Of a DNA stretch of 64,000 nt, positions 1 through 64,000 are shown piece after piece. Source of the stretch: Eledone cirrhosa (lineage: Eukaryota); contig OZ024741.1 of NCBI GenBank assembly GCA_964016885.1, positions 136,524,001 to 136,588,000 on the forward strand, in the 5' to 3' direction. Position numbers and translations under genes: made by a program. The notes under the pieces were generated by a model. The model was not told the DNA's origin. It saw nothing but the letters and a program-made list of their open reading frames with translations, and did not search any database. Position 1 is the first letter of the stretch. Each line of letters begins with the position of its first letter.

Positions 1-4
1 TTAA

Positions 5-470
<466 letters not shown>

Positions 471-1142
471 TCTCATATGGATATTACATGAACATCTCTT
501 ACAAGGGAATAGAAGTGAGCCTATAATCCTAACAACAACATCCAGCCATTTTGGGAAATATTTTCAAATAATGATAAATCTCCTGAAACAATTTTTTTTA
601 GGGCCAAAGAATGTTTCTTTTAGAAATGCCTTTCATAACCTTATTGTTAAAAGTATCACAATTAAACGATAAATTATTTTCTGGCAGCAGCATTATAATT
701 GTCAACTCAAATCATTTTGAAGTTCGATAAAAAAGAATGTCTATATATTTGTAATTGCTTCTGTTTTAACGTGTCTACATATAACTTTATATGTATTCAA
801 ATGTTTTCTAAATATTTATACAAACAATTACTACAGTCTTACACATTACTTATTCCTATATATCATTTACTGGAAATTTGTAGCAAATGTGTTTCTTTTA
901 ATTTTCTACATCTACCCTACTTCAGTGTAGAACAATTGTATCTTACAATTGATAAAATTATATTCGGATGTGCTGATCTCTTTGACTATGTACTGTATTT
1001 ATATATATGTATATATATATATGATGATGATGATGATGATGTTTATATATACTCATGAAGTCATCAGCGAAGTATAGCTTTACATTAAATGCATGAGGTT
1101 TGATTATATCAAATATACCACTTTTTCCTAGGCCCCGTCTAC

Positions 1143-1201
<59 letters not shown>

Positions 1202-1265
1202 CTGTAGTACTTTGCACGTTAAATACATTCGTTTATTTCCTATTTAGCAACAAAAACCAAATCAA

Positions 1266-1341
<76 letters not shown>

Positions 1342-1344
<3 letters not shown>

Positions 1345-1423
1345 AAGTACCAGTAATGTACTGGGTAATTTGTTGGCCTTGTGCCTAGAGTAGAAACAAT
1401 TATTATTATTATTATTATTATTA
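1342..1423 (+). mobile_element. 3' fragment of tRNA-derived SINE with (ATT)n tail
   Basis: aaagtaccagtaatgtactgggt...ggccttgtgcctagagtagaaacaattattatt matches the 3' end of the SINE copies at 15199 and 33915. Confidence 0.75.
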
Positions 1424-2694
1424 GAAGTACTAAATCCGAAAGGCATTCAACAATTGTAGGCATTATAAATTACAGTCTTGGCTATTTCCTTCATATTTCT
1501 TATTAAATACACTCCATGTCCCACTCCATTTTGAATAAATTAATGGGCGTTGAATCCTTTTTTTAATTCATCTGATTCTATACATGATAAACTTATTGGC
1601 AATTAGTTACAAGCTGAAATATTTTCGATGTTTCGTGCTTTTTTTCAAATTAATTTCGAATATAATCTTAATTATTTTATTAACATTTGGAAAACAACAT
1701 CAAGAAGTCAATTTAAAATGAATATTTTAAAATATGATGACGTAAGTGATATTACATCAGAATTATTTCTCTTTTTATTTGTGTATTTATTACATTAATT
1801 ATAACATCAAAATTAATGATTCATTGCAATCTCACAGAGTAATATGAGCTTTCAATTTATTTTCTGTACGAGGTAGAATTCTTTAAACATTCTGGTAAAC
1901 ATTTAATAATCAAAACGTATGTCTAAATCTTTCCCTTTATATTGTTAGATTTCTTTCAGTAATTTAATGACATTTGAATGAAATTTAATGCCGTTAGATA
2001 TGTGGGTAATTTAATATGGAAGTCCTCTAATGACGTCCTCACGTGTCTGGATTAAAAGTAACATACTATTTGGCATAACAATGTTGTGTTGAAATATGTA
2101 AGGTGCCCCTTGTGGAAACCCTACAACATTCAATTAATTGCAGATTATTTTGTAAATGGAGGAAAATTGACTTATATTTATCAATTAAAGAAAGGGGTTC
2201 GTAGTATTTTTCAATATTTGAAATACTAAGTATTGGGGTGAAGCAAAAACATTAATAAACCTTAGTTAATGTCTCTTTTTTTCAGTTCAAATAGTACCTG
2301 GCTTATGTTTCATCATTTCAATTTATATTTTATTTAGAAAACACTGGTTTTTTCACACATAATTGTATAAGAAATAAAGAATTTGAAGGATTTTTTTTTC
2401 TGTTTATAAGTAAATCTAAACTTTTTAAATTTCATTTAAGTAATGACGGAAATAGCATTGTGAAATCAATGTGGTCTCCCAATTCAAATGATGTAGAAGT
2501 ATTTTTAAGACTGTTGTATTTTACACGAAAAGCTAAGACAACTAAGCAAAATTACGGTTGGCCATATATATTTGAGTTCCTATTTCAAACTCTCTTCTTG
2601 TTTTCTTTCTCCGTCTATGATTGTATTATATTTCCATTTCCCATATTTCTCTCTCCCTCCCTCTCTCTCTCTCTATCTCTCTCTCTCTTTCTCT

Positions 2695-2740
<46 letters not shown>

Positions 2741-3894
2741 ATTAAGAATTATATATGTAATTTTATGGCCGTTTTCCACAAACACGCATATATATATTAA
2801 CGCACGCACACACACACACACGCAGATGTATATATGGATACGTGTAGCTTTCTCTCTCTCCCTCTCCCACTTTCATTCTCTCTTATCAAATCCTATTCTA
2901 TCTATAAGTTATTAAGGGAAGAGTTTAGTTTTATGTATATTTGTTTCGCTTTTGGTTCATTGAAAACAATAACGTAATCTTTTTTATTTATTTCTCCGAT
3001 GATCTGTCTTTTGCAATAAATATTTTTGAATCATGTAAACTTGTCACATTAATTCAAGATGATAAAGCGTTCAAAAGTAAAACAATTCTGAGACTTTATT
3101 GCAGCCAAGGGTAATGTAACTTTCTTTTTTACACACGCTTCTATAAATCTCAGATTACATTTATTTCCAGAAATTCTGGAGAAGACAAATTATGAAATGA
3201 AATTCTATGATTTTCAGATCAAATGTATTTCCAGAAACTATGGAAAAGAAAAATAAGAAAGTAAATTTTATCTATCTCAGAGTAAATATGTCTCCAAAAT
3301 TTTGGAATATAATTCTGAAAAAATATGAAATGATCTTTAGTATTGGGTACAATCTGAATGTAAACCCAAGAACATGTGCTAGCATTGACAAATATTTTGT
3401 CGATATGACATCCATACATTAAAATGGTTCAAAACAAATGAAGAGATAACAAAGGATTAGAAAACTTAAAACAGTATAACAAATTATTTTCTTTATCAAT
3501 AAAATGTTAGTATAAATTATATTACTTCGTTGAAAATAGATATAAGCAACTAGCTAAACTTGAATAGATGCTACATATTACAATAAAGCACTGTCCAGCA
3601 AATAATTGTGACATTAAATAGCAGTTATTTTAATAAACTATATCATTAATTAGATTTTATTAATAGATTAATATATACGTTGATATATTGATGTGTGTAT
3701 GTGTGTATCTGTGTGCTAGTATTTTTTTTTTTCGTGAGATTGTGTATGCGATTGTATGCTTCTGTTTCTATATTATACTGGGAACGAAGAAAAGCGGGCA
3801 AAATGTGAAACACTTTATAAGTTCATATAACCGATGTATATCAGCTACTTAAGTATATACGTGTATAAATTTATACCTATATTTAGTAATATAT

Positions 3895-3938
<44 letters not shown>

Positions 3939-4168
3939 GTGTATGTACGTTAATGTATAAATATGTATATATATATATTTATATATATATATATGATTGC
4001 ATATACCAAAATATAGTTATATATAGAGGGAGAGAAAGAGAAAAAGTATTTATACACATATATTCGTAAATGCATATATATAATATATATCTGAGTACAA
4101 TAACGTTTATGTTTGAATACGCATATGTATATGTATCCTTCTCTCTCTCTAAATATATATATACATAT

Positions 4169-4239
<71 letters not shown>

Positions 4240-4306
4240 CATATATACATATATATATATATACATATATACATACATATATACATATATATATACGCAT
4301 ATATAT

Positions 4307-4343
<37 letters not shown>

Positions 4344-4395
4344 CGCATATATACATATATATACATATATATATACGCATATGTATATGTATATA

Positions 4396-4510
<115 letters not shown>

Positions 4511-5172
4511 ATATATGTATATATATGTATATATATGTATATATGTATATATGTATATATGTATATATGTATATATATATTTAGAGAGAGAGGGATACAT
4601 ATGCTGGTACTTCTATGTACGGGTTATGAGTGCGAGCTTCTGTATGTATGTATGCTTGTCATTCTGTGTATGCGTTTGAAAATTTGATTAAGCGTTTATG
4701 TGTATGAATTTCGTGTGTGTGCGTGCGTGTACGTGTATGTGCGTAATCCCGCACGTACGCTAATGTGTGCGTATACACATATGGAGCTGAATATCACATT
4801 GCTTAATACATACAAGATGCTTGTGGTATTTCCGCACTTTACTCCATTTAACTGTTTCGACAGTACAATATTCCTTACTAAATAATAATACTACACAAGA
4901 GAATAGTTTCTATAATTTTTAATACAGTATAATCTTCACTTTACTCAGCTTTCTTTATTAAGAGCAACGAAATATTTTTCACTTTTTGGCAAATTATTTT
5001 CATCTACTAACATGAACACCTCTCTCCAAATGATACAATTTGTCCGTTAAATTTAAAGACCTTTATGCATATATATATATATGCATATATGCATATGATA
5101 TACATTTACATACACCTACGTATATGCATATATATATATGTATAAATATGCGTGTATGTATATACGTATGTT

Positions 5173-5269
<97 letters not shown>

Positions 5270-6113
5270 ACGCATAATTCTCAGTGGTGATTCTAATATG
5301 TTCGTCTAGCCACAAAATACTTGAAACACATTTTGCCATTGCATATTCAACTTGTAATTCTATCAGTCTAACGGAACGGTTTCCGATAACTCTGTGTAAA
5401 AAATAAAATAATATATTGAAAATATGTTGCCTTTTTTTCTTTAATACTTATTTTCTTTTGATATACTTTAGATAAACGTACTGAAGGAATTTTACCTTCA
5501 ATTATAGCAAATCACAGAATGACATTTGGTGTTTTGCAATTTTCTTCTTTTTTTTTAGCTTTTGCAGCTTAAATTTCTTCGTACTATTACCTATGGAATA
5601 CTAGTCCCTTAATAACTTTCTATAGCTAACAGGAACTGAATCATTTTCGTTCTTCAAACTCTCGAAGAATTCTAGCTTTCAGTTTAGCCAGGTTTAGTTT
5701 TATGCTATAAATAATTACCATGAGTTGAATTTATGCCAAAATATAGTTAGAATTTTTTTTATATTTATCATCTTACATTTATAATAACACTACAGTCAAT
5801 TTTTCAATACATAGAAAAGAAATATTATTACAATAAGTAATTCTGGAGTAGTTCACTTTCATAATATATAGTTATATTTATTTATCTGCTGATCTATAAT
5901 AGAATTTCAAATTACGAAGATTTATTGACAAAGAACACTTATGTTCATGAAGAGTTGATACCTCAACCTCAATTTTTTGTCATTTGACGATGCAAATTTA
6001 CTTCATTTACACTGCTAATGCATTTGGAAAAAGCATCAACGTTATTACTTCTCATACAATTTCTTTATCTAAAATATAGATAATTTGAATCGGGCCTAAG
6101 ACTTTATTACTAA

Positions 6114-6230
<117 letters not shown>

Positions 6231-7979
6231 CATCATTATTAGGGGGAAAAGTATGATGTTGATGGGAAGGAGTGATGGAGGAGAAGCAGGGTGTGTGGAA
6301 TATGGGGTGCTGGATGAAATATCTTGTGTTTGAGTAAGGCACCGTCTTTGTACATCACAATAAAATATGTTCCCAGTGAACCACACCCAGGTTTGGGTTT
6401 TCAGTATAAAACGTTGGTTTCTCTTCCGTTTCTCATTTTGTTTGGAAATTTATAAACTTCAAGGTCCCGCATTTCCCTGCTCCTCTTCAGTATCAATTCT
6501 CCAGCAGATGAAAAGTAAAAAAAGAAAACAATGCTAGTACTTCAACTATAAAATTCTTTAATACATACAACATTAAAGAGGTGATGAAAATCTGTAAATA
6601 TCAAGAATTCTATTATGTAACATATATCTCACTACAACAGCATCAAAACATAGTTTAGCATCGCAATTTAACAAAAATAAACATTAATATTTTATTAATA
6701 CATAATATAGTAACAAATACCTTAAGCTATTAGATAGATTTAATTATATCTAAGTGACATGGCATTTAATTCTATGTTTTTATTTTTTATTTTTATTCTT
6801 ATTTTTTGTTTACTGAACTGAGTTTAAGTTCCAACAATTTTACATATTTTCAATAATGCTTTCACTGGTTCCACTAAATAAATTAATATGAATATTTGGT
6901 TGTTATGTTTTTTCTCAGGAAACTTATTTAATAATTTATGGAGAGGACTGTTGTATATTATTTATGAAAAAAGCAGTTTTAATTTGCATAGAAAGGAGAA
7001 TATTTTTTAATGTTTTTAATGACGTAATCGGTAAATCAGTGGCTTGACTGTTCCATCCTGCTATTGGCAAATTTATAAACTATCACATGTTGTACATCAC
7101 CAATTTCCATAAAGTATGACTAGTTCTGTTTCAATAAAAGTTATTCACCATTATTGATATATTTGTCTTTTTCTTAATTGTTTCAGTAAATTTACCTACA
7201 ATATCACAAACAGTGTTGTTGTTTTTTTTGTTTTTTTGTTTTTTTTTTTGTATTATATGGAAATGAGCCATTGTGAAAATGATTCAATTACCAAATCTAT
7301 AAGAGGTTATATACGTCAGTACCTCAGTATAGTAAGTAAAGCATTGCAGATGAATGATAACAAACATTAAATACATATATAATGCTCTGTTACACGGATA
7401 CTAGAGTCATTATGATATGATCACAGCTTAAAAGATTCTGACTGAGACATATGAATGCTTAATATACATAAATATATTGTTTATGGGATCATATATGCCT
7501 GCACAGTAAAGTTGTGTATGTATTTTTTTAACAAACTCTTTGCACCAAGATATGCATTAAGCTTATAAACAACCGACGGAAGAACCCCATTTTGGCTGCT
7601 AGTATTCGCGATAGTATTCTTTCGGTCATTATCATTTGATATATACATTTGATCTGAAAATCATAGAATTTCATTTCATGACCATAGGTGAGGATTAGCA
7701 CGAATACAGAATTGAAGCGAGTTTAGCTTTTGCACTTACCTCCCTTCTGCTAATGACCGAATGTTAGAGCTGGCATATTACTACTCCAGTTCCTGCAATT
7801 CTTGCACTTAATTCAACAAAGAAGGAGGCTAACATAACTTGGTTTCTAAATAAGTTCTCCTTGCATATTATATATACTAGTAGACCACCCGGGATCCGTT
7901 GGATCACGTTCGCTTAAAAATATTTTTTTTTAAATCATGTTCACTTAAAAATAATTTTTAAATAATTAAAATATACGCA

Positions 7980-8051
<72 letters not shown>

Positions 8052-8149
8052 AAAATGAAATTGTATGGCCCATATATATATATATATATATATGGGGTCT
8101 CTGACACTGGTGACAGGCATCCACATACACACACACACACATACATATC

Positions 8150-9280
8150 CTGGATGTCACACTCAATTTAAACTCTGGTTTGATTAAACCGTTTCATAAA
8201 TTGAATGAAAATCTCAAATACGTAAATGTTGGGTCTAACCACCCCATCTCTATAATTAAATCTATCCCTAAAAATATTTCACTTAGAATCTCGGGTCTAT
8301 CTTCTAACATACAAGTATTTAAGGAACACGCCGAGCACTACGATAACGCCCTTAGTAAAGCAGGCTACCTCAACAAAATAGAGTACATAGATGGGAACAA
8401 TCAAAACACCCAAAATAAATCCCACATAGGTAGATATAATAACACAACACCAAACCACACTTACTACCATAGTATGCACACCAGTAAACCAACAAACAAA
8501 ACTAATAGAAAGCGATGCAAAGAGTACTTATGGTATAACCCCGAATACAATAGTTCCATTAGTACAAATTTACCAGTACTCTTCTTTAAAATAATTAAAA
8601 GACATTTTCCCACATCACACAAATACCACAAAATCCTAAACCCTACCACTATAAGACTGTCATACTCTACAGCGTTAAACCTTGAACAACACATAAAAAA
8701 GATCAATACTAGAAGGTTAAACGAAAACACTAAGAACTTAAGTACAAAGAACACAAAAAAAACAGTAGACAATACACTACAGAACATAAATAAACCACAC
8801 CTAAGTTCGTCCGCAATACTACTCCAGAGAAAACCCAACGTACACAACTGTAACTGCACCTATCCTGACAACTGCCCCCTCGGCAATAACTGCCTGGAAA
8901 AAAATATTATTTATAAGTGTACCATTAAATCCGGAGGCAACGAGTGGTATTACGTGGGATCAACGGCAACATCGTTTAAATCTCGATTGTATAGGCATTC
9001 TTACTCAATAAAACACCAGAGCCAAAGAAATGTAACAACTTTAGCAGAAAAAGCTTGGACGCTCAGGGATAGCGATCAAAAGTTTACCCTAAAATGGGAG
9101 AAATTAGCTAAAACCCAAAGCTTTTCCAGGAGCCAAAATTTCTGCAAATTGTGTAATCTTGAGATTTATTACATAATCACACACAAGAAGAAACTGCTGA
9201 ATAACAGAATTGAACGAACATTATTCTGCCGTCACAGAACTAAAACCCTTTTTTCCCACTACAAGCCGAATATTACATAA
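8150..9280 (+). CDS. Penelope-like RT thumb/linker + GIY-YIG endonuclease (N-terminally truncated)
   Basis: LDVTLNL...YVNVGSNHP..IIKSIP RT C-terminus; CNCTYPDNCPLGNNC Cys linker; IIYKC..YYVGST..FKSR..H GIY-YIG core; CKLCNLE; CRH. Confidence 0.85.
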   Translation: MDVTLNLNSGLIKPFHKLNENLKYVNVGSNHPISIIKSIPKNISLRISGLSSNIQVFKEHAEHYDNALSKAGYLNKIEYIDGNNQNTQNKSHIGRYNNTTPNHTYYHSMHTSKPTNKTNRKRCKEYLWYNPEYNSSISTNLPVLFFKIIKRHFPTSHKYHKILNPTTIRLSYSTALNLEQHIKKINTRRLNENTKNLSTKNTKKTVDNTLQNINKPHLSSSAILLQRKPNVHNCNCTYPDNCPLGNNCLEKNIIYKCTIKSGGNEWYYVGSTATSFKSRLYRHSYSIKHQSQRNVTTLAEKAWTLRDSDQKFTLKWEKLAKTQSFSRSQNFCKLCNLEIYYIITHKKKLLNNRIERTLFCRHRTKTLFSHYKPNIT

Positions 9281-9586
9281 AAGAGGGACATCCCCCAACT
9301 ATATAAACATTAATCTAGCTAGAAAAATATAAAAACAATCTCTTCTCAACATATATTAATAACCTTAAATTACCACACTAATAATGGAAAGATATGCTGA
9401 TGAGAATAGGTGCAAATATGCGATAATGAATGTGTCTAAAAACGTCCATAAGTATGTATATATATGTGAAAATGTATATAAATAAGTAAATATATATATA
9501 TGTTTGATGTGTATAGTTAGATGTAAGTGTATTCATGTATTAAAGTGCTTATATATATATGTATATATATGTGTATATGTGTGTGT

Positions 9587-9642
<56 letters not shown>

Positions 9643-10211
9643 GTATGTGTATGTATATATGTGTATATAGATGTGTATGTATGTGTATGTGTGTACACAT
9701 GGACTAGAGTAAGTATGTATATATGTGTGTGTCTATACGTGTGTATATAAAGATAAGTTGAGTATGAAAATGTATACACATGAGCGCGTATGTATGTACA
9801 TGAATACATGTGTGTATATATATGTGTATGCATGTGTATATATATGTAAGTATGAATATGTGAATTGTGAGTATATGTATTTTGTAGAGGTGTGCAAATA
9901 TATGTGTGTGTGAATGCGTGGGTGAAAGGATACGTACACTTGAAAGAAAAATTTAAGTCTGAATGTTAATTAAGTGCAAACACAAAACCAACCACGCATA
10001 TCTTTACTATCTCTAATCCTTCTATAGATTTAGAAAAATAACCAATAATATATTCTATAAAAAATGTCAAAACAACAGATGGGAATCTAATTACTCACTG
10101 CCACCAAGAATTCTCACTGCTAACGAAAAACCACTCCTTCAACTATTCTTCTAACAACTTCACCCCTCCCTCCTAATATTCTCTATAAAAACTAAATAGG
10201 TCCTCAGTAAT

Positions 10212-10333
10212 ATTATTCTGATGAAATGACAGTAAATAATAACATTGAAATATTGAATGTCTGCATAACTAAAAGTTTGTAGATAGCAGCTGTTTTAGGT
10301 TATGTAACTGTTATAGAAACACGTGTCAATAAA
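10212..10333 (+). ncRNA. Type I hammerhead ribozyme motif (Penelope-associated, extended stem II)
   Basis: CTGATGA at 10218, GAAAC at 10316, palindromic stem III ACACGTGT, GTC cleavage triplet at 10325-10327, stem I ttatt/aataa, stem II atgacagt/actgttat. Confidence 0.6.
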
Positions 10334-10388
10334 TTCCTTTCAACTAAACTGTATTCATTCAAATCTTTCTATATATATATGTGTGTGT

Positions 10389-10481
<93 letters not shown>

Positions 10482-10623
10482 CGGATCTAGCTGTCGAAAC
10501 GGCAGGAGCTCAGCCGTCGGGGTCCTGACTCTTTCCCTATTACCTACTCTACTACCCGAAGTATTGAGTACTCTGGTGCGTTATGGTCCACCTGGTATCT
10601 TATGACACCCTCTTTGTTCTTTG

Positions 10624-10662
<39 letters not shown>

Positions 10663-10989
10663 ACATCATCACCAGCTCTCCCTCTCTATCTATCTATCTC
10701 TCTCTCTCTCTCTTCCATTTTCCTTCTCTGTCTCCTCTCTCTCTCTCTCTCTCTATGTCTCTTTTCCAATCTACCCTCACAAAACCACTATCTCTTTCTC
10801 CCTATTTATGAAGGTACCCTGAAAAAACCCCGTATCTCGAGGACCTGTGCTCCGATTTACGCGAGACTTGTTTTATTTCATTTGTATTCCCATTTCAGGA
10901 TCAACTTACTTTCAAAGTATTTTCCCATTATGCGCCGTTTTGGCTGTATTACATTACAGACAAGCACACAATCACACAGAGTTTTAGTA

Positions 10990-11044
<55 letters not shown>

Positions 11045-12859
11045 ACGGGCGGTGGTTCCATTTTTCGAACAACTGGAACATTCTTCGTTGTAACGGATGG
11101 AGGATCAACACGCTCAACAGATACTACCGTCACAACCATGCGTAAAATTTACGCCGACAGCAATTTTGAACGTTCCCCTTTTTTTAATAACGCTATTTTT
11201 TATTTCCATTACAAATGATATAAGAAAAGCATGAATGCCACAATCTTCATTCATTCATTCACTCACTTCTAGTCAATCCGTTTGATGACCCTTTAATAAA
11301 TTATAATCTCTGAGTCGTGTTATAACAAGGAAATATTTTTTTCATCACATCACACCAGTCTACATGATAAAACTGTTGACAAGAATAAATCTTTCCTTCG
11401 TTTTATTTTTATCTTATATTTATATTTCAGTTTTCTTTTCACGTTTTCTTTTTATATTTTATGCTAATTTTCCCACTTCTATATCTTTTTTTACTTTTAC
11501 TCTATTTTATTTATTTATTTATTCGTTTATTTATTAATATATTTATTTATTGGAGGAATGGGTTTTAATGCTGTGAAATATCTTTTCATCGTTTGTTATT
11601 CAAATTATCAGTCATATCTCTCTGTATACTTGCTATAAAGCAAATATTTTTCTGTGAATCAGAAAGTGCTCTTTAAATTTCTGACAACACTAGAACTACA
11701 GCAACAAAAACCATTTCTTATCTAAGAAAATAGAATTATCTAAGTAGTATTTTAGCACTGCTCTTGGAAATATCTTTTTCCTGATCTGCGCTAAATAAAC
11801 TATAGGATCAATATTCTGATAATATCATATCTGAACGGATGAGCACTGACCAGACAGAAATATAAAAGGAAAAAAAATTCCATTGAAACAATGAAACAAA
11901 AGAGAGAATGTTTGCCAAACAAGTTTTAAGAGATGATTTATGGATGTAGTTGTTGCAGCACGCTTCTTAGAAGATATTACGATCGATTATGTTTCTTCTG
12001 AACAATAAGACAAATATTCTTCTGATTCCGATATGACACAAATTCAATATCAAATATCAATTGACTATTGGATTCAAGAGTGTATATTCAGAAGATCTTA
12101 ATTGTGGGCTATAATTGATCTAGAATTAGCCTTCTAGTTTAGTCAGTGAAGATATGGAAAAGTTATTTTCTGAAGGAGCAGTAATGCTGCAATATTACTA
12201 ACTCACCAGCCATTTTTGTATTAAATTGGTTTCTTGGATTTCTTTTTCTTTTACCGCTTAACAAAACATTCTTGAAAATTGCAAAACTAGGTGCATGACT
12301 GCATTAAATTAAATGTTCAAGTCCTTCCGCTGATATTTCAACTTTTCACAATCATCTGTCGACCATTAAAGGTTTCATAAACTTATGAATTAACAAACTA
12401 CATGAAACTCCATTAGCAAAACATTATTGAAAAATACAGAACAGCACTGTAACTGCTACACATGTTAAATTAATGTCTTTACAATTTTTTCAGTGATCGG
12501 TCCATTCGTAAAGATAATATAATTATTTGAATTTACAAACTCGTTTTTACATATTCTAATATTTAATTACCACACCAACGAAACATTATTGGAAAACACA
12601 AACAGCCCTATGATTGCATCACATTTACATTTAAAGTATTTACTCTAAAACTACAAATATTCTCAATTATCTGTCCACTAGTATAGATACTATAAACATT
12701 TGAATTAAAATTCAACAGGGAAACGAATGTATTCATATGACCAAACAATTAGTTCTAATAGTATAGTTTACTGAAATACTGTGAGGTATGTCGTTATGTT
12801 TATATTTTTCATGAAATACCATAAACAGAATACGTGGAATTTATAATGATGAGTTAGTG

Positions 12860-14090
12860 ATATTGAGTTATGTAGTAAGGGTAGATGATGTCCGTAGTGA
12901 AGGTAAGTAATATCTGTAGTAAAGAGGTTATCTGCTTGTCTCTTTAGTAAAGTTAGGGGATATTTGAAGTAAAGTTAGGTTATATCTGTAGTAACGTTAG
13001 ATGCTATCCTTAGAAAAGTTAGGTGATGTCTGTAGTAAAGTTAGATGGTATACTTAGAAAAGTTATGTGATATCATTAGTAAAGGTAGATGATATCTGGA
13101 GTAAACATAGGTGATATTTATTGTAAAGTTAAGTGTATCTGTAGTAAAGTAGGTAATATCTGTAGTGTAGAAAATATGAGATCTCTGTAGGTAATACCTG
13201 TATGTGATATAAGTAGTAAATTAGATGATGTCAGGAGTGTAGTATGGGATATCTGGAGTATGATAAAGTATGTGATATCTGCAGTATAGTAAAGTATGAT
13301 ATCTGTAGTAAAGGTGATATCTGAATGTGATAAATATAATTGTAGAAAAGTAAGTGATCCCTATAACAAAATATATATCTGTGGTGTAGTCAAATATGCG
13401 ATGTCTATAGTAAGATAGATAATATCTATATGTGTAGTAAAATAAGTGGTATCTATATATGTAGTAAAATATGATATCTATAGTAATTATGTGATATTTG
13501 TAGTAAGATAGGTGATATCTGTAGTAAAGTATGTGATGTCTGTAGTAAGATAGGTGATATCGACAGTAAGTATGTGATATATGTAGTAACATAGGTGATA
13601 TCTGTAGTAAAATAGGTGATATCCGTATGTGTAGTAAAGTATGTAATATCTATGATGTAGTAAAGTATGTGATATTTATAGTAAGATAGGTGATATCTGT
13701 CATGTAGTAAATTATGTCATATTTATTATAACAGGTGATATCTGTAGTATAATAAAACTATTTCATATATGATATCTATAGTAAGATAAGGTGAAATCTG
13801 CAGTGTATGCGATATCTATAGTAAGATATGAGATATCTAAGTAAAATAGTTCATATATGTAGTGTAGTAAAGTATGTGATATATGTAGTATGTAGTGTCT
13901 GTGGTAAAGTATTTGATATCTACAGTAGAATATATGATATATATTTGCAGTGTAGTAGTATGTGGTATCTGTAGCAAAATATGTGATATCTATAGTAAAG
14001 TATGTGATATTTGTAGCAAAGAATGTGATATCTATAGTAAAGTATGTGATATCTGTATGAGCAGTAAAATATGTAATGTATGTTGTAAAG
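12860..14090 (+). repeat. Degenerate ~21-bp tandem minisatellite (consensus ~GATATCTGTAGTAAAGTATGT)
   Basis: Recurrent gatatctgtagtaaag core with many indels over about 1.2 kb. Confidence 0.85.
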
Positions 14091-14116
14091 CCGTTAATGG
14101 TGACAGTTATTCTACA

Positions 14117-14297
14117 TAATTGTTTCTACTTTTGGGACAAGGCCAGCAATTACCCAGTACATTACTGGTACTTTATTTTATCGACCCCGTAAGGATGAAA
14201 GGCAAAGTTAACCTCGGCGGGATTTGAACTCAGATCATAAAGGGACGTAACTATATGCTTCAAAGCATGGTGTCCGACTCTCTACCGATAATGCCAA
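14117..14297 (-). mobile_element. tRNA-derived SINE, near full length
   Basis: Reverse-complement match to the 15199-15385 copy, with a B box (gagttcaaatccc) on the minus strand. Confidence 0.85.
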
Positions 14298-15198
14298 ATG
14301 CTAGTTGGAATGATCATTCCAATTGTATTGGCTCCAGACAGTTTTATCACGTCTGTTGCCGGCCATGACCATCAATATTTCTAAAATTATCTTTTCTCTT
14401 CCTTGTTAATCCATATATTGCGTTAAATGAAGTATACATTATGTCTCTTGGCTTCAATAATCACGAGAAAGCAAGATTAAACGCAATATTTGGCGGTAGT
14501 TTTGGATTCCTATTCCTACAATTCTTCTACGATTCTATGCATAAATTGCTGTGTCTTCGACTGTTTCAATTTTCAGTCAACGCAATTGGTTTAAAGTTAC
14601 CGTTCTAACTATTCAAATACATTTGTTTGTCACGCTATTTCAAATAAAGGTTATTTGAATATTTCAAATAGAGGGAAAATATTTCCAGTTGATTTGCTAA
14701 AAGTTGATAGCAGTCATATCTATGCTAAATGGTGTTTACTAGTTACGACAGTACTTCGACACTAAAACCGTTCGAGGGGTCAAAACAGAAACTATTTTTG
14801 CTTGAATCACTCGACTGGTTGATTCTTCACTAAATAAAAAAAGAGAGGAAACTTCACTAAATAAGTGAGAGATGGAATATTTTGTGAAATAAATTATCTG
14901 TAAGAAAAATTCATTTTTATTTGCATCTACTTTATATATTGTTTTACTTGTTCCAACCGGCTGGCTTAGGCCATGCTGGGGCACTACCATTTATTTATTT
15001 ATTTACTTATCTATTTATTTATTTACTTATCTACTTATTTGTTTATTGTCCTACTCAGTTTCGATATGTAGATCATGAAAGTATTTTTGTCTTAATTTTC
15101 ATAATTTGTGTTCATGACAAATATATCCAAATTAACCATTCTTGTATACATCATCAACATAGTTAATTTAGTTTGTAATTATATGACTATATTGTACA

Positions 15199-15385
15199 GT
15201 GGATTGGCAGTATCAGTAGAGGGTCGGACGCCATGCTATCCAGCATAGTTACGTCCCTTTACGATCTGAGTTCAAATCCCGCCGAGGTTGACTTTGTTTT
15301 TCATCCTTACGGGGTCGATAAAATAAAGTACCAGTAATACACTGGGTGATTGCTGGCCTTGTGCCTAAAGTAGAAACAGTTATTA
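15199..15385 (+). mobile_element. tRNA-derived SINE, full length
   Basis: A-box-like tggcagtatcagtagag, B box gagttcaaatccc, body ttcatccttacggggtcgataaaataaagtaccagt, and a (TTA) tail. Five related copies in the window. Confidence 0.85.
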
Positions 15386-15758
15386 CACCATTTTTAGGTG
15401 GTAGTCTGAAGGAGAGTTTGGCTACTATTTATAGAGGCTCTCTCTGGTTAGTTGAAAGAAGCACAACTGTCACAATTCCTTTCCTTAAATATCTGAGATA
15501 CATTCTTCTTCTTATTATTATTATTATTATTATTATTATTGTTGTTGTTGGTGAAGCCACGCTTCTTATCGCCTCCAGTCTTTTTCAACGTTTTACCTCT
15601 TTTTCAACCGTTCTAAACCTTTTATTCAAGTTTTAAATTTGATAAAAGTTTAGAAGTGACCCACCTAATACAGGGGTTCACTAGTAAATAATACGGCACC
15701 CCTTTACGGGGTGTCATATTCGTATTTGTGTAAAAATATTTTTTTGAAAAATTTCAAC

Positions 15759-17803
15759 ATGGATAACACAAAAAAGAGAGAGAGCGCTGTCAGACAACAC
15801 AGAGAGAGGGAGATTTTATCAGCATGTCAACAAAACAGCGTTCCAGCGGAGGTAAATATAAACGAAAATATTACAAAGGAAAAAAAGATTGTTACAGATT
15901 TAAAATTACCAAATATTTCTAACACAAACAACACCAACAATAACACCAACAACATCACCAACAACAACACCAAAAATAACAGCAGTAAAGTCGAGAACGA
16001 CAATAACAAAAATAACAGCGGTAAGGTCGAGAACGACAATAACAAAAATAACAGCGGTAAGTCGAGAACGACAATAACAATGACAATAACAACAGCCACA
16101 ACAACAATAATAGTAGGAACAGTATCAACAAAAACAACAATAATAACAACAGCCACAATAACAGTAACAGCAGCAACAGTATCAACGAAAACAACACCAA
16201 CAACTGTACCAGCGAAAACAACAACAATGACACCGATACCTGTAATAGCGACCTCAGCACCACCAGTAAGACCAGTAGCAGCAGCAATAGTGGTGCTGCT
16301 GAAAAAGGGACCACTTCTTTTGCAGGTGTCGCCCGAAATATCGAGACAGTGTTAGTCACAGAGGAGGAGATGGCAGTCGCAAGGGCCATGGTGACAAGAA
16401 GCGCAAATAGAGTTTCCCTGAAACCTCCACCCGATTTTTTCAAGGACCAGCAGCTACGGACGGTGACTTATCGCACCGTAAGCAAAATCTCACATCGAGT
16501 GGAGAGAGCCACGGAGGCTCAAATCCAAAAGGCCTTGGGGTGCGTCTGGGCACGCAAAACCCACATCACCCGAGGCAGAAAGTACGCCACGGTAGACGTA
16601 CTTTTCGCCACCTCCCAGGAAGCAAAGTCTCATTCTTTGGAAACCCTAAAGAGTGAGGAGATAGTCTTGGTGCCCTCCTACTGCGGGCAGAAAATTGTGA
16701 GGGTCAAAGTGACCCAGGTCCCACCCGACGTGCCCACACCTTGGCTGGCCGCGTCTGTCCTTGCTGGAATTGAGAACAGGGCGACCATGCTGCAAGTAGA
16801 AAAAATAGGGAGAGAGAACTGGTCAGGTATAGGCATGCAAATGCTTATACAAACTGACCAGGAATGTATCGAGGCTATCCCCGATATCATAGACTTCGAA
16901 GAAGGACTCCAACTCCCTATAAGTGTAGAAGGAAGACGGCCAAAATGTTATCTCTGTGGGTCGAAAGGTCACCTCAGGGCCTTTTTCCCGCAGAAGACAC
17001 CGAAGAGGGCCCCTCTCCTTCCAATACCTGGTCCGCTGCTACCAAGAGCAGGACAGGCAACAAACGAAGAAGCCCCTTCCACGGTGAGTAGGAGGGAAAC
17101 GTCCGTAGCCCCCGTACCAAGGCCACGGATAACTAAAGCAGCATCATCAGTAGCGGCAACACCAATAGCTACATTTGAAATAGCTACACCAGCAACAAAA
17201 TTGCCGAAGAAGGCTCCACTACCACCACCAACAGCCGTGGAGCACATACCCCTCCCAGACGCCACAGAATCCGACATGGAGTTTGAGGCGGGAGTGACGT
17301 GGCAAACAGTCTGCCACAAAAAACAAAAAACAAAAAAACCCTTAGATTCACCCTCCAAAAGCGAAGGCATACAAAGAGGGGTAAAGGCAGCAAGAAAACT
17401 TACAGCAACACCACCACAAACACCAACAACGCAAACACAACAAGACACACAAACCAAACAGCAACAAGAAGAAAACGGCAACAAAATCACCCCTCCCCCA
17501 AAAAAGTACACAGCCATAAACATAGAAAAAAAAGAACTCATAAAATATATAAAGCAGCACACAGACATCACGGAAAAAAACTACTACACCCCACCAACAC
17601 CAAGAACTCTCCCGACAAACATAAGCATCATCGAAATCTCAATAGAACACTACAAACCTTTAAAACAAAAATTCCCCAACGCAGTTGGAGACTTCTGAGG
17701 GACGGTTACCAAGAGGATATACACTGACATCCTCTTGGAAACACCCATGACCAGCGAAAGGGACGGTTCTACTGTCCCTTCACCACACGAACAAGGTAAG
17801 TGA
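15759..17803 (+). pseudogene. Tx1 copy 1 ORF1 (Asn-rich N-terminus, degenerate CCHC knuckle), with frameshift and stop
   Basis: MDNTKK start; CYLCGSKGHLRAFF knuckle; one frameshift in the Asn-rich repeat; TGA at 17696, after which the same frame continues to EQGK* at 17803. Confidence 0.75.
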
Positions 17804-17835
17804 CCCTTTCTCATTTGCCCGGTTTCTCATCCAAC

Positions 17836-20800
17836 ATGGCTGTACTCAGAATAGGCAGTATAAATGCACGTGGCCTGGGGTCATCTTGGAAGCAGGGTCA
17901 CCTGCTCAATGACCTCAGGTCACTAAACATAGATGTGGTGGCCATCAGTGAAACCAGAATCTCCGAGGCACGGGCCTTCGCACCGATCTTTGGCGGCTAC
18001 GATGTATACGCATCTCCCAGCCGTCCAGGATCGGGGGAGGGGTTGCCGTCCTTTTTCGGAGAGGCTTGGATCTCGCGATACGGGCCATCTTCCTGGACCC
18101 AGAATGTAAGTCGGTGGTGCTGGATGTGACCGACAGCGAAGGCAATGCTTTCAGGCTAGTAGCCGTCTACGCCCCAACAGGGGCAGGACGGCCAGATTTC
18201 TTCAGACGTCTAGAGACCTTTCTTGGAACGTCCCGCTCTTTAGTGTTAGTGGGCGACTGGAACGGCATCTTGGATGCACACTGGGATCGGGTGGGGCTAG
18301 TGGATAGGGGAGGAGGGTGCAAGAGCCTCACCAACCTGCTCAGACGTTTTGAACTGTCTGACAGATATCGACTGGATCACCCGAATGTGCCAATATGGAC
18401 ATGGACAAACCGCATAGGGTCATCCAGATCGTATCTCGATAGGGTATTCTGCAGGGAATTAGATAAGGCTAGTATAAGTTGTCCACAATTTAAAATAGTC
18501 GACTACACAGACCACAAATTTGTGATCTGTGAGATCGACATAGACAGACTTCATAGACACGGCCTGTTTACTGGAAGCTAAACGCGTCTTTCCCGGCGCG
18601 CAAGGCCTACAGAGACCGGATTAGCGTATTAGTTAAGCGGGCGTTGACGGGAGCGGTCGTCAACAACAGGTGGTGGTTCGCCCTGAAAAGGGCAATTAAA
18701 GTAGAGTCGATTAGGTTTAGCAAAGGAATAGTGATAGAGGAAAATAGAGTAGAGGGAGAGCTAGTCAGAAAGCTAGAAGAGGCGTTTAGGACAGGCATCG
18801 CAACCGACGTGCTTGCAGCGAGATTGGCACTCGACCAATTCTTCAACGCAAAACACGAAGGCTGCGTTGTCAGAGCTAGAGCGCGTGCTCTGAAATACGA
18901 GGGGACAAAAGCCATCCAATGGGCCCGGGTGGCAGAGGCGCGACGTGGCAACAAAGCCACAATTCGGTCTTTTCCTGACCAAAACGAGTGCGTGATGCTC
19001 GAACCTGAGCGGGTGTGTGAAGCTTTTCAGCAGCACTTTGCTGAACTGTTCGGGAGCGGCGGCGGTCCGGATCGGGGCATGGACTTCAGTGTATACCTCG
19101 ACGGACTGCCTCGGCTCTCGACGACCGCAGCACAGTGTTGCGAAAAGCCAATAACAGCCGGTGAAATACGGGAAGCGATGGCTAACTGCACAAGAGGTAA
19201 ATTGCCAGGTTTAGATGGTCTGCCCTACGAGCTTTATGCATTTATGCCAGACTTGTTCGGTGACCTCTTGGCAGACGTCTACTGCAACTGGCAGCAGAAC
19301 GGGAGCATTCCCAGTTTTGTGAGTCGGGGAGCAGTGGCGCTGCTGAGAAAAGACCCGAACAAGGGGGATGTTATTGATAATTTCAGGCCCATAACCCTGC
19401 TAAACGCAGAGTTCAAGATTTTGGCCAAGGTGTTAGCAACGAGGTTGGCGCTTGTCGTCAAGGGTCTGGTGGGAGGGGCGCAGACATGCGCGATTCCGGA
19501 CAAATCCATACACGACAACCTCCATCTCATGCGATACATCATAGAGAGGGTGGTTAAGGAACCTGGCAAGGGTGGGGCCCTGATCAACTTGGATCAATCC
19601 AAAGCATTCGATAGGGTCGACCATCGGTACCTGGCGGCGGTCCTCGAGGCAGCCGGTTTCGGGCCCGTTTTCAGGCGTTGGATCGCAGCAATGTACAGCG
19701 ACATCTGCTCAGTTGTGAGGGTGAACGGTTACCTGTCGCAGCCGTTCAGCATCATGCGCTCAGTCCGCCAGGGTTGTCTCCTCTCGTCCCTCTTGTACGT
19801 ATTGGCTCTCGATCCGTTACTGCACAAACTGGGTGCGATGAGGGGCGTCCCACGCGAACTAGGATGCGGGAAATCCGAGTCGGCTTACGCTGATGACGTC
19901 ACCGTGTTGGTGTCGAGCACCAGACACGTCCAGATGCTCGGCACCGCTCTCAAGGAATACGAAGCGGTGACAGGAGCAAAGATAAACCAGGAAAAGTCGG
20001 TGGGCTTGCAGCTAGGCACCTGGAGAGGCAAGTCCATGCCGTCCGACAGCTCGTGGGGCGTTGGACGGACGGACCGGTTAAATTGCTCGGGGTCTGGTTC
20101 GGACCGGACCTCCAGATGGAGAAAAACTGGAACGAGGTGACGAGCAGGGGGGCCTCCCTCACCCAGAAATGGGCTGAGAGGAAGCTGTCCCTGAAAGGCC
20201 GGGCGGAAGTGGTGAATGCGTACATCGCATCCGTCATCTGCTACCGCCTCACCGTCGTCCCTTGCTCCAGCCCAACTCTCACCAAAATGGAGCGCCTCCT
20301 CTTCCGCTTTTTGTGGAAGGGACGCGCTCCCATGGTCAGACGATCCATCTGCTGTCAACACCCGTTGCGTGGAGGACTGGGCATGCCATGGCTGATGATG
20401 CGCAAACATGAGCTGAGACTGCGACATCTCTGGTGCTTCCTTGATGGTGAACGGGTGTGGTCGCCGTTCGCCAGGCACATTTTCCCACAGCTCGTCTCCT
20501 TGACGGAGCTGCAGTCCTGGGTCAGAAAAAGACCGAGGGATAGCGCTTGGAAACTGGAATGTCTCCAGGCGCTCACTGCCCTCTCCCAGTTGGGCACCAG
20601 TATCGGTGGAACATCCACCTCGGCGTTCTATAGAGGACTAGTGGAAGGGAAGAGCGACGACATTCTCGGAGAGATCCTGGGCGTCGAAGAAGATCAGCTG
20701 TTTGCTCGCTTCCGGAGAACTTTCAGCCCGGGGCCTATGGATAACTTCCAAAAATCACTGGCCTGGCAGTGCTACCGGGGAGCGCTGCCGATTCGATATA

Positions 20801-21200
20801 AGCTCTACAGGCACGGAAGTGCCGTCAGCCGAGCCTGTCCGAGATGCGCGACGAAACTGTTGTGTACGCACTCGTTCAGTGCCCGAATATTGCTGACTTG
20901 TGGAGCTATGTCGAACAGTTGCAGATGGTCTCGCCGTCTTCCTTCGAGGAGGAATGGCAGGCAGTTTTCATCTGCCTGGTGGCCATGGCGAAAGAGATTG
21001 TGTGGTGGACAAGGTTAAAAGGATTAAAGACAAACACTTTCCTCTTCGGCGAATCCCTAATTAACTTTTTCAAGTTTCACTTGAAGAGGAAAATCAGGGT
21101 GGAGAGGCAAGTGCTGCTTTCTAGCAAGTTTGTTGAAAGGTGGGTGAATGTAGCGAGAATGGTCCGAGTGAACGGGACCACTCTGAATATACGTCTGTAG
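17836..21200 (+). pseudogene. Tx1 copy 1 ORF2 (APE endonuclease + reverse transcriptase + C-terminal Cys region), frameshifted
   Basis: INARGL/SETR, GDWN, SYLDR, TDH; PGLDGLP, FRPITLLN, LDQSKAFDRVDH, RQGC, YADD; CPRC. Split over several frames. Confidence 0.9.
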
Positions 21201-21523
21201 TTTGAGAGATGGAAAAATTGAGAGAGGGCGCTTGCCCTGGTAGTCAGGGTGGCCGTGGTCTTTTGTGTGGTTTTCGCCACGAGTAACCCTCGGAGGTTTC
21301 CCCCCTATTGGGGAATTTTTCATTGTTTCAATTTTCATTTTATTGTTTATATATATATATATGTTTTATGTCTTTTTTTTTTCTTTTCTTATATAAATAA
21401 TAAAAATATTTACACGCACAAACCCACATCGTACCGTCCTGTACCATCCTGTTCCGTCTGTGATGTTTTTCTTGATGTCAGCCCTTGTGGCCAATAAAGA
21501 AATCATTATTATTATTATTATTA

Positions 21524-21579
<56 letters not shown>

Positions 21580-21784
21580 GGTCTAAGCGGACGTATTTTG
21601 CTCGCTCGCAGTAAGTCGCTTTATTTGCCTGTTTAAATTATTTGTTGTTAAATATTTCTTGTTGTGTAAGGGATATAAGCCCTTAGACTTTGCTCCGTGA
21701 AGGGGAAAGTATAATATTTGGGCCTTTTGCCCCAAATATTTGAACTTTTTTTTACATGTTAAAACATTTACGAAAAAAAAAAAC

Positions 21785-23761
21785 ATGGCTGGGCCACGCG
21801 CCCCAGCGATATGTCGGCTGTCGTGCAACAACGACGTAGAAGTTGAGAGGAGCGCTACAGCGAAATTAACACACATTGATAACACAAACACCACCACAAA
21901 CAAGGTAAACAAAGACACCAATGATACCAATAAGAACTCTAATTTGAAAAAAAATGACAGTAACAGCGACAACGAAAATACAGATAACAAAAAAAAAAAT
22001 AACAAATACAACAACAATATCAACACCACTAACATGAAAACAAATAGCGACAACACCAACAGCAACAATACCAACTGCACCGAGAACAACGGTGGCAGCA
22101 AAGACAACAATGATAACAGCGACAGTGCTAACAACAACACCAACAAGAACAACGTCAACAACACCCCCAACGAAAACAAGACCACTTTCGCTGCGGCAGC
22201 AGCAAAAAAGAGGCCATGCTTCAACATGGACCTCTCAAACAAAGATGAAAAGTTGGCCCAGGCATGGAAGCTCATCAAGCAAGAGCAAACTTGGGCCAAC
22301 TTAACTGTCCCGGTAGAAGCTATTGAGGCAGTGGAGCGCAAAACGGTGCATTATAGATACATCTCAGCACAAACCAAAAGGGCAGCTTTAATCCCACAAG
22401 AAGATGTCGAAGTCGCGCTGAGGTGCATCAGAGAAGACACCCAGTACATAGAGAGGGGCAGACAGTACGGCACCATTTCGGTGTTGTTCAAGTCAGAAGC
22501 CCTCGCGATGAGACACGCCATGACTCCTTGCAAAACCAGCAAGATCATAATGTACCCCTCCCACATGGGAAAAAGAACGGTCCGTCTCCGCAGTCCCAGA
22601 ATCCCACCAGGACTTGACATGTGGTGGCTTCTGGGATGTGTGATTGTGGAGGGGACGGATACAGTCCCTATAGAAGTGACCAGAACGGCCAGAGAGGACT
22701 GGTCCGGGGTTGACCTGGAGATCCTTCTCCAGATCAGGCCCGAAAATGTGAAGACAATCCCAGACCACATTCGACTTCAGAATGGGACTGTCATTCACAT
22801 TATGACCGAAGGCAAAAGGCCGCAGTGTTTTGTTTGTGGGGAAAAAACCCATTTGCGAGCCTTCTGCCCTCAACTGCTGAAAGAGGCAAAGGGTCGAAAG
22901 GCTCCACTGCTGCCGACGCCGGGGCGAGGACCACAACCAACACCTGCACCGGCAAAACCACCAACAACAACACCAATAGAAAAACCACCACCAACATTGA
23001 CCACCCAGGGGGGAAACGAGGAAAGCTGTCAAATTCCCCTTCCCCCAAAAAATACACACACCAATAAAACCTTAAACATACATACAGACACACTTACAGA
23101 CACAGACCCCTCATCTACCAGTAGTGAAGATGAGGGAAATCCAAAATCCCCCAAAATACAAAAAAGGAAACACAAAAAGAAAAAAAAAACTCAACAAAGC
23201 ACAAAAGCACCCACAATAAAAAACGCAAACACCACCCACGCAAACATCTCTCCAATAACACCAACATCAACACCACCATCACCATCACTAGAATCCCCCA
23301 AACGCAAACAACCGAAACAGACGCAAGAACAAATATACACACAAACATCTGAAACCACAGACACCGCACTCACAACAAACACAGATACAACCGAAACAAC
23401 ACCACCAAAACCATCACCACCACAGCCACGCAAACAAATAAAATCACACCAACAAAACATACAAAACTTCGTGCTCGTCAGGAGGGCCAACAAGGAACTG
23501 ATGGCCCTCGTAGCACGAAGTGAAAATATACAAAAAGAGGGGGAAATTTTTTAATCGAGCACATTTCGCGTGCCGGAAGATTTGGTTCTGGTGCGAATGT
23601 CGCTCGACATATTCAAAGAAATACGAGACAGCTTTCCTCGGGACGTGGGAACCCCGAACGTAAAACCCACTTTAAGACTTTTAAAGGGGTTCCCAAAAGA
23701 AACCCCGCTAACTATGGAGGTCGAACAACCCAACCTTCACAAGAGCCCGGAAGGTAAGTAA
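21785..23761 (+). pseudogene. Tx1 copy 2 ORF1 (Asn-rich, CCHC knuckle, Pro/Thr/Lys-rich), one frameshift near 23550
   Basis: CFVCGEKTHLRAFC; the C-terminal part continues in ORF 23570-23761, homologous to the copy 3 and 4 C-termini. Confidence 0.8.
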
Positions 23762-23792
23762 ACCTTCCTCTCTCTCTGTTTAACCTGCCAAC

Positions 23793-26700
23793 ATGGCCGT
23801 ATTAAGAGTAGGATGTTAAAATGTTCGAGGCCTGGGATCGTCCTGGAAACAGGGTCACCTGCTCAACGACCTCAGGTCTATAGAAATGGATGTAATTGCA
23901 GTCAGCGAGACCAGGATTTCCGATACGCGCGCACTAGCCCCCATGTTCGACGACTATCAGATCTTTGCATCTGTTAGCCGGCCGGGAATGGGAGGCAGGG
24001 TGGCAGTGCTGTTTAGGAAAGGCCTGGATCTCGAGGTAAGGTCGATCTTCCGGGACCCGGACGGGAAGTTGGTGGTCCTGGACGTGAACAATAATGAAGG
24101 TGGTGCCTTTAGACTGGTGGCCGTCTATGCTCCTACTGGGGCAGGACGGCCGGACTTCTTTAGACGCCTGGAAACCTTTCTGGGTACGTCTCGCCCTTTA
24201 CTGTTAGCGGGGGACTGGAACGGCATCTTAGACGCACGCTGAGACTGTGTGGGAGTATCCGATAGGAGCGGGAGGTGCAAAAGCCTCAAGAACCTGATCA
24301 GCCAGTTCCAACTGTCTAACAGGTACCGACTAGATTTCCCTAATGAGCCAGTGTGGACCTGGGCTAACCGCATAGGGTCATCTAGATCGTATATAGACAG
24401 GATATTCATTAGGAAAATAGACAGAAATAGTGTAAGCTGTCCACGTTTTGAAACGGTCGCCTATTCAGATCACAAGTTTGTAATCTGTATGGTCGACCTA
24501 GATAAGACGCGTAGGTTAGGACCTGGTTACTGGAAGCTAAACATGTCATTTCCGGCACGTAAGGCTTACAGGGACCAGGTCAACAATTTAGTTAAGAAAA
24601 AGTTGACAGGGGGAGTCGTCAACAATAGATGGTGGGGGGCTCTCAAAAGAGAGATTAGAGTAATGTCGATAGAGTTTAGCAAAGAAGTAGCATTAGAGAA
24701 AAATAGAAAGGAGGGGGAGTTGGTAGATAAGTTAGACGAGGCTATTGGTAGTGGCATTGCAACTGATGTGCTAGCGGCGAGAATGGCATTAGACCATTTC
24801 TCAATGCGAAACACGAAGGTTGCATTGTCAGAGCTAAGGCGCGTGCTCTGAGAAACGAGGGAACCAAAGCTGTTCGATGGGCCGGCGTGGCAGAGGCGCA
24901 GCGTGGTAATAAAACCACGATTCGGTCTTTGATGGACCGAGACGGGCATGAGCTGAGCGATTCCAAGAGGATGTGTGAGGCCTTTTGCCAACATTTTGCT
25001 CGGTTGTTCCGGGGAAGTGGCGGGTCAGAGATGGTGGCGGACTTCAGTCCCTACCTCGATGGCTTGGCGCAACTCTCAACGGCTGACGCTGGGCGCTGCG
25101 AAAGGCCAATTACTTCAGCCGAGATTCAGGATGCCCTTGTAGGCTGCATGAGGCGCAAGTCACCCGGTTTGGATGGTCTGCCCTACGAGCTTTACGTAAA
25201 TATGCCAGACTTCTTCTTCAATCTCCTCGAAGCCCTCTACTGCAACTGGAAGCAAAACGGGAGTATTCCCAGTTCTGTGAGCCGGGGCGTAGTGACGCTG
25301 ATAAGGAAAGACGAGAACAAGAGGGACACATTAGACAATTTCAGGTCCATAACTCTGCTCAACACAGAGTTTAAGATTTTGGCCAGGGTGTTAGCGAAGA
25401 GGTTGTCGTCGGGGATTTGGTTGGGGAGGCGCAAACTTGCGCAATCCCAAGCAGGTCCATACACGACAACCTCCACCTAATGCGATACATCATAGAGAGG
25501 GTAGGGTGTAAACCTGGCTTCGGTGGGGCTCTGATCAATTTAGATCAATCGAAAGCATTCGATAGGGTCGACCATCGGTACCTGGAGGCTGTCCTCAGGG
25601 CGGCTGGCTTCGGCCCCGTCTTCATAGGCTGGATCGCTGCAATGCACAGCGGCACCTGCTCGATGGTCAAAATTAATGGCCACCTCTCGGAACCGTTTCA
25701 AGTCTCCCGATCGGTCCGTCAAGGGTGCCCTCTCTCCTCCCTTCTATACGTATTGACTCTCGAGCCTTTACTGCGGAAGCTGGAGCTGTTGCAGGGCATC
25801 CCGCTCGAACGGGGACGCGGAAAGGCTGTGTCGGCTTATGCGGACGACATCACCGTGCTGGTGTCAGACACCTCAGAAATCGAGGTGGTCGGCAACTTAT
25901 TGGAGGAATATGAAAGTTTGACGGGAGCAAAACTTAACCCGGAAAAGTCAGTAGGCTTGCAACTCGGCACCTGGAGAGGCAAGTCCATGCCGTCCAACAG
26001 CGTCGTTAGGCGCTGGACGGACGGACCGGTAAAGTTGCTAGGGGTTTGGTTCGGGCCAGGCCAGGTGGATAAGAATTGGGACGAGGTGACGGGTAGGGTA
26101 GTCAGTCTCACCCAGAAATGGGCTGGGATGAAGCTATCACTGAAAGGTCGGGCGGAGGTGGCGAACGCGTACATCGCGTCCGTCATCTACTACCGTCTGA
26201 CTGTCGTCCCTTGCCCGCGTTCGCGCCTGTCATCTTGGAGCGGCTCCTCTTCAAATTCTTGTGGAGGGGCCAGGTTCCGCTGGTGAGGCGGTCCATCTGC
26301 TACCAACACCCTCTACGTGGAGGGCTGGGCATGCCGTGGCTAATGATGCGCAGGCACGCGCTGAGGCTGCGGCATCTCCAGATATTCTGCCTAAACGGTG
26401 AACAGGTGTGGTCGCCGTTTGTCAGACGGGCCTTTCCGCAGCTCGTTTCTTTGACTGAGTTGCAGTCCTGGGTCAAGAAGAGACCGAGACTGGGTGACTG
26501 GCATCTGGAATGTTGCCAGGCACTCACTGCCCTCTACCAGGCGGGCAATGCGGTCAGTGTAACTTCCACTCTCGAGTTCTATAGAGGATTAGTGGTGGGC
26601 AAGTGCGACGACGCACTCGGAGAGGCTCTGGGAGTCAACGAAGTCGAACTAACCAGTCTGTACCGGAGGACTTTCGAGCCGGGGACGATGGATAATTTCC

Positions 26701-27202
26701 AAAAATCCCTCGCTTGGCAGTGCTACCGGGGGCACTGCCGGTTCGAGATAAACTCTACAGGTACGGAAGTGCTGTCAGACGGACCTGCCCGAGATGCGCG
26801 CAGAGCGACGAAACCGTTCTGCACGCACTCGTCCAGTGTCCGTGCATTACTGACTTGTGGAGTTATGTTGAACAGCTGTTGTCGCGTGTAGAACGGATCC
26901 GGCTATCGGCCGAGTCCATAGTGAAGATCGACCCACCGCCTTCTTTTGGCCAGGAAGGGCAGGCAATTTTCCTCTGTCTGGTGGCAGTAGCGAAAGAGGT
27001 TGTATGGTGGACGAGGTTGAAAGCACTGAAGACAGACACTTTTCTCTTCGGCCAATCCCTCATCAACTTTTTCAAGTTTCACTTGGAAAGGAAGGTCAGG
27101 GTCGTGAGAGAAGTGCTGCCCCCCAGTACATTTGCTGAAAGGTGGGTGAATGTGGCGAGAATGGCTCGTGTGAGTGGGCCTACTCTGGTCATGCGGCTGT
27201 AG
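23793..27202 (+). pseudogene. Tx1 copy 2 ORF2 (APE-RT), multiple frameshifts/stop
   Basis: SETR, GDWN, SYIDR, SDH, SPGLDGLP, LDQSKAFDRVDH, RQGCPLS, YADD, CPRC..ETVLHALVQC. Confidence 0.9.
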
Positions 27203-27495
27203 GTAGGTAAATTTGAAGAGGAGAGGGGTGCCCTTCCAGGGTTCTCTCGAAGCGTCGGGTCGTTCAGGACTGGTGGGGTACCTGAGCGAACCCTAGGTGG
27301 TCATCCCCCCTATTGGGGAATTTTTTCTTGTTGTAATTTTCTTGTTACTTTCTTTATTGTTACTTTGTTTATTCATATTGTTTACTCGATTTTTCTGTAA
27401 AACCCCACTGTCCCAGTCTTTTGTATTGTCCCCTATATGTCGGCCCTTGTGGCCAATAAATGAAATCATTATTATTATTATTATTATTATTATGC

Positions 27496-28075
27496 TTCTT
27501 CTTCTTCTTCTTCTTCTTCTTCTTCTTCTTCTTCTTCTTCTTCTTCTTCTTCTTCTTCTTCGCCCACTTATTCCTTAGTGGGTCATGGAGGCAGAGTCTT
27601 CAAACAATTGATCCGGTTGGATCCCCTGGTGAAACTCGTTGAGCTCATAGATGTTATCCAACGATTTTCTCAAGGTCTACCCACTGGGTCTCCTGCCCGT
27701 TGGTTTTGCTCATAAAATATGTAGCGATGTTTTCCTGTGACATTCTAACCACATGTCTGCAGTATCAGAACTGTGATTTCTCATTTCGGAGAAATACTGA
27801 CTCTACCTTGATCTCCGAGTTACCCACCCTATCGAGTAATGTTGCTCCAAAGACCCTTCGGAAGAAACCCATTTCGGACGCTTAGATTCGCTATCGTATT
27901 CTTTCGGTCATTAACCAAGATATATGACCATGGGTAAGCGTTGGCACGAATAGCTCTGAGAGATATAATCATAAAAAAACATGTAACACAAGGCCACATA
28001 AAACTACTACCCCGATTACACAACTGAAGTAGTTCATTTAATAAAACTTTCTGACGATGTTTCAAAAAAGGAAAT
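27496..28075 (-). mobile_element. Decayed 3' fragment of RTE-type LINE with (GAA)n tail
   Basis: Minus-strand reading ASEMGFFRRVFGATLLDRVGNSEI..HVVRMSQE resembles RTE post-RT C-termini; ends in (GAA)n on the minus strand. Confidence 0.6.
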
Positions 28076-28217
28076 GATCCGATCGTCTGATCGAACCAAG
28101 AAAACTATGTTTCTATTGGTCTTTCAATTGCTCATGCATACATACATACACACATACATACATACATACATACATACATACATACATACATACATACATA
28201 CATACATACATACATAC

Positions 28218-28826
28218 ATGGTGGCTGCCAACTCGTTTTCGAGTATGGCCACTACTTTATATCCATGTAGGAGAAACCCTACCGATGCGCTGAACGAGTG
28301 TGACTTTTCAGTCCATCCAGCGACTTGAAAACTCTGGTACAAACACTACACTTGTGACAATTATTGACACATAGTGCTGGGCACATGGTACCATGTGACG
28401 ACAAGTGCAGAGAGATCTCCAGATATAAAGCAATGCTGTGCCGTGAAGCTTTTATAGTGAGGAAAGGCACTGCACAAAGTCAGTCCCACTCTCTTAACCA
28501 AGATGATATTTACCAAAAAGAAGAACAAGTCAACATCATTGGATACCATCAGGGTTGCAGGTGTTATATCAGAGTTTTCCTTCTCCTAGAATTCTGCCTT
28601 GACAAAGGCTAAGGGGTCATCTCTCCCGGTGATTTTGGATGGCCATTGACTCTTAAGAGCTCCTTTGCCCTTTGACAGGTTTTGTTTTTAGTCCTGCAGG
28701 ATGTCAAAAGTCACCCTCCTCACCAAGAAACCTTGGTGGGGTTGCCAGTTTAGTCGCCAACGACCCGACTATGAGACAGGTTGTACTGGGATACATGTTA
28801 CCAGTAGCACCAACTGGTGACCTGAC
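28218..28826 (-). mobile_element. Bipartite non-autonomous RTE-derived element, copy A, between (TACA)n tracts
   Basis: Homologous to 30347-30390 plus 37080-37573. The minus strand encodes CSVCTRVFKSLDGLKSHTRSAH, a C2H2-like terminus typical of some RTE ORF ends. Confidence 0.55.
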
Positions 28827-28920
28827 ATACATACATACATACATACATACATACATACATACATACATACATACATACATACATACATACATACATACAT
28901 CCATACATACATACATACAT

Positions 28921-30253
28921 AAGGAGAGAACCAGAACTGAATACCTCAGACGAGTAAAGAAAATATAGTCATCAGAACTGTCAGCGTACAACAAATACAT
29001 TGCCCACAATACTTATGCTGTGCCAATTATAACGCCAAGATTTGGCCTGCTGAACTGGTCATTGCAAGAACTAAGTGAGATGGATGTTAGAACTCGCAAA
29101 CTTCTCAGTGTTACTGGGAACTTTAACATCAATGGTGATGTGGATAGGCTATACTTCTCACGCAAGGTAGGTGGCCGGGGTCTAAAATCCATATTAACAA
29201 CATATGAGACCCGGATAGTAACACTGAAGCAGCACCTTCAACAGAGGAAAAAGGTTGGCAACCATCTTGCCCAGGTTTATGAGCATGAAAAAGAAATAGC
29301 ATTAGAATAGCGACTGGTCTGGAGGAGAGATATGGAATAAAGCCTGATATAAATCTCTCACCCAGAGAAATCGGAAGATCCTATTCAATGTTCAAACAAG
29401 ATGAAAAAATTGACCAATTTACAGAAAAGGTTGTGCATGGATACTTGAGACGTAAAACACAGACCATAGAGGGGATAAACCACCCAAAAAGCCTGGCATG
29501 GAGTTCCGACAAGTTTATGACATCACACCTTGAGGGATATCTCTATGCAATACAGGAACAAGAACTCCCTAGCAAATATCTACTACACAAAAGAGGAGGG
29601 CCAGCAGCTGACAATAAATGTAGGCTATGTAAAACAAAGATCGAGGATGTAAGCCACATTGTTGCCAGCTGCGAAAGAATGTCATCTCGCTACTACCTCC
29701 CCATGAGACACGATGGGATAGCTAGAACTATCTGGAACGCACTTCGGAAAACAAAATTAACAAACGAGGAAGAATATATTGAGACAGATGGCATTAAGGA
29801 ATACTGGTGGAACCTGAAAATAAAAACTGCCACCAAATTAAAGCACAACCCGCCTGATATTGTTGTTTGGGACCACACATTGAAAACGTGTTCTGTTGTG
29901 GAGATCAGCTGCCCACTTGATGTAAACGTTGTCAGAAAAATACAGGAGGACATCTACGGACCATTGATGAGGAGTTTACAAATCCAGTATCCAAGATACA
30001 CCTTTAGCTTCATACCCATCATTATTGGAGCTACGGGTTATATACCAACCCACTTGGACCAAAGTATGACTGAACTTGGATTTGCGGACAAAAAGCGCAG
30101 CTCCCTAATTCCTAGTCTACAAATGGCTGCGATAGCTGGCACCTTCAAAATTTGTAAAACATTATTGCCATTCAAGCGATGACAATTTCTTTTCTTTTCC
30201 AACCTTGCCAAGTGGCCGGTCAAAAAAATATACTCGAAATTAAGAGAAAGAGA
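28921..30253 (+). mobile_element. 5'-truncated R4/Dong-type non-LTR retrotransposon (RLE endonuclease), decayed
   Basis: AVPII..GLLNW, DVDRLYFSRKVGGRGL, AIQEQEL, CRLCKTKIEDVSHIVASC (CCHC), RHD, PDIVVWD..VVEISCP (PD-(D/E)xK-like); (TACA)n on both sides. Confidence 0.85.
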
Positions 30254-31490
30254 CATACATACATGCATACATACATACATACATACATACATACATACAT
30301 ACATACATACATACATACATACATACATACATACACACATACATACATGATGATGGCTGCCCCCTTGTTATCGGGTATGGCCATTGCACGATATACCATC
30401 TAAACTATAATAAAGGAAGGTTTGCGGGATTGCGTACGGTTTTTATTTATCCCGTTTGTAAAATAAGTTGGATTACTTTGAATAAATAATGAATGAATAT
30501 TACATAATTTATCTCCTCAATTTCGTAAACAAAAATAATTTCGTAAAAATAAATAATTTCAAATTGACTTCTTTTCAAAGTTGCACTTCCGGTATATCGT
30601 CACCACCACCACCACTTCAACTACCATATATATAGAAAGAGAGAGTTTGTGATGAGAGAGATAGAGAGATTATGATTTTCTACATCTGACGCGTATGAGT
30701 GTGCACATACATACATCTATATGTATGAGTATATAACTATAATCGCGCAAACACAAACCTATAAAAATACACTCTCACGGACATAATTCACACAAATACA
30801 CATACTTTCACACAAATACACATACATTGACACATACTTTCAGATAAACATACATACTTTCACACAAATATACATACATTCACACATATACTTTCACACA
30901 AATATACATACATTCACACATATACTTTCACACAAACATACATACATTCACACATACATTTACACAAACATACATACATTCATACATATACATTTACACA
31001 AACACACACACATACAGTCATGATAGCGTTCGGTTTAATTGGAAATGGAGGGGGGGGTAAAACAAGTATAACGTTTTATTTATTTATCAACTCTTTTTTT
31101 TTAAACTCATTTAATATAATGGTTACAGAATGAAAACACTAACAAATATAATCTAAACTATAATAAAGCAAGGAGCGCGGGACTGCATCCAGAATATAAT
31201 TTTTTATCCCGGTATGTAAAATAAGTTGCATTACTTTGAATAAATAATGAATGAATATTACATAATTTATCTACTAAAATTCGTAACACATGATTAAACA
31301 TATATTTCAATACTTCCCGTATATCTATACTATAGAGAGAAAGTGAAAGAGAAAGATGAAGCGATTTGGATCTTTTTGAACACGCTGTGTATGTGTGTGC
31401 ATGTGTGTATGTTGTTCTTTGATTTCATAAAATTGCTAGAGCGAGAAAGAGAGATTGTATGTGTGAGTATATAAAGAGAGGAGTGACTAT

Positions 31491-31547
<57 letters not shown>

Positions 31548-31593
31548 TTGATACGCGTTTTGCTGCTACCACTGTTGTTATGACTAACTCACA

Positions 31594-31644
<51 letters not shown>

Positions 31645-31712
31645 CGAATAGCAGACGATAATACATATTTCAAACATACATTTATTTCAAAGATTACTGT
31701 TCTCCGTGTCAG

Positions 31713-31776
<64 letters not shown>

Positions 31777-33914
31777 TTTTTTTTTTTTAACATATATTTA
31801 TTTCTAAGATTTAACCGTGGAGATAACATATATTTATACATACATGACAGAGAGTGAATATGGGACACAGAAAACATTTCTCATCTAAATCCCAACGCAA
31901 GACAGCAGACGCACAACGACAAAGAGAGAAGGGAGCAAATCAATCAAACAATAATCGCTCAACTTCCTAAAAAAATTTCTACAAATGAAATTCAGTTAAC
32001 ACACCAACTACAACTTGTAACAAATACACCAAACGTTCAGAGAGGAAGGAACGGGTCAATTGAAGGTCTGGCAAAGAATCCTACAGATGAACCTTTCCAA
32101 GAGAAAACTGTTCTTTCCATAATGCCACAACATAATGCAGGGAGTCTCTTTGCCTCTGTTTGTCCGCACTGCAAAGCTTATCGCTGGCCGCATGAACCCA
32201 AATCTCTGTGCTGCTTCCAGGGAAAAGTGAAACTCCATCAACTTCCTCCTCCTCCACCAAATATACTGAAATATTTCGATATCACTCAAACAGGAAATTC
32301 TTTTCTCCGTAAGATACGGGCATATAACAATGTGCTTGCCTTAACTTCAATTGGTTGCAAAGAGATTAAAGCACCAGGATTTAGTCCCACATTTAAGATC
32401 CAAGGTAGGATTTGTCATATTATTGGATCACTACTTCCAAGTGATGCTTCGCCCAAGTTTGGTGGCAGCTTTACTTCTATGATACAGATCATAAGCTTCA
32501 GAATCGCTTGCATCATGCAAATTTAGATGCTGCTGTCCTGCAGGACCTGTAAGAAGACTTGCACTACTGCAACACCTATATAAGAAGCTTCAAGTCAGTC
32601 ATTGAAATGCCAGTCTCTGAAAATGTGAATATTGTCCTATATGCTGACAAAGTAAAACCCACTGATTTTCATTGTCGCACATATAATCTCCCCATGGCAT
32701 CTGAGATTGCTGTTATTCAACTTGATACAGCATTAGGTCTTTTGGATGTCATCATTCATAAACGAGATGGAGGTCTTCAGAGGATTCATCAGTTGCACCG
32801 TTCTTATGATCCTCTGCATTATGTGCTACTGTTTCCTTGGGGGAATGATGGGTTTCAGGTTGGTTTGAAAAGGATTGACAACAACCAAGCACTCACACCC
32901 ACTGATTTCTACTGTTATCGTTTTCAGGTCAGGCAAGGTGACTGTAACATTATCATGAACAGCAGGCGGCTGATGCAGCAATATGCAGTAGATGCCCAGG
33001 CAAAAATAGAACATTGTCGCCTCAAATGGGCCCGCAACAATCAAACCATGATACGAGCTGAAAAGTATGAGGGTTTGTATGATGCTGTGGCTGAAGGAGT
33101 TTCAGTAAATGCAGGCCGGAGAATTGTTCTTCCTCCTTCATTCTATGGTTCCCCTCGCTTCTACAGTGAGTGCTTTCAGAATTCGATGACTGTGGTTCGA
33201 CACATGGGAATGCCATCTTATTTCATCACGGTAACAACTAACCCTAACTGGGATGGAATAAAAAATAGTTTGCACCCTGGTGAAGAACCTAGAGACCGTC
33301 CTGATATTTGTGCAAGTGTCTTCAAGATCAAGTATGACAGCCTCATGGATGACATATTGAAGAAAATGTCCTAGGCAAAGTTGTGGCTCATTCTGCTACA
33401 ATAGAATGGCAGAAACGAGGCCTCACTCATGCTCATATTCTGCTGATAATGGCTGAAGATAGCAAACCCAAAACTGCCTATGCGATTGATCAGGTAGTGT
33501 ACTGTGAGATTCCTGATAAAGAGACTAATCCAATTCTGCATAAGATCATCACATCCTGCAACATTCATGGCCCATGTGGACAAGCTAATATGATGTGCCC
33601 ATGTATGGAAGGGCTAGGACAACAACGCCATTGCTCAAAATGTTATCCGAAGTCATTCAGACAAACTACATTTGTTGCCAAAAATTCCTTTCCGGAGTAT
33701 AGAAGAAGGGATAGACAGCATGGTGGTCACACCCATACAATCCAACTTAAAGGTCAAGAATTTACTGTTGATAATTGTTGGATTGCTCCATACAACCCTT
33801 ACCTCTCATTGAGATATCAGTGCCACATCAATTGTGAGGTTGCCCACAGTGTCAAGGCTGTTAAGTACTTCTATAAGTACATCACGAAAGGATCAGACAA
33901 AATCACTTTCATTA

Positions 33915-34066
33915 TGCTTTCCAGCATAGTTACGTCCCTTTACGATCTGAGTTCAAATCCCGCCGAGGTTGACATTGCCTTTCATCCTTACGGGGTCGAT
34001 AAAATAAAGTACCAGTAATGCACTGGGTAATTGCTGGCCTTGTGCCTAAAGTAGAAACAATTATTA
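33915..34066 (+). mobile_element. 5'-truncated SINE inserted in Helitron Rep domain
   Basis: Near-identical to 15235-15385; removing it rejoins GSDKITFI-KDDQGN. Confidence 0.85.
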
Positions 34067-35872
34067 AGGATGATCAAGGAAATTGTATCCATGCCCAAAA
34101 TGAGATTGAGATCTATATCAATGCACGGTACATCTCAGCCAGTGAAGCATTCTGGAGAATCTATAAATTTCCATTACATCATCGAAAACCGCAAGTTGAA
34201 AGTTGCCTTGCCATTTACCTGGGGAACAAATGGTCGTGTATGAGCGAGAGCAGGAAGAAAGTCTTGTTTCTAGGGGACAGCCAATGACTAAGTTGTCGGA
34301 ATATTTTCAACTGAATATTAGAGATCCACTGGCACAAAACATTGTATATTGATATTCCTAAATATTTCACTTGGACAAACAAAAAGTGGCAAAGAAGAAA
34401 AAAGGGACATCTGGATGGAGATCAACAATTTATGAGTGAATCTCTTGGACGTATTCCAACAGTCTCTCTCAGTAGACATCAATCTGAATTATATTACCTC
34501 AGAATGATCCTACATCACAAGGCTGGGTCAACTTCATATAAAGAATTGAGGACAATTGAAGGAGTTGAATTTCCAATATTCCAAGAAGCATGCAGGAAAC
34601 TTGGTCTGTTAGATGAGGATGGAGAAAAAGACAAAGCTATGGAAGAGGCCTCATTCATTACGCTTTGTCCTCAGCTGCGAGAGATCTTCTGTACCATTTT
34701 ATTGTACTGCATGCCAAATGACCCTCTGCAGTTCTGGGAGAAATGGAAGAATTGTCTTGCAGAGGATATCATGCATGAACGTCGTGAGCAAGTCATGTTC
34801 ATGCAAACCGTGCAGATTGTTCTACAGAAGATCCAACAAAAACTTCAACATGATGGATTGGACATTCATACCAACTATGGACTTCCTCAGCCAGATCCAA
34901 CTATTGTTGCCATACCAGAAATCAACAGGGTTCTTATGGCAGAAACTGATTTCAATACACACAAACTGCAAGCAAATATAAATGAACTTCTGCTAACATG
35001 GAATCCTGAGCAACTGGTTATTTTTCACAAAGTAATCACCTCTGTAAATGAAAATGAAGGCAGAGTTTTCTGCTTGAATGCAAGTGCAGGTACAGGAAAG
35101 ACCTATGTCATAAACAACCTATTGGATTACCTCCGATCTAAAAACCAAAATTGCACTTGCCACTGCCTTATCTGGAATAGCAGCCACTTTGCTTCACAAA
35201 GATAGAACTCTTCATTCCAAGTGCAATATTCCTCTCAATGTGACTGCTGAATCAACTTGATTCTTCACAAAGGAGGATGACACAGGTAAACTTATGCAGC
35301 AAGCTGACCTGCTAATCGTTGATGAGATAGGTATGGGACATAAGCATATCTTTGAATACCTTGACAGGAGCTTCAAAGATGTTCGAGATTGCAAAAAGCC
35401 ATTTGGTGGTGTAACAGTATTACTATCTGGTGACTGGAAGCAAATTCTTCCAGTTGTATGTCATGGTGCTAGACTACAAATAGTTGAGGCAACCATCAAG
35501 AGATCCTATCTCTGGGACTATGGGGAAACCATGGAGATGACAACCAATCAACAATTAATTAATGCAGAGGATTCTGATGAAAGACAGTTTGCAAACTACC
35601 TTCTTGATGTGGGAAATGGTAACATTCAAACTGTACCCACTGTAGGTGTATTCACAATTCTTCTGCCAAATGAACTTTGTCTGGAATATGGCAATGTGTC
35701 TGGACTGTGTAATTTTGTGTATACAAATCTTCCAGGAAACTACACAAACCCACTATGGCTTGCAAATAAAGCCATTATCACTCCAACAAATGATGCAGCA
35801 AGATTGGTGAATGAATTCATGGTCAACAAGTTCCCTGGTCATGAAATAATCTACAGAAGCTCTAGTACAATA

Positions 35873-36060
35873 GATAATTGTTTCTACTTTTGGCACAAGG
35901 CCAGCAATTGCCCAGTGTATTACTGGTACTTTATTTTATCGACCCCTTAAGGATGAAAGGCAAAGTTAACCTTGGCGGGATTTGAACTCAGAATGGCAAG
36001 GACCGTAACTCTATGCGTCAAAGCATGGCGTCCGACCCTCTACCGATACTGCCAATCCAC
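35873..36060 (-). mobile_element. Full-length SINE inserted in Helitron helicase domain
   Basis: Reverse-complement match to 15199-15385; interrupts YRSSSTID...LQYPIQF. Confidence 0.85.
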
Positions 36061-37079
36061 CTGCAATATCCAATTCAGTTCATCAACAAACTTACCCCAT
36101 CAGGATTCCCAACACACATACTTAAACTGAAGAAAAGCAGTTGTATCATACTTCTGAGAAATCTGGATCCTCTAAACGAGCATTGCAATGGTACACGCTA
36201 CATTATCACCAGTTTACATAATCATGTAATTGAAGCTGAAGAGGCATTGGGTCCCAATGCTGGAACAATGTTGTTAATCCCAAGGATACCACATGTATCT
36301 CAAGAGCTTGAGTTCCATTTAACCTTTACTCGCAAGCAATTTCCTGTCAAACCAGCCTTTGCCCTTACATGCAACAAGGCACAAGGGCAGACATCTGAAA
36401 AGATAGGTGTATATCTACCAACACAATTCTTTTCACATGGTCAGATGTATGTTGCATTATCACGAGTTACAAAAAAATAAAATATAAAAATATTAAATGA
36501 AAGGGGTCTGTTTGCTGACAACTGTGTCTACAAAGAAATTCTACAGTGATGTGAAACAGCTATCACTCTTTTAGTTGAAATGCATTTAGTTTCTTTTTAA
36601 CTGCTAGAAAAGGGACACTACAAAAACTCAGGAAGTCTATATGTGAATACAGTAAAACAACAATATAGCGAAGGTCAACTCTTCATATTGGTAAATGTAA
36701 TTCATTCATACCAGTAGCATCTATTTTCAAATTCACTGCTTGAAGCTTCCCATCGACATTCTCAAGTGAAGATTCATAAACATTTTCCGTCAACAGTTTC
36801 ATCGCTTTTCCATCTCCGTTATCCCTTTTTTTTAAATGTATCATGGATTACTTTACTGATTACAGAAGTAAGTGTAACACAGTCTTTGTTCAGTTTATGT
36901 GCATATTGTCAATTTATGTATCATATCTATGTGCATATATATTTGCGTATATCAATATGCACACTATATATGCTAGCAGAAAACCGCCCGAGGGCGGTTC
37001 TTATGCTAGTTATTAATAATTATTAATTAATTATATCGTGCAATGCCTGTGTGTGAAGATATTTTTTTAAAATGAGGAA

Positions 37080-37573
37080 AGACTGTGCACTGAGCCAATC
37101 CCACTCTCTGAGCGACAGTAGCTATCACCTAAAAAGAACAAAAGATCAACATCATCGGTAACTACTGAGCCGCAGGTTTAATATCGGAGTTATTCCAGTT
37201 TCCTGAGTTGCCTTCTACTAGAAGAATGCCCTGACAAAGGCTAGGGGTTCTTCACTCCCAGTAGTTTAACCGCGCGATCGGGTGTCCAGCCCGACTATTT
37301 CTATGTCCCCGCGCATATACATACACATGCACCCATGTATATATGCACATATGTACATGTGTATATACATATTTACACACTTTTATATGGCCGTTGACCC
37401 TGATGAGTTCTTCTGCCATTTGTCAGGTTTTGTTTTTTTGTCCTGCAGTGTCCAAAATCACCCTCCTCACCAAGTAAACTTGGTGGGGTTGCCGCTTTAG
37501 TCGCCGACGACCCGACCATGCGACAGGTTATAGTGGGATACATGTTACCAGTAGCACTCAAGAGTGGCCCGAC
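37080..37573 (-). mobile_element. Bipartite RTE-derived element, copy B main part (other end at 30347-30390, split by Helitron)
   Basis: Colinear with 28468-28826 (..gtcgccgacgacccgacc..catgttaccagtagcac..) apart from an insertion at about 37268-37385. Confidence 0.6.
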
Positions 37574-37674
37574 ATAACATACATACATACATACATACAT
37601 ACATACGTACATACATACATACATACATACATACATACATACAGACAAACACACACACAAACAGAAAGACAGAC

Positions 37675-37736
<62 letters not shown>

Positions 37737-37998
37737 GTAGGTAGGTAAATAGATAGATAGACAGATTTCTTTATTTGCCACAAGGGCGCACAAGAAAAGG
37801 GGACAATACAAAGACATGCCGGAGATTTTAGATTCAGTCGTGTAAAAAATATAAAAACAAACAATTACAACAATCGAAATCCCCAATAGGGGGGAGGCGC
37901 CACAAATGGGTTGTTTAATACCCCGTCGATAGAACAACCCTCAACTCCAGGAAGTGTTGTGCAAGTGCTCCTTTCTTCCTTTTGCTCTCTTCTTCAAC

Positions 37999-40900
37999 CT
38001 ACAAGCTTATAAACAGAGAAGGCCCAATCACTCGAGCCATTTTCGCTTCATTGACCCACCTTTCAGTAAATTTACTGGGGTACAGTGCCTCACTCTCCAC
38101 TTTGATTCTCCTTCTAAAGTGATACTTAAAGAAGGGAATCAACTGTTGTCCGGAGAGAAAGGCATCTGTCCTCAGTCCTCTCAATCTCGTCTGCCATATA
38201 ACTTCTTTCACCATAGGCACCGTACAGAGGAAAACCGCCTCTCTTTCGTTTTTGAAAGAGGCTGGCGGTTTGATCCTTACTATGGACTCGGCAGTCAACT
38301 GGATTTGTCCCATATGCGACAGCAGTTGTTCTGCATAGTTCCACAGGTCGGTTACGCCCGGACAGTGTACAATAGTGCGCATCTTGGACACGTCCTCTTG
38401 GAAGGATCCCTGCCGGGGCGTCTGTGCCTGTAGATCTTGTCACGAACCGGTAGAGCTCCTTGGTAGCACTGCCAGGCCAGGGACCTCTGGATGTTGTCCA
38501 TAGGTCCCGGGTGGAAAGTCCTACCAAAGAGACTGGTGAGCTCATCGTCTTCGACGCCCAGAGTCTCTCCGAGCACGTCGTCGCCCTTGTAACGTACAAT
38601 TCCTCTATAGAATGTCGAAGTGGAGTCTCCACTGATTGCTGCGCCCGCTTGCCAGAGGACTATGAGCGCCTGAGCGCATTCAATGTGCCAGGCGCCTATC
38701 GTTTTCGGTCTTTTCTTGAACCAGGACTGCAGCTCCATCAGCGAGAAGAGCTGTGGGAAAGCCTGTCTCACAAACGGTGCCCACACCGGTTGGGGGTCGG
38801 TGAGGAATACCTGGAGATGCCGCAGCCTCAGTGCATGCTTGTGCATCATCAGCCATGGCATTCCCAGCCCTACGTTGGAAGGGTGCTGACAGCAGACGGA
38901 TCTCCTCACCAGCGGAGCCTGCTTCTTCCACAGAAACTGGAAGAGCATGCGTTCCATCTTGGCGAGGTGTTCACGGGGTCGAGGCACGACAGTCAAGCGG
39001 TAGTAGATGACGGACGCTATGAAAGTGTTCGCCACCTCCACTCGACCTTTCAAGGACAGTTTGCACTCTGCCCACTTCTGGGTGAGTGCAAACACCTTGG
39101 CCGTGACCTCGTTCCAGTTTTTCTCCACCTGGAGGTCTGGACCGAACCAGACCCCGAGCAATTTCAGCGGTCCGTCCGTCCAGCGTCCAACGACGCTGTC
39201 GGACGTCATCGGTTTGCCTCTCCACGTACCGAGTTGCAAACCGACAGACTTGTCCTGTCAGCGTTTCGTATTCTTTCAGTAAGTTGTCGATCACCCCGAT
39301 TTCCGATGTGTTCGACACCATTACCGTCACGTGGTCGGCATAAGCCGATGCCGCTATGCGCAGTCCCGGTTCTAGAGGGATGCCCTGCAACAGCTTCAAT
39401 TTCCGCACTAGTGGCTCTAGAGTCAATACATACAGAATGAAAGAGAGAGGGCACCCCTGTCGAATGGAACGCGTGATTGCGAACGGCTCCGATAGCTAGC
39501 CGTTAACCTTAACCCTCGAGCAGATGCTGGTGTGCATCGGCTCGATCCAGCCTCTGAACACGGGACCGAAACCGGCCGCCTTGAGAACCGCTTCCAAGGA
39601 TCGATGGTCGACCCTATCGAATGCCTTAGACTGTCCAAATTGATCAAAGACCCACCGAAGCCGGGTTTACTACCCACCCTCTCTATGATGTATCGCATGA
39701 GGTGGAGGTTGTCGTGTATGGACCTGGTCGGGATTGCACACGTTTGCGCTTTCCCTACCAGGTTCTCGACGACAAGCGCCAACCTCGTCGCTAGCACCTT
39801 AGCCAAAATCTTTAACTCTGTGTTGAGCAGAGTTATGGACCTGAAGTTGTTAATTTCGTCCCCCTTGTTCTCGTCTTTCCTGATCAGCGTTACTACGCCC
39901 TTGCCTGCAGGACTGGGAATTCTCCCGTTCTGCTGCCAATTGCAGTAGACGGCTTCGAGGATGCCAGGGAACAAGTCCGGCGTGCCTATGGTAGACCATA
40001 GGGTAGACTATCTAGACCGGATGACTTGCCTTTCCCGCAGCGGCCCAGAGCGTCCCGTATCTCAGTGTCCGTGATTGGTCTATCGCAGAACTCGGCGTCC
40101 GTGTTCGAGAGGCGCGGCAGGCTGTCGAGGTATGAACTAAAGTCCATTGCCCTGTTCGGCTCATCGTCGTTCTGCTCAAATAGTTGCGCAAAGTGCTGCT
40201 GAAAGGCCGCGCACATTTGCTTGGGGTCAAGTAGCACGCGTCCATTTTGATCTTTCAAAGACCGAATCGTGGACTTGTTGCCACTTTTTGCCTCCGCCAC
40301 TCGGGCCCAGCTGACAGCTTTCGCTCCTTCGTTTCCTAGAGCACGTGTTTTTCTTCTGACCACGCAGCCTTCGTGTTTCGCATCGAAGAACTGTTCCAGT
40401 GCCGTTCTTGACGCTAACACTCTAGCCGCGTTGCCACTTCTAAGTGCCTCCTCTACCTTGGCTATTAGTTCTCTTTCTAGTTTGTTTTTCTCTAAGGCTA
40501 ACTCTCTGCTAAACCCTATCGATTCTATTCTAATTGCTTTCTTGAGAGAGGACCACCATCTATTGTTGACGATGGATCCTGTTAACTGTTGCTTGACTAA
40601 TCTACTTATCTGTTCACTGTAAGCTTTACGTGCCGGCAACGACACGTTCAGCTTCCAGTATCCGGGTCTTTGTTTATGTGTTCTGTCACGGTTGACTAAG
40701 TAGACGCCTAATTTGTGATCTGAATAGGCAACCATGTGCATTCGTGGACAGCTTAACATCTCCTTGTCCCTTTCTCTAATGAAGAACCTATCTAAATACG
40801 ATCTAGATGTCCCGCTGCGGTTTGCCCACGTCCACTGTGGTGCAGTCGGGAAATCCAGTCGATACCTATCGGCCAGTTGGAATTGGCCGATTAAAGTTTT

Positions 40901-41402
40901 GAGGCTGTTGCACCCCGCTCTACTGGGACATGCTCCCACATAGTCCCATCGTGCATCTAGGATACCATTCCAGTCCCCCACTAAAATTAAGGAGCGAGAC
41001 GTTCCCAGAAAAGACTCTAGACGCTTAAAGAAGTCTGGCCGTGATTGCGATTGCCCGGTCGGGGCATAAACGGCCACCAGTCTGAAGGCTCCACCTCCAA
41101 TACGGTTCACGTCTAGGACTACCAGTCTACCCTCCGGGTCCATGTGTACTTGCTGTACTTCGACGTCCAGGTTCTTCCGAAACATGACAGCCACTCCACC
41201 CCCACCTCCTGGCTGACAGAGAGATGTGTAGATCTCAAAGTCGTCGAAGATGGGGGGTTAGTTGCTGCCTGTTGTGGATCCTGGACTCGGTGATGGCTAT
41301 CACATCCATACCGTGTGACCTAAGGTCGTTTAAAAGTTAGCCCTGTTTCCAGGGCATCCCTAGGCCACGCACATTCACGCTTCCAACTCGTATACTAGCC
41401 AT
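37999..41402 (-). pseudogene. Tx1 copy 3 ORF2 (APE-RT), multiple frameshifts
   Basis: GDWN, SYLDR, SDH, FRSITLLN, YADH (degenerate YADD), ending SLFISL*. Confidence 0.9.
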
Positions 41403-41443
41403 GTTGGTGAAGAAGAGTTGGAGAAAAAGGACGAAAGGTGCAC

Positions 41444-42965
41444 TTACCTTTTCGTTTCCTGGAGATCGGGTTGTTCAATCTCCATTTGGGTGCTGGATGG
41501 GGTGTTGGGTGGGGTGGGGAAACATTTTAACAGGACGCGGTTGATGGGTTTCTGGCAGGGATTGCCCACGTCCTGTGAAAATTTATTTTTCAGGTCATTA
41601 TAGGTTTCCATAGAAACACTTATAAGTTTAAGGTGTGGAGACGATTCTGCCTTGACGAAAGTTTTGCCCTCCGTCTCCACCTTGGGGTTTTTGGCGATGA
41701 CCTCCATCAAATTCTTGTTGTTTGTGTTGATGTATGCGTATTGTTGTTTGTGTTTTTGTTGTGTTGTTCGTCCGGGAGCTTTCTTTTTATGGTGGGTGCT
41801 TCTGTTTGGGGTGGTGTTGTTGTTGGTTTTGCTGATAGGGGGATGTTTGGCTGTGGTGCTGTTTGTGTTGTTGTTTGTGTCTGTGGTTGTGTGTTGGTGT
41901 TGGTGATTGAAGTTTTGGGGTTTTGTGGTGTCTCTTTTTTTTTGTTTTTTAGATTTCCGCGGCTCTCTCTCTTCTTCACTTAAAGAAGGAGAAGCAGCTT
42001 CATCCGTCTATGAATAATAATCATCAGGTGTGTGGGGTACGGGTATGTTGTGTGGTGGTGGTGTTTCGGTGTGTGTGTTTGTGGTAGAGTTTGATGGAAT
42101 GGGATGGGGCTGGGGCTGTGTTCTTCAGGGGTGTTGTCTCTGTTTTTTTCTGTTGTTTGTTTGGTGTGGTTGCTCGTTTCGTCTGTCGTTGTACTTGTGG
42201 TGGTGGTGGTTGTTTTGGTGTTGGTAATAGTGGTTTTTTAATGATGTTGTTGTGGTGTGTTTGTGAAGGACAAGAGGCTTTTAGGTGTGCTGTGCTACCA
42301 CAGCGAAAGCAAGGAAATTTACCCCCCTCTACCGAAATGTTTATTTTGTTGTTATCATCGATGACGACTCTTTCGGGTATTTTGGAGATTCTCTCCGGCC
42401 TCATTTGCAGCAGAATCTCCAAATCAGTACCCGCCCACCTTTGTCGAATATACTTTCGTATTGAAAGAATGGCATCCGTTTCTGGCTCTACGAAGCCAGC
42501 CAAGATCCACCAGATGTTAATGTTTGGGGGTATATATTTTTTTGTTGTGCCCTTTTTCCCATGTATGTAGGGAAAAAGGTAAATGCTTTTGACACCATTG
42601 GTGTCACAGAATGTTTTTAGGCGAGTGCCTCGCTTTTAAACAGTACGGAAACACTTCCGTACTGTTTTCCTCGTTGGAAAGAAATCGATATTTGCTAGAA
42701 TTTCCTTGAAAGTAGCTTCTATATCTGCTTGACTAACAAATATCAGCTTTCTCGTGGAATTGGACACAGTCCTAAAGGTGACTGATCTTCGAACTGTGTC
42801 TTCCTTTATTTCAAGTTAATTCTAAACCCACCCTTCTCTTTGAAAGTTACAAATTTTCTCCCTTGCTGGAACATATCTCTTGCATTGGAGATGTCAAGAT
42901 TTATAAAATCTTGTTTTTTGTTCACTGTTTCAGCGAAAGACATTTTCTTTTTTGTGTGGTGTTGC

Positions 42966-43017
<52 letters not shown>

Positions 43018-43257
43018 ATCGTTGTTATCCTCGGTGTTGGAAATCTCAGTTCCTTGACGAGGTGAAACTTTATGTGTAGATGTATCTGTGGAGTTGTTGA
43101 TGTCTTTTTCATGTGTATGTATGTTAATAGGTTTAATTTCTGTGTTTTCGTGTGAGTTAGTGTTATTTTTCTCCGCTTTGACGGTAGAAATTGTACAATT
43201 TTCGAGTGGTAACATTTTTTCCTCTTTGTTGACAGTCGTATCTATGATGACGTCCAT
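41444..43257 (-). pseudogene. Tx1 copy 3 ORF1, fragmented
   Basis: Poly-Asn N-terminus, CFRCGSTAHLKASC knuckle, KKPLLPTP, conserved C-terminal block. Confidence 0.75.
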
Positions 43258-43555
43258 AGTAGCGGAAGCAGATAGAACGTTAAAATCTACCTTTTTCTCT
43301 CTATTTTCTCTGTTTACGTTCTCCAGCGTTCTTGTCGTCTTATTCCTGTTTTATAGTTTTGATAAATTTGATATTTTAAAACAATTTTTAAAATAAAATG
43401 TTCACCCCTAGAGGGACGAAAAATGGGATTACCACCCACCTGACAATTCAGCTTGGGGTTAATCTACGAAATAATTTGTTTTTTCAAACAATTTGTTCTG
43501 TTTTTCGTATATAAATTTACAAAAAATCTTACCGGCGATGTTCCACGCGTCAGGC

Positions 43556-43658
<103 letters not shown>

Positions 43659-43827
43659 CAGACAGATTGATTGATTGATTGATAGTTAGATAATTAGATA
43701 GATAAACAAGTTTATTTTGAATAAAATCCAATAAGTTTAAAGCTCTAAATCTCAACCTATACAGAATCAGTTAAGAAGTGAGATATTGGAAAATTCTAGA
43801 TACAATCTTTCATTTGAAAAGTATTAG

Positions 43828-43901
<74 letters not shown>

Positions 43902-44021
43902 AGAGAGAGAGAGAGAGAGAAATAGATAGATAGGTAGATAAATATATATATATTTATTTATCTATATATCTATTTATCTATATATCTATATATCTATTTA
44001 TTTATATATATATATATAAAC

Positions 44022-44069
<48 letters not shown>

Positions 44070-44707
44070 AGTGAAGGAAAGAATCTTTTCTTCATACTTC
44101 CTTCGTTCTTCTTCTTCTTCTTCGGTACATTTATTAGTTACCTAATTGATTAAATATTTATGGGTTGCGGTTTTATTTAAATGTCGGTAAAGGCTGGCTG
44201 GCAGACATGTAATGTGATGTGGTGGGTGAGGTGGGCGAGGTGGGATTGGACGGCTGGTGGCAGGCAACGGCAGTAGACTTGAAGACGACATGTTTGTAAC
44301 GGTTAATTTATTTCAGAGTCGTCATCTTCAAAGAATCTTACGTTATAGATTAAAGCCAGTGTGTGATGTAAACTCGATAATTTTCTGACCACTATTACTA
44401 TTACTTTCATTCCTCTCCACTTCCCCACTCTCACCACTATTACTTTAGCCGCCCTTCCTCCCTCTACATGACCACTATTACTTTAACTTTCATTCCTCCC
44501 TCCCCACTGATCACTTAGTACTATTACTTCCATTCCTCCCCCTCTTCACTGTTACTATTATATCCATTCCTCCCTCTTATAATCACCACTATTTCTTTTA
44601 CTTCCATTCCTCCCCATTTTTTTCTTTCTTTTAATGTAGACGACTTCTTCTCTCTTCATTCTTCACTTTCCTATTATTCTTTTATTTCTTCATGTTATAT
44701 ATAATAT

Positions 44708-44780
<73 letters not shown>

Positions 44781-44823
44781 ATTATATATATAATATATTA
44801 TATTATATATATATATATATTTG

Positions 44824-44905
<82 letters not shown>

Positions 44906-44971
44906 ATAGAGAGATGTATAAATATATATATATCATATACACATGTGTATATATATATATATCATATACAC

Positions 44972-45029
<58 letters not shown>

Positions 45030-45058
45030 GTGTATATGATATATATATTTATACATAT

Positions 45059-45116
<58 letters not shown>

Positions 45117-45200
45117 TGTGTATATGATATATATATTTATACATATTGCATATATATATATATATATATATGCATGTGTATATGATATATATATTTATAT

Positions 45201-45295
<95 letters not shown>

Positions 45296-45374
45296 ATATA
45301 TTCTCCATCTTCGTTGGTTGGCTCGTTCATTCCTATAGAACACACCGAATAAATGGGCTGCAGCGAGAGATTTC

Positions 45375-45525
45375 CCTCCATCCCTCCATCCCCTCCACCC
45401 CTCCACCCCTCCATCCCCCATCCCCTCTATCTCCTCCACCCCTCCATCCCTCCATCCCCTCCACCCCTCCATCCCCCCATCCCCTCTATCTCCTCCACCC
45501 CTCCATCCCCCCATCCCCTCTATCC
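45375..45525. repeat. C-rich tandem repeat (ccctccatc-type); G-run-rich on the minus strand
   Basis: Repeated ccctccatcccc/ccctccacc units. Confidence 0.7.
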
Positions 45526-45643
45526 CTGACTGTAGCTCTAGAGTGATTAATGGGGCATGAAGATTTCAATTGACAACAATCACTAATACTTCCACAAAGT
45601 ATTGCTCACACTATTCAATAACAAAAAACTACCGCTTCAATAC

Positions 45644-45681
<38 letters not shown>

Positions 45682-45712
45682 GTATATATATATATGTATA
45701 TATGTATATATG

Positions 45713-45743
<31 letters not shown>

Positions 45744-45855
45744 GTATATATGTATATATATGTATATATATATATATATGTATATATATATTTATATATA
45801 TATATATATATATACATATATACATATATACATATACATACATACATATACATAC

Positions 45856-45905
<50 letters not shown>

Positions 45906-46048
45906 ATTTCAACTGTCATCGTCACCATCATTCCCATCATCATCATCATCGTCATCATCATCGTCATCGTCGTCACCATCATCATCACTATCACCATGGT
46001 CACCACCATCAACCTCGCCGCCATTACCAATCATTGCAACAACTGCAA

Positions 46049-46085
<37 letters not shown>

Positions 46086-46363
46086 ATCATCATCATCATC
46101 GATATTATCCCCATGAGCCTCATCATCACCATTATTAATATCATTATAATCATCATCATCAGCAGCGGCATCATCGTCACTATTATTTTAGTATAACCAC
46201 CCCCTCATCCTCGTTATCGTTGCCATGGTATCGTGTGTTTACGTCTGAAGAAGGATCGTTAGAACTTATCCTATACAGTCAACATTCCAGCTAAAATCTG
46301 AAATCAAATATGGCGGCTTTTAAGTTTGACCAACTTCCACTTAAGATCCTCCATCTCCAACCC

Positions 46364-46523
<160 letters not shown>

Positions 46524-46524
46524 G

Positions 46525-46602
<78 letters not shown>

Positions 46603-46609
46603 TCTCTCG

Positions 46610-46641
<32 letters not shown>

Positions 46642-46644
46642 ATG

Positions 46645-46681
<37 letters not shown>

Positions 46682-46691
46682 GTGTGTGTGC

Positions 46692-46723
<32 letters not shown>

Positions 46724-46765
46724 GTGCATGTGTGTGTATGTATGTATATATATATATGTATGTGC

Positions 46766-46817
<52 letters not shown>

Positions 46818-47123
46818 ATGTATGTATATATATATATGTATGTGTGTGTGTGTGCGTGTGTATGTGTGTGTGTTATATGACTTTCTATTTTTCTATCTAG
46901 TTCTGTATATAATATCTCTTCATCTCCTGTACATTTTAAGTTCTTTTAACTAATACGATGGCTGTTTTTATATGTGTGACTATACGTGTCTGTTGGTAGG
47001 TGTTAATGTATATAGCTGTTTGATGTTTGCTTCCTTTATTCTTTCTTTCTTATACGTTAATATTGTATCTATAAACTAATCACAATCAACTATAAGTTAT
47101 GATAGAGAAGGCTGTGTATATAC

Positions 47124-47268
<145 letters not shown>

Positions 47269-47296
47269 CATATATACATATATATATATATATATT

Positions 47297-47456
<160 letters not shown>

Positions 47457-47627
47457 TATGTGTGTGTGTGTATGGTTGAAGCAGCTTGTTCAAGACGTTA
47501 TGTATCCCAGGCTAAATAATATGCAATTTCACCCGTATGCACAATATTACATTGCCCAAAGTGTGGTTGACGAGGAAGTTAGACTCTTCTAGTCGTTCAT
47601 CCAGATGTTTCCTTACACACATATATA

Positions 47628-47706
47628 CATGGTGTCCCTCAAAAGTGCATACACAATATTTATTAGAATGCTGTTGAAGTGTATATACATTTTTGGCGAC
47701 ACCCTG
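47628..47706. mobile_element. Tiny Tc1/mariner-type MITE
   Basis: TA|CATGGTGTCCCTCAAAAGTGCATAC ... GTATATACATTTTTGGCGACACCCTG|TA: imperfect TIRs of CAGGGTGTC type with TA flanks. Confidence 0.55.
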
Positions 47707-47948
47707 TATATAGATAAATTTCTATTTATTTGCCACGAGGGCACAAAAGAAGGGGACATTTACACAGTGGGGGAGTTTACATAAATCGAGTAAAGAAAAA
47801 AGGAATAACAATAATAATATAACAATAAAAAGTCCTCAAAAGGGAGGGGGCGTGTTGGGGATTGCACATACCCCCGAAAAGTGTGCAACTCTTTTCGCGG
47901 GGGAAGCCCAGAGAGGAGGCGCTCCCCCTTTCCTCTTCACTTCTTCAC

Positions 47949-50900
47949 CTACAGAACAATGTAGAGAGAAGGCCCATTTACACGGGCCATTCTCGCTTCT
48001 TTCACCCACCTTTCATAAAACTGTCTGGGACCAAGCACTTCTCTCTCCATCCTGATTCTTCTTCCGAAGTGGTATCGGAAGAAGTAAACCAGGTGATGGC
48101 CGGAGAGAAAGTCACCCGACCTCAGACCTTTCAGGCGCGTCCACCACACAACCTCTTTCATCATGGTTATTACGCACAGAAAGACCGCCTCTGCTTCATT
48201 TCTGAAGGGAGGAGGCGGCTTGATGTTCACCACAGACTCGGCGGTTAATCGAATCGGCGCCACACGCGACAGCAGTCGTTCGACGTAGCCCCACAGATCG
48301 GCAACGCCCGGGCAGTGTACCAGTGCATGCGCAACGGTTTCCTCGTCGCGCACGCATCTGGGACAGATCTTTTTCGCGGGATCCCTGCCCGGGCGCCCGT
48401 GTCTGTAGAGCTTTTCTCGAACGGGCAGAGCCCCCCGGTAACACTGCCAGGCTAGGGACCTCTGGAAGTTGTCCATGGGTCCCGGGCCGAAAGTTCTACC
48501 GAACAGGCTGGCCAGTTCGTCCTCCTCCATGCCTAGCGACTCTCCAAGGGTGTCGTCGCCCCTGCTAGCCACCAACCCTCTATAGAATGTTGAGGTGGAT
48601 TCTCCACTGACAGTCGGGTCCGCTTGCCAGATAGCCGTGAGCGCCTGGGCACACTCAGTGTGCCAGTTGCCCAGTTTTCTCGGTCTTTGCTTCACCCAGG
48701 ATTGCAGTTCGGTGAGCGAGACGAGCTGTGGGAAGGCTCGCCTCACAAACGGGGCCCACACCGGCTGACCGTTGAGGAATACCTGTAGATGCCGTAGCCT
48801 CAATGCGTGCCTACGCATCAACAGCCACGGCATACCCAGCCCTCCTTTCGAAGGGTGCTGGCAGCAGATGGATCTCCTCACCATGGGAGGCCGCTTCTTC
48901 CAGAGGAACTGGAAGAGCATGCGTTCCATGATGGTGAGCTTTTCCTTGGGGCAAGGCACGACGGTCAGGCGGTAGTAGATGACGGACGCTATGTAAGCGT
49001 TCGTCACCTCCGCCCGACCTTTCAGTGATAGTTTGCACTTGGCCCACTTCTGGGTCAGCGCAAACACCCTGCTCGTCACCTCGCCCCAATTCTTCTCCAC
49101 CTGGAGGTCCGGTCCGAACCAGACCCCGAGCAGCTTCACCGGGCCCTCCGTCCACCGCCCGACGACACCGTCTAACGGCATCGGTTTGCCCCTCCACGTT
49201 CCGAGTTGCAAACCGACTGACTTGTCCTGGTTCAGCTTAGCCCCCGTCAGCCTTTCGTATTCCTCCAGTAGGGTGGCGATCGCCCCGATTTCCGAGGCGT
49301 CCGCCACCATTACTGTTACGTCGTCGGCATAGGCCGAGACCGCTTTGTGCAATCCCGGTTCCAGGGGTATGCCCCGCAGCAACTCCAACTTCCGCAGCAG
49401 TGGCTCGAGAGTCAATACGTACAGAAGGGAGGAGAGGGGGCACCCCTGTCTGATGGATCGGGTGATTTGAAACGGCTCCGAGAGGTAGCCGTTTACTTTA
49501 ATCCTAGAGTAGATGTTGCCACTGTGCATGGCAGAAATCCAGCCCCTGAAAACGGGTCCGAAGCCCGCCGCCGCTAGCACCGCATCCAGGTAACCATGGT
49601 CGACCCTATCGAACGCCTTAGATTGATCCAAGTTGATCAGGGCCCCACCAAAGCCGGGTTCGTAGCCAACCCTCTCTATGATGTATCGCATGAGGTGGAG
49701 GTTGTCGTGAATGGACCTGGACGGGATAGCGCATGTCTGCGCGTCTCCCACCAAACCACCCACCACAAGCGCCAACCTCTTCGCCAACACCTTGGCCAAA
49801 ATCTGTAACTCTGCATTCAGCAGAGTTATGGGCCTAAAGTTACTTAAGTCGTCCCCCTTGCTCTCGTCCTTCCTCACTAGCGTGACCACGCCCTTGGTCA
49901 CAGAACAGGGAATTCTCCCGTTCTGTTGCCAGTTGCAATAGACAGCCTCGAGGAGTTCGGAGAACAAGACCGGCATAGCTAAATAAAGTTCGTATGGTAG
50001 ACCATCGAGACCCGGGGATTTGCGTCTGCTGCATTGGCTGAGCGCTTCCCCGATTTCAGTGGCTGTGATTGGCCCTTCGCAGCACTCCGCTTCGCCGCTC
50101 GAAAGACGCGGTAGACCGTCGAGGTATGGACCGAAGTCCACATCCCCGTCCGGCCCCCCGCCACCTCCGAACAGTCGAGCAAAGTGCCTTTGAAAGGTCT
50201 CGCACATTCGCTCAGGTTCAAGGATCACCCGTCCATCCTGGTCTCGCAAAGACCGAATGGTGGATTTAATCCCACTCTTGGCTTCTGTCACGCGGGCCCA
50301 GCTAACAGCTTTGGTCCCCTCGTTTCCTAAAGCACGTATTTTACTTCGGACAACGCAGCCTTCGTGCTTCGCGTCAAAGAACTGGCTCAATGCCGTTCTC
50401 GTCGCTAACACTCTGGCTACGTCTCCGCTCCTAATCGCCTCTTCTAGTTTATCTGTTAACTCCCTTTCCCTCCTATTTCTATTCGCCGCTAGTTCCTTAC
50501 TGTAACCTATCGAACTTACTCTAATCTCTCTCTTTAGAGATATCCACCACCTACTGTTGACGATCGCTCCCGTCAACCGCATCTTAACTAAGCTACTAAT
50601 CCGGTTTCTGTAATCTTTCTTTGTCGGTAAGGACAAGTTCATCTTCCAGTAACCGGGACCCTGTCTATGCGTTCTATCAAGGTTGACCACGCAGGTCACT
50701 AATTTGTGATCTGAATAGCCAACCATGATCAGTTCTGGACAACTAAATACGTCCCTATCCTTACTCCTAACCAAAAACCTATCTAGGTACGATCTAGATT
50801 GTCCACTGCGGTTTGCCCAGGTCCAGGTTGGCGCAGTTGGACAATCTAGTCGAAATCTATCGACCAGGTCGAATCGATCGAGTAACCCCTTGAGGCTGCT

Positions 50901-51390
50901 ACACCCCCCTCTATCGGGACATGCCCCTGCATAGTCCCAACGCGCATCTAGGATTCCATTCCAGTCCCCCACTAAAAGCAGGGAACGCGACGTTCCTAGA
51001 AAAGTCTCCAGACGTTGGAAGAAGTCGGCTCTCTCCGCCCCGAAGGGAGCATAAAGACCGACCAGTCTGAAAGCCCCGCCTTCACCACCTCCGACGTCCA
51101 GCACCAGTAATCGACCCCCCGGGTCCGAGTGAACAATCTGTACGTCGAGAGTCAGACGTTTATCCAGCAGTACGGCAACTCCCCCCCCCCCCGCCTCCGG
51201 GTTGACAGAGAGATGCGTGCATCTCAAAGTCATCGAAGGCGGGCGCCAGCTGTCTCACGCTGCTGATCCGACTCTCGCAAACAACCATCACATTTATACT
51301 TTGTGACCTGAGGTCACTTAGAAGTTTTGCTTGCTTCCAAGCTGAGCTCAGGCCACGCGCGTTCAAACAGCCAACTCTCAATTGATCTAT
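47949..51390 (-). CDS. Tx1 copy 4 ORF2 (APE + RT + C-terminal Cys/His region); one frameshift in a G12 run, ATA at the expected start
   Basis: 1094-aa open frame with GDWN, SYLDR, SDH, SPGLDGLP, FRPITLLN, LDQSKAFDRVDH, RQGCPLS, YADD, CPRC..HALVHC; N-terminal LNARGL..CESR lies in the adjacent frame 51160-51381. Confidence 0.9.
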
Positions 51391-53223
51391 TTTGGTGTTG
51401 AAAGTGAAGAAAGAAAAGCACTTACCTCTCCGGGTTGCGTAATTTCCATGGCATCAGGTGTGTTGGGTGGAGGGATGTTTTGTGGTGGTGTGGGGGTACA
51501 CGTGTGTGGTGGGGTTGGGGTATTTGGAGTTGTGTCAGGGAGAGGGGCGGTTATGGGGAAATCTTTCAAGAGGACGCGATTCAACGGTTTTAAACAGGGG
51601 GGGCTCACGTCCCGTCTAAATTGTTCTTTTAAGGAACGATAAAGGTCCAGAGGGACCTTTATCATTTTTAAATGGGTGAAGTTCTCTGTTGAGATAAAGT
51701 TTGGCCCTTCGGTCTGCACCATAGGGTTATTGTTTATTAATTTAACCAGTTTTTTGTTTTCTTTATTTATATATGTGTATTGCAACGTCTTTTTTTGTGA
51801 TGCTGTCAATGTTTCGGAGAGGGGAGGCGCAGATTTATTTTTGTTTGTTGAGGGTGGGGTGTTTTTGATTGGAGTTGGTGTTTGTGTGTGGGTTATTTGT
51901 GGTGTGCTGGGTGTGTGTTTTCTTTTTTTTCTTTTAACTTGTCTGAAGGCTTCTCCTCCTTCTTCTTCAGAAGTTGGGGGAAACTCTTCAGCGCTAGGTG
52001 GGAGGGACGTGTTGTGTGGTTGTTTTTTTTTTGCGGGAGGGGTAGATTTGTTACTGTTTTTTTTATTATTTGTTTGGAATGGGTTTTGTGGTGGTGGTGG
52101 TGGTAATGTTTGTGTCGTGCTTGTGGTTGGTAATGGTGGTGGTGATGTTTGTGTTGTGGTTGGTGGTGGTGATTTTTGTGTCGTGCTTGTGTTTGGTGCT
52201 GGTGGTGGTGATGTTTGTGTTGTGTTTGTGGTTGGTGGTGTCTGTATTTTGTTTGCTGTGTGTGGTATTAGTGTATTTTTGGAGGTGGGTGGTGCTGGTG
52301 TACTGTTTGTGGTGGGTGTGGGCAATAGTCCTTTTTGGGGGATACGTTTCGGGCAGTTAGCCTTAACGTGTCCCCTTTCCATGCATAAATAGCATGCTGG
52401 TCTTCTCCCCTCTACAATTATGTCTATTGGGGTAAGGTCATCCAGCCAGATGCGATCCGGGATTTGTGCTATTCTTTCGGGCCTCATTTGGACTAGTATG
52501 TCGAGGCCCATTCCCAGGAACGCATCTCCAGTTGCCTTCCCCATTGACAGCATAGTGTCTTCGCCCATATCAATGAAGCCAGCAATAGCCCACCAGAAGT
52601 CCATTGTGGGCAGCATTGTTTTTACTTTTACCCTCTGTGTTCTTCTACCCATGTAGGAGGGATAGAAGCTATATGTTGTCGACGAGAGTGGGCTTAGGGA
52701 AAGCTGAACCGCCGTTTCTTTGTCTCTTGTTAGGACCGAAATGCTGCCATAGAGTCGGTCCTTTCGTATGAAGAGAATATTCTTCATATAGTCTTTTAGG
52801 ACTAACTCTATTTCCATTTGGCTGGGCTGTGCTGGCTTTCTTGACTGGTTTAGTATAGTTCTGTATATAACTGTGTTTTCTGCTCTGGCTTTCTTGAATT
52901 CTGGGGGGGAGTTAATGGAAAACATTCCGTTTTCCCCCAAAACAATATGTTTCTTTGCTTCGGCCAGTTTTTCTCTGGCGGCAGTTAGGTCAATTGGTGT
53001 GTATGTAATGGATTGCTTTGTTTTCTGGGCGAAAGTTGCCCTGTCGTTATTTGTATTATTTTCTGTTTGTTTGTTTTCTGTTTGCTCATTTTCCTTAACA
53101 TTTGTTTTTTCATTTTGTTTGTTTGTTTCAATGTCTAATTTTGTTGTAATTATTTTTTGTTCTTCAGACTTGGGGGGCGTGGCAGAGCTAATGGCAGACA
53201 TGTCTGCCATCTTTTCCGCCATG
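51387..53223 (-). CDS. Tx1 copy 4 ORF1 (CCHC zinc-knuckle nucleic-acid-binding protein)
   Basis: Uninterrupted frame of about 610 aa from the first ATG (MAEKMAD); CYLCMERGHVKANC; Pro/Thr-rich linker. Confidence 0.85.
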
Positions 53224-53468
53224 CTGCCAAGAAAGAAATTTTTCGGCAAAAATAGATATTTATTTTACCCCCTAAAAAGGGGGTAAATGCAAAAATGTTT
53301 CCCTAAATAACAGGGGTTAGTGTTCCAAATGTGTTGCACTAAAAGATTTATCCGGTACTTACAATAGTAAGGGTAAATCCCGATGGAATAGCGGAGCCGA
53401 TGCGAAGCGTGTCTTACTCTATCAAGATAGATAGATAGATAGATAGATGTGTGTGTGTGGCCTACTGT

Positions 53469-53508
<40 letters not shown>

Positions 53509-53749
53509 CATATTCTATACTTATATCCCATCTTGTAAATCTTTAATACACGAATCTGGTTCTGAAAAACAGTCTTCCAAAATGGCTTACTAATAACACC
53601 CGTGTTTTCCTCTTGAAACTTTTTTCATGTTTTCTTTCTTCTCTTACTCTCCCCGTTTATCTTTTTATTTCTTCTCTCTTTCATTATATCTTCCATCGAA
53701 GGAATAACGTCCGAAAAGTTAAGATTCTTTTCCCACTATATCAAGCATC

Positions 53750-53829
<80 letters not shown>

Positions 53830-54095
53830 GGGGAGGGTCATATTTGTGTAATATTGCCAGAATTAATAACAGAACACACTCACTGTTTGGTTGGTTTTCG
53901 CTTTTCGCTTGTGTGTCCTTTATATTGGTAATTTTATTTATTCGGTCCTCAATGTTGCCATTGACTGACCAACGGTCAAAAATACAGATACAATATAGAC
54001 ACAAACACATATATATAGTTTCAAAAAAATATATATATATATATAGCCACAACATATTGTTTTCCCTATTGATTCTTCTCATACATATATATATA

Positions 54096-54279
54096 TAGAA
54101 AATAGAATAGCTTTCACCGTATTTTTTACTAAAGAAATTTTAGCCTGATAATGGGGTTTAGAACCCTCAGATAAATGGAAAAATACTCATCTTTTTCCAT
54201 TTATCTGAGGGTTCTAAACCCCATTATCAGGCTAAAATTTCTTCAGTAAAAAATACGGTGAAAGCTATTCTATTTTCTA
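54096..54279. repeat. Near-perfect palindrome, 88-bp arms, 8-nt loop
   Basis: 54096-54183 is the reverse complement of 54192-54279 with one mismatch. Confidence 0.95.
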
Positions 54280-54420
54280 ATTTCAAACCTGCTCACTGTT
54301 TCAAAACATAATCTGAGTTTTTCGAATATTAATATCATTCGATTCGTTTGCAATTATGCAAACAAGCCTCAATTTTATAGCCAAGTCAGTAGAATGAACA
54401 CTTCATTCTTGCTCTTGTGT

Positions 54421-54498
54421 TGGCATGCGAACAGAACTGCAGACACTAATGTTTCTGGGTATCACCCTTCATCAGTACAGCTCACTGTTCACCTGCCA
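54421..54498 (-). ncRNA. Type I hammerhead ribozyme
   Basis: Reverse complement of 55003-55080. Confidence 0.8.
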
Positions 54499-55002
54499 GA
54501 GCTAGTGAAAATATATGCTATTTTCAAAAATACTCAGTGACTGATTGGCCTGATTTGCATATTAGCAGACTGGCTGATCAGTCAGATCTGCATATTAGCA
54601 GATCCACTGATCAGCCAGATTTGCATATCAGCAGACCGGCGAGTCAGTTTACCCTATACGAACATTCATTCTACTGACATGTCTTTAAAATTGAGGCTTG
54701 TTTGCATAATTGCAAACGAATCGAATGTTATTATTAATATTCGAAAAACTCAGATTACATTTATTGTATTCAGCCATGTAGAGCGAAATTTTCTTTTTTA
54801 TTTGAATTTGGCAAAGCCGGCCATTTATCGCTCGTATACAAGAAACTGACTGGCCAGACTGCTGATATGCAAATCTGGCTGATCAGTCAAATCTACATAT
54901 TAGCACATCCACTGATCAGCCAGTCTGCTATTATGCAAATCGGGCCAATCAGTCACTGTGTATTTTTGAAAATAGCATATATTTTCACAAGCCCTGACAG
55001 TT

Positions 55003-55080
55003 TGGCAGGTGAACAGTGAGCTGTACTGATGAAGGGTGATACCCAGAAACATTAGTGTCTGCAGTTCTGTTCGCATGCCA
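55003..55080 (+). ncRNA. Type I hammerhead ribozyme
   Basis: Long stem I (gaacag..gagctgta / tgcagttc..ctgttc), CTGATGA 55026-55032, stem II gggt-gat-accc, GAAA 55046, stem III aca-ttag-tgt, GTC 55057-55059. Confidence 0.8.
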
Positions 55081-55229
55081 ACATAAGAGCAAGAATGAAG
55101 TGTTCATTCTACTGACTTGGCTATAAAATTGAGGCTTGTTTGCATCATTGCAAACGAATCGAATGTTATTATTAATATTCGAAAAACTCAGATTACATTT
55201 ATTGTATTCAGCCATGTAGAGCGAAATTT

Positions 55230-55292
<63 letters not shown>

Positions 55293-55855
55293 GAGAGAGA
55301 GAATCTTGAGTAAAACACTGTTGCTACGGGTGCTATGGGAGGAAAAGCCTTTAACAACTGGAGTCCGCAATCTAATTTCTATACCTGGTGAAAGTGTGTT
55401 TCAACTAATATTTATTAGGTTAACCATTTTGATACCAACCTTGCTAAAATCGCCTCTGATTACATGAAAGAAAAGCAACTCTTTTGAAGGCTTCCTATTT
55501 TTATTTAAATCTTCCAACCCAATTTGATATAAGAGCCATATGTTAATTTCCTATCTTAGCAAAAAAATAATTAATCATTTTTGTAAATTTCTCAAAATTC
55601 TTCACTAACTCTTTTCCTACTAGCCTGAAACAAAAGCCGACTATTTTAAAGGGTTCCTATTTAAGTTAAAATCTTCTAAAATAATTTTACATAAGAACTT
55701 TTGTTAATTTGAATTACAAATACCTTCTTAATCAAGAAATAATTTATTTTAGTAAATCTTCCCAATTGTTTCATTAATCAATGCAAATACTGTGTATCTC
55801 ATTAGAAATGTGCTAACACAAAGATGAATCATTTCCCAATACGAGAGAAGACGTA

Positions 55856-55965
55856 GGCGTGCTGTCTGGTGGTTAAAGTGTAGGACTCACGATCGTAATG
55901 TGGTGGGTTCTATTCCTGGAACGAGCAGTGCATTGTGTTCTTGAGCAAGACAATTCATTTTATGC
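55856..55965 (+). mobile_element. Decayed 5' head of a second tRNA-derived SINE family
   Basis: A-box-like ctggtggttaa, B-box-like ggttctattcc, followed by gtgttcttgagcaagaca. Confidence 0.5.
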
Positions 55966-57288
55966 TATTTTTCATTATATGACTGGAGCCCTCTATCATG
56001 TTGTTATTTTATAATAGGATTGGGGTCAACAATCATTTTGTTTTTCATAACAGGACTGGGACCTTCTATCATGTTTTTCATAATAGGACTGGAGTTCCCT
56101 ATCATTAAAACACCACAAAAAATCTTCCTATAAAATGCTTCCTTATAGGAGGCCAACTAAACTTACAAATTATGAACTGTAAATTTCATTTTTCCCTGAA
56201 AGAGTCCCTATTCCTGCTTGATAAAGATGGTCTGAAGCATTTTGATAAAACACTGTTGATTGAATATATTTAGCTTCCAAGTGTTCTTTGTGATCCTAGA
56301 TGCTCCGAAAATCTTTAGGATGGTCACAGCTGAAATATTTTTCATCAAAGGTCTGTTCGGTCAAGGCTGACTTCAAGATTAAAAACAAGACTAACCAAAT
56401 AATCAGTAATTGAAGGAGATTAAACATGGTCGCTAAAACTGCTAGAAATAGCAGCCAAATCTCTCTCACTTCATGAACATTTGTTTGTGTGTGTGTGGGG
56501 GGGTGGCAAAACAAGGACATATTGGATAGCATTAATATGAAATAAACTATATCTGAAAAGATGTGATGATCACATTTAGAATGCGTTTGATGAAAGGTTT
56601 GCTCAACTGTGAATGCCTTAGTGTTAAACAACAACAACAACAACAACAACTGAATTACGTCCTCTTTGATCGAGACCGCTAATTACAGAAGGCAATCAAT
56701 AAACCCCAGCTTTTAGTTTTTAATTATAAGGCTTTTCAATGAAAGGGATTTATTAAAATCAATATGTTCATTTAATTTAATTTAAACTGTCGATCTGTAG
56801 ATATTGTTGTTTTTACAGATGGGGTGGGGTACGTCATCAATAGAAACCAAGAGACAAGGTCACTGGCTGTTATTGTTGTTGTTGTGGATGCAACATATTG
56901 TAGATCAACACCACATGTGTGACCTCCCTTGCAGTAAAGGGTACACTTGAAAAGAATTATGACTGTGAGCCCATACAAATCCAAATGGCCGGAACCGCAG
57001 GAAAGGATACACGTGAAAAGAATTATGATTGAGAATTATGACTGTCAGCCCACACAAATTTAAATATCCTGAACCTTAAAGGTTTTAATAATGTTTTTCT
57101 CATATATGTAAGATCGGAGTTTTTCAATTCACTATGTTACATCTCTGAGATCCTATAGTATGTGTAGGAGGCTACTCTGAGATATCAACCACACTTCATT
57201 TAGTTCTATTGTAGACATTCATAACTACCGTTACTATATTCCTTCAATTCCTATATACACTCATCATCTGTAAGGCTTGCCAACTGTG

Positions 57289-57328
<40 letters not shown>

Positions 57329-57389
57329 GTAGAACACTGGAAGGTAATATCCGTAGTGGTAGAGCACTCAGTCCATGGGACGAGTTAGG

Positions 57390-57549
57390 TAGAAGTGGTT
57401 ACACAAAAGTTAGTTCACCATACCGAGAACAATTGTTTCACCTTAGCGAATCCTCAGCTCGTAATGGACGTCCATTACGAGCTGAGGATCCGCTAAGGTG
57501 AAACAATTGTTCTCGGTATGGTGAACTAACTTTTGTGTAACCACTTCTA
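57390..57549. repeat. Loopless 160-bp palindrome containing a minimal hammerhead-like motif on each strand
   Basis: Centre ggac|gtcc at 57469/57470; one mismatch; CTGAGGA 57482, GAAA 57500, stem III caattg. Confidence 0.9.
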
Positions 57550-57821
57550 TATCAGATCAGAGCAAACATCACGGACGATCTATCTCAAAATTTTTTTTGA
57601 AAAGCATTTAGAAATGTGCAACCGGTAAAACTTAGAACCGAAACTGAATACTAACCAATACAATTACTAATTCTCATTTATTCCTAATTAAACTATTTTT
57701 CGCTGTGAACAATTTGTCAGCATTTTCTATTCCGTTTACCAATATATAATAACTTGTGTGTTACACATCTATTCTTTTAACTATATATATATATAGATAT
57801 ATATATAGATAGATATATATA

Positions 57822-58027
57822 TATAAAGAATGAATAATAACAGGTAGACATCATAAAAAGGTAATTTATTCCGTGTGCTTACAAATGTTTCCACGGTGGT
57901 AATACAGCCTAGTTATGCTATGTGCAAATTTACAACTATTTGCAGAACTCAAATATCAAATGCTGTGACCACTGTATCCTGGGATACCTTTTTATGATGT
58001 CTACCTGTTATTATTCATTTTTTATAT
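57822..58027. repeat. Inverted repeat, ~42-bp arms with ~120-bp spacer
   Basis: aatgaataataacaggtagacatcataaaaaggta versus tacctttttatgatgtctacctgttattattcatt. Confidence 0.85.
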
Positions 58028-58167
58028 ACACTCCGGAATACAGAAGGATCAGGAACTAAGTTTCTTCAACAATTCTTCCATAACTCGTAGAGTAACCTCT
58101 CACCGTACGTCAACCATATCCACTGTAGTAATTAACCATTACTACATCTAGGATAATCATATACCTA

Positions 58168-58229
<62 letters not shown>

Positions 58230-59221
58230 GCCGTATTAACCAGTTGCCGGACTGTAGGCCTTCGGGTATTTCGGACTCCTCTGGCACTTTGATGACTCAC
58301 CCCACTACAATAAAAAAATAAATTAAATTACATGTACAGTCTGATGGGGTTATGGCTGTTTGGAAACCCATCTGATGGGCTTCCAAACAATCTCCGCCTA
58401 CCCTTCACAATGATTGCGAAGCGAGCTTCTGAACCATTCAACTATGTTGCATCCACAACAACAGCAACAACAACAGTAACGACGACAACAACAGCAAACA
58501 CAACAATGACAACAACAACAATAACAACAGCAGCAGTAACAACAACAATGACAACTACAACTACAAGAACAATATCAACAGCAATCACAATAGCAGTAGC
58601 AACAGAAGAAGAAGCAGCAGTAGCAGATATATAATCAATGATACTGTGATCTGCTTTGATCGATGATTGTTCTCTTAAAACTAGGAAATGCTGAATATTT
58701 ATTATTCTGTCAAAATTCTACTTGGTTGCTTGGTCTACTAGAAACATCAGCCAAGTCTCCCTCAAAACATACATAACCATTGTTCTTTTGAAAAAAATAT
58801 CTATTGGATAATGTAGTCTGAGGTACACTTATATATGAAAAGTATATGACTATCTATAGTCATGGCTGGAATGTCTTTCATCATAGTTTAATCATAGGTA
58901 GGTCTACCTCGTTACGAGGCTGACATGGAATCAAACCATATACGTGGTATCTTGGACAAGTGAGTTTACTATAGACTCAGGTGCAATGGAACCTGCATAG
59001 AAGCCCATCGATGGGTTGTATTGGTATCCGAATGTCGAGCCTTGAACGTACGGTAAACACGCTGATTCAGCTGGGAGGTTACGTTAAGGGTACACGTGTC
59101 TGTGGAATACTCAACTACTTATACTTTAATTCACAAGATAAGCCGTCAGGTTATTCAACAACTTAATACTTAGTGTCGAAATCGATGGCCAATCCTTCAA
59201 TTGGAATCAAATGCTGCTGAG

Positions 59222-62200
59222 TAATGTTGTCTGTGGTACAGTTATAATAATGTTGTCTGTGGTACAGTTATAATAATGTAGACTGTAGTGCAGTTATAAT
59301 AATGTAGACAGTGGTACAGTTATAATAATGTAGTCTGTTGTACAGTTATAATAATGTAGTCTGGGGTACAGTTATAATAATGTAGACTGTGGTACAGTTA
59401 TAATAATTTAGTCTGTGGTACAGTTATAATAATGTAGTCTGTGGTACAGTTATAATAATGTAGTCTGTTGTACAGTTATAATAATGTAGACTGTGGTACA
59501 GTTATAATAATGTAGACTGTGGTACAGTTATAATAATGTAGTCTGTTGTACAGTTATAATAATGTAGACTGTGGTACAGTTATAATAATGTAGTCTGTTG
59601 TACAGTTATAATAATGTAGACTGTGGTACAGTTATAATAATGTAGTCTGTGGTACAGTTATAATAATTTAGTCTGTGGTACAGTTATAATAATGTAGTCT
59701 GTGGTACAGTTATAATAATGTAGTCTGTGGTACAGTTATAATAATGTAGAATGTGGTACAGTTATAATAATGTAGTCTGTGGTACAGTTATAATAATGTA
59801 GTCTGGGGTACAGTTATAATAATGTAGACTGTGGTACAGTTATAATAATTTAGTCTGTGGTACAGTTATAATAATGTAGTCTGTGGTACAGTTATAATAA
59901 TGTAGAATGTGGTACAGTTATAATAATGTAGTCTGTAATACAGTTATAATAATGTAGACTGTGGTACAGTTATAATAATGTAGTCTGTTGTACAGTTATA
60001 ATAATGTAGTCTGGGGTACAGTTATAATAATGTAGTCTGTGGTACAGTTATAATAATGTAGTCTGTGGTACAGTTATAATAATGTAGTCTGTGGTACAGT
60101 TATAATAATGTAGTCTGTGGTACAGATATAATAATGTAGACTTTTGTACAGTTATAATAATGTAGACTGTGGTACAGTTATATTAATGTAGTCTGTGGTA
60201 CAGTTATAATAATGTAGTCTGTGGTACAGTTATAATAATGTAGTCTGTGGTACAGATATAATAATGTAGACTTTTGTACAGTTATAATAATGTAGACTGT
60301 GGTACAGTTATAGTAATGTAGACTGTGGTACAGTTATAATAATGTAGACTGTGGTACAGTTATAATAAGGTAGACTGTAATACAGTTATAATAATGTAGA
60401 CTGTGGTACAGTTATAATAATGTAGTCTGTGGTACAGTTATAATAATGTAGACTTTTGTACAGTTATAATAATGTAGTCTGTGGTACAGTTATAATAATG
60501 TAGACTGTGGTACAGTTATAATAATGGAGTCTGTGGTACAGTTATAATAATGTTGTCTGTGGTACAGTTATAATAATGTTGTCTGTGGTACAGTTATAAT
60601 AATGTAGACTGTAGTGCAGTTATAATAATGTAGACAGTGGTACAGTTATAATAATGTAGTCTGTTGTACAGTTATAATAATGTAGTCTGGGGTACAGTTA
60701 TAATAATGTAGACTGTGGTACAGTTATAATAATTTAGTCTGTGGTACAGTTATAATAATGTAGTCTGTGGTACAGTTATAATAATGTAGTCTGTTGTACA
60801 GTTATAATAATGTAGACTGTGGTACAGTTATAATAATGTAGACTGTGGTACAGTTATAATAATGTAGTCTGTTGTACAGTTATAATAATGTAGACTGTGG
60901 TACAGTTATAATAATGTAGTCTGTTGTACAGTTATAATAATGTAGACTGTGGTACAGTTATAATAATGTAGTCTGTGGTACAGTTATAATAATTTAGTCT
61001 GTGGTACAGTTATAATAATGTAGTCTGTGGTACAGTTATAATAATGTAGTCTGTGGTACAGTTATAATAATGTAGAATGTGGTACAGTTATAATAATGTA
61101 GTCTGTGGTACAGTTATAATAATGTAGTCTGGGGTACAGTTATAATAATGTAGACTGTGGTACAGTTATAATAATTTAGTCTGTGGTACAGTTATAATAA
61201 TGTAGTCTGTGGTACAGTTATAATAATGTAGAATGTGGTACAGTTATAATAATGTAGTCTGTAATACAGTTATAATAATGTAGACTGTGGTACAGTTATA
61301 ATAATGTAGTCTGTTGTACAGTTATAATAATGTAGTCTGGGGTACAGTTATAATAATGTAGTCTGTGGTACAGTTATAATAATGTAGTCTGTGGTACAGT
61401 TATAATAATGTAGTCTGTGGTACAGTTATAATAATGTAGTCTGTGGTACAGTTATAATAATGTAGTCTGGGGTACAGTTATAATAATGTAGTCTGGGGTA
61501 CAGTTATAATAATGTAGTCTGTGGTACAGTTATAATAATGTAGTCTGGGGTACAGTTATAATAATGTAGTCTGTTGTACAGTTATAATAATGTAGACTGT
61601 GGTACAGTTATAATAATTTAGTCTGTGGTACAGTAATAATAATGGAGTCTGTGGTACAGTTATAATAATGTAGACTGTAATACAGTTATAATAATGTAGA
61701 CTGTGGTACAGTTATATTAATGTAGTCTGTGGTACAGTTATAATAATGTAGTCTGTGGTACAGATATAATAATGTAGTCTGTGGTACAGTTATAATAATG
61801 TAGTCTGTGGTACAGATATAATAATGTAGACTTTTGTACAGTTATAATAATGTAGACTGTGGTACAGTTATATTAATGTAGTCTGTGGTACAGTTATAAT
61901 AATGTAGTCTGTGGTACAGTTATAATAATGTAGTCTGTGGTACAGATATAATAATGTAGACTTTTGTACAGTTATAATAATGTAGACTGTGGTACAGTTA
62001 TAGTAATGTAGACTGTGGTACAGTTATAATAATGTAGACTGTGGTACAGTTATAATAAGGTAGACTGTAATACAGTTATAATAATGTAGACTGTGGTACA
62101 GTTATAATAATGTAGTCTGTGGTACAGTTATAATAATGTAGACTTTTGTACAGTTATAATAATGTAGTCTGTGGTACAGTTATAATAATGTAGACTGTGG

Positions 62201-64000
62201 TACAGTTATAATAATGGAGTCTGTGGTACAGTTATAATAATGTAGACTGTAATACAGTTATAATAATGTAGACTGTGGTACAGTTATAATAATGTAGACT
62301 GTGGTACAGTTATAATAATGTAGACTTTTGTACAGTTATAATAATGTAGTCTGTGGTACAGTTATAATAATGTAGACTGTGGTACAGTTATAATAATGTA
62401 GACTGTAATACAGTTATAATAATGTAGACTTTTGTACAGTTATAATAATGTAGTCTGTGGTACAGTTATAATAATGTAGACTGTGGTACAGTTATAATAA
62501 TGGAGTCTGTGGTACAGTTATAATAATGTAGACTGTAATACAGTTATAATAATGTAGACTGTGGTACAGTTATAATAATGTAGACTGTGGTACAGTTATA
62601 ATAATGTAGACTGTGGTACAGTTATAATAATGTAGACTGTAATACAGTTATAATAATGTAGACTGTGGTACAGTTATAATAATGTAGTCTGTGGTACAGT
62701 TATAATAATGTAGTCTGTGGTACAGTTATAATAATGTAGTCTGTGGTACAGTTATAGTAATGTAGTCTGTGGTACAGTTATAATAATGTAGACTGTTGTA
62801 CAGTTATAATAATGTAGACTGTAATACAGTTATAATAATGTAGTCTGTGGTACAGTTATAGTAATGTAGTCTGTGGTACAGTTATAATAATGTAGACTGT
62901 TGTACAGTTATAGTAATGTAGACTGTGGTACAGTTATAATAATGTAGACTGTGGTACAATTATAATAATGTAGTCTGTGGTACAGTTATAATAATGTAGT
63001 CTGTTGTACAGTTATAATAATGTAGACTGTGGTACAGTTATAATAATGTAGACTGTGGTACAGTTATAATAATGTAGACTGTAATACAGTTATAATAATG
63101 TAGACTGTGGTACAGTTTTAATAATGTAGTCTGTGGTACAGTTATAATAATGTAGTCTGTGGTACAGTTATAATAATGTAGTCTGTGGTACAGTTATAAT
63201 AATGTAGACTGTGGTACAGTTATAATAATTTAGACTGTGGTACAGTTATAATAATGTAGAATGTGGTACAGTTATAATAATGTAGTCTGTGGTACAGTTA
63301 TAATAATGTAGACTGTGGTACAGTTATAATAATGTCGACTGTAATACAGTTATAATAATGTAGACTGTAATACAGTTATAATAATGTAGTCTGTTGTAGA
63401 GTTATAATAATGTAGACTGTGGTACAGTTATAATAATGTAGTCTGTGGTACAGTTATAATAATTTAGACTGTGGTACAGTTATAATAATGTAGAGTGTGG
63501 TACAGATATAATAATGTAGTCTGTTGTACAGTTATAATAATGTAAACTATAATACAGTTATAATGATGTAGACTGTAATACAGTTATAATAATGTAGTCT
63601 GTTGTACAGTTATAATAATGTAGACTGTGGTACAGTTATAATAATGTAGACTGTGGTACAGTTATAATAATGTAGTCTGTTGTACAGTTATAATAATGTA
63701 GACTGTGGTACAGTTATAATAATGTAGACTGTGGTACAGTTATAATAATGTAGTCTGGGGTACAGTTATAATAATGTAGTCTGTTGTACAGTTATAATAA
63801 TATAGTCTGTGGTACAGTTATAATAATGTAGACTGTGGTACAGTTATAGTAATGTAGACAGTGGTACAGTTATAATAATGTAGACTGTTGTACAGTTATA
63901 ATAATGTAGTCTGGGGTACAGTTATAATAATGTAGTCTGTTGTACAGTTATAATAATGTAGTCTGGGGTACAGTTATAATAATATAGACTGTGGTACAGT
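59222..64000 (+). repeat. 26-bp satellite (consensus TATAATAATGTAG[T/A]CTGTGGTACAGT), ~184 copies, runs off window end
   Basis: Strict 26-bp period (e.g. tgttgtc at 59225 and 59251), with substitution variants. Confidence 0.97.

Follow-up and report, generated by a model that had tools for sequence, protein, structure and literature searches.

Splicing that yields an mRNA for Gag alone is known from the Drosophila copia element, and the P element is a known case of a tissue switch. To our knowledge, LINEs have been regarded as intronless. In Arabidopsis, the shGAG transcript of the Ty1/copia LTR element EVD is likewise a spliced Gag-only mRNA (PMC5580714). Spliced RNAs of human L1 have been described as SpORF2 (PMC2896524) and SpIREs (PMC5860796), the splicing of L1 RNA being characterized as a dead end (PMC5860796), and HAL1 elements are ORF1-only derivatives of L1 that exist as genomic families (PMC5753468). 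Kibi and Koshi are Tx1-clade elements that target the microsatellites (TC)n and (TTC)n, respectively (PMC4494074, PMC3812793).

The window analysed here, a stretch of 64,000 nucleotides from Eledone cirrhosa (contig OZ024741.1), included four elements from four Tx1-like LINE families, each with hundreds of genomic copies (Table 1). The ORF1 end was carried by 252 copies of F1, 505 of F2 and 668 of F3, and intact relatives of the F3 element at other loci encoded an ORF1 of 596 aa and an ORF2 of 1148 aa. In the F4 element the ORF2 start was ATA (51390) and a slippery G-run was located at 51181-51192. A frameshift was present in all 17 of the F4 copies closest to the one in the window, but the idea that it extends to every F4 copy was rejected as approximately 10 of 20 listed copies were in frame. 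The host genome holds hundreds of young, intact copies.

Table 1. Location of the four elements, their putative splice donors and their candidate acceptors in the window
Feature	Coordinates	Strand	Remarks
LINE copy 1 (family F1)	15550..21503	+	Full-length, broken; inside (ATT)n tract
F1 donor AG/GTAAGT and pyrimidine spacer	17794..17835	+	GT at 17796, phase 1, stop 17801-17803; ORF2 ATG 17836
F1 ORF2 stop, candidate acceptor CTGTAG/T	21177..21201	+	Weak tract
LINE copy 2 (family F2)	21580..27466	+	In (ATT)n; copy 1 directly ahead, head-to-tail
F2 donor and spacer	23752..23792	+	GT at 23754, phase 1; ORF2 ATG 23793
F2 ORF2 stop, candidate acceptor CTGTAG/G	27179..27203	+	
LINE copy 3 (family F3)	37765..43552	-	Inside (ATCT)n tract
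F3 donor and spacer	41403..41449	-	GT at 41447, phase 2; ORF1 stop TAA within donor; ORF2 ATG 41402
F3 ORF2 stop, candidate acceptor YTGTAG/G	37998..38022	-	Predicted join gives long basic tail, no immediate stop
LINE copy 4 (family F4)	47715..53425	-	Young, in (ATCT)n; ORF1 open from ATG 53222
F4 donor and pyrimidine spacer	51391..51427	-	GT at 51425, phase 0; motif without stop codon inside or adjoining
F4 ORF2 stop, candidate acceptor	47948..47972	-	First of 259 AGs 3' of donor (crude pyrimidine score)

ORF2 matched the Pfam families PF03372 and PF00078, with PF13966 found only below its curated cutoff, and the best PDB match was LINE-1 ORF2p (E 4e-54) compared to just 1e-21 for R2. Judged from an ORF2 with an APE endonuclease, a reverse transcriptase and a C-terminal zinc finger, the elements are L1-group LINEs (L1/Tx1). 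A CCHC knuckle downstream of the RNA-binding region is a feature of Tx1-clade ORF1 proteins; C-x2-C-x4-H-x4-C was present in four of five aligned ORF1s, one old copy having the last Cys changed, and ORF1 atlas neighbours included zf-CCHC and, at 0.89 and as a lead only, ZCCHC3-type RNA-binding domains. A preference for particular target sequences, frequently microsatellites, is another trait of the Tx1 clade; here the insertion target was (ATCT)n for F4 (flanks of 17/17 copies) and (ATT)n for F1 and F2 (flanks of 11 copies, all of those displayed). The elements are referred to here as Tx1-like.

The initial annotation had described an AG/GTAAGT donor at the ORF1 end of each element, in phases 1, 1, 2 and 0. 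All four donors were found at these positions, and the phases hold in copies with an open ORF1. The extra A proposed for copy 3 does not exist; phase 2 is the state of the family, in which 668 copies share this ORF1 end, and ORF1 was open for 638 codons in this phase. The count of the motif was by itself marginal, with AGGTAAGT occurring six times in the window relative to 2.66 expected and at least six times in 4 of 100 shuffles. Four of the six sites were homologous in place and located at the onset of DNA similarity between the families.

The donor was present in all of 11 families, whose ORF2s were 69-94% identical, and was kept irrespective of frame in phases 0, 1 and 2, which upholds the earlier argument that protein constraint does not explain it. 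Only 5 mismatches in 88 letters were seen from -2 to +6, and all variants (GTAAGT, GTGAGT, GTGAGC and GTAGGT) were within the donor consensus. The donor was more conserved than 188 fourfold-degenerate ORF2 columns (P ~0.001, an optimistic value, as are all the donor P values, since the tested window was picked on the motif), and conservation dropped sharply on either side (flanks, P ~0.99). Among 20 copies of F4, a phase 0 family, 15 had GTAGGT and five had GTAAGT, the former found in a subfamily with a sister-like G-run and the latter in a young subfamily. The donor overlapped or just preceded the ORF1 stop in 10 of the 11 families, was followed by a spacer of 75-83% pyrimidine in all 11, and survived in family FB, where the ORF1 end has apparently been duplicated. 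Homologues of ORF1 from other sources, available as protein only and at ~30% identity, ended in GK, GKS or GKP or had the read-through GE-Q-F-L-P-L-L, as expected of a GGTRAG donor followed by the spacer. Of 37 distant L1-like loci from metagenomes, 18 were examined around the beginning of ORF2, which was uncertain in some, and one of these had a donor-like match lacking the spacer. On this pattern of conservation the motif is a 5' splice site under selection in all 11 compared families.

Each ORF2 in the window ended in YTGTAG as annotated (21200, 27202, 37999 and 47949). Across the families the ORF2 stop formed a YAG in 10 of 11 with a G at +1 in 9 of 11, the next 30 nt contained 17-28 purines, and AATAAA was located 198-267 nt 3' of the stop. 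Joint conservation of donor and YAG had been anticipated; this was borne out for the donor and failed for the acceptor in family FB, where ORF2 ended in TAA in all copies seen (~12 distinct ends, one intact) and the donor was kept. The pyrimidine tract before the stop, previously taken as a splice signal, proved to encode a conserved G-P-S/T-L peptide and had no extra synonymous conservation (rank 90 of 309 windows, P 0.076). Scored by an ad hoc count of pyrimidines rather than by a trained model, the acceptor ranked 4th of 344 YAG columns, with three internal YAGs scoring equal or higher, and 35 YAG columns were common to at least nine families. The acceptor evidence from these comparisons is weaker than that for the donor.

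Joining donor to ORF2 stop gave the predicted ends EQV, EGR and GEVKK before a stop codon in copies 1, 2 and 4. For copy 3 the predicted tail was recovered, at 19 residues including the junction codon, and the alternative end in a single G, which depended on the extra A, was discarded. A tail of up to four residues in the donor's own phase was predicted for 8 of 10 families, and the F3 and FE joins would give 28- and 33-residue tails. The early-stop test gave P values of 0.027 with random phases and 0.084 with permuted phases, the families not being independent. The donor could also pair with an AG within the spacer, but the resulting mini-intron would span 30-39 nt and the AG is missing in several families, so this reading was rejected.

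Precise ORF2-less genomic copies, which the initial annotation had proposed as a test, were found in none of 2,141 copies carrying the ORF1 end. The predicted junction occurred in 0/252 F1, 0/505 F2, 0/668 F3 and 0/337 F6 copies with the exact ORF1-end motif and in 0/379 copies of the young F4 subfamily, these five families being the ones counted and FB, FI, FJ and F7 being outside the counts. Gapped-pattern searches of the genome for ORF2-less junctions gave no matches, a search with ORF1 protein gave 30 loci, every one of which ran on into ORF2, and reading all 21 of the deviating copies showed them to differ by point changes, by small indels or by an insertion. One ORF2-deleted copy was rejected as a spliced form because its donor was intact and its break was at a short microhomology. 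Spliced copies would be expected since a cDNA needs ~260 nt to include the spliced junction and ~3.7 kb when unspliced, and their absence from these searches counts against an abundant germline isoform subject to ordinary trans-mobilisation.

A locus including the F3 and F4 junction pairs was compared with four contig sets from one study. Fifteen of 629 joints were listed, with no donor-acceptor joint among them, which weighs neither for nor against splicing; all 15 were from the three large runs, and none of the four runs is on record as RNA. Two contigs of a small run, X4, crossed the F4 acceptor and donor unspliced, which indicates presence only as X4 may be DNA. Full-length F3 ORF1 had no match in protein databases, and an ORF1 C-terminal profile matched four proteins. 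Two Logan proteins ending in PEG and PEVE were rejected as spliced ends, despite their resemblance to these, as a single point change in an unspliced donor suffices to give either end and the Eledone cirrhosa genome commonly carries one of these changes.

The proposal that ORF2 lies within an intron was therefore sustained in part. In its favour are the constraint on the donor, a mostly YAG/G acceptor, and the purine-rich stretch and early stop in the donor's phase that follow; against it are the lack of ORF2-less copies in the families counted and the family ending in TAA. Of the uses considered for the donor, removal of ORF2 by splicing is the likeliest, with U1 binding without splicing a close rival. 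We tentatively propose, at somewhat less than an even chance, that part of the RNA is spliced from the donor to the AG within the ORF2 stop codon, which would result in an ORF1-only mRNA with a normal 3' end. The motif would be bound by U1 snRNP with help from the U/C-rich spacer, and the 200-270 nt from the ORF2 stop to AATAAA would form a terminal exon, so that the ORF2-stop AG would be favoured over internal AGs. Spliced RNA would yield ORF1p alone, which would end within a few codons of the junction, and would not be copied into germline DNA, either through cis action of ORF2p or because splicing is mainly somatic and acts as an off switch. The unspliced RNA would remain the template for ORF2p and transposition. 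Put more broadly and held with slightly greater reserve, it is possible that the whole ORF2 of this LINE clade is a regulated spliceosomal intron. Its removal would leave an ORF1-only mRNA with the normal 3' end, which would either raise the output of ORF1p or represent an off state in the soma; its retention would provide the RNA that is mobile, and spliced molecules would be barred from retrotransposition in the germline.

It is also possible, if on balance doubtful, that the motif is a landing site for U1 snRNP, mostly without splicing, that keeps the A-rich ORF1 from being polyadenylated prematurely or aids finishing and export of an intronless RNA, with the YAG at the ORF2 stop an inherited coincidence. 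Such a site would account for the donor kept in FB, the lack of dependence on phase or tail length, the unremarkable acceptor and the 0/2,141 spliced copies, and there is a precedent in EVD, where a U1 site prevents premature termination of full-length RNA (PMC5580714). In 10 of 11 families the 350 nt preceding the donor contained A[A/T]TAAA hexamers, but these are expected by chance in an A-rich ORF1 and may not be homologous between families, and few (0-3 per family) occurred downstream in ORF2. The early in-phase stops and the purine-rich stretch past the ORF2 stop would be left unexplained.

Use of the donor with a different acceptor, namely a conserved YAG ~450 nt into ORF2 in the endonuclease domain, the next head-to-tail copy or a host exon, is unlikely. 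The site at +442 to +466 was a YAG in 10 of 11 families and had the top crude score, and elements also formed tandem arrays that repeat every ~5.8 kb. However, the outcome of the +450 join varied, being in frame in phase-1 families and an early stop elsewhere, and probes designed to detect an altered base at the third position past the donor, which would have caught the join in F1, F3 and F4, found none.

Slightly less probable again is a role in translation, where the motif would provide an ORF1 termination context that acts with the pyrimidine spacer and the Kozak-like CCAACATGG in ORF2 reinitiation, the donor likeness being incidental. The donor-to-ATG spacer of 28-45 nt would suit this, as would the phase-2 families, in which positions +2 to +4 are a stop codon and the variants TAA, TGA and TAG exchange stop for stop, yet the motif was kept in phase 1, where the stop is further on, and in phase 0 without a stop. 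Furthermore, positions -2, -1, +1, +5 and +6, which exclude the three potential stop-codon positions, were by themselves conserved (P 0.004). Chance survival of a functionless ancestral 8-mer is the most improbable reading, for although the motif was chosen post hoc in a set of related families and 37 of the 188 fourfold-degenerate columns were invariant anyway, conservation falls steeply on both flanks, the donor persists through phase changes and the FB duplication, and the peptide ends match in homologues of ~30% identity.

A 5' splice site selected through ~30% divergence suggests purposeful use of the spliceosome or of U1 by this clade. Should ORF2 be spliced out, LINEs would have reached the copia solution of more structural protein than enzyme, or a tissue switch like that of the P element; if U1 acts without splicing, the clade would offer a natural example of a LINE that itself protects its A-rich RNA.

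Like Kibi and Koshi, the elements have two ORFs, an ORF2 of endonuclease, reverse transcriptase and zinc finger, and specific microsatellites as insertion sites; they differ in targeting (ATT)n and (ATCT)n, and the passages on Kibi and Koshi in these reports make no mention of a splice donor (PMC4494074, PMC3812793). The predicted spliced RNA would have the layout described for HAL1, with a 5'UTR, ORF1 and 3' end (PMC5753468), whereas HAL1 exists as genomic families and precise ORF2-less copies numbered 0/2,141 here. SpORF2 and SpIREs are similarly RNAs of an L1-group LINE with working donor and acceptor sites, but in those accounts 5'UTR or ORF1 sequence is removed, ORF2 is kept and genomic copies are left (PMC2896524, PMC5860796). 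The donor described here is in contrast kept over deep family splits and would remove ORF2, with no spliced copy among those counted. In Ty1/copia, as described for EVD, the structural ORF likewise ends at a conserved 5' splice site, splicing adds a new stop and gives an mRNA for the structural protein alone, and U1 also protects the full-length RNA (PMC5580714). Those are LTR elements, with an EVD intron that is short (~300 nt on average) and associated with premature termination, whereas the present elements are LINEs with separate ORFs, a putative intron of 3.4-3.5 kb comprising all of ORF2, and a predicted normal 3' end.

The window lies within a 3.0-Gb microsatellite-rich animal assembly and carries four full-length LINEs, one from each of the families F1, F2, F3 and F4. 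Their ORF2 encodes endonuclease, RT and zf-RVT domains (Pfam) and has human L1 ORF2p as its top solved relative, while ORF1 contains a CCHC knuckle and has homologues of named source from Octopus sinensis and O. vulgaris, so that an octopod host is likely. Insertion sites were (ATT)n for F1 and F2 and (ATCT)n for F3 and F4. Microsatellite targeting is described for many Tx1-clade elements (PMC4494074, PMC3812793), and the siting and ORF features fit this clade, so that the elements would be Tx1-like.

The initial annotation had placed a 5' splice-site motif (the donor) at the end of ORF1 and a YAG at the stop of ORF2 in each element. All eight motif positions (four donors and four ORF2 ends) were correct and the observation is confirmed, while the interpretation, splicing of the whole ORF2, is partly supported. 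The donor 8-mer occurred six times in the window versus 2.66 expected, a count reached in 4 of 100 shuffles and marginal by itself; four of the six occurrences mark one homologous place, the end of ORF1. Genome searches yielded F1-F4 copies and neighbours of these, and a distant ORF2 query found F6, a very young family with intact ORFs and head-to-tail arrays. Eleven families were compared by one natural copy each, with donor and ORF2 end paired on the same copy, leaving out a further junction type with T at -1 known from a single copy (L203). ORF2 identity among the families was 69-94%, and 50-92% at fourfold-degenerate sites.

The donor was retained in all 11 families as GTAAGT (eight), GTGAGT, GTGAGC or GTAGGT (one each); position -1 is G throughout and position -2 is A in 10. 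Reading phases differ, as had been noted for the four elements: five families have phase 1, five have phase 2 and one has phase 0. An extra A suspected in copy 3 was not borne out, phase 2 being the state of the F3 family. Against 188 strict fourfold-degenerate ORF2 columns the donor, with 5 mismatches in 88 letters, gave P ~0.001, or P = 0.004 without three possible stop-codon positions, values that are optimistic because the test window was chosen on the motif; the eight bases flanking it on each side gave P ~0.99, unlike the donor. Selection acts on the donor, and the 24 nt behind it are 75-83% pyrimidine in all 11 families, resembling the U-rich enhancers that occur behind donors. What is shown at the end of ORF1 is a 5' splice-site motif kept by selection and, next to it, a pyrimidine spacer. 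ORF1 homologues from other sources (~30-46% identity) have GK, GKS or GKP as their last residues or continue through donor and spacer, and these protein ends suggest an older origin of the motif. Donor with spacer was found in none of the 18 loci inspected among 37 distant metagenomic L1-like loci. An apparent extension of the ORF1 end in family FB may have moved its donor and changed the phase.

Neither stop codon nor shared peptide constrains the donor in F4, where it was GTAGGT in 15 and GTAAGT in 5 of the 20 copies listed, and GTAAGT in 16 of the 17 youngest. No genomic copy had ATG in the F4 ORF2-start context. Shared non-CpG changes in F4 ORF2 were nevertheless mostly synonymous (17 S: 9 N versus 42: 63 for singletons, P 0.027), a pattern suggestive of non-AUG initiation, or else of a shift at the stop of ORF1.

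The YAG at the ORF2 stop was present in 10 of the 11 families, with G at +1 in nine; FB has TAA in every copy seen, the intact one included, yet retains the donor. The would-be last exon begins purine-rich, and AATAAA follows 198-267 nt beyond the stop. By a crude pyrimidine score the ORF2-stop AG ranked first of ~257 in F4 and FJ and 5th-32nd in the other eight families. The pyrimidine tract before the stop, earlier read as a splicing signal, consists of the codons of a conserved peptide, and its synonymous conservation was not raised in the 11-family comparison. The early stop predicted after joining held in 8 of 10 families, with tails of at most 4 residues (P 0.027 for random phase, 0.084 permuted, the families not being independent), and failed in F3 and FE, whose tails have 28 and 33 residues. 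The ORF2-stop YAG is a plausible candidate acceptor. Against it, besides the TAA of FB, the long tails in F3 and FE and the tract's synonymous sites, stands that 35 of 344 YAG columns were common to at least nine families and three match or beat it in score.

Precise ORF2-less copies, which such splicing might have left, were sought by counting exact ORF1-end motifs genome-wide and reading each copy deviating at the diagnostic base. None was found for F1 (0/252), F2 (0/505), F3 (0/668), young F4 (0/379) or F6 (0/337), a count that covers five of the 11 families and misses probe-mismatched copies; gapped two-motif patterns for F1-F4, run with no positive control, gave 0 matches. One ORF2-deleted copy (L057) was ruled out as a splice product, since its donor is intact and a related family's 3' end is joined on at a short microhomology. 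L1 proteins are described as favouring their own RNA (PMC5860796), and the lack of spliced copies is therefore no refutation. Nevertheless, the junction shows after little reverse transcription, so that, barring very low trans-mobilisation, an abundant germline spliced isoform is unlikely. The argument is sharpened by an F4 subfamily with a minimum of 17 frameshifted, near-identical copies, a hint that mobilisation here extends to defective RNAs.

We tentatively propose, from the sequence comparison, that the donor is spliced partially or in limited tissues to a terminal exon starting after the ORF2 stop, and that the product would be an ORF1-only mRNA kept out of germline DNA. It is somewhat unlikely that U1 binding without splicing protects the full-length RNA, a role with precedent in EVD, an Arabidopsis Ty1/copia element (PMC5580714); by analogy with EVD, the two could coexist. 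Use of the donor with another acceptor is improbable. A translation signal is a still poorer candidate for a motif found in all three phases, and retention by chance is the least probable.

Locations of the window and of features observed in it and in related copies
Feature	Location (strand)	Observation
Window	G000:C2:136524001-136588000
388-codon frame	window 8114-9280 (+)	no Pfam match; may be Penelope-like, judging by a motif
3' fragment of another retroelement	window 29289-30182 (+)	zf-RVT match weak; (ACAT)n tracts on both sides
Helitron-like Rep-helicase frames (PF14214)	window 32553-36480 (+)	broken; between copies 2 and 3
YAG with pyrimidine tract ~450 nt past donor	e.g. window ~50972 (-)	endonuclease domain (LL-V-GDWN codons); common to 10/11 families; join in frame only in phase-1 families
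F4 G-run	window 51181-51192 (-)	length varies; about half of 20 copies in frame; a frameshifted run of 12 Gs is common to the 17 copies closest to the window copy
F4 ORF2 start	window 51390 (-)	ATA, 634 genomic copies
26-bp satellite	window 59222-64000	184 copies, 92% matches; runs past window end
F6 arrays	G000:C1:423365588-423418125; L161, L162	up to 10 units, period ~5.84 kb, short (ATT)n joints; 335 F6 copies with exact donor region
FB copy, L244	G000:C3:65267000-65275500	intact; ORF2 ends TAA; AAG|GT 7 nt downstream; FB ORF1 end looks ~40 nt longer
ORF2-deleted copy	L057:12-754	~3.3 kb of ORF2 missing, donor intact

Splicing of Drosophila copia and the P element and exon definition form the background for comparison. 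Full-text literature searches, which took in sources other than subscription papers, Repbase entries and supplements, turned up no description of a conserved ORF1-end donor or of ORF2 as an intron for L1 or Tx1 elements. The 2026 repeat annotation of O. vulgaris describes 13 recently active L1-Tx1 families, and 'splic' and 'intron' are absent from its main text (PMC13282606). Human L1 splicing, as described, removes the 5'UTR or ORF1 and the spliced RNAs retain ORF2 (PMC2896524, PMC5860796), whereas the splice proposed here would remove ORF2. The TART introns described sit in antisense RNA (PMC1636488), and HAL1 is ORF1-only but is described as existing in genomic copies (PMC5753468). In its working the proposed scheme would resemble that of Ty1/copia elements, whose spliced mRNA encodes Gag only, although the element here is a LINE.
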